Of a stretch of 64,000 bases of DNA, positions 1-64,000 are shown piece by piece. This stretch comes from Nitrospirota bacterium (lineage in GTDB: Bacteria > Nitrospirota > Thermodesulfovibrionia > Thermodesulfovibrionales > UBA1546). The notes under the pieces were generated by a model. The model had not been told where the DNA came from. It made no database searches and saw only the letters and a list, made by a program, of their open reading frames with translations. Location: NCBI GenBank assembly GCA_009773185.1, contig WPIF01000008.1:77597-141596 (forward strand), in the 5' to 3' direction. The stretch's first letter is position 1; every line of letters starts with the position of its first letter. Position numbers and translations under genes: made by a program.

Positions 1-1
1 T

Positions 2-1630
2 GATGCGAAAGGAAGACTTGTTGCAGTTACCGACTCAAACGGAAGGGTGATAACTTATCAATACGATTCAATGGGTAATAGGATTAGCATGACAACGTCT
101 GAAGGCAAGATTATCACATACAAATACGATGCAAGCAACAGGCTAATAGAAATAGCATCAGAAGGACAGATTTTTATATTTGCTTATGACACCCTTGGAA
201 GGCGAATAAAATTAATTAATCCCAACGGCACATACACGACCTACAGCTACGATAAAAACAGCATGCTGACAGAGCTTGTTCATAAAGATTCAAAAGGCTC
301 AATTATCAACTCATTCACATATACGCACGACAAGGTAGGAAATCGTCTGACTAAGACAGAACTTGATAAAAAAACAACTTATACTTACGACCCGTTGTAT
401 CGCTTGACGCAGGCTTTACCGACAAAACTACAAGGCAAAGATAAGACGCAGGAAAATAAGCAGGAGACATTTAGTTATGACCCTGTCGGAAACAGGCTTA
501 TCGGCCCGAGAGCAAATGATTATTATTCTTACAACCAAGGCAATCAGCTAACCAATGACAGAAAGAACCAGTATGAATACGATGCAAATGGAAACCTCGT
601 AAAGAAAACGACATCTGAGGGAATGACGGCCTATTTCTACGATTACGAGAATCGATTAATCAAGGTGGTCAAACAGGAAAACAATGAGACGGTCGTTGTA
701 TCGTTCAAATATGATCCATTCGGAAGGCGCATCGAAAAGAAAGTTGCAGGGGACGATGGAACAAAAACCTATAACTACGTTTATGATAACGAGGATATAA
801 TCCTTGAATACGAGACTAAGACAGACGGCAAAGTAGAAACAACTCGTTATACTCACGGATTGGGAATTGATGAGCCATTGGCAGTCGAACAAAAAGGCAA
901 TGTTTATTATTATCATGCTGACGGTCTCGGCAGTATTATTGCCCTCACTGATAAAAGGCAAAAAACGGTTCAGAGTTATACGTATGATTCGTTCGGAGTG
1001 ATGAAACAATCGGGCGATAAAGTAAAACAGCCTTACACATACACCGCACGAGAATGGGATGAAGAAATCAAGTTGTATTTCAATAGGGCAAGATATAGAG
1101 ACCCTTACACTGGAATTTTTACAACAAAAGACCCGATATTACATCCGGCGAATGGACCGCCAATTGGTGCTTGTAGAAAAAGTGATTCATCGCAGATGTT
1201 AGATGCTTCCCAAAGCCATCCCTATATTTACTCCAATAACAATCCCATCACTAAAAAAGATCCTCTTGGCCTATTTAGTATAGCTGGCGACTGTTGTGGA
1301 AAAGAAAATAAAATACGTCAAGAAGTACAATCATCTTGCAGTAGATTGAATACTATTGTTACAGATTTAAAGCTCAGAAATTGTATCTCGAAAAGTTGTA
1401 GTAGTGGAACAATACGATGCACAAATTGTGATAATCCAAGACTTCTTGGTTATAGTTACGGTAAAATTCTCTGGCTTTTCCCAAGACGAAGTTTTTATTT
1501 ATGTGTTGGCAATGTTAGGAATGCAAATTTCGGTGATATTGCTCTTCATGAGTGGTCTCATGGCTGTGGTTGGGAAGATGGAGAATTAGGAAAGGGGGTA
1601 CCAGGTGAAGCAGGTTATATATATAATTAA
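2..1630 (+). CDS. Rhs/YD-repeat polymorphic toxin, 5'-partial (runs off window start), with Cys-rich C-terminal HExxH domain
   Basis: Multiple YD repeats (YQYDSMGNR, YTYDPLYRL), Rhs core (YYYHADGLGS, YTAREWDEE, YFNRARY), PITKKDPLGL junction, then ~120 aa with HEWSH. The frame is open back to base 2. Confidence 0.93.
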   Translation, partial: DAKGRLVAVTDSNGRVITYQYDSMGNRISMTTSEGKIITYKYDASNRLIEIASEGQIFIFAYDTLGRRIKLINPNGTYTTYSYDKNSMLTELVHKDSKGSIINSFTYTHDKVGNRLTKTELDKKTTYTYDPLYRLTQALPTKLQGKDKTQENKQETFSYDPVGNRLIGPRANDYYSYNQGNQLTNDRKNQYEYDANGNLVKKTTSEGMTAYFYDYENRLIKVVKQENNETVVVSFKYDPFGRRIEKKVAGDDGTKTYNYVYDNEDIILEYETKTDGKVETTRYTHGLGIDEPLAVEQKGNVYYYHADGLGSIIALTDKRQKTVQSYTYDSFGVMKQSGDKVKQPYTYTAREWDEEIKLYFNRARYRDPYTGIFTTKDPILHPANGPPIGACRKSDSSQMLDASQSHPYIYSNNNPITKKDPLGLFSIAGDCCGKENKIRQEVQSSCSRLNTIVTDLKLRNCISKSCSSGTIRCTNCDNPRLLGYSYGKILWLFPRRSFYLCVGNVRNANFGDIALHEWSHGCGWEDGELGKGVPGEAGYIYN

Positions 1631-1634
1631 AACT

Positions 1635-2042
1635 ATGAGTATTATTTATTTACTTCTTTTAATAGGGTGCACGACACATATTGACTATTTGTATCAATTC
1701 CATATTGCTGGCACCGTCGTAGGTTTTAAAAATGAAACTCCTACTGAGAAGGTAGAGATACTTTTTGTAGATACAGGTTTTATCCCAGTTAAAGGAGATA
1801 AGAAAATAATACATAAAATTGGACTAAGCGGAGAAGATGGAAATTTTGATTTGACTTTCGATTATTGGTGGGGATATAAAAAAACATTCTATACCACAAA
1901 GCCTAAAGAGACGTTCGATCTGATATTTAAGAAGGAAGGTTTTGAGGAAAAAATTATTTCGTATGATTCAAAAGCACTGCCACAAAAAGATAATGTCATT
2001 CAGGTTGGCGTAGGCAAGATATATTTGGTGCCTAAAAAATAA
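1635..2042 (+). CDS. Putative lipoprotein, likely cognate Rhs immunity protein
   Basis: Directly follows the Rhs stop. Lipobox-like LLLLIGC, AT-rich. ATG 1635 preferred over GTG 1605. Confidence 0.6.
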   Translation: MSIIYLLLLIGCTTHIDYLYQFHIAGTVVGFKNETPTEKVEILFVDTGFIPVKGDKKIIHKIGLSGEDGNFDLTFDYWWGYKKTFYTTKPKETFDLIFKKEGFEEKIISYDSKALPQKDNVIQVGVGKIYLVPKK

Positions 2043-2062
2043 ATAAACCGAAAAGAGGACAG

Positions 2063-2804
2063 AACAAAAAAGGGGACAGGCTACTTTTAGGATAGGAATG
2101 GATAAAAAAAATGCCGAGAGTTGTTAGAGGATTAGCTGATAACTATGTGTATCACATTATCAACAGGGGAAATGGAAGGCAAGAGGTTTTCCATAAAGAA
2201 AAGGATTACGAGGCATTCATTGATATTATGAAAGAGGCAAAAGAAAGATACTCTGTAAAACTGTTTTCATACTGCTTAATGCCGAATCATTTTCATATGG
2301 TTGTAATGCCTGAGCGTGGAGATGAGTTAAGCAAATGTATGCAGTGGTTGATGACAAGCCATGTCAGACGATATCACAGGCACTATGGAAGCAGCGGCCA
2401 TATATGGCAGGGGAGATTTAAGAGTTTTATAGTACAAAAAGATTCACATCTGCTGATGGCCATGAGGTATGTTGAAGGCAATCCATTAAGAGCCGGATTG
2501 GTAAGCTCTGCTAAAGAATGGCCGTGGTCGTCGCATCGAGAAATGATTGGAGGAAAGAAAAACATTCTGGCAGGGGAAGTCCCGTTAGACTTACCTGAAA
2601 ACTGGGAAAGATACATAGATGAACCATTGACATATAAAGAGTTGGAAAGGGTCAGACAGAGTGTTGTCAGGCAATCGCCATATGGGAAGCCCGATTGGCA
2701 GACAAAGGTGTGCAAGGAGCTGGGTTTAGAGTCTACTTTGAATCCAAAAGGCAGACCAAAAAAGGAGAAAAAGGCATGAAAAGTAGCCTGTCCCCTTTTT
2801 TGTT
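2063..2804. mobile_element. RAYT element bounded by perfect 26-bp inverted repeats
   Basis: aacaaaaaaggggacaggctactttt (2063-2088) and its exact reverse complement (2779-2804) flank the transposase gene. Confidence 0.85.
2111..2779 (+). CDS. REP-associated tyrosine transposase (RAYT, Y1/HUH family)
   Basis: Motifs YHIINRG, LMPNHFH (HUH), WQGRF, YVEGNP (catalytic Tyr), WPWSS, and a C-terminal GRPKK. Confidence 0.92.
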   Translation: MPRVVRGLADNYVYHIINRGNGRQEVFHKEKDYEAFIDIMKEAKERYSVKLFSYCLMPNHFHMVVMPERGDELSKCMQWLMTSHVRRYHRHYGSSGHIWQGRFKSFIVQKDSHLLMAMRYVEGNPLRAGLVSSAKEWPWSSHREMIGGKKNILAGEVPLDLPENWERYIDEPLTYKELERVRQSVVRQSPYGKPDWQTKVCKELGLESTLNPKGRPKKEKKA

Positions 2805-2812
2805 GTCCTTTT

Positions 2813-3940
2813 TTGTTCTCTATTGGCACCAGTAGGGATATAAAATTGATTTCTATATCTTATACTATTAAGAACATTGTTCTTTTCCCGATTCGGCTGG
2901 CTTCAGCGTTGCTGTGGTTTTTGTGGTCCATGTTTTTTGATTTTGCTGCACTTTATCCTGGTTGTGCGCCAATTTTCTGGGACAATGATCGCTATGTGTT
3001 CTATTTGAGGAGAAAAGGATTTTTCACATATTGTGTCGTTATGTATGAGTTGCGGTCTCAAGATTATGAAATTGTTTATCAGAGTAAATTTCCTATACAA
3101 AAGTTTCGTTTAAATAATAACGAACTACTATGCGGCTATTATATAAAAGGTGAGATTCGCTATATAATAATCAACGTAAAAGACCGAACAAGCCGGTCTG
3201 TATCAAGTTTTGCAACCGTTGTCCGCAATTGTTATGCACTTTTACCGACAAGTATCGGTGTTATTTCATACCACAAACTTTGTGCTAACGCGGTGTGCCA
3301 TCGACAAATTATCATGACTACCAATTCCGGCCAGGAAGTATTAGAAAACTATATTGAGGATGAGATGCTTCGTTCACCTTCTTTCTCTAATGACGAACGT
3401 TTCTTTTCTTATTCGACAGTAAAGGGTATTTATATCGGTATTGTGTCAACTAAAAAACAACTGTTCTTTCCAGAGGGGGAGTCCTTTGTTTATAACTGGG
3501 ATAACAATGGGAACATGCTGGCTTACAGTATAAAAAATGGTAATTTTTTAGTGCTAAATCCATCGGATTCTCAACGAAAGGAAATTAAACTGCCGAATGA
3601 ATTTGCAAATCAGCGGGTTTTTGTTGCTGCAATATCACCGAAGGGCAATCTTATTGCTTATAGCATGGAGAAGAATATTCGGGGTAGTGCAAAAGATATT
3701 TTTCTAGTGTTGCAATCAGCCTCCTCAAATCATTATAAAGTGCTTGCAAAAAAAGCCCGTATTTTCGACATTAAATGGTCAGAGAATGAAAAATACCTAT
3801 CTATTGCAGGCGTGGATAAACGTGATCTATTTGATATCAGCTATGGATACAAGATGAGAAATGCCACAAATCATGATAAAGAGATTATTGACATTGACGG
3901 AAACATAATTATGCAATCATCTAAGGTTAGACTATCGTGA
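2813..3940 (+). CDS. Hypothetical beta-propeller-like (TolB/WD40-like) protein; start uncertain
   Basis: Repeated SPSFSNDERF, WDNNGNMLAY, ISPKGNLIAY and WSENEKYLSI blades. The TTG start abuts the RAYT inverted repeat, so it may be 5'-truncated. Confidence 0.55.
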   Translation: MFSIGTSRDIKLISISYTIKNIVLFPIRLASALLWFLWSMFFDFAALYPGCAPIFWDNDRYVFYLRRKGFFTYCVVMYELRSQDYEIVYQSKFPIQKFRLNNNELLCGYYIKGEIRYIIINVKDRTSRSVSSFATVVRNCYALLPTSIGVISYHKLCANAVCHRQIIMTTNSGQEVLENYIEDEMLRSPSFSNDERFFSYSTVKGIYIGIVSTKKQLFFPEGESFVYNWDNNGNMLAYSIKNGNFLVLNPSDSQRKEIKLPNEFANQRVFVAAISPKGNLIAYSMEKNIRGSAKDIFLVLQSASSNHYKVLAKKARIFDIKWSENEKYLSIAGVDKRDLFDISYGYKMRNATNHDKEIIDIDGNIIMQSSKVRLS

Positions 3941-3979
3941 AGTCATTTTATACAGGTAAAAAAGAGCAGACTGATTTAT

Positions 3980-4738
3980 ATGTTGTCCACAATGATTACA
4001 AATAAATTGCTTAAAATAGGATTTTTAACGCCTTTACTAGTTATTGTTATCAATACAGTAGCTTTTTGTAATGGCGATCAACAGGATAAATTGTGGTATA
4101 AGCATGCAGCAGAATATATTAAAGCTGATGAAATAATGATTCAAAATGCAATTGAAAAAAAAGAAACTTTTCTTGAAGATTATGACTTGAGAGATGTGGC
4201 AACGTTAAAGCTAATTAACGCGCCTTCACCAACAATATCTGTATTGGAAAAACTATTGAAATCTAAGAATGCTCAGGATAGAAAGGTTGCACTTGTTAAT
4301 ATAATGGTAAGGAATATTTATTCTGAGAATTTATTCAAAACAATTTTAGGGGGATACGATACTAATGATGATTTCTTCATCAGGTTCTATAGATATAGAT
4401 GTTTTAAGTTTTTGGGCAAAGATAAGATCAGGCACTTCGAAGATAAGTTTCTTATTCTTTTGTCTTTAGAAAATAATGGTTCAATTATAATAAGCGCAAT
4501 GCCGACTTTAATAGAGATAGAGCCTTCAAAAGTAATTCCCTTTTTTGTTCAATATTTTAAAAGTAGCGATAGGGGACTCAGGTTAGCATCGTATGTTTAT
4601 TTAAAGAGAATGGGAGAAGGATATTTAAATGACGTCAAGAGCATTTTGGAAAAAGAAAATGCAGTTGAAGCACTAAATTTTATTAAAGAAGCAGAATCAG
4701 GGAAGAAACCAAGCCAGAGGAATGAAAAAGAAAAGTAA
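3980..4738 (+). CDS. Hypothetical exported HEAT-repeat-like protein
   Basis: N-terminal hydrophobic signal, helical repeats (LEKLLKSKNAQDRKVAL, FKSSDRGLRLAS), low GC. Confidence 0.55.
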   Translation: MLSTMITNKLLKIGFLTPLLVIVINTVAFCNGDQQDKLWYKHAAEYIKADEIMIQNAIEKKETFLEDYDLRDVATLKLINAPSPTISVLEKLLKSKNAQDRKVALVNIMVRNIYSENLFKTILGGYDTNDDFFIRFYRYRCFKFLGKDKIRHFEDKFLILLSLENNGSIIISAMPTLIEIEPSKVIPFFVQYFKSSDRGLRLASYVYLKRMGEGYLNDVKSILEKENAVEALNFIKEAESGKKPSQRNEKEK

Positions 4739-4766
4739 AAAAGGACAGCTTGATCAACTGAGGGAA

Positions 4767-5000
4767 ATGGCAGATACAATGCAACAAGCAATATTTTTTA
4801 GCGTAGTTATTATTCTTGGCAGTGGAGGGGCTCTTTTCCTATCGATCCCAGAAAAAGTTAGAAATAGACTCTCAAATTCAAAGAGTATTCATATCAGATT
4901 AATTGGCGTCTTAATGATCATGATTGCTATTGCAATAGTTATTCAACAGATGACGATAAGCTCATTAATTCACATAATTAGTGGTCTAAAAAATAAATGA
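4767..5000 (+). CDS. Small two-helix membrane protein (hypothetical)
   Basis: Two hydrophobic segments. ATG 4767 follows gaggg. Confidence 0.4.
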   Translation: MADTMQQAIFFSVVIILGSGGALFLSIPEKVRNRLSNSKSIHIRLIGVLMIMIAIAIVIQQMTISSLIHIISGLKNK

Positions 5001-5083
5001 TGCGGAATAGAAAGATGAAACAATTACAGAGAATCTTACTAATGCGGAGGCTATGTGCCTATCTGCTGGTTTTGAAATATATT

Positions 5084-5146
5084 CAATTAACCTCAGACAG
5101 AAGGCATCAATACGAATATGACAATAACGGCAATTTGGTAAAAAAA
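5084..5146 (+). pseudogene. Rhs core remnant
   Basis: Translates QLTSDRRHQYEYDNNGNLVKK, matching QLTNDRKNQYEYDANGNLVKK in the Rhs at ~545-607. It ends at a third copy of the RAYT repeat end (5148-5167). Confidence 0.8.
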
Positions 5147-5302
5147 GAACAAAAAAGGGGACAGGCTGATTAAATGAGTAGAAAGAATAGGGACAGCGAT
5201 TGTTAAAAAATAATTTGATGAGATGAACGAGATGATATATAATACAAAAGGCAAAATTATGGAATTTATTGTGAATAGTTAATTTAAACTTAGAGGAGCG
5301 AT

Positions 5303-5791
5303 ATGAGACATACAATCTCTGTTTTGGTTGAGAACAAATTCGGAGTGCTTTCGAGGATATCAGGACTCTTCAGCGGAAGAGGGTATAACATTGAGAGCCT
5401 CTCTGTAGGGGAAACCATTGACCCGCAGATATCCATTATGACGATAGTGACAACCGGAGATGACTGGGTCATAGAGCAGATTACGAAACAGCTTAATAAG
5501 CTTATTGACGTCATAAAAGTCACTGACATGACAGAGCTTGACCATGTTGAGCGCGAGATGGTTTTATTGAAGGTTTCGCCAAAGCAGGAGAATAAGGCAG
5601 AGGTGCTTAATCTTACAGAGATATTCAGGGGCAGGATAGTTGATTCAAGCCAGAAGACATACACCATTGAAATTACTGGCAATGAAAAGAAAATAGAGGC
5701 CTTTGTTGAGCTTATGAGGCCTATGGGCATAAAAGAGTTTGTAAGAACCGGAAAAGTTGCCATCACGAGAGAGGGTGTAAAAAAGAAATAA
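5303..5791 (+). CDS. ilvN: Acetolactate synthase small (regulatory) subunit
   Basis: [39 protein letters not shown] domain; C-terminal EFVRTG. Confidence 0.96.
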
Positions 5792-5793
5792 AA

Positions 5794-6750
5794 GTGAAAT
5801 CCTTTTTCAGTATTGCCCCGCACAACTCCGGCATTGCCTTGCTGATGACCTTGTGGGTTCTTGTTATGTTGAGCGTTATAGCAATGAGTTTTTCGTTTTC
5901 AACCAGATGGGGCAATGCAAGCACGAGAAATTTCAAGGAAGAAACAAAGGCATATTATCTTGCCATGTCAGGGTATCAGGAGGCGGTGGGCTATCTGTTG
6001 TCGGACAAGGATAACATGGTTGACTATATTGATGCCGACGGCAACCTGTATATTGATAAGGATACAAAGCCTGTAACCGGCAAGCGGGCAACAGATGAGG
6101 CAGAGCTTGAAATAAAGATAACGGATGAGGGCTCGAAAGTAAATATAAATTTTGCCGACGGGCCGAGGCTTAAAAAGGTCCTTGACTATGCCGGGATGCC
6201 GCCTGATTCACAGCAGGAAATCGTAGATTGTATAATGGATTGGAGAGATGCTGATAAGGACCATCATCTTTCAGGGGCAGAGGATGATTATTATGAATCC
6301 CTTGACCCTCCGTATAAGGCTAAAAACCGCAACCTTGACAGCGTAGAGGAACTTTTGCTTGTGAAAGGATTCAAGCCGGAGTATCTTTACGGGTCTAAAG
6401 ATATCAGGCCGATGTATGACCTGATTACAACCTCAGGAGATGGCAGCATTAATATAAATACTGTTTCCAGAGACGTTCTGGAGATGATGGGTACAGGCAG
6501 TGATGTAATTGACGCGATATTTAAGCAGAGGACAAGAGAGATTGGAGGCGCCAGACAGATACCTGTAAACCTTGCCCCGGGCCTTTACCGGACCGTATCC
6601 TATGACTTCAGGATAGAGATAACAGCAGCCATGAAGGGAAACAGGCAGGCAGTTAAAATAACGTCCATAGTGAGAAGGGTCCCTGCGCTTAAGGGATTCG
6701 ACATGCAGACTGTTTACTGGAGGGAGAAGATTGAGAATCGCAGGGGTTAA
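5794..6750 (+). CDS. gspK: Type II secretion minor pseudopilin GspK
   Basis: G|IALLMTLWVL prepilin-like N-terminus, ITDEGSKVNIN, DCIMDWRDAD, GAEDDYY, EELLLVKG. Confidence 0.9.
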   Translation: MKSFFSIAPHNSGIALLMTLWVLVMLSVIAMSFSFSTRWGNASTRNFKEETKAYYLAMSGYQEAVGYLLSDKDNMVDYIDADGNLYIDKDTKPVTGKRATDEAELEIKITDEGSKVNINFADGPRLKKVLDYAGMPPDSQQEIVDCIMDWRDADKDHHLSGAEDDYYESLDPPYKAKNRNLDSVEELLLVKGFKPEYLYGSKDIRPMYDLITTSGDGSININTVSRDVLEMMGTGSDVIDAIFKQRTREIGGARQIPVNLAPGLYRTVSYDFRIEITAAMKGNRQAVKITSIVRRVPALKGFDMQTVYWREKIENRRG

Positions 6751-7990
6751 TTTAGAAGATTCTTTTTTAAGCGTCTCTATTGTTGACAAAAAAATAGGAA
6801 TCATAAAACCTCTTAAATCAGAGGATATAAAGCTGCCCCTGCCAGGGCAGGAGAGGACATCAGCCTTTAAAGAGGCCTTCCGCAGATTAAAGGAAGACTA
6901 TAAGGCTGACAGCCTGGTTATTGGATTAAATTTCAGCAGTTTTTCCCATAATTTTATTGATATGCCTTCCTTGTCAAAGGCTGACATGAAAAATGCCATC
7001 CTGTATGAATTGGAAAAATACCTGCCGCTGCCGCCTGAGGAGTATATCTATGATTTCGCGGTTATCTCAAAAATACAAAACAGGATGCGAACGCTTGTCC
7101 TGTCAATACGAAAGGACAAGCTTAACGGATTATTTGACGCTGCCAGGGATTCCGGATTAGAGCTTGCGGGCGTAAGGTGTTCCTTCATGGAGGGCCTGAA
7201 TGAATTTATTGCATCAGGCAAAGGCAAAGATGCAGTTTTTATATATACAGCTGAGGATGCATATTGCCTTGCAGCGCTGAAGGAGCAGATGCCTGTTCTG
7301 TTTAAGGCTGTCCCGAAGGGAAAGGACGCCGCGTCTGAACTTGAAAGCCTTGCCGCATCTATTGGCGGGGACATATATATTTCCGGACATCCGGCTACTG
7401 ATGTGTTAAATAAGCTGAATGCAAAGACCTTTGCCCTGTCTCCGGCAAATGCAATTGCCCTCTCTGCCCTGAAAAAGTCAAAGGTTGAAATGAATTTTAT
7501 GCCGGCAGGTCTTCTGTCTGTAAAGAAAGACTATTATCCTTATGCAATAGGCGCAATGACAGCGTTGGCAGTTGCGATATTCTTTTTCACTGAAATATAT
7601 TCTTATTACAAGGATTATTCCGCATTGAGCAATACCGAAAAGAAAATAGAACAGATTAAAAACAGGGCGTCAGGCCCGCTTGAGACAAGGAAAAAGATGG
7701 AAACCATTTATGAAAAGCGAAGGTTGCTGCATGAATTCCAGGGGAAAAGAAATCTTAATATAAGAGTGCTGACTGAATTGAGCAGGGTCTTGCCGAAAGA
7801 TGTGTGGCTCACCGGCATGTCTGTTGATGAAAAGGGCAAGGTAGATATGGAAGGGTTTGCAAAAAGAGCTGCAGGCATTATAGAGCCTCTCAGCAAATCG
7901 AAACTTTTCAGAAAAGTTGAGTTTGTATCGCCGATCCTGCCACAGGACGGCCAGGAAAAGTTTTCGATAAGGCTGGAGATTGCAGGGTGA
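6731..7990 (+). CDS. T2SS GspL-like / PilM-PilN-type assembly protein
   Basis: Actin-like N-terminal part (ELEKYLPLPPEEYIYDF), one TM helix, PilN-like C-terminus (LPKDVWLT...EGFA). Position fits the operon. Confidence 0.75.
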   Translation: MRIAGVNLEDSFLSVSIVDKKIGIIKPLKSEDIKLPLPGQERTSAFKEAFRRLKEDYKADSLVIGLNFSSFSHNFIDMPSLSKADMKNAILYELEKYLPLPPEEYIYDFAVISKIQNRMRTLVLSIRKDKLNGLFDAARDSGLELAGVRCSFMEGLNEFIASGKGKDAVFIYTAEDAYCLAALKEQMPVLFKAVPKGKDAASELESLAASIGGDIYISGHPATDVLNKLNAKTFALSPANAIALSALKKSKVEMNFMPAGLLSVKKDYYPYAIGAMTALAVAIFFFTEIYSYYKDYSALSNTEKKIEQIKNRASGPLETRKKMETIYEKRRLLHEFQGKRNLNIRVLTELSRVLPKDVWLTGMSVDEKGKVDMEGFAKRAAGIIEPLSKSKLFRKVEFVSPILPQDGQEKFSIRLEIAG

Positions 7991-8517
7991 AAAAATCAGT
8001 TATTGTATCGGCTATTATAATGGCAATAATTGCCGTGCATGTTTTTTTTGTAATGCCGCTTGCAGGAAAAAGAGCTGAAATGAAAGAGTTGCTCCAGGTA
8101 AAATACGCTTCGCTCCGGAAATACGAGACATTTCTTAAAAGTACAGGGAACGCAGAAACTGAGCTTGATGCTGCAGTAAAGGAAGTCGAGGCCCTGGAGG
8201 CAAATGCTTTTCAGGATAAAAACGAGTCCCTTGCCTTTGCAAAAATGCAGGGCTATGTGCAGGACATGGCTGAAAAATCAGGGATTAAAATACTCTCAAT
8301 TAAGCCTTTGTCTGTGGTAAAGTATAAACACTATGCTGACCTCCCGATTCAGCTCGAAGCCAGCGGAGGAATAATCCAGCTTGGTGAGTTTTTGAAGCAG
8401 ACAGACGCAAGCAAGCAGCTTATCAGGATAGACAGGTTAAGCATAGGCGTGATGAATATACAGACGCCCGGAGAATTGAAAATAAGGATTCAGGTTTCAG
8501 GGCTGATGAAGGTATGA
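7987..8517 (+). CDS. T2SS GspM / PilO-like protein
   Basis: N-terminal TM, coiled coil, ferredoxin-like C-terminus (LGEFLKQ...LIRIDRL). Operon position. Confidence 0.7.
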   Translation: MKKSVIVSAIIMAIIAVHVFFVMPLAGKRAEMKELLQVKYASLRKYETFLKSTGNAETELDAAVKEVEALEANAFQDKNESLAFAKMQGYVQDMAEKSGIKILSIKPLSVVKYKHYADLPIQLEASGGIIQLGEFLKQTDASKQLIRIDRLSIGVMNIQTPGELKIRIQVSGLMKV

Positions 8518-9008
8518 TAATACGGTGGGTTATAATAGTATTTTTGTGTCTTGCTGTTTTAGTTTTATCTGTTGATATGTATAAAGAGGCAATAATATAC
8601 AATCCCCTGGAGAGTGTTGAGATTAGCGGCAGGGAGGCTGCAAATAACGGCAAAAAAGCATTGCAGGTTTTTGAGGCGGCATGGGGCAGGGAAATAGTGG
8701 ATAACAATTTATTCAGTTCCACCAGAAGCCCTGTACAGCCGAAACCCCAGCAGCCCCAGGGCAAGGCTGCAGAACCGCCCAAAAGGCCGGATATGAATCT
8801 TAAGGGGATTATCCTGGACCAGTTCGGAGAATATGTTGCCTATATAGAGAAAGACAAGGCCAAGGCTGTTGCTGCAAGAAAAGGCGACAGGCTCGATGAT
8901 GTGGATGTCCTGGATGTTCAGCAGAAGAGTGTCGAGTTGAGATGGAATGAAGAAAATATATTATTGAGCCTTGAGAGAATAAAGACTATAAAAAACCGAG
9001 GTAAATAG
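8514..9008 (+). CDS. T2SS GspC/PilP-like protein
   Basis: TM, NLFSSTR, Pro-rich linker, LKGII...AYIE...GD HR domain. Immediately upstream of the secretin. Confidence 0.65.
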   Translation: MIIRWVIIVFLCLAVLVLSVDMYKEAIIYNPLESVEISGREAANNGKKALQVFEAAWGREIVDNNLFSSTRSPVQPKPQQPQGKAAEPPKRPDMNLKGIILDQFGEYVAYIEKDKAKAVAARKGDRLDDVDVLDVQQKSVELRWNEENILLSLERIKTIKNRGK

Positions 9009-9011
9009 ACG

Positions 9012-11141
9012 ATGCCCTTGAGAATTATTGCAGCTATTCTGGTTGTTTTCCTGCTTGGCTCATGTGCGCCAAGGCAGGCAACAAAAGAGGAGGCGAAAGA
9101 GACAGGCCTGGCCCTGTTGCCTTCTGAAGATATTAAATTGCCCGAACTTCCGGAGAAACCCCCGGAGGCTAAAGAGACAAAAAAAGTTGAAGGCATCAGG
9201 GTTGAGAAAGAGGCAGAGGAAAAATATGTAATATTGAATTTTGACGGGGCTGATATAGAGACCGTTATATCCACTATCGGAGAGCTTCTTAATATTAACT
9301 ACATAATCGGAGCAGGAGTTTCAGGGAAGGTCACTATCCAGTCTTACAGGAAATTTCCTGTTAAAGACCTTTTCCAGATATTCCAGACCATCCTTGAGGT
9401 GAACGGGCTTACTGCAGTCAAGGACGGAACGCTTTACAGGATTGTGCCCATAGATACGGCAAAACAGCAGCCTGTGTCTGTTCAGATAGGCAAGGATGTT
9501 AAGTTGCAGCTTGATTCGAGCTTTATAACGCAGATAATACCATTGGAATATGTTAAGGCAAATGATATCGTTAACGTCCTCAGGAACCTGATGCCCCGCG
9601 GCACTGACCTTACTGTATATGAGCCGACCAATCTTCTGATAGTTACCGCCCCTCCTGCGGGAATTGTCAAATTCATGAAAGTGCTCGAGGCCCTTGACAT
9701 ATCATCTGTGGACCGCGAGTCCATAAGGACCTTTGTTTATTATGTTGAGAACGGAGAGGCCAAGAAGCTTGCAGAGATATTGAAAAACCTGTATGCAGAA
9801 AAGAAAGACAGGTCAGCTTCTCCAAGGCTGACTTCTCCGCTTCCGGGCCTGCCCAAAGGCACTGTAACTACTGCTGCGGCAGAAGGACTGCCCGGGGAGG
9901 TTGAAGGCGAGATAACCATTACTGCTTATGAAGATATAAACGGCATTGTTATCAAAACTAATTCCAGGAGTTATCTTGCCATACTTGAGGTTCTGAAAAA
10001 ACTTGACGTTCCCGTAAAACAGGTTTTGATAGAGGTGCTGATAGCAGAGGTAACCTTAACTGATAATACAAATCTGGGACTTGAATGGATGTTGAAGACG
10101 GGCCTTCATGCCGAGGGACAGAAACTTACAACGTTAGGCGGATATGAGACGGGTCTTACTGATGCTGTTTTCCCTGGCAGTGTTACCGGCGGCAACACAA
10201 GCATTGGAACCGCGATTTCGACAGTTCCTACCGGCAACCCTTTTGCCTCTGTCATCAAGACCGAAAAGTTCGGGGCCATACTGACGGCATTTGCAGGAAT
10301 TGGAAAACTTAATGTCCTTGCAAGCCCGCACATACTTGCGATGGATAATAAAGAAGCGAATATACAGATAGGCGATGAGGTGCCTATAGCCACGGGGCTG
10401 AACCAGCAACCCTCTACCAGCACTGGCTCGACTACTCTTGTTTCATCAGGACAGATTCAGTATAAAACAGTGGGAACCCTTTTGACTGTGAAGCCTCACA
10501 TAACAGAAAAAAATCGTGTTACTCTCGAAATAACCCAGGAGGTAAGCCAGCTTGGCGCTGAAGTACAGGTTGCGGGACAGAAGTTTCAGGGGTTTAACAC
10601 AAGAAAAGCAAAAACCAGTGCTGTTGTTCAAAGCGGGCACACGCTTGTTCTGGGCGGCTTAATAAGGGAATCAAATAGTTATGGGAGGTCAGGAATCCCA
10701 TGGCTCAGCAAGATACCAGTAATTGGCTATTTGTTTGGAACAACAAGCGACGCATACAGCAAGACAGAGCTGCTGGTAATGGTGACGCCTCATGTTATAA
10801 ACAATCAGGAGGAGGCAGATGCTGTTACCAGGGAATTTCAGGATAAGGTAAAGACAATCAAAGAGAGGCTTGAAAAAAATAAACCTGAGGATGAGGCATC
10901 AAGCGCTAAACCTGAGGCGTCAAACATAAAAAATATCGTAACAGTTGCAGTTGAAAAGGACACGCCTTTGATAGAGCTTATCGAGGCACATGGCTATGCC
11001 CTGAGGGATGAAGATTTGAATGTTTTTTTAAGCGAGTTTATTGCTTTGAATGAAGACATAAAGAGCATTAAGATGATTCCGAAGGGCAGCACAGTCAAGC
11101 TGCCTTTAACGCATCTTAAAAAAACAAAAAATAAAAGCTGA
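9012..11141 (+). CDS. gspD: Type II secretion secretin GspD (lipoprotein signal, LysM-like C-terminal tail)
   Basis: LLGSC lipobox, LNFDGADI N0 domain, QVLIEVLIAEV, GIPWLSKIPVIGYLF, ELLVMVTPHVI. Confidence 0.93.
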   Translation: MPLRIIAAILVVFLLGSCAPRQATKEEAKETGLALLPSEDIKLPELPEKPPEAKETKKVEGIRVEKEAEEKYVILNFDGADIETVISTIGELLNINYIIGAGVSGKVTIQSYRKFPVKDLFQIFQTILEVNGLTAVKDGTLYRIVPIDTAKQQPVSVQIGKDVKLQLDSSFITQIIPLEYVKANDIVNVLRNLMPRGTDLTVYEPTNLLIVTAPPAGIVKFMKVLEALDISSVDRESIRTFVYYVENGEAKKLAEILKNLYAEKKDRSASPRLTSPLPGLPKGTVTTAAAEGLPGEVEGEITITAYEDINGIVIKTNSRSYLAILEVLKKLDVPVKQVLIEVLIAEVTLTDNTNLGLEWMLKTGLHAEGQKLTTLGGYETGLTDAVFPGSVTGGNTSIGTAISTVPTGNPFASVIKTEKFGAILTAFAGIGKLNVLASPHILAMDNKEANIQIGDEVPIATGLNQQPSTSTGSTTLVSSGQIQYKTVGTLLTVKPHITEKNRVTLEITQEVSQLGAEVQVAGQKFQGFNTRKAKTSAVVQSGHTLVLGGLIRESNSYGRSGIPWLSKIPVIGYLFGTTSDAYSKTELLVMVTPHVINNQEEADAVTREFQDKVKTIKERLEKNKPEDEASSAKPEASNIKNIVTVAVEKDTPLIELIEAHGYALRDEDLNVFLSEFIALNEDIKSIKMIPKGSTVKLPLTHLKKTKNKS

Positions 11142-11176
11142 AATTTACGACTCTATAGAGAAGGGAGGTGAATAAC

Positions 11177-11569
11177 ATGAGTATGCCATTGATGAGACAT
11201 ATATCATGGTATTTGATCATTGCAATGTTCATAATCGGAATTACGCCGAAGGCTGATGCAGGCCTTGCGCCGTCAGCGATGATTGCCATGTCGCAGGCAG
11301 ACAGGCCTGCTGACCTTGAAAAGATTCAGAAAGTCATTGAGCTGAAGATGGTCAGCGAAAGGCTTGAGAAATTCGGCCTTACTCAGGATGAGATACAGGC
11401 CAGGCTGGGCAATCTCAGCGACCAGCAGATACACAAATTAGCCCTTCAGATAGATGACATAAAGGTCGGAGGCGATGCGCTGGGAGTGATAATCGCATTA
11501 CTCGTAATAGCTATACTCGTTGTCGTGCTGCTTCAACTTACCGGCCAGAGAGTTATAGTAACAAAATGA
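11177..11569 (+). CDS. PA2779-family protein
   Basis: Signal peptide, LEKFGLTQDEIQARLGNLSDQQIHKLA, then GG followed by a hydrophobic tail. Adjacent to a C39 peptidase. Confidence 0.75.
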   Translation: MSMPLMRHISWYLIIAMFIIGITPKADAGLAPSAMIAMSQADRPADLEKIQKVIELKMVSERLEKFGLTQDEIQARLGNLSDQQIHKLALQIDDIKVGGDALGVIIALLVIAILVVVLLQLTGQRVIVTK

Positions 11570-12195
11570 TAAGAAGTTATAAGTGGGAAGTAGGAAGTGG
11601 GAAATTAAAATTTCACTTCTTGCTTCTCACTGTATACTTTTTAGTTTCCTGTGCTGCCATCAATACCGTTCCTGAATCCGCGCAGAATCGCATAATCCCT
11701 GAAGTTCCTTTTTTTGCACAGGAGGCATATCAATGCGGCCCTGCATCCCTCGCCGGGGTAATGAACTACTGGAATGCCGGCATAACCCCTGATGAAATTG
11801 CAAAGGAGATATACAGTAAGCCTGCCGGAGGCACCCTTGACCTTGATATGATTATTTTTCCCCAAAGGAAAGGGATGCTTGCAGAGCAGTACTCAGGAGG
11901 AATGGACGACCTAAGGAAAAATATAGATACAGGCTATCCGCTTGTAGTGCTGGTTGATTACGGTTTTTGGGTCTTGCAGTCAAATCATTTTATGGTTATT
12001 ATCGGATATAATGAACGCGGCGTCATAGCAAATTCAGGAAAAGAAAAGGCCGTGTTTATTGCAGAAAAAGATTTTTTAAAAACATGGGAAAGGACAAAAT
12101 TCTGGACGCTTTTAATAAAACAGAAGCCAGAAAACAGAAGTCAGTCGGAGCGACCCTCGGCGGAGACCCGCATCGGGAAGTCAGAAGAAAAATGA
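11566..12195 (+). CDS. PA2778-like C39 cysteine peptidase lipoprotein
   Basis: VPFFAQEAYQCGPASLA (catalytic Cys), HFMVIIGY (His), NSG. Confidence 0.85.
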   Translation: MIRSYKWEVGSGKLKFHFLLLTVYFLVSCAAINTVPESAQNRIIPEVPFFAQEAYQCGPASLAGVMNYWNAGITPDEIAKEIYSKPAGGTLDLDMIIFPQRKGMLAEQYSGGMDDLRKNIDTGYPLVVLVDYGFWVLQSNHFMVIIGYNERGVIANSGKEKAVFIAEKDFLKTWERTKFWTLLIKQKPENRSQSERPSAETRIGKSEEK

Positions 12196-12653
12196 AAAAT
12201 TTGTATTATGTATTCTGCATTCTGTATTCTGTATTCTTGGCTTCTTGTTCTTTGCCCCGTATTATCATCCTCGAAGACCCCCTGACTCCCGAGGAACATA
12301 TAAACCTTGGAGTTGCTTACGAGAAAAAAGGAGAGCTTGACAATGCCCTGAAGGAATATAAAGAGGCGTCAGGGAAACTTCCTTCTGCATATCTCTACAT
12401 CGGCAATATATATTTTCAGAAGAACGAGTTTAATGAGGCTGAAAGATATTACAGGAAAGCGATAAAAAAAGATTCCAAAAACGCAGACGCGTATAATAAC
12501 CTTGCGTGGCTTTATTACACAAAAAAAGAAAATCTTGATGAGGCTGAGTCTCTGGCATTAAAGGCTATTGAGCTTAATCCCTTGAAAAAAGAGACATATC
12601 AGGATACGCTTGAGAAGACAAGAGTGCTTAAGGGCCAGAAGGCTAAGGATTAA
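12192..12653 (+). CDS. TPR lipoprotein
   Basis: FLASC lipobox, TPR repeats (HINLGVAYE, AYNNLAWLY). ATG 12192 overlaps the upstream stop. Confidence 0.85.
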   Translation: MKNLYYVFCILYSVFLASCSLPRIIILEDPLTPEEHINLGVAYEKKGELDNALKEYKEASGKLPSAYLYIGNIYFQKNEFNEAERYYRKAIKKDSKNADAYNNLAWLYYTKKENLDEAESLALKAIELNPLKKETYQDTLEKTRVLKGQKAKD

Positions 12654-12658
12654 TTATT

Positions 12659-13066
12659 ATGCAGGATGAATTTTATATTCCCAAAGATATTTTTGACGAG
12701 ATGATTTCGCATTGCAAAGAGGCATGCCCCAATGAGGCATGCGGCATACTTGCAGGGAAAGAAAACAAAGCCTCAAAGATTTACAAAATGGCCAACATCG
12801 AAAAATCTCCCGTAAGTTATTTTATGGACTCGAAAGAGCAGTTTAAGGCCATGAAAGACATCAGGGAAAACAATCTGAAGATGCTTGCAATCTTCCATTC
12901 CCATCCATCCTCGCAGGCTTATCCGTCTGCAAAAGATTTAAACCTTGCATTCTATGAGGACTCCATCTACATTATAGTGAGTCTGATGGAAAAAGAACCG
13001 GCAGCGAAAGGGTTTTTAATAAAGGGAGGGAAGATAAAAGAAGTCGCTATAGCTGTGAAAGAATAA
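12659..13066 (+). CDS. Mov34/MPN+ (JAMM) metalloprotease, Mec/CysO-peptidase-like
   Basis: PNEACGIL, FHSHP...PSAKD JAMM motif. Confidence 0.9.
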   Translation: MQDEFYIPKDIFDEMISHCKEACPNEACGILAGKENKASKIYKMANIEKSPVSYFMDSKEQFKAMKDIRENNLKMLAIFHSHPSSQAYPSAKDLNLAFYEDSIYIIVSLMEKEPAAKGFLIKGGKIKEVAIAVKE

Positions 13067-13153
13067 AGCCGGCCTGACAAAATTCCTATTTTAATTTTCA
13101 TCCAGTTTAGAGTAAAATATTACTCATTTTTCAATTGCAAGAAGGAGGTGTTT

Positions 13154-14392
13154 ATGGGATATGTAAACGGTCTTAAGTGCAGAGAATGCGGCAGGGAATA
13201 TCCTGTTGATCCAATATATGTCTGTGAATTCTGCTTCGGGCCACTGGAAGTTGTTTATGATTATAAGAAAATAAAGAAAGTGCTGACCAGAAAGAGTATT
13301 AAGGCAAGGGAAGAGAACCTCTGGCGCTATAAAGAACTTCTGCCTATTGACGGAGAACCGCAGGTAGGCCTTGAATCAGGTTTTACGCCTTTGATAAAGG
13401 CAGACAACCTTGCAAGGGAACTCGGGGTAAAAGAATTATACATAAAGGACGATACTGTTGCCCATCCGACCCTCTCATTCAAGGACAGGGTTGTTGCAGT
13501 TGCTCTTACAAAGGCAAAGGAATTCGGGTTTGATACAGTTGCATGCGCCTCTACCGGAAACCTTGCCCATTCTGTTTCTGCTCACGGAGCAAAGGCAGGC
13601 TTCAAGAGATTTGTCTTTATACCTGCAACGCTTGAGGCAAGCAAGATAGTCGCGTCATTGGTTTATGAACCTAACCTGGTTGCTGTTGACGGCAATTATG
13701 ATGAGGTAAACAGGCTTTGCAGCGAGATAGCAAATAAGTATAAATGGGCCTTTGTGAACATAAACATAAGGCCGTTCTATGCAGAAGGCTCAAAGACGCA
13801 GGGCTTTGAGATTATCGAGCAGTTAGGCTGGAAGGCCCCTGACAATGTGGTCGTGCCCTGTGCAAGCGGCTCATTGCTGACAAAGGTGTGGAAGTCGTTT
13901 AAGGAATTTAAAACCATAGGCATAATAAAGGAATTAAATACAAAGGTCTTTGCTGCCCAGGCTACGGGATGTTCTCCAATAGCAGCTGCAATAAAGACAG
14001 GCACTGATGTGATAAGGCCTGTAAAGCCGAATACCGTTGCCAAGTCTCTTGCAATCGGTAATCCGGCAGACGGGTTTTATGCCATTCAGGTTGTGAAGGA
14101 AACAGGCGGATATGCCGAGGATGTCTCTGACGAAGAGATTATCGAGGGAATAAAAATGCTTGCCAGGACAGAGGGCATATTTGCAGAGACTGCAGGAGGT
14201 GTTACGCTTGCATGTACAAAAAAGCTTATTGAGTCCGGCAAGATTAACAACGATGAGACTACTGTGATGTGTATAACAGGAAACGGGCTTAAGACGCAGG
14301 AGGCATTGAGCGGGCATACAGCGTCGCCGCATTTTATAAAACCAAATCTGGCATCTTTTGAAGAAGTGCTGAAAAAAATAGGAGGTAAATAA
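13154..14392 (+). CDS. Threonine synthase-like PLP enzyme (sulfur-carrier associated)
   Basis: N-terminal CxxC..CxxC, PTLSFKDR (PLP Lys), CASTGN, ITGNGLK. Coupled to a MoaD-family gene. Confidence 0.88.
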   Translation: MGYVNGLKCRECGREYPVDPIYVCEFCFGPLEVVYDYKKIKKVLTRKSIKAREENLWRYKELLPIDGEPQVGLESGFTPLIKADNLARELGVKELYIKDDTVAHPTLSFKDRVVAVALTKAKEFGFDTVACASTGNLAHSVSAHGAKAGFKRFVFIPATLEASKIVASLVYEPNLVAVDGNYDEVNRLCSEIANKYKWAFVNINIRPFYAEGSKTQGFEIIEQLGWKAPDNVVVPCASGSLLTKVWKSFKEFKTIGIIKELNTKVFAAQATGCSPIAAAIKTGTDVIRPVKPNTVAKSLAIGNPADGFYAIQVVKETGGYAEDVSDEEIIEGIKMLARTEGIFAETAGGVTLACTKKLIESGKINNDETTVMCITGNGLKTQEALSGHTASPHFIKPNLASFEEVLKKIGGK

Positions 14393-14676
14393 TGGCAGTA
14401 AAAGTCAGAATTCCGACACCGCTTCAGAGGTTAACGCAGGGCAAGGAAGAGGTGGATGGCGTGTCAGGCACAATAATGAATCTTGTTGCCGACCTTGACA
14501 AGAGATTTCCCGGCATAGCCGAGAGAATATCAGACGGGGGCAAGATAAGGAGATTCGTTAATATCTATGTTAATGAAGAGGACATAAGGTTTCTGAAGGC
14601 AGAGGACACAACAGTTAAGGACGGAGATGAAGTTTCCATCGTCCCTGCTATTGCAGGAGGAGAGAAAGCGTTATAG
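14392..14676 (+). CDS. MoaD/ThiS/CysO-family ubiquitin-like sulfur carrier
   Basis: VRIPTPL...FVNIYVNEEDIR...VSIVPAIAGG followed by an EKAL extension. Confidence 0.92.
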   Translation: MAVKVRIPTPLQRLTQGKEEVDGVSGTIMNLVADLDKRFPGIAERISDGGKIRRFVNIYVNEEDIRFLKAEDTTVKDGDEVSIVPAIAGGEKAL

Positions 14677-14715
14677 CGTTATAGACGCAATAACGTATTT
14701 TATGAAGGAGGACTT

Positions 14716-14952
14716 ATGAAGAAGCGCATAAAATTGACCTTTCCACAGCGTCTTATCAAAGAGCCTGTTATATTTACAATGGCCAGGGAACACAATGTGA
14801 TGCCTAATATCAGGCGGGCCAGGGTTACAGAGACAGTCGGAGAGATGGTTCTTGAGCTTGAGGGGACAGAAGAAAATCTTGAAAAAGGCATAAAATTCCT
14901 GAGAGAGCAGGGTGTAGATGTGGAACTTGTGGAAGGAGACATCATAGAGTAA
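14716..14952 (+). CDS. NIL domain protein
   Basis: LTFP..LIKEPVI...PNIRRARV...GEMVLELEG. Confidence 0.85.
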   Translation: MKKRIKLTFPQRLIKEPVIFTMAREHNVMPNIRRARVTETVGEMVLELEGTEENLEKGIKFLREQGVDVELVEGDIIE

Positions 14953-15038
14953 AGTGTTATTGAGTTATGGCGTTTTGAGTTTATAAAAGAATATTTTGCG
15001 CTATAACACTGAATACCCAACACTATAACAGAGGATTT

Positions 15039-16127
15039 ATGACGATTGAAATTGATAAAAGTTCAAAAAAAATATGGAAGGGAATAATAGAAGAATACAG
15101 GGAGTTTCTTCCGGTTGGAAATGAAACTCCGGTTGTAACACTGAATGAGGGGAATACTCCACTTATAAAGGCAGTGAACCTGAAAAAACATGGCCTTGAC
15201 CTTGAGATTTATTTCAAGTTCGAGGGCGCCAACCCGACAGGCTCATTCAAAGACAGGGGCATGACGCTTGCCTTATCAAAGGCTGTTGAGGCCGGGTCAA
15301 AGGCAGTAATATGTGCATCAACCGGAAATACATCTGCCTCTGCCGCAGCTTATGCAGCAAGGGCCAATATAAAGGCAATAGTTCTTATTCCGCAGGGAAA
15401 GATTGCCCTTGGCAAACTGGCCCAGGCTCTGGTGCACGGAGCATATGTGCTTCAGGTAGAGGGCAATTTTGACGAAGCGCTTAACATAGTCAAAATACTT
15501 GTTGAAAAACATCCGATAACGCTTGTTAACTCAATTAATCCTTTCAGGCTGGAAGGCCAGAAATCAGCTGCCTTTGAGGTATGTGACCAGCTTGGCTTTA
15601 CACCGAAATATCATGCGCTGCCAGTTGGCAATGCAGGTAATGTTACTGCTTACTGGAAGGGCTACAAGGAATATCACAAAAAAGGCAGGTCTGCATCTCT
15701 GCCTGTTATGCTGGGTTTTCAGGCAGCAGGCGCTGCGCCGATTGTTCTGGGCCATAGGGTAGAAAAGCCTGAGACAATAGCCACTGCAATAAGAATCGGC
15801 AACCCTGCAAGCTGGAAAGGCGCATTAGCTGCAAGGGATGAATCAGGCGGAAGGATAGAGGCTGTAACAGACGAGGAGATACTGAAGGCCTACAGCCTTA
15901 TTGCATCAACAGAAGGGATATTCTGTGAACCCGCATCTGCCGCGTCTCTGGCAGGTGTGATAAAGTTAAATAAAGAGGGTTATTTCAATGCAGGAGACAC
16001 TGTAGTTTGCACCTTGACAGGCCACGGGCTTAAGGACCCTGATACAGTGTTCAGGGCTTCAAAAGAACCAATAAAGGTTAAAGCGGATACAGGCGAAGTA
16101 GAGAAGGCATTGGAAGGGATTATCTAA
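15039..16127 (+). CDS. thrC: Threonine synthase
   Basis: [43 protein letters not shown]. Confidence 0.93.
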
Positions 16128-16218
16128 TCAGGATGCAGGATACAGGATACAGGATGCAGGCTTTGATCATGTATCATGAATCGTGCATCATTTATCGAGT
16201 GAAATAAAAGAAGGATTA

Positions 16219-17436
16219 TTGAAATACATAGTTATCATAGGCGACGGAATGGCTGACAGGCCAATAAAAGAACTGGGGGGGAAGACCCCTTTGCAGGCAG
16301 CATTCACGCCTAACATGGATAAGCTTGCCGGCGAGGGAATTATCGGCAGGGTCCGGACAGTGCCGGAAGGCCTTCATCCAGGCTCTGATGTTGCCAATTT
16401 GAGCATACTCGGGTATGACCCGCGGAAGTTTTATACCGGCAGGGCGCCGCTGGAAGCAGCAAGTATAGGGATTGCTCTTAAGGATAATGATGTTGCTTTC
16501 AGGTGCAACCTTGTTACTCTCAAATTCAATAAGGACAAGACACAGGCAGTTATGTATGACTACAGCGGAGGCCATATTTCAACAGAAGAGGCCGGCCTGC
16601 TTATAAAAGATATAGACAGGGACCTCAGCACTGAAAAGATAAAATTTTACAGAGGAGTGAGTTACAGGCACCTGATGGTATGGTCGGGCGGCGAGTCAGA
16701 AATAGAATGCGCTCCTCCCCATGACATATTGGGGAAAGATATAGCTGATTACCTGCCTGTCGGCGCAGGAGAAGAAACCATCAGGGAGCTGATGATAAAT
16801 TCTGTTGATATTCTTGAAAGCCACGAGGTAAACAGGGAGCGGAGAGGCAAAGGCAAGAACTCTGCAAACAGCATCTGGCTCTGGGGACAGGGCAAGAAAC
16901 CAAGATTGTCAAAGTTCAGGGAAAGATATTCCATTGACGGCGCTCTGGTTTCAGCAGTTGACCTTACAAAAGGGCTTGGCATTTATGCGGGCTTTGAAAT
17001 ACTGCAGGTTCCCGGCATTACAGGCTGGCTTGACACCAATTATGTTGGTAAGGCAGAGGCAGCATTGAAAGCGCTTGAAAAAGTTGATTTTGTTTATATA
17101 CATGTAGAGGCGCCTGATGAAGCAGGGCACTCCGGAAATTATAAGGATAAGATTAAGGCAATAGAGGATTTTGACGCTCTGGTTGTCGGCACTGTTATGA
17201 AAGGGATGGAGAAATTTAAAGAATACAGAATTTTACTTATGCCTGACCATGCAACACCGATAGAGCTAAGGACACATACTGCTGAGCCTGTGCCTTTTGT
17301 TATTTTCGACAGCAGATACAAAAAGAAGTATGAAGGCATTAGTTATGACGAATCCATTACAAAGAGAAAAAATATAGTTGTGATTGAAGAAGGGTATAAG
17401 CTTATGGATTATTTTATCAAGGGGGTTCAGAAGTAA
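16219..17436 (+). CDS. apgM: Cofactor-independent phosphoglycerate mutase family (ApgM-like; proposed homoserine kinase in this context)
   Basis: [36 protein letters not shown]. Lies between thrC and aspartate kinase. TTG start at 16219. Confidence 0.85.
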
Positions 17437-18659
17437 TGCTCATAGTCCAGAAATACGGAGGCACATCTGTTGCCAATGTTGAAAGGATAAAGAATGTCGC
17501 AGCTCGTGTTGCAAGGACCGCAAAAGAAGGGCACAGGGTTGTGGTTGTTGTCTCTGCAATGTCAGGCGAGACAGACAAGCTGATAAACCTTGCGCATCAG
17601 GCATCGTTAAACCCCAATGAAAGGGAGATGGACATGCTCCTTTCTTCAGGCGAAAGAGTCACCAGCGCTCTCACAGCAATGGCTATCGAAGACCTTGGAT
17701 GCAAGGCCATGGCGCTTACAGGAAGGCAGATGGGGATAATAACGGATGATGTCCATACAAAGGCAAGGATAGCAAAAATTACAGGCGACAGGGCAAAAAA
17801 GGCCCTTGATGACGGTTATATTATCGTTGTTGCAGGTTTTCAGGGCATTACAGAAAATCAGGATGTCACAACGCTCGGCAGGGGAGGCTCTGACCTTTCA
17901 GCAGTTGCGATTGCAGCAGCCCTTAATGCAGACCTCTGCGAGATTTATACTGACGTTGACGGTGTTTATACAACTGACCCTAATATAGTTCCTGAGGCCA
18001 GGAAGCTTAAAAAGATCTCCTATGAAGAGATGCTTGAGCTTGCAAGCCTTGGCGCAAAGGTATTGCAGACAAGGTCTGTTGAATTTGCCATGAAATATAA
18101 TGTCCCGACTGTTGTGCGGTCAAGCTTTAATGATAATCCGGGAACACTTGTTGTCAAGGAGGATAAGGACATGGAAAATGTCGTTGTATCAGGAGTTGCC
18201 TATGATAAAAACCAGGTGAAGCTTACTCTTCTGTCTGTCCCTGATAAGCCGGGGATTGCAGCAAAGATATTCAATGCAATTGCAAATGCAAATGTTGTTG
18301 TTGACATGATTGTCCAGAACGTAAGCAGCGACGGCAAGGCAGCAGACATATCATTCACAGTGCCGAAGACAGACAGCAAAAAGGCGCTGAAGATTACAGA
18401 GGAAATTGCAAAGGAGCTTGGCGCAAAGAGCGTTGCCTTAAGAGACGATATTGCAAAGATATCTATTGTAGGCGTAGGCATGAGGACCCATTCAGGAGTT
18501 GCGGCAAAGATGTTCGAGACACTTTCAAGGCATGGAGTCAACATATTGATGATAAGCACATCAGAGATAAAAGTCTCGTGCGTGATTGATTCAAAATATA
18601 CAGAGCTTGCAGTCAGGGTCCTGCATGATGTATTCGGACTGGAGGAGGCAAGGGCATAA
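17436..18659 (+). CDS. lysC: Aspartate kinase
   Basis: [30 protein letters not shown], two ACT domains (ISTSEIKVS). Confidence 0.95.
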
Positions 18660-19567
18660 TGAGCATTCTTGACTGCATAGGCAATACCCCTTTAGCAAGG
18701 CTCGACAAGATTAATCCGAACCCCAAAGTAAAAATACTGGCCAAGCTCGAAGGAAACAATCCCGGCGGTTCCGTAAAAGACAGGATTGCTTATTATATGG
18801 TTCAGGAAGCTGAAAAATCAGGCAGGCTCAAAAATGGCGCAACCATACTTGAGGCTACTTCCGGCAATACAGGGATCGGCCTTGCAATGGTCGGCACTGC
18901 AAAGGGTTATAAAGTTAAACTCGTTATGCCTGAGTGTGTGAGCATGGAAAGAAGAAAAGTCCTTGAGGCATTCGGAGCAGAGCTTGTCTTAAGCCCGGGG
19001 AATCAGGGGACAGACGGCGCAATAAGGCTTTGCCATAAGATATATGATGAAGACAATAGCGGATATTTCATGCCGAACCAGTTTGACAACGAGGCAAACA
19101 TAAAGGCCCATTATGAGACAACAGGCAGAGAGATTTACGAGCAGACAAAAGGCGAAGTCAGTGTCTTTATTGCAGGAATGGGCACGACAGGCACCTTGAT
19201 GGGTGCAGGCAGGAGGCTCAAGGAATATAACAGCAATATAAAGATTATAGGCATCGAGCCTTACCTGGGCCACAGGATACAGGGGCTTAAGAACATGAAG
19301 GAATCCATAGTGCCGAAGATATTCAATCCCTCAGCCCTTGATGAAAAGGTGAATGTGAATGATGATGATGCCTTCAACACAACAAGGCTTCTGGCTATGG
19401 AAGAAGGGCTTTTTGTGGGCATGTCCAGCGGCGCTGCAATGTGGGCTGCGATTAAGCAGGCTAAAGAGATGAAGGAAGGGACGATTGTTGTTATTCTGCC
19501 TGACAGGGGAGACCGCTATCTGAGCACCGCCTTATTCACCTCTGTTTGCGCCAAATGCCCGCCGTAG
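18659..19567 (+). CDS. cysM: Cysteine synthase (CysM/CysK family)
   Basis: IGNTPL, KLEGNNPGGSVKDR, EATSGNTGI, GMGTTGT, DRGDRYLST. Confidence 0.88.
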   Translation: MSILDCIGNTPLARLDKINPNPKVKILAKLEGNNPGGSVKDRIAYYMVQEAEKSGRLKNGATILEATSGNTGIGLAMVGTAKGYKVKLVMPECVSMERRKVLEAFGAELVLSPGNQGTDGAIRLCHKIYDEDNSGYFMPNQFDNEANIKAHYETTGREIYEQTKGEVSVFIAGMGTTGTLMGAGRRLKEYNSNIKIIGIEPYLGHRIQGLKNMKESIVPKIFNPSALDEKVNVNDDDAFNTTRLLAMEEGLFVGMSSGAAMWAAIKQAKEMKEGTIVVILPDRGDRYLSTALFTSVCAKCPP

Positions 19568-19664
19568 AGGGATTTAGGGAATAGGGGAGAGGGCGATATA
19601 GTTTTTTCTGTAGGATAATATGGAAAATGTCCCTATGTTTTTGTTTTAACTCCTATGTTTTAAC

Positions 19665-20354
19665 TTATTGCAGGTATTTATCCGTAAAAGATGCAGCAGA
19701 TGTCAGTAAATCATTTAATTTTTTAGCCAACCACTTTCTTCTCGTGCTAGTGGTATTTATATCGATAACGATGCCTTTTTCCCATAATGTCTGGTTGTGC
19801 TTATCACCGCCAAGGTAATAGTGGCGATTAGGAAGAATGCGGTGTACTAAGATATTTCTAATCTCATTCCACTCTGTAAACTCTGGTGTGTTGATCACTT
19901 GCTGAAGAATATTTGCGATATCTTCATGTTTGAAGGATGATTGAAATTTTTCTGCCGTACGAATAGGTTTTACTTTTTGAAAGTCGGTTGCTGTTGTAAA
20001 TGGGAAATCTACGTTTTTTATCATAGAAGCAATCGCAAAAATTCCATAGTAGAAGGATTCTATTGCAGCGAGTCCTGTTATAAAAAAGCCAAACAATTCT
20101 CTTTCTTGCAAATAAACATTGGCGTGAGAAGGATCAGCACTCCCTTGTCGGACATATTGGGTATAATTCAAATCATGTTCAGTACAAGAAAGAAAGCGAT
20201 ATGCGACTGCATTCCAAGCTCCTGCACATTGTTTCCACAACATAAGGTTAGAATCTTTTCTTTGAGAATAACGAGAATGTATGATTTCATAGGGAGCGAC
20301 AGGGAAATCATCTGGCATTGGAAGTAATAATGAAGAAATGATTTGTTTAGACAT
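19665..20354 (-). CDS. Putative HEPN-like RNase domain protein
   Basis: Helical protein with an R-x4-H motif (WNEIRNILVHR) near the C-terminus, low GC. Confidence 0.55.
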   Translation of the reverse strand: MSKQIISSLLLPMPDDFPVAPYEIIHSRYSQRKDSNLMLWKQCAGAWNAVAYRFLSCTEHDLNYTQYVRQGSADPSHANVYLQERELFGFFITGLAAIESFYYGIFAIASMIKNVDFPFTTATDFQKVKPIRTAEKFQSSFKHEDIANILQQVINTPEFTEWNEIRNILVHRILPNRHYYLGGDKHNQTLWEKGIVIDINTTSTRRKWLAKKLNDLLTSAASFTDKYLQ

Positions 20355-20390
20355 TTAATTTTTTCCGATTCATATACGTATTGCTTTCTC

Positions 20391-20424
20391 GCCTACTATA
20401 ATCAAACCCCTCATCCCTGTCAAT
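20391..20424 (-). repeat. Cassette-head repeat copy A (sigma70 promoter-like, TTGACA-N17-TATAGT)
   Basis: gcctactataatcaaacccctcatccctgtcaat; 39/40 identical to copy B over 20385-20424. Confidence 0.85.
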
Positions 20425-20567
20425 GGGATTTTAAAAATCCTTCTATAAAGCTCGCTATAATGCAACGCTTTTGGCGGAAAAGACGCCCATCATATTTCGA
20501 TGTGTCTTTTCCGCCAGCTTATCTGCTGGAACAGCACTTAAAAATATATAAGCCTATCCAGATGTTG

Positions 20568-20774
20568 TTACTCCTTATCGTGAGTATCATCAGATGGAAC
20601 ACCGGAACCACCTGTGGGAGGAACCTCATCATCTAAAGTTCCATGCGTTGGAATATTTCCAAAGGTATTTAAATCATTAGGTAGAGGTTTATAGCCCTTT
20701 TTTTTAGCAATAGGCTGATTTCCTTCAAGGCACATAGAAGAATTTTTCTTTATTTGTTTCTTATCCTCTGGCAT
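20568..20774 (-). CDS. Small disordered peptide partner of DUF6338-like gene
   Basis: AGGAGG RBS; KKGYKP...PPTGGSGV motif; directly downstream of the DUF6338-like gene. Confidence 0.6.
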   Translation of the reverse strand: MPEDKKQIKKNSSMCLEGNQPIAKKKGYKPLPNDLNTFGNIPTHGTLDDEVPPTGGSGVPSDDTHDKE

Positions 20775-20792
20775 TGTGATCCTCCTATCAAT

Positions 20793-21380
20793 TTAATGAA
20801 ACAATTCGACTGAAACAATATCATCACCCAAGATGATAATCCCTTCAGATCTATCAATTGGTTTTAAGAATCCTCCTTTCTCGTCTAGTTTCCAAACCTG
20901 TTCTAAGTATATTTGTTCTTTTGCAGGGAACGAAGACGTAAATGACTTAGTATCATACTTACCGCCAATTCTTTTTCCATTTTTAAGATGCACAATTATC
21001 CAATATGCCTCCTTCTTGCCAAAAATGTAGTCCCAAGGCTTTTGAATTGGATGTATGATATGTTTTGCTACAAAATTCCAAGTCGATATTTTGACAAAAA
21101 GGATTGGCCAAATAACCGGAAAAACAAACATTATGATAAAGATAGAAACAAAATACCAAGCTTTGTGGTTTGTATAAAACGAATTTAAATGAATAAGAGA
21201 GATTAGCCATGATAAAGCAGCAAAATTAAAGGCACTATATGCAATAGCCTCAAAAGTATCTTTTGAAAAATCTCTGCGCTCACCTGGAAGCAACAGCCCA
21301 TAAATTTTCATTGAAATAAAACCCGGCACAAAAAAAACGAGGAATAACTTTAACTTATCAATTTCAAAAATGTTCATCAA
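20793..21380 (-). CDS. DUF6338-like membrane protein
   Basis: FFVPGFIS N-terminus, 3 TM helices, PWDYIF, V.LKNG..IGG.Y...SF.SS.P...QIYLE, which is the pattern I recall for DUF6338. Confidence 0.75.
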   Translation of the reverse strand: MMNIFEIDKLKLFLVFFVPGFISMKIYGLLLPGERRDFSKDTFEAIAYSAFNFAALSWLISLIHLNSFYTNHKAWYFVSIFIIMFVFPVIWPILFVKISTWNFVAKHIIHPIQKPWDYIFGKKEAYWIIVHLKNGKRIGGKYDTKSFTSSFPAKEQIYLEQVWKLDEKGGFLKPIDRSEGIIILGDDIVSVELFH

Positions 21381-21396
21381 AAACCTCCTTAATTTT

Positions 21397-21500
21397 GTAC
21401 TAAGCGGATAACTCGTTCATAGACTTAATACAAACATCTCAACTCCGCCTAAAAGCCCATTTTCTCGCTTACTATAATCAAACCCCTCATCCCTGTCAAT
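21397..21500 (-). repeat. Cassette-head repeat copy B (promoter 21467-21500 plus GATAAC box 21397-21420)
   Basis: gcttactataatcaaacccctcatccctgtcaat and gtactaagcggataactcgttcat. Confidence 0.85.
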
Positions 21501-21519
21501 AACAAGAAAACTATGCATC

Positions 21520-22539
21520 TCACTTTGAAACAAGTTTCTTGCCTATGTAAGCAGCTTGACTTATACCGGTCAGGGCCAATATTGATGAATCAACCGTTGG
21601 CAGAGAAACTTCAATTGAAGGATCGAGGTATAGCCACATCCGGTAAAAGTTTAACAAATAAATCAATGCGCCAATCAATGTCCATGAGAACATCTGCAGG
21701 TCGCCTAAATCAATCACTTTCTTGTCATCAGTTATTAAATCAAGCAGTAACGGCTTAGAAGCCTTAGATTTTGTTATAGCTCCTGAAGTTACCTGTGAAG
21801 CTGTAATTGCCTTTGCTCCTACGAAAGAGCCTGTGCTGATGCCCATTAATATCCCAAGGTTTTCGGGGATATTGATTATTGAAGCAAAAGACAATATGTC
21901 CGTACCGGCAAAATATCTCTGAAAAAATAAGGTTACATAAGAAAAAATGCCGATAAAAATCCACATAGCCATCTGAAACTTTGAATTGCTGTATCTATTG
22001 TCCTGCCCTACGAAAAGTCCGCCACCTGCTGACTTTAATGCTCCGCTTACTGCCACTAATAGTATCAATGTTAAAGAAATGCCAAATGCCATGCTCATGA
22101 GTTTTACTCTCTTGGGCGTTTTTATTTTTTTCAGAGTTATTGAGTTAATCGCTATCTTATTTCCAGTATCAGCATATTTGATTGTTATGAAATCTTCGTC
22201 CGTCTTAAGCGAGGCAGGGTAAATCGTTCTATCACCGGCAGTAATTGCAGTAGTCGGTCCCAGTTTTATTCTGTAACTATTTGGCAGATTTTTTAGTGTA
22301 ACAACGTATTCTTTTAAGTCGGTCTCTATAGCAGGAGTTTTCGATGCAATGTTCTCTGAAGGTGAAGAAGTTTTTTCCTTATTGAATGTCTCAACCTTTG
22401 TTACCAAGCCTGTAATTGCTCTTTCATCTGATATTGTTTTATCAGATGCAGTTTCAGCCAGAACAGTGTTTGAATAAATAAGAATTAATAACAATAGTCC
22501 CCAGCGACAGAACGACAGCCTTAATTTTGTCCTGTTCAT
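21520..22539 (-). CDS. Hypothetical membrane protein (exported N-domain, multi-TM C-domain)
   Basis: RBS GAAAGGGGG before ATG 22539; signal peptide; YSNSKFQM..W, LMGIS, DLGDLQMFSWT, LTGISQAAYIGKK. Confidence 0.7.
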   Translation of the reverse strand: MNRTKLRLSFCRWGLLLLILIYSNTVLAETASDKTISDERAITGLVTKVETFNKEKTSSPSENIASKTPAIETDLKEYVVTLKNLPNSYRIKLGPTTAITAGDRTIYPASLKTDEDFITIKYADTGNKIAINSITLKKIKTPKRVKLMSMAFGISLTLILLVAVSGALKSAGGGLFVGQDNRYSNSKFQMAMWIFIGIFSYVTLFFQRYFAGTDILSFASIINIPENLGILMGISTGSFVGAKAITASQVTSGAITKSKASKPLLLDLITDDKKVIDLGDLQMFSWTLIGALIYLLNFYRMWLYLDPSIEVSLPTVDSSILALTGISQAAYIGKKLVSK

Positions 22540-22599
22540 ATTCCCCCCTTTCTCAATTAACCTGTCAAATGCAGGTAATATTTTAACTTGAATCACTGA

Positions 22600-22938
22600 T
22601 TACAATAACGGGAACCCTATCTCTGAGTTCACAAAATCCTTTACAATTTTAAGTGCAGCATTTATCGCTGCCTGAACCGCAACAGCAGTCATGCCTTCGG
22701 CTGCAGTCAAAACAGCAGCAGTTGCGACTTTCTGCTGATTGAGAAGAATCTTTGCTTCCGCCTTGCCGATTTCCTGTTTTGCAGACCCTTCAATAATCAT
22801 GCGTAGCGTAATAGCCAGCTTCTCACTTTCTGCTTTAAGGTACTGCTTGACCAATATGAATTTACTTCCGAAAGTGGTCCTGGCTGCCTCAAACATTGCA
22901 TCGCCGAGATTATCTAAAGTTACATTGTCTTTTGTCAT
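22600..22938 (-). CDS. Hypothetical helical protein
   Basis: RBS GAGGGAGG; 112-aa Ala-rich ORF in an operon-like arrangement. Confidence 0.7.
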   Translation of the reverse strand: MTKDNVTLDNLGDAMFEAARTTFGSKFILVKQYLKAESEKLAITLRMIIEGSAKQEIGKAEAKILLNQQKVATAAVLTAAEGMTAVAVQAAINAALKIVKDFVNSEIGFPLL

Positions 22939-22952
22939 GATGCCTCCCTCTA

Positions 22953-23468
22953 TTACTTGTTTTGCTCTAAGCCTTGCTTCTTTGCCAACTCAAGGCTCAA
23001 CGCTGCTGAAATAGTTTGATTAATATTGCGACGACTTATATCTAAGGCCATAGGAGAAGGGCCTTTCTCCTTGCCATCTGCTATGCAATGCATATCCCTT
23101 AGGCTATTACCTTCATCCGAGCATTTTCCTTCTCCTAATATTACAAGTCGGATTTTTTTCACAAGAGAAATTGTCTTATCATTCTTAGGTATAGAATTAA
23201 CCCTAAACTCAAGGCGACGAAGTTGTTGGTCGATATCGTCATAAAAATCTTTATGTTTATCAAAAGCTGCGTCTGCTGTGCCAGCTTTCTTTATCAGGGC
23301 GGCTACGAAATCGTCAGTCTTTTGTTGTATGGCTGTAAGGCTCTTATCGGTAGCCTCATCATAGTCTGAGATGAGCCTTACTCCAACACAGCTTGATAGA
23401 ACCAAGACCACCAGAATGACGCTGAGAAGTGAGATGAGGCGTCTTTGCTGTACTGTCGTTTTGTCCAT
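22953..23468 (-). CDS. Hypothetical lipoprotein
   Basis: LVLSSC lipobox, LISDYDE..D motif, C-terminal LELAKK; RBS GGGAGGAG. Confidence 0.75.
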   Translation of the reverse strand: MDKTTVQQRRLISLLSVILVVLVLSSCVGVRLISDYDEATDKSLTAIQQKTDDFVAALIKKAGTADAAFDKHKDFYDDIDQQLRRLEFRVNSIPKNDKTISLVKKIRLVILGEGKCSDEGNSLRDMHCIADGKEKGPSPMALDISRRNINQTISAALSLELAKKQGLEQNK

Positions 23469-23562
23469 TAACTCCTCCCTTTTTTAAATTTTTCTAATCA
23501 GGCAACTTTTTGCCCCTTGAATAGAGAAAATCAATAATCTTGCTCTACCTGCTGGTTGCTGT

Positions 23563-24177
23563 TCATTGAGCTTGAAATTGTTTTCGTAGTTCCTCAATTT
23601 TTACGTCTGGAAAGTCTTGAATGTATTCGATGATGTTTTTCCACCAAGGGTGAAACCCATATCCCCCGTTAATCATCTCTTCGATGGCCTCCTCCTTGGT
23701 CCATTTATCGTAAATGACGCGGTACATCGAGGACATCAAACCAGTCCGATCAGCGCCAGCCTGACAATGAATGAGAAAAGGCCCATTTTCTTTGTGTGAG
23801 AGAATCTTCATCACCTTGATCACGTCTTCGTCCTCAGGATGCCACGCCTTGACGTGCAATCGCTCATCTGGCAAAGCCGTTGAGCACATTTTTTCATAAT
23901 TGTCAGAATGAAATGATCTCAGATTAATGACCGTTTTTATTTTCATCACATCACAAAGTTGTTTCATTCCCTCTTCAGTTGGTTGCGCACTTCTGTAAAT
24001 ATTATTGTTTATCTTGTAGAAATTGGGAACATTGCAAGTATTCTTCATTTGAGTAGCCCATTTTTCAGGACGTTGGCCAATCGTTGAGGTTGTTTTACAC
24101 GTCACACAAGCTGACAAAAGAAACACAATTGCCAAAATAAATAGTACAAGGTAATTTCTCAATGTTGGTCTTCTCAT
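23563..24177 (-). CDS. Dual-specificity/tyrosine phosphatase family lipoprotein
   Basis: IYRSAQP, VINLR, HCQAGADRTG (CX5R), LLSAC lipobox. Confidence 0.9.
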   Translation of the reverse strand: MRRPTLRNYLVLFILAIVFLLSACVTCKTTSTIGQRPEKWATQMKNTCNVPNFYKINNNIYRSAQPTEEGMKQLCDVMKIKTVINLRSFHSDNYEKMCSTALPDERLHVKAWHPEDEDVIKVMKILSHKENGPFLIHCQAGADRTGLMSSMYRVIYDKWTKEEAIEEMINGGYGFHPWWKNIIEYIQDFPDVKIEELRKQFQAQ

Positions 24178-24218
24178 ATTCTCTCCTTTTTATCAGTAAA
24201 TGGAAAAATCAAAATTCG

Positions 24219-24253
24219 GCTTACTATAATCAATCCTCCTTTCCCCTCTCATT
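24219..24253 (-). repeat. Cassette-head repeat copy C (degenerate -35)
   Basis: gcttactataatcaatcctcctttcccctctcatt; the patatin TGA stop lies at the -35 position. Confidence 0.75.
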
Positions 24254-25301
24254 CCCCCGGTCTATTAACAACCTTATTCTTAGGGTTGTCGTACCATTGA
24301 AAATACGTCAGTGTATTTTCTCTGCCTGATTGGACCAATGCCTCTTTAGTCTTATCATCAAGGTCAAACTGCGTTGTTTTTACTCCCAGCGTGTCTATGT
24401 AAATAGTCCTCTGCCAGTCATCGCTGTGAAGGTGCTGGTTTGTCTGAGCCTCCATGATGGTTTCAATCAACCCCCATGTATAATCAAAAAAGTTATCAAT
24501 CTTGTACACAGGCGGTTCTGAATGGTTCCTGAACATATTTATCTCTTCCTTTGAATCAAGCCTGAATCCGAGGGTTTCTTTGTTATAGACATACGGGCTT
24601 ATATTGTTGCCCCATGATTTTAATCCAAAGTTGGTTTTCTGGTAGTATTCCGGCAGCAGGGAGTTTTTGCTAAGGTCGGCGTCATCGATATATTTTTTCC
24701 TGTCGAAGAGCTTTACAGGATAATTATCAAGGACTCCTCCGTCAACATAGATGTCGCCTCTTACGCTTTTTACAGCTGAGAAGAATAGGGGGATTGACAT
24801 CGAAATCCTGACTGCATCTGCAACAGAAGTGCGGGGTGTATGCTCATAGGAAAATATGGATGAGAAACGGGTTGAAAGGTTGGTGCCGACAATGTAAAGG
24901 TCTCTGAAGCCTTTTTTACTTTTCTGGTCATTAAGGTCTCTGAATGTTGCTTCTTTGTTACCTGTTTTCTGCGCAATAAGTTCAGCTATCCAGTTTCTGA
25001 AAAACTCGCCTTTGTACCATCCAAAACTTTCTATTAATCGCGCAGTGTCTCTTATATAGCCCCATGAATCATCAAGGAACTTTTCGAAATCCAGGTCACT
25101 GAGGATTTGCTTTATATCCTGATTCGAATAGTTCAATGCGAATAAAACAGCATTGATTGCTCCTGCCGATGTTCCGCCTGCTCTTTTTATCCTGTGCAGT
25201 ATTCCCTTTTTATCCAGTTCCTCCATTGCCCCTGTATAGGCGATTCCCTTAACCCCGCCGCCTTCAAAGATTAAATTCTTAAACGGATAAATCAAATTCA
25301 C
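24249..25301 (-). CDS. Patatin-like phospholipase
   Basis: GGGVKG, GTSAG (nucleophile Ser), SMSIP, DGG. Confidence 0.92.
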   Translation of the reverse strand: MNLIYPFKNLIFEGGGVKGIAYTGAMEELDKKGILHRIKRAGGTSAGAINAVLFALNYSNQDIKQILSDLDFEKFLDDSWGYIRDTARLIESFGWYKGEFFRNWIAELIAQKTGNKEATFRDLNDQKSKKGFRDLYIVGTNLSTRFSSIFSYEHTPRTSVADAVRISMSIPLFFSAVKSVRGDIYVDGGVLDNYPVKLFDRKKYIDDADLSKNSLLPEYYQKTNFGLKSWGNNISPYVYNKETLGFRLDSKEEINMFRNHSEPPVYKIDNFFDYTWGLIETIMEAQTNQHLHSDDWQRTIYIDTLGVKTTQFDLDDKTKEALVQSGRENTLTYFQWYDNPKNKVVNRPGE

Positions 25302-25348
25302 CTCTTTTTTGATGACTATGCTGAAAACCGTTTATTTTATAAGTTGCC

Positions 25349-26593
25349 CTAAATCCTTTTTGTACGGTGCAAACCGATTGCCGGCTTGCAGACGCCTATT
25401 TCTGCCGGCCTATTTCCTATCAAATTCTTTCTCATAACAACAGGCACTTCTTTTGGAGTGATGTTAAGTTCGCTTCTAACCCAGCTGCAGATTGTCATGT
25501 CTAGCCCGAGTTTGTCCGCATGCTCTTTCAGTTTCATCATTGCCTTATGAGTAAACTCGCGGTTCGGCGCCACCCTGTTTTTGTGTTTCACATTATTCTT
25601 GTTCTCCGGGGCTGTATATAATTCATAAAGCTTTTTTTCCATGCTCTTATCAATGTACCCTGTCAATTGACCAATCCAAGCGAGATTTTTAATACTCAGT
25701 GTCAACATCTCAGGTTTGAATCCTTTGAGATTCGCCTCTTTGAATTTTCTCAATAAATCATCAATAGTCTTATCTGTAAGAAACGCAGGTATGGCGGGCT
25801 GGACTACTGCCCAGTCTGCTTCTATTTTGTTTTCCTGACATAGTACAGCGGCTTCCAGTCTGTTTTCAATTGATGCAGCTCTGGGTTCCAGAACAGGATA
25901 TAGCTCTGGCGGCATTACCGATATGCTCGTATGGTATACCAAATTGCCGGAAAGCTTCCTCATCAGATCCAAAATTGTATCTCCGTTGTTTTTATATTGC
26001 AGTTCTTCTTTTCCCGCTTTTGAAAGGACAAACACCTTTGATTTTGATTTGGGTTTTTGCTTGAAATAAGCTATAAATTCTCTGAGAATATCATGAGCGG
26101 TCCCTGTCTGGAGCGTAGATTCCTGGAACGGTTCTGTTTGCGGGGCGAAGTAATAACAATGGTCTGCTCCATTATCCTCCGTTAATTTACGCCTTAAATA
26201 TGAGGCGTAGTTCTTGTAAAGTTTCTTCGGCGCTGAATGATCGCCGTCCACAACCAGACAGTACAGGCAATTGACATTGCATCCTGACATTGGATTTACT
26301 TCCAGAACATCTATCGGGCATCTGCTGGTATAGCGATGGGTTTTTAAAGGTTCATCCAGAGGAATATCTTCCAACAAACACGATAACTCTGCTACCAGTG
26401 ATCTATTTTCGTATTTGTTAACAAAGTCAGACGAACCTTTTTGGAGTTCATGAAGGGTCTCCTTTGAAGGTCTTACCCCAACCTTTAATTCCTCTAAATA
26501 CGGTTGATTTATTATTCTGGGAGCAAAACCGTGCATTTCATATAGTTTGCTCTTACTTTCCCTCAATTTATTTAATCTAACATGTTCCGACAT
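25349..26593 (-). CDS. Radical SAM protein, spore-photoproduct-lyase-like
   Basis: NPMSGCNVNCLYC (CX3CX2C), TEPFQ, LSK, LEPRAASIENRL; no SPASM cysteines. Confidence 0.78.
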   Translation of the reverse strand: MSEHVRLNKLRESKSKLYEMHGFAPRIINQPYLEELKVGVRPSKETLHELQKGSSDFVNKYENRSLVAELSCLLEDIPLDEPLKTHRYTSRCPIDVLEVNPMSGCNVNCLYCLVVDGDHSAPKKLYKNYASYLRRKLTEDNGADHCYYFAPQTEPFQESTLQTGTAHDILREFIAYFKQKPKSKSKVFVLSKAGKEELQYKNNGDTILDLMRKLSGNLVYHTSISVMPPELYPVLEPRAASIENRLEAAVLCQENKIEADWAVVQPAIPAFLTDKTIDDLLRKFKEANLKGFKPEMLTLSIKNLAWIGQLTGYIDKSMEKKLYELYTAPENKNNVKHKNRVAPNREFTHKAMMKLKEHADKLGLDMTICSWVRSELNITPKEVPVVMRKNLIGNRPAEIGVCKPAIGLHRTKRI

Positions 26594-26666
26594 ATGTATC
26601 CCTCCTCATTGATTATAAAAACTTATTTTTCGGCATATACTAAAAATAAGGCCAATCGCCCATTTC

Positions 26667-26714
26667 TTAATTGTGGATTCCATTTAAGAAATATGGGCAT
26701 CCATATTTGTCCAT
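26667..26714 (-). CDS. Putative 15-aa peptide MDKYGCPYFLNGIHN (below ORF-track cutoff)
   Basis: Strong RBS GAAAGGAG 7 nt upstream of the ATG; sits directly before the SPL-like radical SAM gene. Confidence 0.45.
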   Translation of the reverse strand: MDKYGCPYFLNGIHN

Positions 26715-26812
26715 TTTTCTTCTCCTTTCACTCTCCGCAATGAGCAGTTCGATTTGGATTGGTGGAGTCAGTATACTTTAAGAAGTCGTAGTAATTGCCT
26801 TAGGATTTCTCC

Positions 26813-28231
26813 TTACTTTATAACCTCATTATCTATAATAACCTCGGCTAAGATTTTTGAAATTTTTGACGTTTTTCTTTTCATCCATATTTCTTGTGGT
26901 ACATGCATACGATAAAGTGTTATGGAATCAGACTCGTATATTACGTCTGAATAGTTAACAGCAGATTCTTGATAAATACGCCTTAATACATCTATCACTA
27001 TCCCTTTTGTTATAGCACATCTATAAGTATCAACACGTTCGCACCCGGAAGAATAATAGTTTTTGACCGGACATCCACCACCACAACTAAATTTTGCAAA
27101 ACATTGTTTACAATCCATATTTTGCTCTGTACCGACATTTCTTAAAACTTGTTTGTACTTGTTATTATCAAAATATATTTGGCTGGTATGTGTATCTATA
27201 TGACCTACTATCGCATTTGCGCTATATGGGTGACAGGTATCTTGCACTTCGACACACAAAGTAATGTCTCCGTTGTAAGAACCTACTAATCTACTACCTG
27301 CCATTGCATCACAAAATTTCTGAGAAGGTGCAAGAAAATTCATATAACTCGAGCTTATAATTGAAACATTCTTGTTTTTTGCGATGTCAAGGGCTTGTTT
27401 GAAATTTGCTGTATATTCATCAATTCCAGCCCGCCTTAAATTGATATCATCCGACCTTCCACGGCCTGCATGAGTAATGGGTTCAAAGTGCAGGGTTTTT
27501 ATGCCTTGCTCTGCAAAATATCCTGCATTCTCCGCCATATAATCAACATTGAATTTAGAAATCGTGGACCTTACTTTAAAAGGCACATTTTTTTCTATTA
27601 GGAACCTTATTGTTTTTTCAACGTTCTTGCTGGACGGTTTCCCATTGATACCCGGTCTAAAGAAATCATGTATTTTAGGAATTCCATCAGAGGATATAAC
27701 AAATGTAAAATCGTTGTTGACTAAATAATCCAGTTTTTCCTGAGACATCACGCCATTCGTTGTTATATAAAAAGAATAATCTTTATGAGCTATAGGAGCG
27801 AGTCTTCTAACGGAAGAAACAACTTCTTTAATAACATTAAAATTCAAGGTGGGTTCGCCTCCAAAAAACGATACCTTAATGTTTTTTCTGTCGGTTGTAT
27901 TAAAGACTTTATCTACAATGCTCAATCCCATTTCTGGCGTCATATAATTTCTTTTTTCACCGCCATGAGCAAAGCAATACTTACATCTCAAGTTGCAATC
28001 GTTTGTTATCAGTAAAGTCAAATCGAAATTATCCGGAAGGGATGGTCCTTGGTTTGATGGGTGTCCAAAACAACCCAGTTTTTCACACTTTTGGACATAA
28101 TCAGATAGTTCAATGCGATTACTTTGTTGTAAAATTCCAACCGACAAATTATAAGGCGAAAAAATAATGGTTGCTCCATCAACTCTTGAACAAGCAGCTA
28201 ATCCATTGAAAAGAAAAAAATTTTCAACCAT
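26813..28231 (-). CDS. Radical SAM/SPASM peptide maturase-like enzyme
   Basis: CNLRCKYC, FFGGEP, ITTNG, SSDG; SPASM cysteines FCDA...LCVE...CKQCFAKFSCGGGCP...RC. Confidence 0.9.
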   Translation of the reverse strand: MVENFFLFNGLAACSRVDGATIIFSPYNLSVGILQQSNRIELSDYVQKCEKLGCFGHPSNQGPSLPDNFDLTLLITNDCNLRCKYCFAHGGEKRNYMTPEMGLSIVDKVFNTTDRKNIKVSFFGGEPTLNFNVIKEVVSSVRRLAPIAHKDYSFYITTNGVMSQEKLDYLVNNDFTFVISSDGIPKIHDFFRPGINGKPSSKNVEKTIRFLIEKNVPFKVRSTISKFNVDYMAENAGYFAEQGIKTLHFEPITHAGRGRSDDINLRRAGIDEYTANFKQALDIAKNKNVSIISSSYMNFLAPSQKFCDAMAGSRLVGSYNGDITLCVEVQDTCHPYSANAIVGHIDTHTSQIYFDNNKYKQVLRNVGTEQNMDCKQCFAKFSCGGGCPVKNYYSSGCERVDTYRCAITKGIVIDVLRRIYQESAVNYSDVIYESDSITLYRMHVPQEIWMKRKTSKISKILAEVIIDNEVIK

Positions 28232-28253
28232 AGACCCTCCTGACTGAGTTCAA

Positions 28254-28296
28254 CAGCGCTATCCCGATATATGAAAAGCAAATCAGGATAGCGCTG
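28254..28296. terminator. Stem-loop between precursor-like ORF and rSAM gene
   Basis: cagcgctatcc (28254-28264) and ggatagcgctg (28286-28296) form a perfect 11-bp stem. Confidence 0.65.
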
Positions 28297-28309
28297 CTTT
28301 CGGCATGAA

Positions 28310-28516
28310 TCAATCTTCGCACATTTCTTCTGCAAGCGTGAAAGCTTTAGTTATAACCTTAGCTGATTCCGCAGAAACTTTTATGGGAAGATCTTCTCGG
28401 TTAATGTGAAACTCCAGCACCTTTTTGAAAGGTTTAATCTTTGAGTCTTTCTCAGTTGGTGATATTTCAATAGTTATTTTCGCTACTCCTTCAGACATTA
28501 ACTTCCTTTCAGCCAT
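28310..28516 (-). CDS. Putative RiPP precursor / small partner protein (68 aa)
   Basis: RBS AAAGGAG; first gene of the rSAM module; C-terminus TLAEEMCED. Confidence 0.6.
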   Translation of the reverse strand: MAERKLMSEGVAKITIEISPTEKDSKIKPFKKVLEFHINREDLPIKVSAESAKVITKAFTLAEEMCED

Positions 28517-28598
28517 TGTTTTTTCTCCTTTGTTATAGATTGTTGTTGCTCGGAAAACTTACTTATTACTTACTATCCTCCTTTCCCTGCCCACGCGA

Positions 28599-28697
28599 AG
28601 CAGATAACTTGCTCATTCCGGATTGCGCTTATTCGATTTAATTTCAGGCCTACTATAATCAAACCCTTTCTCTGTCAATGGCGTCTCTCGTCCTTGG
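28599..28697. repeat. 99-bp direct repeat copy D (GATAAC box plus promoter-like repeat)
   Basis: Identical to 31633-31731 by eye. Confidence 0.93.
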
Positions 28698-31593
28698 CTT
28701 TATAACTTCTAATCTCTATTCCTTTATAGATTTTCATTGCCCCGCCATTCTCAGTTGTAATATTAAAAATGAACTGTGACACTACACTGGGTGATAATGC
28801 TTGCAATTCCCAGTTCAAAGTATAGGCGCCGCCGGGAGGTAGAACTTCCGGAATTTTTGAGTCCGAACTCCCCTTTACGCTGCCGGGGAATTTTACACTG
28901 ACCCTTAAATTCTTCAACTCGACGTTACTCTCATTAACAAGAGTTAAATTTGCAAAAAATCTCTCGCCTGTTTTAACAATTTCAGGCATTTTCAGCGACC
29001 ATGAAAATAGCGGCATGACCTGAAATGGGACTACTGCATAAAAATGTTTTTCCATACCGAGCACTTTGACTATCACGCCGTAAGAATTGGCAGCGGATAA
29101 GTTCACCGGCAAGCGATATGATCTGGAGATTTTATAAGTCTTCCCGCGATTCAGGTCTATTTTTTCTGTAAATGATTTCAGCACGGAATCCGGCCATTTC
29201 TTGGATGTCGGATCATCATTTATCAGAGCAATCTCGACATTGCCCCTGAGTGTACTGTCCAGTACATTTTCGACTGCAATATCCATCAAGACTTCATCTC
29301 CAACACGGTATATCTCCTTATTCAGTTGAATTCTTACTGCCGAGTTCAGTGGAGGTGAACAAGTCCAATGCCCGATACCCCAGTATCCTTGCAGGCAGAG
29401 ATGCTCTAACCAATTCGCAATATAATTGAAATTCTGGTTCGGCTCCTTGCAAGGGGTGTTATACCCGAATGTCACATCGGAATTATTATCTGATACCTCC
29501 TGGGGCGCCCAGCCAGCCCCTGCCATAATCACATCGTCATCTGCTTTCTTGGTAGCAACACCCCGTGTGCTTCCAAACGTTGCGCGTGTCTCCGGCTGCA
29601 TGGAAGGGTATTCATGGGGGTGTAGTATATACCACTGTTCAGCCATCGTGCTGCTCTTAATTCGCGCTTCAGTCCATGTGTCGAAATTCCAGTTATACCC
29701 TCCGAATTCAACAGCCGCATCAGCGGTGGCAGGATGTGCCGGAATGCCGACAGCCCTCAAGAGCGCGGTAAGTATATTCGCCTCATCCGCGCATTGCGCT
29801 GATGAATGATTCGTCAACAGATCAATTACATCATTGGTGTGATAATTCAGGTCGTATATAAAGTGATTTGCAACCCAATCGTGCAGAAGTTTGGCAGATA
29901 TGTAAGAATCGACCTGCCCGTTAACCTCTTTAATTGCAGCGCCAAAAACACGGCTATCGTCCGGATGCAGAGTGTAAGTAAGCGCCCTGTCGCTTCCCCA
30001 GCCCGAACCGAACCAAATTCCGATTTCACCCTTATCGCTCAGTCCGAATTCCGCGGGAGCTGATACTTCCGAGGGGCTGAAAATCACATAAAACGGCATC
30101 GATTCACTTATACTACCGGCATTTGAAGTTAGTTTCAGAGTCGCTTTATACTCTCCGACAGGTATTTCATCCGGGATAAGATTCCACAGGGAACTGCTCC
30201 AGTCCCACGAACCGCTCCAATAACCGCCTGAGAAGGTTAGGAGTATAGTCTTTGCCAGTCGCCCCTTGGAATCCGTAATTTCAACGCTGACACTTGTTGC
30301 ATCATCCCTGCCCTTAACCATAAAGTATGGAGAGCATCCTGTCCCACGCGTATAAACTAACGCTTCCACCGATGTTTCCCCTGCTTCGGGCTTAAAGAAT
30401 TCATGCCCGTTCTTCATTATGAGAAGTTCTTTTTGTTTGACCATCCCTTCATTGACCTTTACAGGAATAGATGAGGGACTGGTGCACGCTCCAAGAGACT
30501 GAGTCACGGTTATTATCTCTCCTCCGACTGCAGGATGAATGAGATTGATTTTTGCGCCACCGCCGTCTCCTATAGGTGTCCCGTCGGCATAAATACGTAT
30601 ACGGGCGTCAGGAGCAGTGCCTGATACGATTATAAAGTCATCTCCCGCACAAATAGGAGATACGGTTGGAGCGGGAAGTTCGACGCAAGGCTTAACAGTT
30701 GTCGGGTCTGACGGGTCGCTTATAATATTGCACAGTTTTTGAATTGAAGTTAATTGGTCTCCTGCCGAAGGTTGAGGATCCAGTCTGAATATCTGGCTTC
30801 CACCAGAGCAGTAATGCCCGGCAATTTTCTGGTTTCCATTATACACTTCAACCATTGCTCCGTTGGTAATATTGTCGACTGTGCAGTATTTACCCCCTTC
30901 ATATACTTCCCTCACTGAAGGCTTAGGTAAAGATACGGGAGTTTCCAAAACAGTTTCCATATCCGATTTCGGACTGGTCTTTTGGCAGAGCTTTTCAGTT
31001 GCATGTACTTTTTGATCTTTGACAAATTGTGGATTTACGAAAAGCCATTGACCTGCTCCACAGCCGTTTACATCGCCGACAAGGTTACCATCTGCAAACA
31101 CTTCCAAGAGTCCGCCTTGCGCCAGGTTGCCGACACCTATTGCTCCTCCACAATTGTACAAGGGTATAGGACGAATTTTAGGCTTTGGTAGTCCTTCAGG
31201 GTGTGTTTCAAAAAATGATACAACCTTTACCGGCTTGGACGGTGGACTTGTTACACCGTCTACGGTTTGTGTAGCAGTAATAAGCTGTCCGGCGACTAGG
31301 GGAGGGTTAACTGAAAAGCTTTGCCCCCATGGCGCATCCGATACTCCTCCACCGATGTGTGTAGCATTATCAGCATAAATATCAATTTTAGCCCCAGGTA
31401 CAAAGCCCTGAACAGATACAGCAGTTGCACACTCATAGAGAGGGGAGCTAACTGTAAGCGGCGACAATCTGGATTCTTCATCATAATCAGGTTTTGGCGG
31501 TTTTGGACAAAATGGTGGGCAACACCCCCCCAGATAGAGAATCAGGATTGCTAATAATACGAAGAAATTCCACCTGCTGGATAAAGATTTCAT
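28675..31593 (-). CDS. Large lipoprotein with repeated Ig-like modules and a transglutaminase-like domain
   Basis: YLGGC lipobox; four ~85-aa P-x-V...GA.I.IYADG...ITATQ repeats; QCADEANILTALLRAVGIPA; CARDB-like C-terminal domains. Confidence 0.85.
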   Translation of the reverse strand: MKSLSSRWNFFVLLAILILYLGGCCPPFCPKPPKPDYDEESRLSPLTVSSPLYECATAVSVQGFVPGAKIDIYADNATHIGGGVSDAPWGQSFSVNPPLVAGQLITATQTVDGVTSPPSKPVKVVSFFETHPEGLPKPKIRPIPLYNCGGAIGVGNLAQGGLLEVFADGNLVGDVNGCGAGQWLFVNPQFVKDQKVHATEKLCQKTSPKSDMETVLETPVSLPKPSVREVYEGGKYCTVDNITNGAMVEVYNGNQKIAGHYCSGGSQIFRLDPQPSAGDQLTSIQKLCNIISDPSDPTTVKPCVELPAPTVSPICAGDDFIIVSGTAPDARIRIYADGTPIGDGGGAKINLIHPAVGGEIITVTQSLGACTSPSSIPVKVNEGMVKQKELLIMKNGHEFFKPEAGETSVEALVYTRGTGCSPYFMVKGRDDATSVSVEITDSKGRLAKTILLTFSGGYWSGSWDWSSSLWNLIPDEIPVGEYKATLKLTSNAGSISESMPFYVIFSPSEVSAPAEFGLSDKGEIGIWFGSGWGSDRALTYTLHPDDSRVFGAAIKEVNGQVDSYISAKLLHDWVANHFIYDLNYHTNDVIDLLTNHSSAQCADEANILTALLRAVGIPAHPATADAAVEFGGYNWNFDTWTEARIKSSTMAEQWYILHPHEYPSMQPETRATFGSTRGVATKKADDDVIMAGAGWAPQEVSDNNSDVTFGYNTPCKEPNQNFNYIANWLEHLCLQGYWGIGHWTCSPPLNSAVRIQLNKEIYRVGDEVLMDIAVENVLDSTLRGNVEIALINDDPTSKKWPDSVLKSFTEKIDLNRGKTYKISRSYRLPVNLSAANSYGVIVKVLGMEKHFYAVVPFQVMPLFSWSLKMPEIVKTGERFFANLTLVNESNVELKNLRVSVKFPGSVKGSSDSKIPEVLPPGGAYTLNWELQALSPSVVSQFIFNITTENGGAMKIYKGIEIRSYKAKDERRH

Positions 31594-31632
31594 TTACCTT
31601 CCTCCTTTATGTAATTTTTTCTGCCTGCACTG

Positions 31633-31731
31633 AGCAGATAACTTGCTCATTCCGGATTGCGCTTATTCGATTTAATTTCAGGCCTACTATAATCAAACCC
31701 TTTCTCTGTCAATGGCGTCTCTCGTCCTTGG
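31633..31731. repeat. 99-bp direct repeat copy E
   Basis: Identical to 28599-28697, including the 3' codons of the transglutaminase gene. Confidence 0.93.
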
Positions 31732-31843
31732 TGCGGGCAGGAAAGTATATTGTTTTCTCAAAAATAAATCTGTCCCCTTTTTGCACTTTTTGCATTTAAA
31801 ACATGCCGGATCCTTATTGTTTTTCTATGCAAGGCTGTTTTCT

Positions 31844-33052
31844 CTACTTTATCTTTAGTCTTTCCAAGCCGCTGATTACATCCCCGCCGATGTTTAAAGA
31901 AATCGGCAATGTGTGTGTGTCTCCTCTCTCGTCTCTGACTTCTGTCTGAATCTCCCATACAGGTGAAAACCTGCCAATCGGGGCCAGCGCGGGTTTGTAC
32001 CGCAGTTCAGGAACTGCTGTTTTAACTATTTCGCCTTTATATGCACGAAATTTCTTACGCAACGTGCTGTTAATCGCCTCCATGTCAATGATATATTTCT
32101 GCTGATGCTTGAAGTAACGGAGTTCTTCGAATGAGCCGTCATAGGCATTGAAGATGGCTGCCAATCGGGAATCTTTAAACGGGATCAAGTAATAGGAATA
32201 GGTGTCTGCTTTTACCAGTATCGGTTTCTCAGTCCTGATATCTCCTTTCAGAACCTCGAAGGATTTCCGGGCGAGTCTTCCTTCTCTCGCTTTTCTGAGC
32301 CAATCAGAAAAGTATCGCTCGATTTTTTCCACAGGAAGAATCTTCCCTTCCAAAACCCATTTGGGCGCTCTGACGGTTATTTTTGCCTTTGGCGGCTCGA
32401 TTATGGCGATGTACTTGTTGTGCCATGCGCTGCCGGCTTTGTTCAGGGGAACCCCCCAGTATGAAGAGCTTGACAGCCAGACAGCGCCACTCACCCACAT
32501 TGAGGAGGGATTCCCTGGTAAGGGATCATAGAAGAATATGTTCTGCAAGGTGACAACTCCGGAAAAAGGAGGTTTTACATCACTCTGAAATCCGATTACA
32601 GTTACCCAGTGCTCGCTGTCGCCAACCGATACCGGCATCAGATATTTTTGGGTGTCAATGTAATACAACATTTTTCCAAGAACAGTGAATTTGTCCGTAT
32701 TCGAATAGTCAGACCAGTGGCCGCAGGGTAAAATAGCAGGGTCACTCAATACGCCTCTGACGCCAGCCGGACTGCTGAACCACAGCGCGGGCTCGGAATT
32801 GTGCAATACGATTGAATTGTATATATCGTCCTGACTGTTGTAGTGCCGGGCGGTCAAGGTAGGGCAGGAATTGAGAGACATCTGAACACAGGCCGGTCCG
32901 CTGTAATGGTCTTGCTCCGCAACATAAGGCAAGGGAGGAACCGGCTGAACATCAGGCAACATTAGAGAATAACACATAGCGCTGCTTGCAGCGAATGTTA
33001 GTTGAAACAGTACGACTGCCAGAACTGTCAAAAATAAATATTTGGTTTTCAT
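31844..33052 (-). CDS. Secreted protein with C39-like papain-fold domain (Ser at the expected catalytic Cys)
   Basis: Signal peptide; EQDHYSGPACVQM, SQDDIY, HWVTVIG, FFYDP. Confidence 0.65.
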   Translation of the reverse strand: MKTKYLFLTVLAVVLFQLTFAASSAMCYSLMLPDVQPVPPLPYVAEQDHYSGPACVQMSLNSCPTLTARHYNSQDDIYNSIVLHNSEPALWFSSPAGVRGVLSDPAILPCGHWSDYSNTDKFTVLGKMLYYIDTQKYLMPVSVGDSEHWVTVIGFQSDVKPPFSGVVTLQNIFFYDPLPGNPSSMWVSGAVWLSSSSYWGVPLNKAGSAWHNKYIAIIEPPKAKITVRAPKWVLEGKILPVEKIERYFSDWLRKAREGRLARKSFEVLKGDIRTEKPILVKADTYSYYLIPFKDSRLAAIFNAYDGSFEELRYFKHQQKYIIDMEAINSTLRKKFRAYKGEIVKTAVPELRYKPALAPIGRFSPVWEIQTEVRDERGDTHTLPISLNIGGDVISGLERLKIK

Positions 33053-33069
33053 TTTTTTTGCCTCCTGTA

Positions 33070-34524
33070 TTATGGTCTATCAATAGTTACATGCCAGGTG
33101 TCTTCCACGGCGTGATAGATCAGACCATAGCCATTTGTGGTTCGTTTGCTCGCTGTTAGCCTGAACTGGTATGCACAGTCAGACATTATCGCTGGGGTAT
33201 AGGTATTACCTTTATAATCAGTGATGTAGCCGAAGCCGCCCTGCCATAACGGACTGCCTCCTGCATTGTTATTGTAATTGTCTTCAGCTTTGCTGGGTGC
33301 TGTTGGCTTGGGACTGACAGACGCATTATGCCCGTAGATTGCATTCAGCGCATAGTCCTGCAGGTGTCCGCGCTGATCGTAGGCGCGGAAGTTCACACTG
33401 ATTTTATCGCTTATGCCTGTGCCGAAGTTGAGAATTTGGCATACACTTTTGCTGACCCCGTTGAGTTTCATATCCAGAATCTTCACTGTAGGCGGGGTAT
33501 TGTCTATCTGGAGAACTATTTCGCCATAGTTGGGGTCAATGATAATATCCGAACTTGTAGCCGGTATCAAAGTTGTACCTGACTGCTTATATGCAGCTAT
33601 CCTGAACCTGGTGAGTCCATCTGTTACCAGAGTGGAGTTAAATATGGCTACACGGTCAAACCATGACCATGGCGTGTTCGGCCTAACGAAATATGGCACT
33701 CTGTAAAGATTATTTATGCCTCCGTAAGAGACAGGCCCCATTGATTCGGACACCCAGTGCCAGTTAAGCGGATTTGGATCTGACGTGCTATACCACTTGT
33801 TGGGCAATGATGTTTCGATATCGGCCCATGTGATCCCGCCGTCTGCACTGTACTGCACTTTGTAGTAGGCAATTTGAGATTGACTTCCAAACCAGCCGAA
33901 CATGTGTAAGGCGCTGCCGTAAGGCTGGTCAGTGTTTGCTCCGGTAAAACTGTACGGCGCTTTCCGGGGGCGATGATAGCCTTGACTGGTAACAACGCTC
34001 CCTTTAGAGTCAATATTTGCCGTCTCGTGATTGCCGATTCTTGTGAACAGGAAAAGTTTGTTGTTCGGAACCGAGCCGGGGGTTACTGCCGGATTAGAGC
34101 AGACAGCCAGCGGCGATGCCACGTTCAACGATATAGTTGCGGCAGATGCCACATTCCAGTGCGTCCCTGAAGCATTTTCTTCGTAAATAGCTTCGGCAGA
34201 TCCGTTGGTATTCTGGGTGAACACAAAGATAATATCCGGTCCGCCAATTTCAAAGCCACCTCCGGAGGGCCATGTAAATGTTAATGTAAAATTACCGCTT
34301 TCATTTACAGTTGCAGTTGCCAAAGCCGGACTGTTAATTGCATACGAACCGCCGGGCAAAGGATCGATTTCAAAAACTTTAACCACGGCTCCATAGGGTA
34401 CCCAGCCAGACATTGTGCATTCGGCATGGCCATTGACTGTGTAGGCAAACGCCTGGCTGTTACCAGCGGCAAGAACGAGCACAGCTACCAGACAAATCAG
34501 CCACATTGTTTTTGTGAGTTTCAT
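33070..34524 (-). CDS. Hypothetical secreted beta-rich protein
   Basis: Signal peptide (SQAFA), RBS GGGAGG, YYKVQYS, IDNTPP, CAYQFRL..KRTTNGY. Confidence 0.8.
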   Translation of the reverse strand: MKLTKTMWLICLVAVLVLAAGNSQAFAYTVNGHAECTMSGWVPYGAVVKVFEIDPLPGGSYAINSPALATATVNESGNFTLTFTWPSGGGFEIGGPDIIFVFTQNTNGSAEAIYEENASGTHWNVASAATISLNVASPLAVCSNPAVTPGSVPNNKLFLFTRIGNHETANIDSKGSVVTSQGYHRPRKAPYSFTGANTDQPYGSALHMFGWFGSQSQIAYYKVQYSADGGITWADIETSLPNKWYSTSDPNPLNWHWVSESMGPVSYGGINNLYRVPYFVRPNTPWSWFDRVAIFNSTLVTDGLTRFRIAAYKQSGTTLIPATSSDIIIDPNYGEIVLQIDNTPPTVKILDMKLNGVSKSVCQILNFGTGISDKISVNFRAYDQRGHLQDYALNAIYGHNASVSPKPTAPSKAEDNYNNNAGGSPLWQGGFGYITDYKGNTYTPAIMSDCAYQFRLTASKRTTNGYGLIYHAVEDTWHVTIDRP

Positions 34525-34527
34525 TTT

Positions 34528-34614
34528 TTACCTCCCTTTAAATATTTTTCCCTTCCCGAACCGTCTGTAGATACCACCCTTTTTTGTTTTTACAACGTTC
34601 ATTTTCGTTTTCAT
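34528..34614 (-). CDS. Possible 28-aa basic peptide MKTKMNVVKTKKGGIYRRFGKGKIFKGR
   Basis: GGAAGGAGG RBS upstream; its stop abuts the start of the next gene. Confidence 0.3.
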   Translation of the reverse strand: MKTKMNVVKTKKGGIYRRFGKGKIFKGR

Positions 34615-34641
34615 AAATAGCCTCCTTCCATCTCCCCGCCC

Positions 34642-34767
34642 GCACTGAGTAGATAACTTAACTTGTTCGTATTCGCATTGCGTATACATCCTCAAAATTT
34701 GAATGATAGACGCAATATAAACCGACTTTTCAGGCTTACTATAATCAACCCTCTTCCCCATGTCAAT
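34642..34767 (-). repeat. Cassette-head repeat copy F (promoter 34734-34767, GATAAC box 34642-34670)
   Basis: gcttactataatcaaccctcttccccatgtcaat reads TTGACA-N17-TATAGT on the minus strand; gcactgagtagataacttaacttgttcgt. Confidence 0.82.
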
Positions 34768-35082
34768 TCCCTAGGAATCATCAATTTTCCGGCGGGCAGG
34801 TGGGATGATTTGCTCGAATAAAACACTATAACTAGTTGAAATAACGATATTTTTCTTAGCCTTAAATCCTAATTTTTATGCGCTGAAATCAGAGTTACTA
34901 ACAACGCGCTTGCAATAAATGTAATAAAAAAGCCAAGAAATGTAATGTTTTTCTATGAAAGTACGATGTATCTTTCATCTTGACATCACTATAGCCCTCT
35001 CTTTATTATTAAGGCGCTCTGACATTATGTCTCTGCCGAGTTAGGGCTGGTTATCCTGAAGCTTTTTATTAAAGGGGAAGAT

Positions 35083-35811
35083 TTGAAAAGGAAATCCATC
35101 CTTCTGGTTGAAGATGATGCAGGAGTACGGATTACACTAAGGGAACTTATCGAACAAGAATATGCTGTGTTCGAGGCCTCGGATTATGCGGAGGCAGTTG
35201 AGCAATTAAAAAATCCTATAGATATTGCCCTTATTGACTATGTCCTGCCTGGTATTGACGGATTTGAATTAATAAAGACTATAAGGAAAGTTAAGCCATC
35301 ATTGCCTGTGATCGTTATGACAGGGTTTAGCACTGAAAGCGTAATGATGAAGGCTGTCAGAACAGGGGTGACGGATTACATAAAAAAACCCCTGAACCTT
35401 GCACATCTAAAGAGGAGATTATCGTGTTTGCTTGAGGGTAAAGAGGAAGATGCATATTCTGAAGGCGTGGGAACAAGAGAAAGATTTATTATAGACGGCA
35501 TAGTCAGCTTCATAGATGAGCATTACATGGAAGACCTGTCGCTTGAGAATTTATCTGAAAAGATTTGCATAAACAAATACAAATTGTGCAAAACATTTAA
35601 GGAAAAAACCGGCTGCGGCATCAAGTCATATTTAAACAGCGTGAGGATAAAAAATGCCTCTGAACTTTTAAAAAGCCATAATTTAAATATTACCGAGATT
35701 GCTTCTTTTGTGGGGTTTGACAATATGGTAAGTTTTTATCGGGCCTTCAGGGGAATATACGGGGTGTCGCCAAGGGAATATCGGGAAAATACCAGGAAAG
35801 CAATGATGTAA
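35083..35811 (+). CDS. Response regulator, REC plus AraC-type HTH
   Basis: ILLVEDD, ALIDY.LPGIDG, MTG, DYIKKP; C-terminal NITEIASFVGF...FYRAFR..YGVSPREYR. Confidence 0.92.
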   Translation: MKRKSILLVEDDAGVRITLRELIEQEYAVFEASDYAEAVEQLKNPIDIALIDYVLPGIDGFELIKTIRKVKPSLPVIVMTGFSTESVMMKAVRTGVTDYIKKPLNLAHLKRRLSCLLEGKEEDAYSEGVGTRERFIIDGIVSFIDEHYMEDLSLENLSEKICINKYKLCKTFKEKTGCGIKSYLNSVRIKNASELLKSHNLNITEIASFVGFDNMVSFYRAFRGIYGVSPREYRENTRKAMM

Positions 35812-35907
35812 TATACAGGCAGCTTGCCGCAATCATGGCGAACTGTCAATCACAGACTTCTGCCCGCAAAATAACAATCCATACAATGAAAATGTTACGA
35901 TAATATC

Positions 35908-36924
35908 ATGCAATTTGTTGATTATACGAAGATCTATGTAAAGGCCGGCGACGGAGGAAGGGGATGTGTTGCCTTCAGAAGGGAGAAGTATGTTCCCCAT
36001 GGCGGGCCAAGCGGCGGTGACGGCGGAAGAGGAGGGCATATCATATTCAAGGCCACAAAAAACCTGAACACTCTCCTTGACCTTAGGTACCAGCGTGAAT
36101 ACAAGGCCCAAAGAGGCCAGCACGGCATGGGCAAAAAAATGCATGGCAAAAATGGCGAAGACCGTATTGTTTTTGTTCCCGTCGGCACGATAATAAAAGA
36201 CGCTGATACAGAAGAAATCCTTGCTGACCTTGATAAAGAAGATGCTGAAGTTATAATTGCAAAAGCAGGCAGGGGCGGGCTTGGAAACGCACACTTTGCA
36301 ACTGCCGTAAAACAGGCCCCGAGACATGCGCAGCCGGGCGAAGAAGGCGAAGAAAAGAATCTTGTCATTGAATTAAAACTTCTGGCTGATGTGGGGTTGA
36401 TGGGGCTTCCGAATGCAGGCAAGTCAACATTGATATCAGTGATATCTTCCGCAAGGCCGAAGATTGCGGATTATCCGTTTACAACGCTTGTTCCCAATCT
36501 CGGAGTTGTAAAAGTAGGAGACTACAGGAGCTTTGTTGTCGCGGATATTCCGGGCCTGATTGAAGGCGCTCATAAAGGCGCAGGATTGGGCTTTCAGTTC
36601 CTGCGTCATGTAGAGCGCACCTCCATATTATTACATCTTGTGGATGTCTCGGATATATTAGAGAGCGACCCTGTTGAAGATTTTAAGAAGATTAACAGGG
36701 AACTTGAACTTTACAGCCCTGAGCTTATGAAAAAGCCTCAGACGGTTGTGGGGACAAAGATTGATATTGCAGGTGATGAAAAGAGGCTTAATAAGCTTAA
36801 GAAATACTGCAAGTCAAAAAAGATAGATTTTTTCCCGGTATCCGCAGCAGCAAATAAGGGCATTAAAAAACTTCTCGCTTACCTTGCTGTAAAGGTTGAG
36901 AGTAAGCGAAAAAGTGATGTATAA
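35908..36924 (+). CDS. obg: GTPase Obg/CgtA
   Basis: FVDYTKIYVKAGDGGRG, GLPNAGKST, YPFTTL, DIPGLIEGA. Confidence 0.97.
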   Translation: MQFVDYTKIYVKAGDGGRGCVAFRREKYVPHGGPSGGDGGRGGHIIFKATKNLNTLLDLRYQREYKAQRGQHGMGKKMHGKNGEDRIVFVPVGTIIKDADTEEILADLDKEDAEVIIAKAGRGGLGNAHFATAVKQAPRHAQPGEEGEEKNLVIELKLLADVGLMGLPNAGKSTLISVISSARPKIADYPFTTLVPNLGVVKVGDYRSFVVADIPGLIEGAHKGAGLGFQFLRHVERTSILLHLVDVSDILESDPVEDFKKINRELELYSPELMKKPQTVVGTKIDIAGDEKRLNKLKKYCKSKKIDFFPVSAAANKGIKKLLAYLAVKVESKRKSDV

Positions 36925-36933
36925 TTCAGAACT

Positions 36934-38031
36934 ATGAAAAAGATTGTTGTAAAAATAGGGAGCAATATACTTGCCGATGAGAAAGAAGGGCTTGATACGA
37001 GGCGCATCTCATCAATAGCATCAGACATATCTGAACTCCAGGATATGGGGTATGCTGTTGTGCTTGTATCTTCAGGAGCTGTTGCTGCCGGAATGAGAAA
37101 ACTCGGGTTAAAGGAAAAGCCGAAGGATGTGCAGCTCAAACAGGCCGCGGCAGCAGTAGGGCAGTCAAGCCTTATGTGGGCTTACGAGAAGGGTTTCGGA
37201 GAGCACGGGAAGAAGGTTGCCCAGATACTTCTTACGCGGGACGATTTCTCTGACAGGGAAAGATATATCAATTCCAAGAACACATTGTTTACATTGCTTC
37301 AATACGGCATTGTGCCGGTAATCAATGAAAACGATACCGTTGCAACTGACGAAATAAAATTCGGCGACAATGACCATCTTGCCTCTCTGGTTGCAGGGCT
37401 TGTTGAGGCTGAAAGGCTGGTTATACTCTCTGATGTTGAAGGCCTCTGTTCTGCCGACCCGGGGAAAAGCAATAAGGCAGTCCTCATAAAAACAGTTGAT
37501 GAAATAACATCCGGCATTGAAGCCTCTGCCGGAGCCGCAGGGAGCGCTGTCGGCACAGGAGGGATGTATTCAAAGGTTCTCGCTGCAAAAAAAGCCGTGA
37601 ACAACGGAATTACAGTAAATATAATAAGCGGCAAAAAAAGTGGATTGATAATATCCCTGTTAAAAGGGAATTCTCACGGGACCGAGTTCAGGGCCAAGAA
37701 AGAAAGGCTCTCATCAAGGCAGGGCTGGATAGTTTACGGCAGCCGCGCTAAAGGAACTCTTCATCTTGATGCCGGAGCTGTTAAGGCGCTCCTGCACGGG
37801 GGGAAAAGCCTTCTGCCTTCGGGAGTTGTCTCGCTTGACGGTAATTTTGAGACAGGAGACGCTGTTTATTGCGTTGATTCAGCGGAAAAGCGTATTGCGA
37901 AAGGAATAACGAATTATTCTTCCGCTGAGATAAACAAGATAAAAGGCAAAAAGACATCCGAGATAGAGAAGGTTCTTGGTTACAGATACTCTGACGAGGT
38001 AATCCACAGGGACAATCTTGTGGTTTTGTAA
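36934..38031 (+). CDS. proB: Glutamate 5-kinase
   Basis: VVKIGS, VSSGAV, INENDTV, FGDND, GTGGM, PUA domain (IHRDNLV). Confidence 0.96.
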   Translation: MKKIVVKIGSNILADEKEGLDTRRISSIASDISELQDMGYAVVLVSSGAVAAGMRKLGLKEKPKDVQLKQAAAAVGQSSLMWAYEKGFGEHGKKVAQILLTRDDFSDRERYINSKNTLFTLLQYGIVPVINENDTVATDEIKFGDNDHLASLVAGLVEAERLVILSDVEGLCSADPGKSNKAVLIKTVDEITSGIEASAGAAGSAVGTGGMYSKVLAAKKAVNNGITVNIISGKKSGLIISLLKGNSHGTEFRAKKERLSSRQGWIVYGSRAKGTLHLDAGAVKALLHGGKSLLPSGVVSLDGNFETGDAVYCVDSAEKRIAKGITNYSSAEINKIKGKKTSEIEKVLGYRYSDEVIHRDNLVVL

Positions 38032-38151
38032 GCCTCTCTTTCCTGGGGCATCGATGGGATTGACCGACTCAAAACCTTTCTGCTATAGTCCTGTAACTAT
38101 CTAATAACTGGTTATACGTGAAATTGTAGGCATAGAAAGGAGATCATTAAT

Positions 38152-38652
38152 ATGATGAGTTATAAGAAGCTTTTTTTCTTAATAGCTATGTTAGTAATCA
38201 TGTTTGGTTGCGATAAAGCAAGCAAAGGGTTTGTTAAGATAAAAGTTGATTCGACAATCTTGCAGCAACTTAATTCGTTAGATCCAAAAATCATGTTTTT
38301 TACCTCGGCCAAACACCCAATAAAAAATCTATCCGATGTCAAGCTTAAGTCATATACAGAATCTGGCTTTGATTTAGGTTCTGAATTTGGATGGTTTAAC
38401 TTGGATATGGAGTCTCTTTATAAAATCAAGAATATTATGGTTCTGTCTGGGGCAAAGTCCTTTCAAGGCACTAACGAAGTTGGAAGAAGTATCGGAAATG
38501 CCTATTTTTCAACATTGTTTGCTAAAAACCAGTTTATAGGCAGTAGGGCAATAGCTGATTTGCGTTTTTTTGTTACAACTAGTGATGTGCAAAATTGGCA
38601 AGAAATAATTCAAACAGGTGGTGGTGTTCAAATTAAATTTTTAACTGATTAA
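38152..38652 (+). CDS. Hypothetical lipoprotein
   Basis: RBS GAAAGGAG, IMFGC lipobox, low GC. Confidence 0.65.
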   Translation: MMSYKKLFFLIAMLVIMFGCDKASKGFVKIKVDSTILQQLNSLDPKIMFFTSAKHPIKNLSDVKLKSYTESGFDLGSEFGWFNLDMESLYKIKNIMVLSGAKSFQGTNEVGRSIGNAYFSTLFAKNQFIGSRAIADLRFFVTTSDVQNWQEIIQTGGGVQIKFLTD

Positions 38653-38802
38653 CTGCTGCATTAGCGGTAATCAATTAGGGAGACATGTTGCGCTCAAGAA
38701 TAAAAGTCGCAAAAAAGAAGGGCAAAATGTGAGATATATAGATATTGATCTAAAGATGACTAATATCAGAATCCGCATTTTAGTCATTAGAAAAGAATCA
38801 AA

Positions 38803-39513
38803 ATGATAGGGGTGTTCGTTAGACTTGTGGCGCTGTGTCTGATAGTTTACTGCGCTCTTGCTGTTCTGGATAGCGACAAGAAACCATCATCACTTCAATC
38901 ACGTTTGCAGCAACATCTTGCACTTCATACCACATTACCGAAATCAAATACGCATGTACACAAAGGCGGTGTTGTCATAATTGACATGGATACAGAGTTA
39001 TACTACCCCATGTCCTTATCAGCCAAAAATATTTTATCAATCTTCACATTAAGTACGTCTATTTACGCAAAAAAAAGTTCAGAGGCTAAGACGATCGCAT
39101 TTATTTCTCGATTGACGGAACCTGTGGCGCGATATTATGGCGGCATCAGTATTTCTGGGACGCGCGATTCGAATGACCCACTCTATTTACTTCACCAAAA
39201 TAACGGAAAATCGATCAATGTCGTGAAAGAGAACATTGAAGTCGTAATTGTGGATGTAGAGACACGGTCCATAATCAATCGAACTATAATTGAAGGATCA
39301 TCTCCCGGCTTATTAGCAGATAAGATTAGCGAGTTCAAGAAGATGGGAGAAAACAGTTATGTCCTTCTTATGTCAGAAGGGCGCACATCAAATACGACGT
39401 GGCATGTGGTTTATTGCAAGAAAACCCCCTGTGGAGTTGCTGTAGGTGAATATTCCGCGTATGACACTGCTATCCGGGAGTTTCTCGAATCGACCCAAGG
39501 GGCAGGAAAATAG
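38803..39513 (+). CDS. Hypothetical exported protein
   Basis: 236-aa ORF with an N-terminal hydrophobic segment. Confidence 0.55.
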   Translation: MIGVFVRLVALCLIVYCALAVLDSDKKPSSLQSRLQQHLALHTTLPKSNTHVHKGGVVIIDMDTELYYPMSLSAKNILSIFTLSTSIYAKKSSEAKTIAFISRLTEPVARYYGGISISGTRDSNDPLYLLHQNNGKSINVVKENIEVVIVDVETRSIINRTIIEGSSPGLLADKISEFKKMGENSYVLLMSEGRTSNTTWHVVYCKKTPCGVAVGEYSAYDTAIREFLESTQGAGK

Positions 39514-39564
39514 AGTCAGGGAAAACAGAAAATAGGATCAGTGCCCGTTAAAAAACAGACGACT

Positions 39565-39612
39565 GCCCAACCAGTCGTTCCAGCGGCCAAGCCGCTGAAC
39601 TCATTGTTGGCA
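39565..39612 (+). other. attC-like integron recombination site
   Basis: R'' GCCCAAC, N5, L'' GTTCCAGC, 9 nt, L' GCTGAAC, N5, R' GTTGGCA, with one extrahelical base. Unusually short at 48 bp. Confidence 0.65.
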
Positions 39613-39646
39613 GAGAACATAGGAACTTCAAAAGGGAGAAGAAGAT

Positions 39647-40075
39647 ATGGGAACAGCGTTACTTGTGACCTTGGAAGAGACAATGCGCGATTCGGCACTT
39701 CAGACACGGGGAGATAGAAAACTGTTAGTGACAGAGTTGTATGCCACAAAAGAAGAGGAGGCCACGGAGGTTATTTGGTCCCACGCAGCCCTCTCCGGCA
39801 AATGCCCGGTGCAGTTGATGAAAGACACAGAGTCTGCGGTCTTCACTCAAGTGGCGAAACAGACGCGCCATCTGCATAGGATCGGTACGGAGATATACTT
39901 CTTGGTACGGGGGACTATGGTCATTGAGATTGAAGGGGCTGGGTATCGCCTGAAGGAAGGTGACATGATGGTGGTGAACCCTGGAGCGTTCCACGAAGTT
40001 AAGAGAGACGGAGAGTTTTTGTGTCGAGTCCTCACAGTCAACTGCGGTGGGCCAAACGACAGGTACGAGCAATGA
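39647..40075 (+). CDS. Cupin domain protein
   Basis: HLHRIGTEIYFLVRG...LKEGDMMVVNPGAFH. Start could instead be ATG 39683. Confidence 0.85.
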   Translation: MGTALLVTLEETMRDSALQTRGDRKLLVTELYATKEEEATEVIWSHAALSGKCPVQLMKDTESAVFTQVAKQTRHLHRIGTEIYFLVRGTMVIEIEGAGYRLKEGDMMVVNPGAFHEVKRDGEFLCRVLTVNCGGPNDRYEQ

Positions 40076-40575
40076 TGCGAAAGGCAAAAACTGAAGTCAC
40101 AAGCGACATTATGCTTAAAGGTTCAGCCGATCTCGGTCGCAGGATTGAGCTTCTTGCGGCTCTCTATACCAAAGCAGAAGAAAAGGTAAATCATTCTGAC
40201 ATGTTTAGACAAAGGAATATGAACTACAGTATGGTGATATTTGGCGCGCTCATGACTGTAGGGATAAAGCTCGACGACCTTCTTTCTCGCGCTATTGTTT
40301 CCGGTACTCTTTTCGCCTTAACGGTTATCTTCTGCTTCTGGGATCGTCGTTGGCACAAGACGAAACATGGGTGGGACTATTCCAGTAGCATCTACTACAA
40401 GAAGATGGAAGAAATGGTCAATGAACCCAATAACGACATTACCTATAAGTTGTACTACGTGGAAGGAGAGCGATCTGCGGAATGGTTCAGTTTTCAGCCT
40501 GTTGTTTTTTACTTCTTGATTATTGCGTCTCTAACATCGTTCTTTCTTTTCAGTTTGCTGAAGGTAATGCCATGA
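40072..40575 (+). CDS. Hypothetical membrane protein (3 TM)
   Basis: ATG overlaps the cupin stop; RQRNMNYS followed by hydrophobic helices. Confidence 0.65.
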   Translation: MMRKAKTEVTSDIMLKGSADLGRRIELLAALYTKAEEKVNHSDMFRQRNMNYSMVIFGALMTVGIKLDDLLSRAIVSGTLFALTVIFCFWDRRWHKTKHGWDYSSSIYYKKMEEMVNEPNNDITYKLYYVEGERSAEWFSFQPVVFYFLIIASLTSFFLFSLLKVMP

Positions 40576-40671
40576 TGCCGAACCAAACATAACCATAGGG
40601 ACACTTACCGTATTATTATTTCTTCTTCTTGGGACGGCCTCATTTCTATTGAAAAATGCTATAATTTGAAC

Positions 40672-40933
40672 ATGATTACTGAACGCGATAAAAAAATAAT
40701 TTATGAAATTTCAAAGAAATACCGTGCAAAACGAGTTCTACTTTTTGGGTCCAGCTTGAAACCTGAAAGAGAAAGCCGCGATATTGACATTGCAGTGGAA
40801 GGAATCTTACCAAAGGATTTTTTCAGCTATTACGGCGACCTTATGCTTTCTTTGTCAAAACCTGTTGATATAATAGATATTTCGGGAACATCTAAATTTA
40901 TTAAATTGATACTCAAAGAGGGAGTTCTTCTCT

Positions 40934-40941
<8 letters not shown>
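40672..40941 (+). CDS. Minimal nucleotidyltransferase (MNT/MntA-type antitoxin)
   Basis: LLFGSS...SRDIDIAV, KPVDII, EGVLLYG. Confidence 0.88.
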
Positions 40942-41350
<409 letters not shown>

Positions 41351-41380
41351 CCACGCCCTGAGCTTTGGTGTTGTAAATGC

Positions 41381-41905
41381 CTATTTCTTTAGTTTCAGAA
41401 ACCCTCTTGCCTTTAAAAACATATCAATACAATTTTTTTCCTGATAGTCTGAATATGTAAATATGTTCGGCACAAATGTCCTGTCTTTTTCTCTGTACAG
41501 AAGAGAGACCTCTCCGTAAATCCCCTTGCCGAGGTAAAGCCTGTGTGAATAGCCCTTTGTTGTGGCAAGGACGACATTTGCAAGAGTAAGATAGCCGGGG
41601 TCAATGTTTACCCTGCGTTTTCCATCAACAGACAGGGAGTCCTCTATGCTGTTAGTTTTAAGTTTGATATCAACGATATCTTCGTGATTTATCAGGTTTC
41701 CGAAGAATATAAAAATCCTCTTTATCGGCGAGCCGAGTTCTTCTTTGTAATAATCTGAATGGTCCCAGTTTACCGGAGAGGTTTCCATAAGGGAAGGGCC
41801 GAATAAATCCAGAAGGGTTTTCTTTGTTTTTTCAAAGCACTCATTTTCAGAATAAAGGATTCCGGTAAAAAGGAGTGCGGGTCCGGGAGAATGCGGCTTG
41901 CCCAT
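41381..41905 (-). CDS. DUF4416-like protein
   Basis: YYKEELG, IKLKTNSIE, RRVNIDPGYL, LATTK..SHRLYL..GIYGE. Confidence 0.8.
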   Translation of the reverse strand: MGKPHSPGPALLFTGILYSENECFEKTKKTLLDLFGPSLMETSPVNWDHSDYYKEELGSPIKRIFIFFGNLINHEDIVDIKLKTNSIEDSLSVDGKRRVNIDPGYLTLANVVLATTKGYSHRLYLGKGIYGEVSLLYREKDRTFVPNIFTYSDYQEKNCIDMFLKARGFLKLKK

Positions 41906-41913
41906 GAGATGAA

Positions 41914-42450
41914 CTATTCCTTAAGCAGTCTTGATATCAATTCCAATGCCTCGGGAGAGTCCCACTGATAGGGGCCGATAATCTTTTCCCTGAGGATGCC
42001 TTTTTTATCTATGATATATGTTTCGGGAACGCCTGTCAGGCCATAGGCCTTGGCTGTTTGCCCTTCCTTATCAAGCATCAGGGGAAAATTAAATCTATTC
42101 TGTTTGAGATAATTAATCCCGGCTTGCGGGTCGTCCCTGAAAAGGATTGTCAGCATGACAAAATCCTTGTTATCCGTGAAGCGCTTAAAGAGTCCCTCTA
42201 TAGACGGCATTTCTTCCCTGCATGGCTGGCACCATGTGGCCCAGAAATTAATAAACAGAACCTTGCCCTTTAAATCAGCAAGAGACAGCTTTCTGCTGGT
42301 TACCGCATCTGCAACTTCAAGATTCGGAGCAGGCAATCCTACGGTTGCTAAGGGTTCTTTCTTTCCTGTATCACGCTGACTTATAAAATAGACTATCAGG
42401 GATAGCCCCATGAGAAGGAGTGCTGTCAATATTAGACTTTTTTTCTTCAA
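41914..42450 (-). CDS. TlpA/ResA-family thiol-disulfide oxidoreductase
   Basis: INFWATWCQPCREEMP, GVPETYIID. Confidence 0.92.
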   Translation of the reverse strand: MKKKSLILTALLLMGLSLIVYFISQRDTGKKEPLATVGLPAPNLEVADAVTSRKLSLADLKGKVLFINFWATWCQPCREEMPSIEGLFKRFTDNKDFVMLTILFRDDPQAGINYLKQNRFNFPLMLDKEGQTAKAYGLTGVPETYIIDKKGILREKIIGPYQWDSPEALELISRLLKE

Positions 42451-42494
42451 TGTTTAAAACTCCAGATGAAAATTACGAAGGCTTTTAAGTGGTG

Positions 42495-44936
42495 TTAATT
42501 TACTCCTGAAAGTACCTGGGCTTCCTCAGCCTCAACAAAGACCGGGGTTTCAGCCTCAAGAACAACCTTTATTTTATGGACGCCTTTAAATCTGCCCTTG
42601 AGAATCTCTTCGGACAATGGGTCCTCTATCACTTTCTGCAGCGCTCTTCTCATCGGCCGTGCGCCATAATTAGGCTGATAATATTTCTTCAGTATCCACT
42701 CCTTAACTGACTGGTCTAATTCTACCAGAATTCCCTGCTCTATCAGCTGCCTGTTGGTTTCATTTACCAGCAGGTCTATAATTGAGAAGAGGTGCTCTTT
42801 TTCCAGAGGATGGAAAACAACTATTTCATCTACACGGTTAAGGAATTCAGGGTTGAAGGTCTTCTTGAGTTCAATCAGCACGTTGTCTTTTATGTTCTGA
42901 TAAACATCTTCTGAGGCGGTCCTCTGGAAACCCATCGGCGTTGCCTTTTCAATTATCCTTGCTCCGACATTTGAGGTCATAATTATTACTGCGTTTTTAA
43001 AATCAACTTTTCTGCCGAAGCTGTCTGTAAGGACTCCCTCGTCAAGCACCTGAAGCAGTATATTGAATATATCAGGATGTGCCTTCTCAATCTCGTCAAA
43101 GAGCACAACAGAGTACGGGCGTTTCCTTATCTTTTCTGTCAGCTGCCCGCCTTCCTCGTAGCCGACATAACCCGGAGGCGCGCCTGTCAGCTTTGAAACG
43201 TTAAATTTTTCCATGTATTCCGACATATCTATCTTCACGAGCGCATTTTCATCATTAAACAGGAATCCCGCAAGTGCCTTTGCAAGCTCTGTTTTTCCAA
43301 CGCCTGTGGGGCCCAGGAAGAAGAATGAGCCAATCGGCTTTTTCTTGTTTTTTAATCCGGCCCTTGATCTTCTTATGGCCTTTGATATGGCCTTTATCGC
43401 TTCTTCCTGCGCAATTATTCTGTTATGGATGACTTCTTCCATCTTCAGGAGTTTTTCGGTTTCCTTTTCTTCAAGTTTCAGAAGCGGAATGCCTGTCATC
43501 TTGGAAACCGTATAGCTAATATCATCTTCTTTAACAACAGGGATTTCCTTGTTCAGGTTGTCTTTCCACTGCTTCATGACCTGCTCATACAGTTTCTTGA
43601 GTTTTTCTTCCTCGTTTCGTATGGATGCGGCTTTTTCAATATCATGCAGTTTTACGTAGAGATTTTTTTCCCGTGAGAGGCGTGATATGTCATGCTCTAA
43701 TTCCTTTATTTCCAGCGGAGGCGTATAGCGTTTAAGCTTTACCCTGGCGCCTGTCTCATCAATAACATCAATTGCCTTATCAGGCAGGTGCCTGTCTGCA
43801 ATATATCTGTCCGATAATTTTGCTGCTGCGCTTATGGCATCATCGCTCATCTTTACCCTGTGGTGTGTCTCGTATCTGCTTCTCAATCCCAGAAGGATAT
43901 CTACTGTTTCCTCTACTGTTGGGGATTCAACCTGGATTGGCTGGAACCTTCTCTCCAGGGCGCCGTCTTTTTCCACATATTTCCTGTACTCGTCAGGCGT
44001 TGTTGCTCCAATGCATTGAATCTCGCCCCGGGACAGGGCAGGCTTGAGCATGCTTGATGCATCTACGGAGCCTTCTGCCGCTCCTGCGCCTATAAGGGTA
44101 TGAAGTTCATCAATGAAGAGGATTACGTTGTCGGAATGAATTATCTCCTTCATCACAATTTTGAGCCTTTCCTCAAACTGCCCCCTGTATTTTGTGCCTG
44201 CTATCAGTGCGCCCAGGTCGAGAGATACGATGCGTTTTCCCATGAGATTTTCCGGCACGTCACCCAGGATAATCTTCTGTGCGAGGCCTTCAACGATTGC
44301 TGTTTTGCCTACGCCCGGCTCTCCGATTATCACCGGATTATTTTTTATTCTTCTGCCCAGTATCTGGAGCACGCGTTCGATCTCATCCTCTCTGCCGATT
44401 ACCGGATCGAGCTTGCCTTCCTTTGCCATCAGGGTCAGGTCTCTGCCGAACTCATCAAGGGCAGGGGTAGAGCTTCTCTCTTTTATTGTGTGCGGCTGGG
44501 CCCTCATCGAGAAGTTTATTGCAAGTTGTCTTGCAGCCAGGAGGTTTGCTCCAAAACTGCGCAGCGTCCTGCCTGCTATGCCTTCGTCTTCCCTCAGGAT
44601 GCCGAGCAACAGGTGTTCGCTGCCGATGTAACTATGGCCGATAAGCCTTGCCTCTTCTACGGCAAGCTCAAGGACTTTTTTGGCGCGCGGAGTAAAAGGT
44701 ATGTCGCCGAATGTAAGCACATTTGTGCCGTAAGGGAGTTTTCTCTCTATTTCCATGCGCACTTCTTCTATTGAAATGCCCATCTTTTTAATTATTGCAG
44801 CGCTGATGCCTTCTTCTTCCCTGAGAAGGGCGAGGAGAAGATGTTCTGTCCCGAGGTAATCATTCTGCCGTTTTTCGGCTTCTTCTCTTGCGTAGATTAT
44901 TACTTTTCTGCCGCGTTCTGTAAACTTCTCAAACAT
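42495..44936 (-). CDS. clpC: ATP-dependent Clp protease ATP-binding subunit ClpC
   Basis: MFEKFTER Clp-N repeats, GEPGVGKT, GPTGVGKT, UVR-like middle region. Confidence 0.95.
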   Translation of the reverse strand: MFEKFTERGRKVIIYAREEAEKRQNDYLGTEHLLLALLREEEGISAAIIKKMGISIEEVRMEIERKLPYGTNVLTFGDIPFTPRAKKVLELAVEEARLIGHSYIGSEHLLLGILREDEGIAGRTLRSFGANLLAARQLAINFSMRAQPHTIKERSSTPALDEFGRDLTLMAKEGKLDPVIGREDEIERVLQILGRRIKNNPVIIGEPGVGKTAIVEGLAQKIILGDVPENLMGKRIVSLDLGALIAGTKYRGQFEERLKIVMKEIIHSDNVILFIDELHTLIGAGAAEGSVDASSMLKPALSRGEIQCIGATTPDEYRKYVEKDGALERRFQPIQVESPTVEETVDILLGLRSRYETHHRVKMSDDAISAAAKLSDRYIADRHLPDKAIDVIDETGARVKLKRYTPPLEIKELEHDISRLSREKNLYVKLHDIEKAASIRNEEEKLKKLYEQVMKQWKDNLNKEIPVVKEDDISYTVSKMTGIPLLKLEEKETEKLLKMEEVIHNRIIAQEEAIKAISKAIRRSRAGLKNKKKPIGSFFFLGPTGVGKTELAKALAGFLFNDENALVKIDMSEYMEKFNVSKLTGAPPGYVGYEEGGQLTEKIRKRPYSVVLFDEIEKAHPDIFNILLQVLDEGVLTDSFGRKVDFKNAVIIMTSNVGARIIEKATPMGFQRTASEDVYQNIKDNVLIELKKTFNPEFLNRVDEIVVFHPLEKEHLFSIIDLLVNETNRQLIEQGILVELDQSVKEWILKKYYQPNYGARPMRRALQKVIEDPLSEEILKGRFKGVHKIKVVLEAETPVFVEAEEAQVLSGVN

Positions 44937-45068
44937 TTAAGTCTCCTTAAGAAGTTTCATTCTTCTTAATTAAATGATACTTTTTTTACGGATGAAAGTC
45001 AACATCCACGCAAAAATTTTCAATGGACCAAATCTTCTGTCCCGGGTTTGGTTATAAGTGAAAGCTTT

Positions 45069-45809
45069 CTAGTTCTCTGCCGTATAGTTTATGAGATATT
45101 TGGCGGCCACTGCTGCAAGAGAAGAGGCGGCAGGCAAACCCTGTTTCAGCGAGCGCAGTGTATCAAAATCAGACTTCCAGACAACATCGCCGGGGGCAAT
45201 CAGGCAAACGCTGCCGGGTTCATGCTTTATATAGAGCCTGCCTTCTCTGAAATAATAATGGTCTTCTTTATTCACCTCAGTGATATATGAGCGCATGAAT
45301 GGAGAAAAATCTCCGGGCCTGAACCAGAGTTTAATTTCCCGCTCAGCCTCGTCATTTGCAGCAGAGGCATGAATAAGATTATCCATCCGTTCGCCGATGT
45401 CATTACCCTCAGCGTCCTTCAGGGGAACAACTGTGCCCAATGCGCGGATGCATCCTGGTTTTTTTTCCCGGGCAACATGCGGATTCGTAGGCCCGCAGAT
45501 ATCACGCATCTTTTTTACTGCATCCTGGCCCTGATAAACAAGCGCTATTACCCTGCGCCTCTCGGGCGCATCAGGGTAATGCAGCAGCCCCATGATGTAT
45601 TCTATCAGTGAAGGATAAAATACTTTTCCCCGGTGTTCCGCATAGTGTTCCTCCGCGAGCATCCTGCTTACATGGACTATCTTTGCCCCGGCAAAGCGCA
45701 AGCCGGTATGAAATTCTGAAAGCTGGGAAAGCACGTATCCTGTCAATGAATTTTTAAGGGCATCAGGTTTGATCAATACAAGTGTCTGCTCTATTTCTTT
45801 TTTATGCAT
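45069..45809 (-). CDS. ndk: Nucleoside diphosphate kinase, long form
   Basis: EQTLVLIKPDA, HYAEH.GK.FY, GPTNP, NLIHAS (phospho-His), EREIKLWF, plus a ~80-aa C-terminal extension. Confidence 0.85.
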   Translation of the reverse strand: MHKKEIEQTLVLIKPDALKNSLTGYVLSQLSEFHTGLRFAGAKIVHVSRMLAEEHYAEHRGKVFYPSLIEYIMGLLHYPDAPERRRVIALVYQGQDAVKKMRDICGPTNPHVAREKKPGCIRALGTVVPLKDAEGNDIGERMDNLIHASAANDEAEREIKLWFRPGDFSPFMRSYITEVNKEDHYYFREGRLYIKHEPGSVCLIAPGDVVWKSDFDTLRSLKQGLPAASSLAAVAAKYLINYTAEN

Positions 45810-45833
45810 ACAAAGGTTCCTTCCTCATAGTTT

Positions 45834-46760
45834 TTATATTGAAAGTTTTTTGATGAGTTTTTTTACGGATTTACATGACTCTCTGAGCCGGGCCTTTTCA
45901 TCTTTTGTGAGTTTTACCTCGACTATTTTTTCAACCCCGTCTTTGCCGAGGACCACCGGCACGCCCAGATAAATGTCTTTGATTCCGTATTCGCCATTGA
46001 GGTATGCAGCGCATGGCAACATGCGCTTTTCATCAAGGAGTATTGACTTGATCATCTGAAACGCAGCGGCGGACGGGGCATAATAGGCGCTTCCTGATTT
46101 TAGCAGGCTTACTATTTCAGCGCCGCCGTTTCTTGTGCGGTGTATGAGCGCCTCGATAGTTTTTCTTTTCAGCAGCTCGGTGACCGGTATCCCCTTCGCA
46201 GTAGTAAACCTCGGCAGCGGAACCATCTGGTCGCCGTGCCCTCCGAGCACGATTGCCTCTATGTCTTCAGGCGATATATTCAGTTCCCATGCAAGAAATG
46301 TCCTTAATCTCGATGAATCAAGTATTCCTCCCATTCCCATGACGCGCCTGCATGAAAACTCTGTGGTCTTCCAGGCAAGCTGCGCCATTACATCCATTGG
46401 ATTTGTTACGACGATTATGATGGCATCGGGCGAGGCCTTTGCGATTGCACCGGATGCCGCCCTGATAACATCAGCATTTGCATGAAGCAGGTCGTCCCTC
46501 GACATATTAGGCTTTCTTGGGAAGCCCGCAGTGATAAGGACGACATCAGATGCCCCTGTATCAGCATAATTATTGGTCCCTTTTACCGAAGACGGCGAAT
46601 TCCAGAGCGGACATGCCTCTGCGATATCGAGCGCTTTGCCCTGCGGCATTCCTTCTGCGATGTCAAAAAGCATAATATCAGCAAAGCCTGCCTGGGCAAT
46701 CAGCTGCGCTGTCGAAGCGCCTACGTTTCCTGCGCCAATTATGGATACTTTTTTCCTCAT
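45834..46760 (-). CDS. mdh: Malate dehydrogenase (LDH-like)
   Basis: IIGAGNVG, TAGFPRKPNMSRDDL, LDSSR, GGHGD, GSAYYAP. Confidence 0.94.
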   Translation of the reverse strand: MRKKVSIIGAGNVGASTAQLIAQAGFADIMLFDIAEGMPQGKALDIAEACPLWNSPSSVKGTNNYADTGASDVVLITAGFPRKPNMSRDDLLHANADVIRAASGAIAKASPDAIIIVVTNPMDVMAQLAWKTTEFSCRRVMGMGGILDSSRLRTFLAWELNISPEDIEAIVLGGHGDQMVPLPRFTTAKGIPVTELLKRKTIEALIHRTRNGGAEIVSLLKSGSAYYAPSAAAFQMIKSILLDEKRMLPCAAYLNGEYGIKDIYLGVPVVLGKDGVEKIVEVKLTKDEKARLRESCKSVKKLIKKLSI

Positions 46761-47009
46761 ATTTTTCTCCGGATGATTAAGCTTTTGCGAATTCTCATTT
46801 TACGAGAATACAATAGTAGCCTGAAGCCCCGTTAGAAAGCATGCCATTGAACCTTGCCTTCTTCCGTTTAACAGGGTAAACTTTTATAGCATGTAAATAA
46901 ATTGTTGTCAAGAAAAATTGATAAAATAATAGATTTTCCTTTGACATAATATTATGAAATATGGTATTCATACATACATGAAAAAATCCTATTCTGCCGG
47001 GAGAATATA

Positions 47010-48905
47010 ATGAAAAATATTTCTGTCCCCAAAAAAATGCTGTTATCCTTTTTGATTATCCTGTGTATATTGGCTGTTTCCGGCGTAGCGTATAGCGGTA
47101 ATATAATAATTAAGCCGGGCAAATTTGACCATTTTGCCGTACAGATTCCTGAAAAGAGCAGGGCAGGCGAAGGGGTTATGGTGAGGTTGCAGGCCTATGA
47201 CGTGCATGACAACCTTATTACAGATTTCGGAGAGGCCGGCAAGGATTTTAAGGTTTCAGTTTCCGGCTCTGCCCAGGCCCAGCCTTCAACGTTAAAATCC
47301 GCCTCCTTCACGGGAGGGACCGCAGGCATAAACATAACGGACAAGAAGGCAGAGTCCGTAACCCTGTCTATTTCCGAATTCGGGAGCACAGTGCCTGTTG
47401 TGACCAGGGAGATAATAATATCTCCGAATAAGCTTGACCATTTTCTTGTCCAGTCACCGCAGTCCGCAGTGGCGGGGAATAATTTTGACGTGAAGGTTAT
47501 TGCAAGAGACGCATATGATAACCCTGTGGCCGATACCGAGATAGATGGCAGAAACATAAAGATAACATCATCAGGCGGAACGAATTTTAAGGTTATAAAC
47601 ACACCGGCTGTCTTTAAAAACGGCGCAAGCATAGCTACCCTGATAGGAGAAAAAGTAGGCGAGGCCGCTGTTGAGGTTCATGACACAGTAACAGGCAGCA
47701 AGGGGGCTAGCCCGGGCATAAAGGTCATGCCAGCAATACTCAGCCATTTTAAGGTATATGCCCCGAAGGAAACCGTTGCAGGACAACAATTTGAGGTAAC
47801 CATAGGTGCGTTTGATGCATTTGATAATACGATAGACAACTATGCCTCATACGGCAGCGGTGTAAATATTTCCTCTACAGGACAGGCAAAACTCCTGCCG
47901 TCTTTCGCAGGGCCGTCAGAATTCAGAAACGGACAGGCCATTGTAAATCTGAGATATGAGAAGGCAGAGGAAATAAGCATAGTAGCGACTGAGAATAATA
48001 AAAGCCAGCAGGGCAAAAGCCCTTCAATGAAAGTAAGCCCATCTGCTCCTGATAATTTTACGGTAGCGACACCTGATACCGCGGTTGCAGGGCAAAAGTT
48101 CAAGATTAAAATAGAGGCTTATGACAAATTTAATAATATAGTCAGAAATTATAATCTTGCAGGCAATGATGTCTATCTGAATGTTACAGGCACAGGCGTA
48201 TTATCGCCCAAAATAGTCCCTGCGTCAGAATTTGTTGGTGGCATTGCGACCCTTGACGTTGTGTATGACAGGGCAGAGTCTTTTGCAATCTCTGCTTCGA
48301 TGGCAACAAAGAGAGAAGAAAAAATTACAGTAAAAGAACAGAAGGCAGAACCAGTTGCTCCGGCAGCAAAAGCAGCTGAAAAGCCATCCGTGCCCATGGC
48401 AGCTGAAAGGCCAACGGCTGAGAAACATGAAGAAAAGCCTGTCCGCAAGGCAGCAGAAAAACCCGTGAAGCCTGAAAAGCAGGCACCGGCAAAAGAGGAA
48501 AAGGCTGTTGCAAAAAAAGCAGAGATAAAAGAAGCCGTCAAAGAACCTGCAAAGGAAAAGAAGGCTAAAGAGAAATTTTTTGAGATTAAAAAGGTCTCAA
48601 TAATAGAGGCAAAGAACAAGGCGATGGTGATAATAAACATGAGGTCACCGAATGGCCCCCTTGATTATAAAGGTGAAATAGACTCTCAAAAAGGCAAAGA
48701 TTGGATAAAGGTCAGCCTGAAACCGGCGGTAAACAAGGCAAAGAAGCTGTGGAAGTTCAAGTCGGCATTTGTTAAAGAGGTTCTCATAGAAGAAGACGCA
48801 AAAGCAGACGGGCTGATTATAAGGGTTGAAACATTATCAAAACAGGTTGCGTTTGATGTGAACAAAGTCAAAGACTCGCTTGTCATAAGCATTACGAACC
48901 CATAA
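47010..48905 (+). CDS. Exported protein with four Ig-like repeats, a Lys/Glu/Pro/Ala-rich linker and an AMIN-like C-terminal domain
   Basis: Repeated DHF.V..P....AG..F.V...A.D.YDN units; signal peptide. Confidence 0.75.
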   Translation: MKNISVPKKMLLSFLIILCILAVSGVAYSGNIIIKPGKFDHFAVQIPEKSRAGEGVMVRLQAYDVHDNLITDFGEAGKDFKVSVSGSAQAQPSTLKSASFTGGTAGINITDKKAESVTLSISEFGSTVPVVTREIIISPNKLDHFLVQSPQSAVAGNNFDVKVIARDAYDNPVADTEIDGRNIKITSSGGTNFKVINTPAVFKNGASIATLIGEKVGEAAVEVHDTVTGSKGASPGIKVMPAILSHFKVYAPKETVAGQQFEVTIGAFDAFDNTIDNYASYGSGVNISSTGQAKLLPSFAGPSEFRNGQAIVNLRYEKAEEISIVATENNKSQQGKSPSMKVSPSAPDNFTVATPDTAVAGQKFKIKIEAYDKFNNIVRNYNLAGNDVYLNVTGTGVLSPKIVPASEFVGGIATLDVVYDRAESFAISASMATKREEKITVKEQKAEPVAPAAKAAEKPSVPMAAERPTAEKHEEKPVRKAAEKPVKPEKQAPAKEEKAVAKKAEIKEAVKEPAKEKKAKEKFFEIKKVSIIEAKNKAMVIINMRSPNGPLDYKGEIDSQKGKDWIKVSLKPAVNKAKKLWKFKSAFVKEVLIEEDAKADGLIIRVETLSKQVAFDVNKVKDSLVISITNP

Positions 48906-48924
48906 GGCCGCTAAAGATAAAACC

Positions 48925-49671
48925 TTGCGTATACCATTTATTGCAGCTAACTGGAAGATGAACAAGACCATTCCCGAAACAAGGGGGTTTTTGAAGGCGC
49001 TGATCCCTTCTGTAAAGGATGCAGTTGGAGTGGATATTGTAATAGCCCCGCCATTTACCTCTCTTTTATCTGCTGCGGAGGAAGCGAAAGGCACAAACGT
49101 AAAGATTGCATCTCAGGATGTTTTCTATGAAGAAAAGGGTGCATTCACAGGAGAAATATCTCCTGGTATGCTTTTGGATTGCGGTTGTTCGCATGTTATT
49201 GTCGGGCATTCGGAGCGAAGGCAGTATTTCAATGAGACCGACGGGGTAATAAACAAGAAGATTAGGGCTTCGAAGAAGAACGGGCTTGGCGTAATTTTTT
49301 GCATAGGCGAATCTTTGGAGCAAAGAGAATCAGGGAAGACCTTTGATATACTGAGCAGGGAGATGGAAAACGGGCTTAAAGATATTGATGGAGATAACAT
49401 TGTTGTAGCATACGAGCCCATATGGGCAATAGGTACGGGCAGGACAGCTGCTCCTGAACAGGCCCAGGAGGTCCATGCCTATATCAGAAAGAAAATCAGG
49501 GTTTTGTATGGAAATAAGGCTGATGAAATCCGTATAATATATGGAGGGAGTGTAACTCCGGAGAATGTAGGCTCTCTCATGGCTTGCGGGGATATAGATG
49601 GAGCGCTTGTCGGTGGAGCCAGCCTTAAGGCCGAGAGTTTTGTTGGGATAGTGAAATTTAAGACGGTCTAG
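48925..49671 (+). CDS. tpiA: Triosephosphate isomerase
   Basis: AANWKMN, GHSERR, AYEPIWAIGTG, YGGSV, LVGGAS. Confidence 0.97.
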   Translation: MRIPFIAANWKMNKTIPETRGFLKALIPSVKDAVGVDIVIAPPFTSLLSAAEEAKGTNVKIASQDVFYEEKGAFTGEISPGMLLDCGCSHVIVGHSERRQYFNETDGVINKKIRASKKNGLGVIFCIGESLEQRESGKTFDILSREMENGLKDIDGDNIVVAYEPIWAIGTGRTAAPEQAQEVHAYIRKKIRVLYGNKADEIRIIYGGSVTPENVGSLMACGDIDGALVGGASLKAESFVGIVKFKTV

Positions 49672-49689
49672 GACCCATATGGAGGAAAA

Positions 49690-50043
49690 ATGGCAACACT
49701 GCTTTTAATAGTTCATGTTTTAGTTTGTCTGTTTTTAATCTTTATTGTGCTTATACAGAGCGGAAAGGGCGCAGATCTTGGCGCTGCATTCGGCGGTTCA
49801 AGCCAGACCCTTTTTGGCAGCCGCGGGGCAGCCACATTTTTCAGCAAACTTACCACAATTGCTGCAATTGTATTTATGCTTACATCCCTGTCTCTCGCAG
49901 TTGTTTCAGTAAGAACAGGTTCGATAATAAAGAAAACAGCGCCGGTTAAGGAAAAGGGCGCTCTCCCGCCGGCTCAGGGCGGCGGCGTTCAGCCTTTACA
50001 GCAGCAGGCTCCTCAAGCTCCGGCGCAGCCGGCGGCAAGATAA
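49690..50043 (+). CDS. secG: Preprotein translocase subunit SecG
   Basis: LIQSGKGADLGAAFGG...FFSKLT. Confidence 0.95.
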   Translation: MATLLLIVHVLVCLFLIFIVLIQSGKGADLGAAFGGSSQTLFGSRGAATFFSKLTTIAAIVFMLTSLSLAVVSVRTGSIIKKTAPVKEKGALPPAQGGGVQPLQQQAPQAPAQPAAR

Positions 50044-50177
50044 TGAGTGATTGGGTTTTGGCAATAGGCATTCTGGCAGTATGGCTGATTTTACAGCTTG
50101 TAGTATTCCCGCGCCTGGGGATACACTCCTGAGGCTCAAGTCCCAAGGAGCCGGGCGCTCCCAGGAAAAAGTGCTAG
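50043..50177 (+). CDS. Small membrane peptide, possible selenoprotein (in-frame TGA at 50130-50132)
   Basis: MSDWVLAIGILAVWLILQLVVFPRLGIHS-UGA-GSSPKEPGAPRKKC; ATG overlaps the secG stop; a hairpin follows the UGA. Confidence 0.45.
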
Positions 50178-50232
50178 CCTACAAAAAAGTTTAAGCCTTT
50201 ACATTTTTGTCGCATTCCCCTAGAATATTCTC

Positions 50233-51765
50233 ATGGGCCGCAATTATGACAAGACGCTTGAGATCAGCGCGCTTTATGAGATAAGCAAGCTGCTTGGTTC
50301 ATCCCTTAATCTTAAATCGAATCTGCGCGGGGTAATGAGGGTATTGTCAGAATACCTCGATATGAAGAGGGGGACAGTAGCTCTCAGGACAGACAATGAA
50401 GTCTCCATTATCGCTGCGCATGGAATGTCAGAGGAAGAGATAAGAAGGGGAAGATACAAGCTCGGCGAAGGCATTATCGGCAGGGTCGCAAAACTCGGCT
50501 CTCCTATTGTAATCCCGAATATCGGAGAGGAACCGCTGTTCCTGAACAAGACGGGCGCGCGAACAACGATAAAAAAGGAGAATATCGCCTTTCTCTGCGT
50601 ACCCATAAAATTCAAAAATGAAACTCTCGGTGTTTTAAGCGTTGACAGGCTTTTCGGCTCAAAGACCATATCATTTGAAGAAGACCTGAGGATGCTCAAG
50701 ATTATAGCCTCATTAATAGCCCAATCCGCCAAGCTGCATCAGGAAGTCGAGAAAGAGCGGGAGGCGTTTATCGAGGAGAAAGAGAACCTAAAGCGCCAGC
50801 TCAAAGGCAGATACAGGGTAGAAAATATGATAGGTCAGTCCGAAAGCATGCAGGAGGTCTTTGAGGCAGTCCACAGAGTTGCACCGTCAAAGGCAAACGT
50901 GCTTTTGCGGGGCGAAAGCGGCACCGGAAAGGAGCTTATTGCAAAGGCGATCCATTACATGAGCCCGGTGTCAAAAGGGCCTTTCATAAAATTCAACTGC
51001 GCATCCATTCCCGAAGGGCTTTTGGAGTCAGAGCTGTTCGGACATGAAAAAGGCTCTTTTACAGGCGCGATGGCTGCCAGAAAAGGAAGGTTTGAGCTTG
51101 CAGACAAAGGGACTATTTTCCTTGATGAGATAGGCGATCTGCCTTTATCACTGCAACCCAAGATACTGAGGGTCTTGCAGGAAAAAGAGTTCGAGAGGGT
51201 AGGCGGTGAAAAGACCATAAAGGTTGATGTAAGGCTCATTGCTGCAACGAGCAGAAACCTTGAGGACCTTGTTTCAAAAGGGAAGTTCAGGGAAGACCTT
51301 TATTATCGCCTTAATGTCGTCCCTATATTCCTTCCTTCGTTGAGGGAGAAAAAAGAGGATATTGCGCAGCTTGCGGAATATTTCCTTAAGAAATACAACA
51401 AGGAAAATAATAAATCCGTTACGATTAAGGCTGATGTGCTTGATGTTTTCATGGACTATGAATGGCAGGGAAATGTGAGAGAACTTGAAAACACAATCGA
51501 AAGGCTTGTTGTTATGTCAGCGGGCAAAGTTATAACAAAGGCTGATTTGCCTCTGAATATCAAAGACCAGTCAATCAAATCGAAGTATGGCATTCAGGCA
51601 AAAGATGCCCTTACTTCGACTATTGAAGACATTGAAAAGGCAAGGATTCTTGATGCCCTTACGAACACAAACTGGAATCAGGCAAAGGCGGCAAAGGCGC
51701 TGGGAATTACTCCAAGGCAGATAGGGTATAAGATGAAGAAGTATGAGATAGAGCAAACGGCGTAA
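50233..51765 (+). CDS. nifA: NifA-like sigma54 activator (GAF-AAA+-HTH)
   Basis: GAF domain (RYKLGEGIIG...EPLFLN), GESGTGKE, ESELFGHEKGSFTGA, FREDLYYRLNV, Fis-type HTH. Confidence 0.82.
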   Translation: MGRNYDKTLEISALYEISKLLGSSLNLKSNLRGVMRVLSEYLDMKRGTVALRTDNEVSIIAAHGMSEEEIRRGRYKLGEGIIGRVAKLGSPIVIPNIGEEPLFLNKTGARTTIKKENIAFLCVPIKFKNETLGVLSVDRLFGSKTISFEEDLRMLKIIASLIAQSAKLHQEVEKEREAFIEEKENLKRQLKGRYRVENMIGQSESMQEVFEAVHRVAPSKANVLLRGESGTGKELIAKAIHYMSPVSKGPFIKFNCASIPEGLLESELFGHEKGSFTGAMAARKGRFELADKGTIFLDEIGDLPLSLQPKILRVLQEKEFERVGGEKTIKVDVRLIAATSRNLEDLVSKGKFREDLYYRLNVVPIFLPSLREKKEDIAQLAEYFLKKYNKENNKSVTIKADVLDVFMDYEWQGNVRELENTIERLVVMSAGKVITKADLPLNIKDQSIKSKYGIQAKDALTSTIEDIEKARILDALTNTNWNQAKAAKALGITPRQIGYKMKKYEIEQTA

Positions 51766-51966
51766 GAAAAATTTCTATTCAAGCAGGAGAATCTTTAAGT
51801 TATTAAGCAAGCGGAACCTGCCTTTGCATCTGTTCAATTGTTATTTATCAGTTATACAGTGCTTTTTTGTTTTTCTTAATTACCTGTTTTGTTCTATATA
51901 AAATATCCTCAATCACCCTTTTTTAAATTATAAACCTCCCTTCAGCATGACAACTCTCCATCATTT

Positions 51967-52060
51967 CCTACAAATTTGTACTATCAGAACAAAAATGTAT
52001 CATCAACTTACTGCAATTATCATATAGATCAAGCAGTTAGCGCCTGGCATGGTTCTGGCA
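51967..52060 (+). promoter_or_regulatory. sigma54 promoter with upstream ACA-N4-TGT palindromes
   Basis: TGGCATGGTTCTGGCA (GG-N10-GC, 52045-52060); cctacaaatttgtac 51967-51981; gaacaaaaatgtatc 51987-52001; IHF-like gatcaagcagtta. Confidence 0.75.
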
Positions 52061-52078
52061 ATTAAATTATGCGAGGTA

Positions 52079-52291
52079 ATGGAGACGATGGGTTCACTGA
52101 AAGAAAAGATAGGCCTAATGGAGAGGGATGAGATAATCGCCGCCCTTAAAGAAAGCAACTGGATTATGGCAAGGGCAGCGAGAAAGCTCGGAATTACCGA
52201 AAGGATGATCGGTTACAAGATTAAAAAATACGGGATAAAGGAGGTGCGGTGGATTAAAGGGGCAGTGCAAGAGGAACAAACGGCAGGCTGA
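52079..52291 (+). CDS. Stand-alone Fis-type HTH protein paralogous to the NifA C-terminus
   Basis: ERDEIIAALKESNWIMARAARKLGITERMIGYKIKKYGI; start at ATG 52079 or 52088. Confidence 0.8.
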   Translation: METMGSLKEKIGLMERDEIIAALKESNWIMARAARKLGITERMIGYKIKKYGIKEVRWIKGAVQEEQTAG

Positions 52292-52349
52292 TAGTTTTTT
52301 GCATGATCAATTTTATATTGATCAATTTAAGAAAGGGAGGAACATTAAA

Positions 52350-53255
52350 ATGAAAAAGATGAGGATTTTAGTTTTGGCGCTGTTTGCGGCAACTTTTTTT
52401 GCAAGCGGTGTTTTGGCAGAGGAAAAAAAAGTGGACGGCAAAACGGTCCATGAGGTGGAGACTGAGAAAGGGACGACCCTGGCGCATACAGTGGCGCCGG
52501 AGACTTCACCGGTATCGGGCAGCGCATCAATCGGTGTCTTTAACCGTTACGTATTCAGGGGCTATGAATTAAACTCGCACAGCTTTGTAATACAGCCCTC
52601 CATGAGCATTTCGTATAAGGGCCTTTCAGCTACGCTCTGGAGCAACATGGACAGTAATGTCAACAGTACTCAGAGCCTTACCAACGCAAACTATCTTGCA
52701 AATAATACAGGCAAGAAAGACATTAATGAGACCGATTATACGCTGAGCTATACCTATGTGATTAAGAAGCTCAGCCTGACAGGCGGTTACATCTATTACG
52801 GTACGGATTATACGCCTGAAACAGAGGAGGTATTTGCAACCGTGTCTTACGATACGTTGTTAAAGCCCTCATTCAGCGTCTACCGCGATGTAAATGAGTA
52901 CGGAGGCACCTATTACAACGTATCAATTGCGCATTCGCTGCCGCTCTTTAAGGAGATAACACTTGACCTTGGCGCATCAGCCGGTTATTTCGCAGGAAGT
53001 GATCAGTACTGGAGCACGTACGAGGCTTCAACAGGCGCATACACAGGCAAGAAATACAAGGCATTCCATGACGGCATGGTAAAAGCGGGCCTTACTATAC
53101 CTGTAGCGAAAAATATGTCGCTTCAGCCTTTGGCCCAATACTGGATTCCTTTGTCAGGCAAGGCAAAAAGGACAATAGACGGGATTTCTTATAATCCGAA
53201 TGGAAAGCTTGATAGCACCTTTGTGGCTGGTGTTAATCTCATATTGAGCTTTTAA
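52350..53255 (+). CDS. Outer-membrane beta-barrel, TorF-like putative porin
   Basis: Signal peptide, RYVFRG...VIQPS, ETDYTLSY, C-terminal Phe; upstream of amtB. Confidence 0.75.
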   Translation: MKKMRILVLALFAATFFASGVLAEEKKVDGKTVHEVETEKGTTLAHTVAPETSPVSGSASIGVFNRYVFRGYELNSHSFVIQPSMSISYKGLSATLWSNMDSNVNSTQSLTNANYLANNTGKKDINETDYTLSYTYVIKKLSLTGGYIYYGTDYTPETEEVFATVSYDTLLKPSFSVYRDVNEYGGTYYNVSIAHSLPLFKEITLDLGASAGYFAGSDQYWSTYEASTGAYTGKKYKAFHDGMVKAGLTIPVAKNMSLQPLAQYWIPLSGKAKRTIDGISYNPNGKLDSTFVAGVNLILSF

Positions 53256-53276
53256 GAAGAATTCTGGAGGGATAAA

Positions 53277-55279
<2,003 letters not shown>

Positions 55280-55294
55280 GTAATGCGCGGTTTT

Positions 55295-55327
55295 AAAAAA
55301 AGGACGGGCAATACCCGTCCTTTTTTT
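55295..55327 (+). terminator. Intrinsic terminator (bidirectional-looking)
   Basis: A7-ggacggg-caata-cccgtcc-T7. Confidence 0.85.
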
Positions 55328-55354
55328 ATGGCTCAAGCGAATGGGGCCTGATGT

Positions 55355-55447
55355 CATACAAATTTGTAGGTGCATACAAAATTGTAGCTTCAATTCTTCC
55401 GGGATATCTTTATAAATCAGCGCCTTATATTCTGGCATGTATTTAGC
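55355..55447 (+). promoter_or_regulatory. sigma54 promoter with tandem activator palindromes and IHF site
   Basis: catacaaatttgtagg 55355-55370, catacaaaattgtagc 55373-55388, aatcagcgcctta (WATCAR-N4-TTR), TGGCATGTATTTAGC 55433-55447. Confidence 0.78.
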
Positions 55448-55496
55448 TATTATGTGATTAACAATTAAAGCTTACGGGTAAAAATGGAGGTGCAAG

Positions 55497-56849
55497 ATGA
55501 AAAAGTTAGTGAGTATGATGGTTTTGCTGTGTTTTATGGCTGCAGCAGGCGCTTTGTTTGCTGAGGAGGCCCAAATAGAGGTTCCAAAAGCAGAGGCTCC
55601 TGCGGTTACTGCGCCTGCGCCGTTAAAAGTGGATACAGGAGATACAGCATGGGTTCTGATTTCTGCTGCACTGGTTATGCTCATGACGCCTGGTTTGGCG
55701 CTTTTTTATGGCGGGATGGTAAGAAGAAAGAATGTGCTTGGCACAATCATGCAGAGCTTCATAGCCCTTGGCGTGATGACAATACTCTGGGTGCTTTACG
55801 GGTACAGCCTTTCATTCGGGCCTGACAAGTGGCATATAATAGGAGGGCTTGAATGGATCGGCCTTAAGGGAGTAGGGCTTGAGCCGAATCCTGATTACGC
55901 AGCAACAATACCGCATCAGGCATTCATGATATTCCAGATGATGTTTGCCGTGATTACTCCTGCGCTTATCACAGGTGCATTTGCCGAGAGATTTAAGTTT
56001 AAGACTTATCTGGTATTTCTTGTTCTCTGGGCAACCCTGGTTTATTTCCCTCTGGCACACTGGGTATGGGGTGTTGGAGGATGGATACGGAACCTTGGAG
56101 CTCTTGATTTTGCAGGAGGCCTGGTTGTGCATATAAGCTCGGGTGTATCTGCATTGGCTGCTGCAATTGTTGTAGGCAAAAGAAAAAGCCACGGGCTTGA
56201 GAACATGGCTCCGCATAATCTATCAATGACACTTTTAGGCGCTGCCTTGCTCTGGTTTGGATGGTTCGGGTTTAATGGCGGAAGCGCTGTTGCATCAGGC
56301 GCGCTTGCAACTTCTGCTTTTGTTGTAACTCATATTGCTACAGCAGCTGCGGCATTGTCGTGGATGGTAGTGGAATGGATTTACAGGGGAAAGGCTACGG
56401 TTCTTGGTGCAGCTTCAGGAGCTGTTGCAGGCCTTGTTGCAATAACCCCTGGGTCAGGTTTTGTAGGCCCGATGCCGGCATTAATCATAGGGCTTGTGGC
56501 AGGAACGTTGTGTTATATGGCAGTTAATTTAAAGACAAAATTGGGGTACGATGATTCACTTGATGCAGTGGGAGTTCACGGAGTAGGGGGCACCTGGGGC
56601 GCAATTGCAACCGGCTTGTTTGCATCAAAGGCAATTAACAGCGCTGGGAATAACGGCCTGTTTTTTGGGAATGCATCTCTGCTATGGAGCCAGTTAATAA
56701 GCATTGGTGCTGCATGGGTTTATTCATTTGTGATCACTCTCGTGTTGCTTAAAGTCCTTGACTGGACCATGGGGTTGAGGGTGAGCGATGAAGAAGAATA
56801 TGAAGGGCTTGACCTGAGCCAGCATGGCGAAAGCGGGTATACACTATAA
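55497..56849 (+). CDS. amtB: Ammonium transporter AmtB
   Basis: GDTAWVL, MTPGLALFYGG, DFAGG.VVH, WFGWFGFNGGS, YDDSLD...HG. Confidence 0.96.
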   Translation: MKKLVSMMVLLCFMAAAGALFAEEAQIEVPKAEAPAVTAPAPLKVDTGDTAWVLISAALVMLMTPGLALFYGGMVRRKNVLGTIMQSFIALGVMTILWVLYGYSLSFGPDKWHIIGGLEWIGLKGVGLEPNPDYAATIPHQAFMIFQMMFAVITPALITGAFAERFKFKTYLVFLVLWATLVYFPLAHWVWGVGGWIRNLGALDFAGGLVVHISSGVSALAAAIVVGKRKSHGLENMAPHNLSMTLLGAALLWFGWFGFNGGSAVASGALATSAFVVTHIATAAAALSWMVVEWIYRGKATVLGAASGAVAGLVAITPGSGFVGPMPALIIGLVAGTLCYMAVNLKTKLGYDDSLDAVGVHGVGGTWGAIATGLFASKAINSAGNNGLFFGNASLLWSQLISIGAAWVYSFVITLVLLKVLDWTMGLRVSDEEEYEGLDLSQHGESGYTL

Positions 56850-56862
56850 AATGAGATCATTA

Positions 56863-57356
<494 letters not shown>

Positions 57357-57408
57357 GTTGGGTATTAACCGGGATTGGCTCAGGATGCCGGTTCCGGTTA
57401 ACCTCATA

Positions 57409-57591
57409 GAAACAAATCTGTATTTCCTACAAAAATGTAGGAAATGTATTAACTCGTTGTTTTTGAAGAAATAAAAGAATGAAAGTGGAAGCAATTGCTA
57501 CAAAATTGTAGGAATTGTCCTGCATTTCAATGCAAAAAATCCTTAATAAACAATAAGCTGCCTTCAGGCATGACTCTGGCATTCCTTCTGC
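57409..57591 (+). promoter_or_regulatory. sigma54 promoter region of third amt
   Basis: cctacaaaaatgtagg 57426-57441, gctacaaaattgtagg 57497-57512; two overlapping GG-N10-GC sites (57567/57579 and 57578/57590). Confidence 0.72.
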
Positions 57592-57630
57592 GGACACAAA
57601 TAACCCGCGAACCCTAAAAGGAGCTTTAAA

Positions 57631-58938
57631 ATGAGAAAAAGATTGATTTCCCTGATAATCTCAGCTGGCGCCCTGTCTTTATTGCCTGTCTGCGCATATG
57701 CCCAGGAAACTGGCAAAGTTGACAGCGGCGATACCGCCTTTGTGCTTTTGTCTGCTGCCTTTGTAATGCTGATGACTCCAGGTCTGGCAATGTTTTATGG
57801 GGGCATGGTCAGGAAAAAAAACGTCCTTGGCACAATCATGCACAGCTTTGTTGCCATAGCTGTTGTGAGCATTCAGTGGATACTGATAGGCTATAGTCTT
57901 TCCTTCGGCCCGGATATAAACGGAATCATAGGAGGGCTTGATTGGATTGGGCTTAAGGGGGTAGGGCTTGTTCCAAATCCTGATTATGCTCCGACTATCC
58001 CACATCTGGCATTTATGATATACCAGGCAATGTTTGCTGTTATAACTCCTGCGCTTATAAGCGGGGCCTTTGCTGAAAGGATGAAATTCTCTTCGTTTCT
58101 TTTATTTATACTTTTATGGACAACCCTTGTATATGACCCTGTAGCTCACTGGGTATGGGGAACCGGGGGCTGGATGAAAAATTCGGGAGTGCTTGATTTT
58201 GCAGGCGGTATAGTTGTCCATATAACATCAGGGATATCTGCGCTTGCCGCTGCCTTATTCATAGGCAGGAGAAAGGGCTTTATGCGGGAGCCGATGCCCC
58301 CGCATAATCTTCCGTTGACTGTTTTAGGGGCAGGGCTTTTGTGGTTTGGATGGTTCGGGTTTAATGCAGGAAGCGCTCTTTCCGCCGGGGGTTTAAGCAC
58401 AATGGCATTTGTTACCACGCATACCGCTGCTGTGTCGGCAACGCTTGTGTGGGTTGTAATCGAATGGCTTCACAGGGGCAAGCCAACCATGTTCGGCGCT
58501 GCAACAGGTTCGATTGCCGGGCTTGCGACTATTACACCTGCCTCGGGATTTGTCGGGCCTATGCCTGCGCTTGCTATTGGTTTATTGGCCGGCAGTGTGT
58601 GTTATTTTGCTTTAAATATGAAAGGCAAACTTAGATATGATGATTCCCTCGACGCCTTTGGCGTACACGGTGTTGGCGGGATTTTAGGAACACTGGGCGC
58701 AGGATTGTTTGCAGAAAAGCTCATAAACCCATCAGGCGCTGACGGGCTGTTCTTTGGCAATCCTCACCAGCTTGTTGTTCAGATGATGGCTATTGCAACG
58801 GTTGTCGTATATTCATTTGGAGTTACATTCATCCTGCTGAAATTAATAGACTGGAGCATGGGCCTCAGAGTTTCCGAGGAAGACGAGATGATGGGGCTTG
58901 ACCTTAGCCAGCACGAAGAAAGCGGGTATACTCTTTAA
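57631..58938 (+). CDS. amtB: Ammonium transporter AmtB (third copy)
   Basis: GDTAFVL, MTPGLAMFYGG, DFAGGIVVH, YDDSLDAFGVHG. Confidence 0.96.
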   Translation: MRKRLISLIISAGALSLLPVCAYAQETGKVDSGDTAFVLLSAAFVMLMTPGLAMFYGGMVRKKNVLGTIMHSFVAIAVVSIQWILIGYSLSFGPDINGIIGGLDWIGLKGVGLVPNPDYAPTIPHLAFMIYQAMFAVITPALISGAFAERMKFSSFLLFILLWTTLVYDPVAHWVWGTGGWMKNSGVLDFAGGIVVHITSGISALAAALFIGRRKGFMREPMPPHNLPLTVLGAGLLWFGWFGFNAGSALSAGGLSTMAFVTTHTAAVSATLVWVVIEWLHRGKPTMFGAATGSIAGLATITPASGFVGPMPALAIGLLAGSVCYFALNMKGKLRYDDSLDAFGVHGVGGILGTLGAGLFAEKLINPSGADGLFFGNPHQLVVQMMAIATVVVYSFGVTFILLKLIDWSMGLRVSEEDEMMGLDLSQHEESGYTL

Positions 58939-59014
58939 CGCGTTAATGCGTTGAGCGCTAAGCGTTTATTGCGGAGACATTACGCGCTACAACCCGATAA
59001 ACGCTATAACTATA

Positions 59015-60352
59015 TTATTCGGATTTTGTGTCCGGCTCTTTTTTGCTTTTTGAAAGGGCCTTAAGGTCTGTGAATATATCATCTATACCCTGGTATCTGT
59101 CTTCCCGTACTTTCTTTATGCACTTTATGACGATTTCATCGAGCCAGTCAGGCACATCCTCAACAATATCAATAACCCGTGTTGAGCCGAGATCTTCCAG
59201 CTTGCCTGTCAGCATTTCATAGAGAATAACGCCTGACGAGTAAATGTCGGCCCTCACATCAGGAGAAAGCCCCCTGGTGGATTCAGGAGAGATGTATGCC
59301 GAAGACAATGCCCTTTTCAAAAAAGAAATATTGTTCCTGGCATCAATAACTATATTGTCAGGACTTAACAGGCCAAATGGCTGGCCGCTGTTATAGGATT
59401 CCTGAAGACTTTTAAGTATCTGAACCCAGAGCTTAAGGCTGTACTTTGGTTCTATCCTTCCGTTTTTTATAAAACTTCTAAGGGTGCTTTTTCCTTCAAG
59501 GCTTATATCTATATCTTCCTTGTGGGGTGGGGCAAGCATGTGTATTTTTTCCCTGACATCCTTGAATGCAGGGTCAGCCTTATCAATCTCTCTGAATATA
59601 TCAAGGGCTTTCTGTGCTTCGCCAATCTTTTCAAGATTAAAGGCATACAGGTAGAAGTCCTCTATGTTTGACGAATCAGGTTTTTGCCCGCGAAGAGAAA
59701 ACCCGAACATCTCAACAGCCTCTTTCACCAGGCCTTCTTTCTCAAGCAGGACAGATGCCCTCTTGTACTCCCCTGCCTCCCTGTAAGCCTTGGCAGCAGC
59801 GAGCCTTCTGCCGGCCCGTTCCATAATTATTGCAGCTTCAATCTTTTTCCCTGCTTTGTCGTAGAGCTTTGCAGCTTCCTCATATTCACCCTCCTGCATG
59901 GAAACTTCTGCAGAGGCCTCAATGTTCCCTTCTTTTTCATGTAGTTCTTTTGCTTTTTGAGTCATGCCCAGAAACTCATAGAGCCTGGCAGCCTGTTGGT
60001 AGTCCTTGCCTTTTTCATAAAGCACAGCAGCCTTTTTATAATCCTTGAACTTGTTTTCATATACACTTGCAGCTGATACGAACTTGCCTTCTTTTTCGTA
60101 GGCAGCAGCCTCATTCTTATAATCCTCGGTTAAGGTAGTCTTCAGTTTTTTCCCTATGGTGTTTTTATATATAAACCCGACAAGGAAGAATAGGGCGGCA
60201 AGTACAGGAATGAGGATAATAAGAAATATAATTAAAAGCCCGGTGTTTGCCTGTTTTGCCGGGGATGCGGAATTCAGGGCTGTTTCCTCGATAAAAGGTG
60301 TGTTGAAACGTGATAAGAGATCAAATAGTATCAATATCCATTCTCTCTGCAT
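59015..60352 (-). CDS. Membrane-anchored TPR/SNAP-like repeat protein with degenerate kinase C-lobe
   Basis: TM helix, AA.LYE..G repeats, LSPDNI, YISPE, ADIYSSGVILYEMLTG; no HRD, DFG or N-lobe. Confidence 0.7.
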   Translation of the reverse strand: MQREWILILFDLLSRFNTPFIEETALNSASPAKQANTGLLIIFLIILIPVLAALFFLVGFIYKNTIGKKLKTTLTEDYKNEAAAYEKEGKFVSAASVYENKFKDYKKAAVLYEKGKDYQQAARLYEFLGMTQKAKELHEKEGNIEASAEVSMQEGEYEEAAKLYDKAGKKIEAAIIMERAGRRLAAAKAYREAGEYKRASVLLEKEGLVKEAVEMFGFSLRGQKPDSSNIEDFYLYAFNLEKIGEAQKALDIFREIDKADPAFKDVREKIHMLAPPHKEDIDISLEGKSTLRSFIKNGRIEPKYSLKLWVQILKSLQESYNSGQPFGLLSPDNIVIDARNNISFLKRALSSAYISPESTRGLSPDVRADIYSSGVILYEMLTGKLEDLGSTRVIDIVEDVPDWLDEIVIKCIKKVREDRYQGIDDIFTDLKALSKSKKEPDTKSE

Positions 60353-60430
60353 CGCTTTATTCTACAACAAACCCGGGTTTTTCTTTTTTATTCTTCTAAG
60401 AAATTTCATATATATGATAAAGTATACAAA

Positions 60431-62029
60431 ATGAAAAATACATCTGTGTTTTGCTTGTTGATTTTTGCACTGTCAGTAACTCTGCTTTCCTGTGCCCGGG
60501 AGCCGGAGGTAAAAAAACCCAACGCAGTAACAATCGGCTCACTTGCAGACGCAAAGAGACTCCTTCCTTTGCTTGCCTCTGACAGCGCATCAGGAGATAT
60601 AAGCGGTTGGATATTCAACGGACTCACCAAATACGACAAAAATATAAAAATTAAGGGCGACCTTGCAGAGTCATGGGACATATCTCCGGACGGGCTTAAA
60701 ATAGTTTTTCATCTGAGAAAAGGTGTCCTGTGGCATGACGGCATTGAGTTCACTGCTGACGATGTTATATTCACTTATGACACAGTTATTAACCCAAAGG
60801 TGGCAACTCCTTACGGCAGCAATTATGGGCCTGTTTCAAGGGTTGAGAAGATGAACAGCTACACGGTTAAGGTTATTTATAAAGAACCTTATGCGCCTGC
60901 CCTGGAGTCATGGGGCATGGGAATTATACCTAAACATATACTTGAAGGAAAAGATATAACTGCCGAATATTACAATAGAAATCCAGTAGGAACCGGTCCT
61001 TATAAATTAAAGGAGTGGATTACGGGACAGAAGATAGTACTTGAGGCCTTTGATAATTATTTTGAGGGCAGGCCTAAGATAGACAGATACATAACAAGAG
61101 TTATACCTGACAATGCCACAATGTTCCTTGAGCTTAAGTTCGGGGGGATTGACGTTATGGGACTCACACCTCCGCAGTACAAGCTCCAGGCTGATAAAGA
61201 ATTCTTCAATAAATACTTTCAGAAGTTTAAATATCCTTCTTTTGGTTACACATATCTGGGCTATAACCTGCTTGACCCCAAATTTCAGGACAAAAGGATA
61301 AGGCAGGCGCTGACGCATGCTATAAACAAAAAAGATATCATCGCTGGCGTGCTTCTTGGTTACGGTACCCCTTGTACCGGCCCATTTCCTCCCGAGTCCT
61401 GGGCGTATAACTCTGCAGCAAAAGACCTTGAGTACAATCCTGAAAAAGCTAAAAAACTTTTTGAGGAAGCGGGCTGGCGAGCGGGGAAAAGCGGGTTATT
61501 GGAAAAAGACGGAAAATCTTTTGTATTTACTGTATTGGTAAATCAGGGGAATGATGCAAGGCTTAAGACTGCTCAGATTATCAAAGAAAACCTTAAGACA
61601 GTTGGGGTTGAGGTAAACATTAAAGTACTTGAGTGGCAGGCATTGCTTCATGAATTCATAGACAAAAAGCGTTTTGAGGCGATTATCATGGGATGGGCAT
61701 TATCGCGTGACCCTGATATATATGATATCTGGCATTCATCCAAGACAAAAGAGGGTGAGTTTAATTTTATCTCCTACAAAAGTGATGAGGTAGACAGGCT
61801 GCTGCTTGATGGCAGGCGGACATTTGATATGGAGAAAAGAAAAAAGATTTATCACAGGATACATGAAATCCTTTCTGAAGACCAGCCTTATACATTTCTG
61901 TATGTTCCTGATGCATTGCCCGTGCTCCACAAGAGGTTTAAGGGTGTAGAAAAAGCGCCCATCGGCATCTGGCATGACTTTATCCACTGGTATGTGCCGA
62001 AAAACAAGGTGGATTGGTACGGGGCTTAG
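60431..62029 (+). CDS. ABC transporter peptide/nickel-binding lipoprotein (family 5)
   Basis: LLSC lipobox, GDLAESWD, WHDG.EFTADDV.FT, PVGTGPYKL, DKRIRQAL. Confidence 0.92.
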   Translation: MKNTSVFCLLIFALSVTLLSCAREPEVKKPNAVTIGSLADAKRLLPLLASDSASGDISGWIFNGLTKYDKNIKIKGDLAESWDISPDGLKIVFHLRKGVLWHDGIEFTADDVIFTYDTVINPKVATPYGSNYGPVSRVEKMNSYTVKVIYKEPYAPALESWGMGIIPKHILEGKDITAEYYNRNPVGTGPYKLKEWITGQKIVLEAFDNYFEGRPKIDRYITRVIPDNATMFLELKFGGIDVMGLTPPQYKLQADKEFFNKYFQKFKYPSFGYTYLGYNLLDPKFQDKRIRQALTHAINKKDIIAGVLLGYGTPCTGPFPPESWAYNSAAKDLEYNPEKAKKLFEEAGWRAGKSGLLEKDGKSFVFTVLVNQGNDARLKTAQIIKENLKTVGVEVNIKVLEWQALLHEFIDKKRFEAIIMGWALSRDPDIYDIWHSSKTKEGEFNFISYKSDEVDRLLLDGRRTFDMEKRKKIYHRIHEILSEDQPYTFLYVPDALPVLHKRFKGVEKAPIGIWHDFIHWYVPKNKVDWYGA

Positions 62030-62048
62030 GGTTAGGGGACCACAAAGC

Positions 62049-62243
62049 TTATCCCTTATGCGATTTTATAAAATTAGTTATTGAGCGGTCATAGGTGCGT
62101 TCCTCTTCTTTGGTGAAGAAACACGCAGGCAGTTCTCCGTTTTTCCTGTGATAATGCAGGCATTCGCAGCACCTGTTCTTCCTCTCGCATGATGCATAAG
62201 TGCAGTTGCAGTATTTCCTGTTTTTTTCCTGAATGCATTCCAT
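62049..62243 (-). CDS. Small Cys-rich protein (DUF6485-like)
   Basis: CNCTY..C.RK..CCECL.YHR..GELPACFF...E.TYDRS; RBS GGAGG. Confidence 0.75.
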   Translation of the reverse strand: MECIQEKNRKYCNCTYASCERKNRCCECLHYHRKNGELPACFFTKEEERTYDRSITNFIKSHKG

Positions 62244-62279
62244 AAAAAACCTCCTGTGGTATTTTTTGAGCGCTATTTA

Positions 62280-62412
62280 GAGTCTGTTTATAAACTCGAC
62301 CAGTTGCCACTCTTGTCATGCTGAATTCATTTCAGCATCTCGTATTATTAATGGGTTATGAGACCCCGAAACAAGTTCAGGGTGACATAATGGCTACTTT
62401 ATAAGCAGACAC
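62280..62412. mobile_element. MITE/REP-like palindromic element upstream of nrdJ
   Basis: Ends gagtctgtttataaa / tttataagcagacac, TATTTA on both flanks; internal gtcatgctgaattcatttcagcatct...gagaccccgaaacaagttcagggtgac. Confidence 0.65.
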
Positions 62413-62476
62413 TATTTATTATATCCCAAACGTATTACCTCTTTTAATACATATATGTGATGCTATAATATTTTTA

Positions 62477-64000
62477 TGGACCTTACGGATAATGCACTTA
62501 AAATCCTTCAGGCAAGGTATCTCCTGAAAGATGAGAAGGGCAAGGTTATTGAGACGCCTGAGGCCATGTTCAGAAGGGTAGCCCATGCAGTAGCCTCTGC
62601 AGAAAGACTCTACGGAGAGGACTCTTCCCTGTGGGCAGATGTGTTCTATGAGATAATGTCTGGCCTCAGGTTTTTGCCCAATTCTCCAACTCTGATGAAT
62701 GCAGGAAAGGATATCGGACAACTTGCCGCGTGTTTTGTGCTTCCTGTGGATGACTCAATGAAGTCTATATTCGACACCCTGAAAAATGCCGCCCTAATTC
62801 TCCAGAGCGGAGGCGGCACCGGCTTTTCTTTTTCAAAGTTGCGGCCAAAATCAGATATTGTCCGCTCAACAGGAGGTATTGCAAGCGGCCCGGTTTCTTT
62901 TATGAGGATATACAACACTGCAACAGATGTCATAAAACAGGGTGGGGCCAGGCGCGGGGCCAATATGGGCGTCCTTCGTGTTGACCATCCTGATATCCTT
63001 GATTTTATCCGCGTTAAAAGGGCGGAGGGGGAGTTAACAAATTTTAATATTTCAGTGGCCTTGACTGATGCGTTTATGGATTCTCTAAAAAATAACGGTG
63101 AATATGAGCTTATCAATCCGAGGAGTAAAGCAGTTATCGGGAAGATAAGGGCGCGGGATGTTTTTGATGAAATAGTAAAAAGTGCATGGGAGACAGGAGA
63201 TCCGGGACTTATCTTTATTGACAGAATAAACAGGGATAATCCAACCCCTCACATCGGCAATATGGAATCTACGAATCCGTGCGGTGAACAGCCTTTACTT
63301 CCTTATGAGGCATGCATATTGGGCTCGGTAAACCTCTCTAAATATGTCATAAGCTCTGCGATAAATTATAAATCACTTGCAGGGGATATCAGTAAGTCAG
63401 TCAGGTTTCTGGATGATTCCATAGATGTAAACAAATACCCGCTGCCCGATATAGAGGCAATGCATAAAGGCAACAGAAAAATCGGGCTCGGTGTTATGGG
63501 GTGGGCTGACATGCTGATACTCCTTGGCATCCCTTATAATCATAAAAAAGCTTTCAGCCTTGCGAGAGAGCTGATGAAGTTTATAAGGGATGCAACAAGA
63601 GAAGCGTCTTCTAATCTTGCAGAAAAAAGAGGAGCATTCCCAAACTTTAAAGGTTCTGTATATGACTCTCCAGGCAGGCCCCGCCTGAGAAATGCAACAA
63701 CAACAACCATAGCTCCGACAGGGACACTGTCTATTATTGCTGACTGCTCGAGCGGCATAGAGCCAATCTTTGCACTCGCGTATAAGAGGCTTATACTGAA
63801 TACCGAGCTTTTTGAGGCCAACAGGCATTTTTTTGATATTGCTATGGAGCAGGGTTTTTATTCAAAGGCATTAAGAGAATTAGTCATAAATAAGGGATGC
63901 CTCCGCGGCATTAACGAGGTTCCATACAGTATTAAAAAACTGTTTAAAACAGCGCATGAAATACTTCCGGAGGACCATATAGAGATGCAGGCATGTTTTC
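62477..64000 (+). CDS. nrdJ: Adenosylcobalamin-dependent (class II) ribonucleotide reductase, 3'-partial
   Basis: Not in the ORF track because it has no stop in the window. Reads MDLTDNALKILQARYL...FLPNSPTLMNAG...GQLAACFV...STNPCGEQ...TTIAPTGTLSIIADCSSGIEP. Confidence 0.9.

Follow-up and report, generated by a model that had tools for sequence, protein, structure and literature searches.

How do unrelated, co-oriented modules come to share a single chromosomal interval, each behind a copy of the same promoter-like repeat? This question is raised by the island between cysM and obg in the 2.79-Mb genome of a groundwater bacterium (G000), which we analysed within a 64-kb stretch of its DNA (the window). 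The GC content of modules A-D is 34-42%, compared with 46-47% in the flanks, and this low-GC cargo reads as foreign. The features of the island are as follows.

18659-19567, plus strand: cysM-like PLP enzyme, conserved left flank of the island
19665-34524, minus strand: 14 island ORFs, given module by module in the lines below
20385-20424, minus strand: copy A (ATTGACAG-spacer-TTGATTATAGTAGGC-GAGAAA; TTGACA-17-TATAGT, 11/12), upstream of a 229-aa gene
20464-20540, minus strand: junction hairpin (GGCGGAAAAGAC...GTCTTTTCCGCC), upstream of copy A
21461-21500, minus strand: copy B, upstream of a DUF6338 gene and a 68-aa ORF
24213-24252, minus strand: copy C, with degenerate -35 (ATGAGA; 9/12), overlapping the patatin stop and upstream of a phosphatase/lipoprotein operon (ORFs of 358, 112 and 171 aa and a PTP-like phosphatase)
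28582-28697, minus strand: copy D and long repeat (promoter with 15-nt spacer, and leader), with the transglutaminase TGA inside its -35; module of a 68-aa peptide, rSAM (414 aa), rSAM/SPASM (472 aa) and patatin
31616-31731, minus strand: copy E and long repeat, 99 nt identical to D, upstream of a 972-aa transglutaminase-like lipoprotein
34633-34659, minus strand: leader motif AAGTTATCTRCTCAG..GGGC, also at 31618-31644 and 28584-28610 and, diverged, at 21400-21414
34728-34767, minus strand: copy F, the one closest to the regulator, ahead of a small ORF and secreted proteins of 484 and 402 aa
35083-35811, plus strand: response regulator with AraC-type HTH, divergent from copy F
35908-36924, plus strand: obg, conserved right flank of the island

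The repeat and its junctions

GCYTACTATAATCAA has six exact matches, at 20391, 21467, 24219, 28648, 31682 and 34734, and all are still exact when two mismatches are allowed. The number expected by chance is 0.31, and six copies were reached in none of 100 shuffles. Read on the minus strand, each copy has the form of a sigma-70-type promoter, and one precedes each of the six modules. Copies A, B and F share the form TTGACA-N17-TATAGT, agree with the consensus at 11 of 12 positions, and are the top three minus-strand promoter-like sites in the region; the plus-strand site before the regulator gene likewise scores 11/12. Copy C reads ATGAGA-N18-TATAGT. The spacer of copies D and E is 15 nt long, and these two are missing from the promoter-scanner results because that length falls outside the 16-18 range. 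Neighboring copies are the most alike: A and B agree at 39 of 40 positions with an identical block of 31 nt, and D and E share 99 identical nt (28599-28697 and 31633-31731) within a 116-nt repeat at 94% identity. Two upstream genes end inside a -35 element, the patatin ORF (24249-25301) on a TGA in that of copy C and the transglutaminase ORF (28675-31593) on a TGA in that of copy D. In all these respects, from the six copies and their promoter form to the likeness of neighbors and the overlapping stops, the description given in the sequence-only reading is borne out. Its assignment of the 229-aa protein to HEPN was not, with no family found in Pfam, NCBIfam or PADLOC; in the Atlas a HEPN family occurs in 12% of the members of the rank-13 cluster, which is a lead only.

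The general promoter form is ATTGACAG, a purine-rich spacer, TTGATTATAGTARGC and then NNGAAA, the likely transcription start. Alignment of 19 copies showed no change at 14 of the 15 core positions in 17 of them, with variable spacers and flanks, and all 20 of the listed exact or one-mismatch copies are oriented toward downstream ORFs. From consensus quality, position and orientation we infer that the copies give transcription to the DNA behind them. Around the -10, TTGAT and ARGC are kept more strictly than a promoter would obviously require.

The core described in the sequence-only reading is present, but the actual unit is longer and more mosaic, with leader segments and sometimes an upstream hairpin. 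The shared block may be 27, 40, 116 (99 identical) or ~170 nt long, and its boundaries fall into several classes (core edge, end of the leader motif, end of the hairpin). Different junction types have just ~15-17 nt of identity in common, and ~170-nt junction blocks are conserved between genomes though the genes on both sides differ. Ahead of the junction hairpin stands GCAGATAAG, the leader motif in inverted form, and in G001, G003 and a metagenome contig (L029) promoter copies have homologous blocks upstream of them. The leader motif is also found outside the island, upstream of two lipoprotein genes that have no such promoter, and is therefore a general 5'-UTR motif. A known cis-regulatory RNA was considered and rejected: the sole Rfam match at E<=1 was a spurious miRNA hit (E=0.48) to the junction hairpin, and RNAalifold predicted no pairs across nine leaders.

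This architecture could suggest a MITE-like element, ~250 nt long and ending in inverted repeats (CCCTGCCCGCAACGGCAGATAAC ... GTTATCTGCTCAGTGCGGGCAGG), that contains a hairpin and a promoter directed outward, has multiplied locally and now stands between the genes. The 3' element before the hairpin does match the inverted leader motif at ~20 of 26 positions with one gap, and conservation of the ~170-nt blocks between differing genes would be in keeping with such a unit. Both arms, however, are present at few junctions (copy A and G001-14506 are without the right arm, and B, D and E without the left), and an ungapped inverted-repeat search placed the arm pair no higher than chance-level pairs. 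The occurrence of the leader motif beyond the island also counts against an element-specific arm. MITEs are normally dispersed, whereas this repeat is restricted to one interval, and no target-site duplications were seen. We therefore regard a MITE-like origin as very unlikely.

It appears extremely improbable that the array was produced by assembly error or by the merging of co-existing strains into a chimera at the repeats. Independent contigs from run X3 stop at A, B, D and E, so the module order across these copies rests on the original assembly, and the same run has alternative flanks at 28698 and 31732, which indicates that a second strain is present. Against this, copies C and F are each spanned by a single independent contig with no differences, and at least eight other assemblies contain this promoter between unique flanking sequences; the repeats themselves are therefore no artefact.

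Distribution and turnover in relatives

All six exact motif matches in G000 lie within the island, with none elsewhere in the genome. A profile scanned over 20 genomes of the family gave 15 matches at E<1e-6 (six in G000, three in G001, four in G003, and one each in G002 and G011), and all 15 lie between aspartokinase/cysM and obg, the next best match having E=7e-4. The positive genomes comprise all four of the genus and one of a sister genus. The motif is thus confined to the cysM-obg interval, and the scattered placement upstream of core genes that the sequence-only reading named as the mark of an ordinary regulon was not seen in these five genomes. A gapped pattern applied to 185,579 species genomes found eight loci, five in this lineage and three singletons without the G-rich spacer. 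In a third genus an empty site is present, with cysM and obg 138 bp apart in G006. The profile search found no promoter copy at the cysM-proximal end of the array.

Every relative compared departs from G000 in which modules its island has and in their order; these comparisons rest on ~9 independent assemblies, several of them fragments. Nine of the 14 island ORFs are without an ortholog in the islands of G001, G003 or L026, with flanks that are 84-97% identical. Homology breaks at the repeat, where the sequence-only reading had suggested looking for gain, loss or reordering. Among 210 copy pairs, nine share at least 20 nt upstream with homology ending 0-7 nt past the core, and ten share the downstream side only. 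The patatin gene with its own leader lies behind an A-type upstream half in G002, a D/E-type half in G001 and runs X4/X5, and an F-type half in L026. Contigs from other groundwater populations join 19642 to 20394 (the 229-aa gene is missing and the break lies inside core A), 25290 to 28672 (the rSAM cassette is missing), and an A/B-type promoter to the transglutaminase leader. Within the core, the R position tracks the downstream gene, the spacer tracks the upstream side, and the exchange in the patatin fusions is therefore narrowed to ~12 nt (TTGATTATAGTA). An interval this short is also what a site-specific core would be expected to give. The observed fusions could all be deletions from a larger ancestral array, and a rooted set of many genomes is needed to tell gain from loss.

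The proposal that the site is duplicated at each acquisition holds in part. It fits the D/E pair, but the rSAM cassette lies directly behind core D and there is no promoter copy between rSAM and patatin. Relatives of the rSAM maturase at E<=1e-60 were absent from 120 other genomes of the order. A homolog of the transglutaminase lies outside the island in G004, where it is without the island promoter or leader.

These patterns bear on whether the island could be an ordinary local regulon, in which the repeat is kept for recognition by a regulator or RNA polymerase and turnover comes from unrelated insertions and deletions, with no causal part for the repeats. In the window, G001, L026 and L027 the gene for the AraC-type regulator and the first copy are divergently oriented, and an ortholog of the regulator is present in the three genus genomes G000, G001 and G003 (81-82% identity), which have exact copies. 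A second AAATTGAC lies 18 nt upstream of the -35 in four of five regulator-proximal copies, including AAATTGA(C/T) at copy F, and the TTGAT of the core follows a further 18 nt on, a spacing that looks like a row of half-sites; the strong conservation of the core is likewise compatible with protein binding. On the other hand, G002 lacks a regulator ortholog (best match 29%) and none turned up at the G011 locus, though both keep a promoter copy, and in G003 regulator and promoter copy are 3.3 kb apart. Regulons are normally dispersed, yet no copy lies outside the one interval in five genomes. Selection for binding would not by itself explain how patatin came to follow upstream halves of three kinds, each fused within the core, or the identical 99-nt D/E block. 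A local regulon as the full explanation is thus rather unlikely. The regulator may nevertheless control at least copy F, without being an obligatory partner of the promoter.

Recombinases and the mode of exchange

Pfam searches of 66 ORFs in the window detected no recombinase except an IS200-like Y1 transposase (2111-2779), in agreement with the earlier remark that no integrase was in view. PF00589 was not found in the window, and the sole weak fragment on its contig lies ~23 kb ahead of where the window begins. G000 encodes two full tyrosine recombinases, which are on other contigs and have like-scoring matches in all four genus genomes, from which orthology is inferred. None of these four genomes has an integron integrase (TIGR02249) over the cut-off, the best matches being Xer-like C-terminal parts, and none has a serine recombinase. 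Y1 transposase genes exceed the cut-off in each of the three genomes that have exact copies and are only weak in G002. In none of the assemblies is a recombinase encoded within the island or next to it.

Nor does the architecture of the repeat favor the integron-like mechanism that the sequence-only reading had proposed. No consistent inverted repeats flank the promoters (two of 19 at p ~0.04); arms of the form ...GATAAC / GTTATC... lie ~230 nt apart, depart from the attC purine/pyrimidine core pattern and are found together at few junctions; and the repeat block varies from 27 to ~170 nt. The island has no intI and no attC-like sites, and in place of promoterless cassettes served by a common Pc it has a promoter-like copy at the head of every one of the six modules. 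An inverton was rejected as well, with flanking inverted repeats at chance level, serine recombinases in none of the four genomes, and promoters that all face downstream ORFs. The signs on tandem accretion at an att site are mixed: direct repeats are present, but there is no cysM-end copy, the core has no dyad symmetry and no recombinase co-varies with the motif, the Y1 transposase pattern covering four genomes.

A broader form of site-specific gene capture would make the core TTGATTATAGTARGC the crossover site of a recombinase encoded elsewhere, whether Xer-like, a Y1 HUH enzyme or an unrecognised one. The near-invariance of the core amid variable spacers and flanks, the breaks within 7 nt of its edge in nine pairs, the ~12-nt exchange interval, the rSAM cassette directly behind core D and the distribution of the Y1 genes are all consistent with this. 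Such capture is nonetheless improbable in light of the recombinase searches, including the placement of the tyrosine recombinases on other contigs with counterparts in all four genomes, the core's asymmetry, the shortage of flanking inverted repeats, the differing block boundaries, and the missing cysM-end copy that tandem att accretion would leave. Since block length is variable and the boundaries are of several classes, general recombination fits better than a fixed att site.

On balance we consider it probable, though only modestly so, that a locus-restricted junction of terminator hairpin, promoter and leader both drives each module and acts as portable homology for general recombination. 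The cysM-obg interval would be a lineage-specific insertion hot spot that turned into a hypervariable island of independent transcription units, each headed by a locus-restricted sigma-70-type promoter within a mosaic junction element which, in its fullest form, would have the hairpin upstream and shared 5'-leader segments downstream. Because the junction copies are the sole sequence common to the unrelated modules, they could provide homology that travels with any of them. Recombination or slippage between non-allelic copies would then delete or duplicate modules; a crossover with copy-bearing DNA would insert a module between two copies, as may have happened with the identical D/E pair around the transglutaminase gene; and double crossovers at two junctions would swap the intervening DNA between strains. 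The machinery would be the general recombination and replication functions of the cell, with no dedicated integrase. Some observations run against this mechanism, among them the strict conservation around the -10. The 15-17 nt of identity between junction types is short for RecA-dependent exchange, and the rSAM cassette without a second copy is not predicted by simple repeat-mediated insertion.

Related systems and the island cargo

Integrases, transposases or exchange via flanking core genes are the usual explanations offered for accessory-gene islands. In chromosomal integrons, and in CALINs, which are attC clusters without an integrase, attC sites are imperfect palindromes of 57-141 nt with RYYYAAC/GTTRRRY cores at the cassette 3' end, and integrons use a common Pc. 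The present island resembles these in its co-oriented, unrelated modules of mostly unknown function at one site, with a short repeat at each boundary and different content in relatives. It differs in having neither IntI nor attC-type palindromes, and in a repeat of variable length that is 5' and itself a promoter, so that the modules, often operons of two to four genes, would be self-expressed.

In staphylococcal SCC composite islands, Prochlorococcus tycheposons, Xer-dependent IMEX and Acinetobacter pdif modules, the att or dif cores have recombinase-binding symmetry and the repeats number one more than the elements. They share with this island unrelated tandem modules bounded by 15-30-nt direct repeats at a conserved housekeeping gene, and their elements without a recombinase of their own can use one in trans. 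Here, in contrast, the repeat is an asymmetric promoter with no cysM-end copy and no correlated recombinase. Neisseria Correia elements and enterobacterial ERIC/IRU are likewise small intergenic repeats with inverted-repeat ends that can supply promoters or hairpins and mark recombination breakpoints; those are dispersed genome-wide in tens to hundreds of copies, whereas the island repeat is found in a single interval and most copies are without one arm.

There is a likeness, too, to replacement and additive flexible genomic islands, variation hot spots and orphan Rhs/CDI arrays, which combine high cargo turnover with conserved anchors and no dedicated integrase, and in which internal conserved segments allow cassettes to be displaced by general recombination. 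The P2/P4 hot spots (PMC9122126) are an example of variation exchanged by homologous recombination in the conserved flanks. In all of these the anchors are flanking genes or conserved coding segments, whereas here the anchor is a repeated regulatory element with many slots.

If general recombination at the junctions is correct, a promoter doubles as the recombination scaffold of a multi-slot island, and the insertion site and the expression of acquired genes are solved together without a dedicated enzyme. An uncultured groundwater lineage would provide a specific case open to testing, and locus-restricted repeated promoters would be a pattern to search for elsewhere. If instead the core is both promoter and crossover site of an unrecognised recombinase, a groundwater Nitrospirota lineage would have a second, integron-independent gene-capture platform, in which every module arrives behind its own strong promoter at one housekeeping locus. 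Most of the cargo is of unknown function. Lipoproteins and secreted proteins are among its members, together with one patatin-like lipase, one transglutaminase-like protein, the phosphatase and the radical-SAM peptide cluster, and niche-specific roles at the cell surface or in antagonism may make it worth attention.

Promoter copies confined to one interval

The copies of the promoter-like repeat are restricted to a single locus, stand at the head of every module, are far better conserved than the sequence around them and lie at the breakpoints that distinguish one island arrangement from another. All six copies proposed in the sequence-only reading were recovered. The 15-mer GCYTACTATAATCAA, the core shared around the -10 position, has six matches in the window when two mismatches are permitted, and all six are exact. 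Only 0.31 matches are expected by chance, and six were reached in none of 100 shuffles. Each copy heads a different and unrelated module, as follows (across copies A, B, D and E the modules are given in the order of the window's assembly).

Cores of the promoter copies and the modules behind them
20391, minus strand: copy A, nearest cysM; 229-aa protein of a widespread unnamed family
21467, minus strand: copy B; DUF6338 protein and a 68-aa ORF
24219, minus strand: copy C; PTP-like phosphatase lipoprotein and three unknown proteins
28648, minus strand: copy D; 68-aa peptide, SPASM-type radical SAM maturase, second radical SAM protein and patatin-like lipase
31682, minus strand: copy E; 972-aa transglutaminase-like lipoprotein
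34734, minus strand: copy F, nearest the response regulator gene; two secreted proteins of 484 aa and 402 aa

On the minus strand each copy reads ATTGACAG, then a purine-rich spacer, TTGATTATAGTARGC and mostly NNGAAA. The promoter-like reading holds, including its three spacings. Copies A, B and F are TTGACA-N17-TATAGT (score 11/12) and are the top three minus-strand sigma-70-like sites of the region, the -35 of copy C is degenerate (ATGAGA, followed by N18; 9/12), and the spacer of copies D and E is 15 nt. Neighboring copies are indeed the most alike, with A and B identical at 39 of 40 positions and D and E sharing a 99-nt identical block within a 116-nt repeat. Two upstream genes end on the TGA at the -35 position, which is the stop codon of the patatin ORF in copy C and of the transglutaminase ORF in copy D. 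All six copies are oriented towards an ORF or operon on the minus strand, 36-131 nt downstream. From the near-consensus hexamers, the orientation and the distance to the ORFs we infer that copies A-F are active promoters.

In the window's own genome (G000, 2.79 Mb) the exact 15-mer occurs at the six island sites alone, and among 41 related genomes it is found in two congeners only (three copies in G001, four in G003). A promoter profile built from 19 copies and run over 20 family genomes gave 15 matches with E<1e-6 (six in G000, three in G001, four in G003, and one each in the congener G002 and in G011, a member of a third genus). Every one of these lies between aspartokinase/cysM and obg, and the next-best match has E=7e-4. 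A gapped pattern applied to one genome per species (185,579 species) found eight loci. Five belong to this lineage, and one of these, a 2.7-kb contig filed under a different name, has the same patatin gene (95% identity). The remaining three are singletons that lack the purine-rich spacer, and chance alone would give about this number. Four further true loci (L026, L027, L029 and L030) came from a metagenome collection. This distribution across genomes and metagenomes, with copies in relatives and a single interval occupied, implies that the motif is neither a regulon scattered upstream of many core genes nor an artefact of a single assembly. In contig C19 of G000 a tandem 102-nt repeat (70334 and 70436) contains CTGTCAAGC followed by TTTATTATAGTAGGC, which is one mismatch from the core. 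Neither site is detected by the promoter profile, and we took both to be unrelated.

Variable contents of the cysM-obg hot spot

The cysM-obg interval is 16.3 kb in the window and ~2.9 kb, with one promoter copy, in G011; in G006, from a different genus of the same family, the two genes are adjacent with 138 bp between them. Across about nine assemblies, several of them fragmentary, island content differs in every one, so that neither the order nor the content of modules is invariant among relatives. The island flanks are 84-97% identical, and for 9 of 14 window ORFs the islands of G001, G003 and L026 contain no ortholog.

Island arrangements in relatives (P, promoter copy)
G001: regulator / P-484-402 / hairpin-P-patatin-287 aa / hairpin-P-229 aa / three more genes / cysM
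L026: regulator / P-patatin / degenerate P then four genes / P-287 aa / P-336 aa / cysM
G003: 484-402, then four other genes and the 358-aa gene
G003, cysM side: P-207 aa / hairpin-P-TPR protein and OLD-family nuclease
G002: obg / P-patatin, without the regulator gene

The cysM-proximal island end in relatives holds small toxin-antitoxin-like genes and no promoter copy. G002 and G003 have a Phd/RelE-like pair in common at 81-92% identity (locus L047, G002:C47 1-1330; L017 5120-5956), and G001 has an RHH protein (L014 17027-17281). In G002 and G011 the locus is flanked by REP-like palindromes, for example of GATTGCCACGC...GCGAGCAATC types (L046, G002:C134, ~775-860; L047 ~2250-2500, reverse strand; L053 ~8140-8260).

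The GC content of modules A-D is 34-42%, against 46-47% in the flanks. The module earlier described as HEPN is present behind copy A, and its relationship to HEPN proteins is only a weak lead. The 484-aa protein of module F has look-alikes of the Ig-like/β-sandwich type. The peptide and the two radical SAM proteins behind copy D (25349-28516, GC 38%) form a probable RiPP cluster. Their SPASM maturase is PapB/SCIFF-like (170 bits, under the equivalog cut-offs); in a sample of 120 other genomes of the order, no relative of it reached E<=1e-60. A homolog of the transglutaminase in another relative (G004), 74% identical over the first 384 residues, lies behind an ordinary terminator without the island promoter or leader, indicating that the promoter is supplied by the island rather than brought by the gene. 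Matches to PADLOC defence models were limited to the patatin gene and the OLD-family nuclease of G003, and on this ground we rejected the view of the locus as a recognisable defence island.

Breakpoints and the junction element

Homology between relatives breaks at the repeats. The window and L026 are similar from obg, across the regulator, up to the final base of core F, after which the similarity shifts to the patatin leader. The patatin gene with its homologous leader stands behind three different upstream halves, which are A-type in G002, D/E-type in G001 and F-type in L026. The 210 pairs of copies were compared by ungapped extension, which undercounts some of the orthologous ones. Nine pairs have 20 nt or more in common upstream of the -35, with similarity stopping 0-7 nt past the core, and ten share the downstream side only. 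The A/G position (R) of the core tracks the downstream gene: it is A before patatin and before the 484-aa gene (three contexts each) and G before the 229-aa gene (both contexts). This places the exchange in these fusions within TTGATTATAGTA.

Contigs of other groundwater metagenomes (runs X3-X6, with the uncovered island parts in X4-X6 left out of evidence) carry further joins. One links 19642 to 20394, removing the 229-aa gene with a break within core A; another links 25290 to 28672, where the radical-SAM cassette is missing and the transglutaminase gene is kept; and on a third the AAGTTATC motif is the point at which an A/B-type promoter passes into the transglutaminase leader. Run X3, a sample from the study to which the likely source belongs, has alternative flanks at 28698 and 31732, which show a co-existing variant carrying the G001-type hairpin.

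The boundaries are of several classes. The D/E repeat starts at the end of the G001-type hairpin and ends inside the leader motif, a shared 5'-leader segment downstream of the promoter. The leader of the G003 copy before the 484-aa gene is D/E-like up to this motif and F-type beyond it. A 170-nt block comprising hairpin, spacer, small hairpin and promoter is conserved in the window, G001, G003 and L029, with different genes upstream and different genes downstream. What the junctions have in common is therefore a mosaic element whose ends are not fixed.

The leader motif AAGTTATCTGCTCAG is not significant by itself, with four matches in the window against 2.37 expected and four reached in 19 of 100 shuffles. 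In the form GTTATCTGCTCA..GCGGGCAG, followed by a Shine-Dalgarno sequence, it lies at window positions 34633-34659, 31618-31644 and 28584-28610. It occurs twice outside the island in G000 (C38:32219 and C1:55811), directly upstream of in-operon lipoprotein genes and with no promoter, and may serve the organism's secreted-protein genes in general, as a 5'-UTR or intercistronic hairpin. An inverted copy, CCTGCCCGCAACGGCAGATAAC, stands just before the junction hairpin that precedes some promoter copies (window 20517-20540; L014 12195-12262 and 14370-14440; L029 ~1540-1610). The 484/402-aa module of G001 lies between this inverted copy and the leader motif, and their ~20/23 complementarity could reflect pairing of mRNA ends or a relic of terminal inverted repeats. 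An Rfam scan of 19000-36000 at E<=1 gave a single match, a spurious miRNA on the junction hairpin, and the consensus RNA structure of nine leaders had 0 pairs.

Proposed module exchange, possible regulation and neighborhood

The promoter copies themselves would be the substrate of these rearrangements. If two direct copies recombined, or if replication slipped from one to the other, the intervening DNA would be deleted and the upstream half of one copy left joined to the downstream half of the other, which is exactly the product seen in the observed fusions. A single crossover with DNA bearing one copy would insert a module between two initially identical copies, an outcome matched by copies D and E, which flank the transglutaminase gene and are identical over 99 nt. 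Crossovers at two junctions would exchange cargo among strains.

The integron-like mechanism suggested in the sequence-only reading did not survive. The island resembles an integron in its co-oriented unrelated cargo at one site, its boundary repeat and its turnover between relatives, but fails every defining integron feature that could be tested. No integron integrase above the model cut-off (0/4) and no serine recombinase was found in the four genus genomes. G000 has two full tyrosine recombinases, both on contigs other than that of the island, and like-scoring matches, presumably orthologs, are present in all four genus genomes; none is linked to the island. That no integrase is in view was borne out, the sole recombinase-like window gene being an IS200-like Y1 transposase (2111-2779) 17 kb from the island. 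This gene adjoins an RHS-repeat protein gene (47-1630), and Y1 transposase genes score above cut-off in G000, G001 and G003 and not in G002. The islands of relatives contain no recombinase except, behind the promoter copy of G011, a 56-aa fragment resembling the N-terminus of an IS200/RAYT-like transposase, which we take from its N-terminal motif to be of the Y1 family. Inverted repeats flanking the promoters are at chance level (2/19 at p ~0.04), and so the promoters are not invertons.

We prefer general recombination by the cell to a site-specific enzyme because the length of the shared block is variable, the boundaries fall into several classes and no recombinase was found. Three observations run counter to this view: no more than ~15-17 bases are identical between different junction types, core conservation is stricter than promoter function seems to require, and the radical-SAM cassette lies behind core D with no second copy. 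They leave a small probability to an enzyme dedicated to the core.

We class the arrangement as a new form of island plasticity mediated by repeats, in which a repeated promoter serves as the internal anchor of a multi-slot island. It appears to differ from att-site accretion arrays, and it is unlike dispersed MITEs that bear promoters and single-slot hot spots whose cargo is exchanged via flanking genes; SCC, tycheposons, pdif modules and Correia elements served as comparisons. To our knowledge such an arrangement has not been described; a literature search gave only integron, SGI1 and phage-hot-spot papers.

In the window, G001, L026 and L027, the first copy has a divergent neighbor encoding an AraC-type response regulator, of which all three genomes with exact copies have an ortholog. 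In four of five regulator-proximal copies AAATTGAC (AAATTGA(C/T)) lies 18 nt upstream of the -35 (window 34790-34770, minus strand), and in the same four the TTGAT of the core follows 18 nt further on, giving AAATTGAC-18-AATTGACA-18-TTGATT at copy F. This spacing looks like a row of half-sites, and control of copy F by the regulator is a reasonable guess. The regulator's own promoter-like site is near-consensus (TTGACA-18-TATTAT, 34980-35009, plus strand, score 11/12). G002 and G011 keep a promoter copy without the regulator, and in G003 the two are 3.3 kb apart. No repeated promoters were seen beside the 50%-identical regulator paralogs in G005 and on G003:C222.

Elsewhere in the window, a type II secretion or type IV pilus-like cluster (5794-12195; GspK-like, PilN, PilO/GspM and secretin) is followed by DUF6627 and C39-like peptidase genes. 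This cluster may bear on DNA uptake or on export of the island's secreted products.
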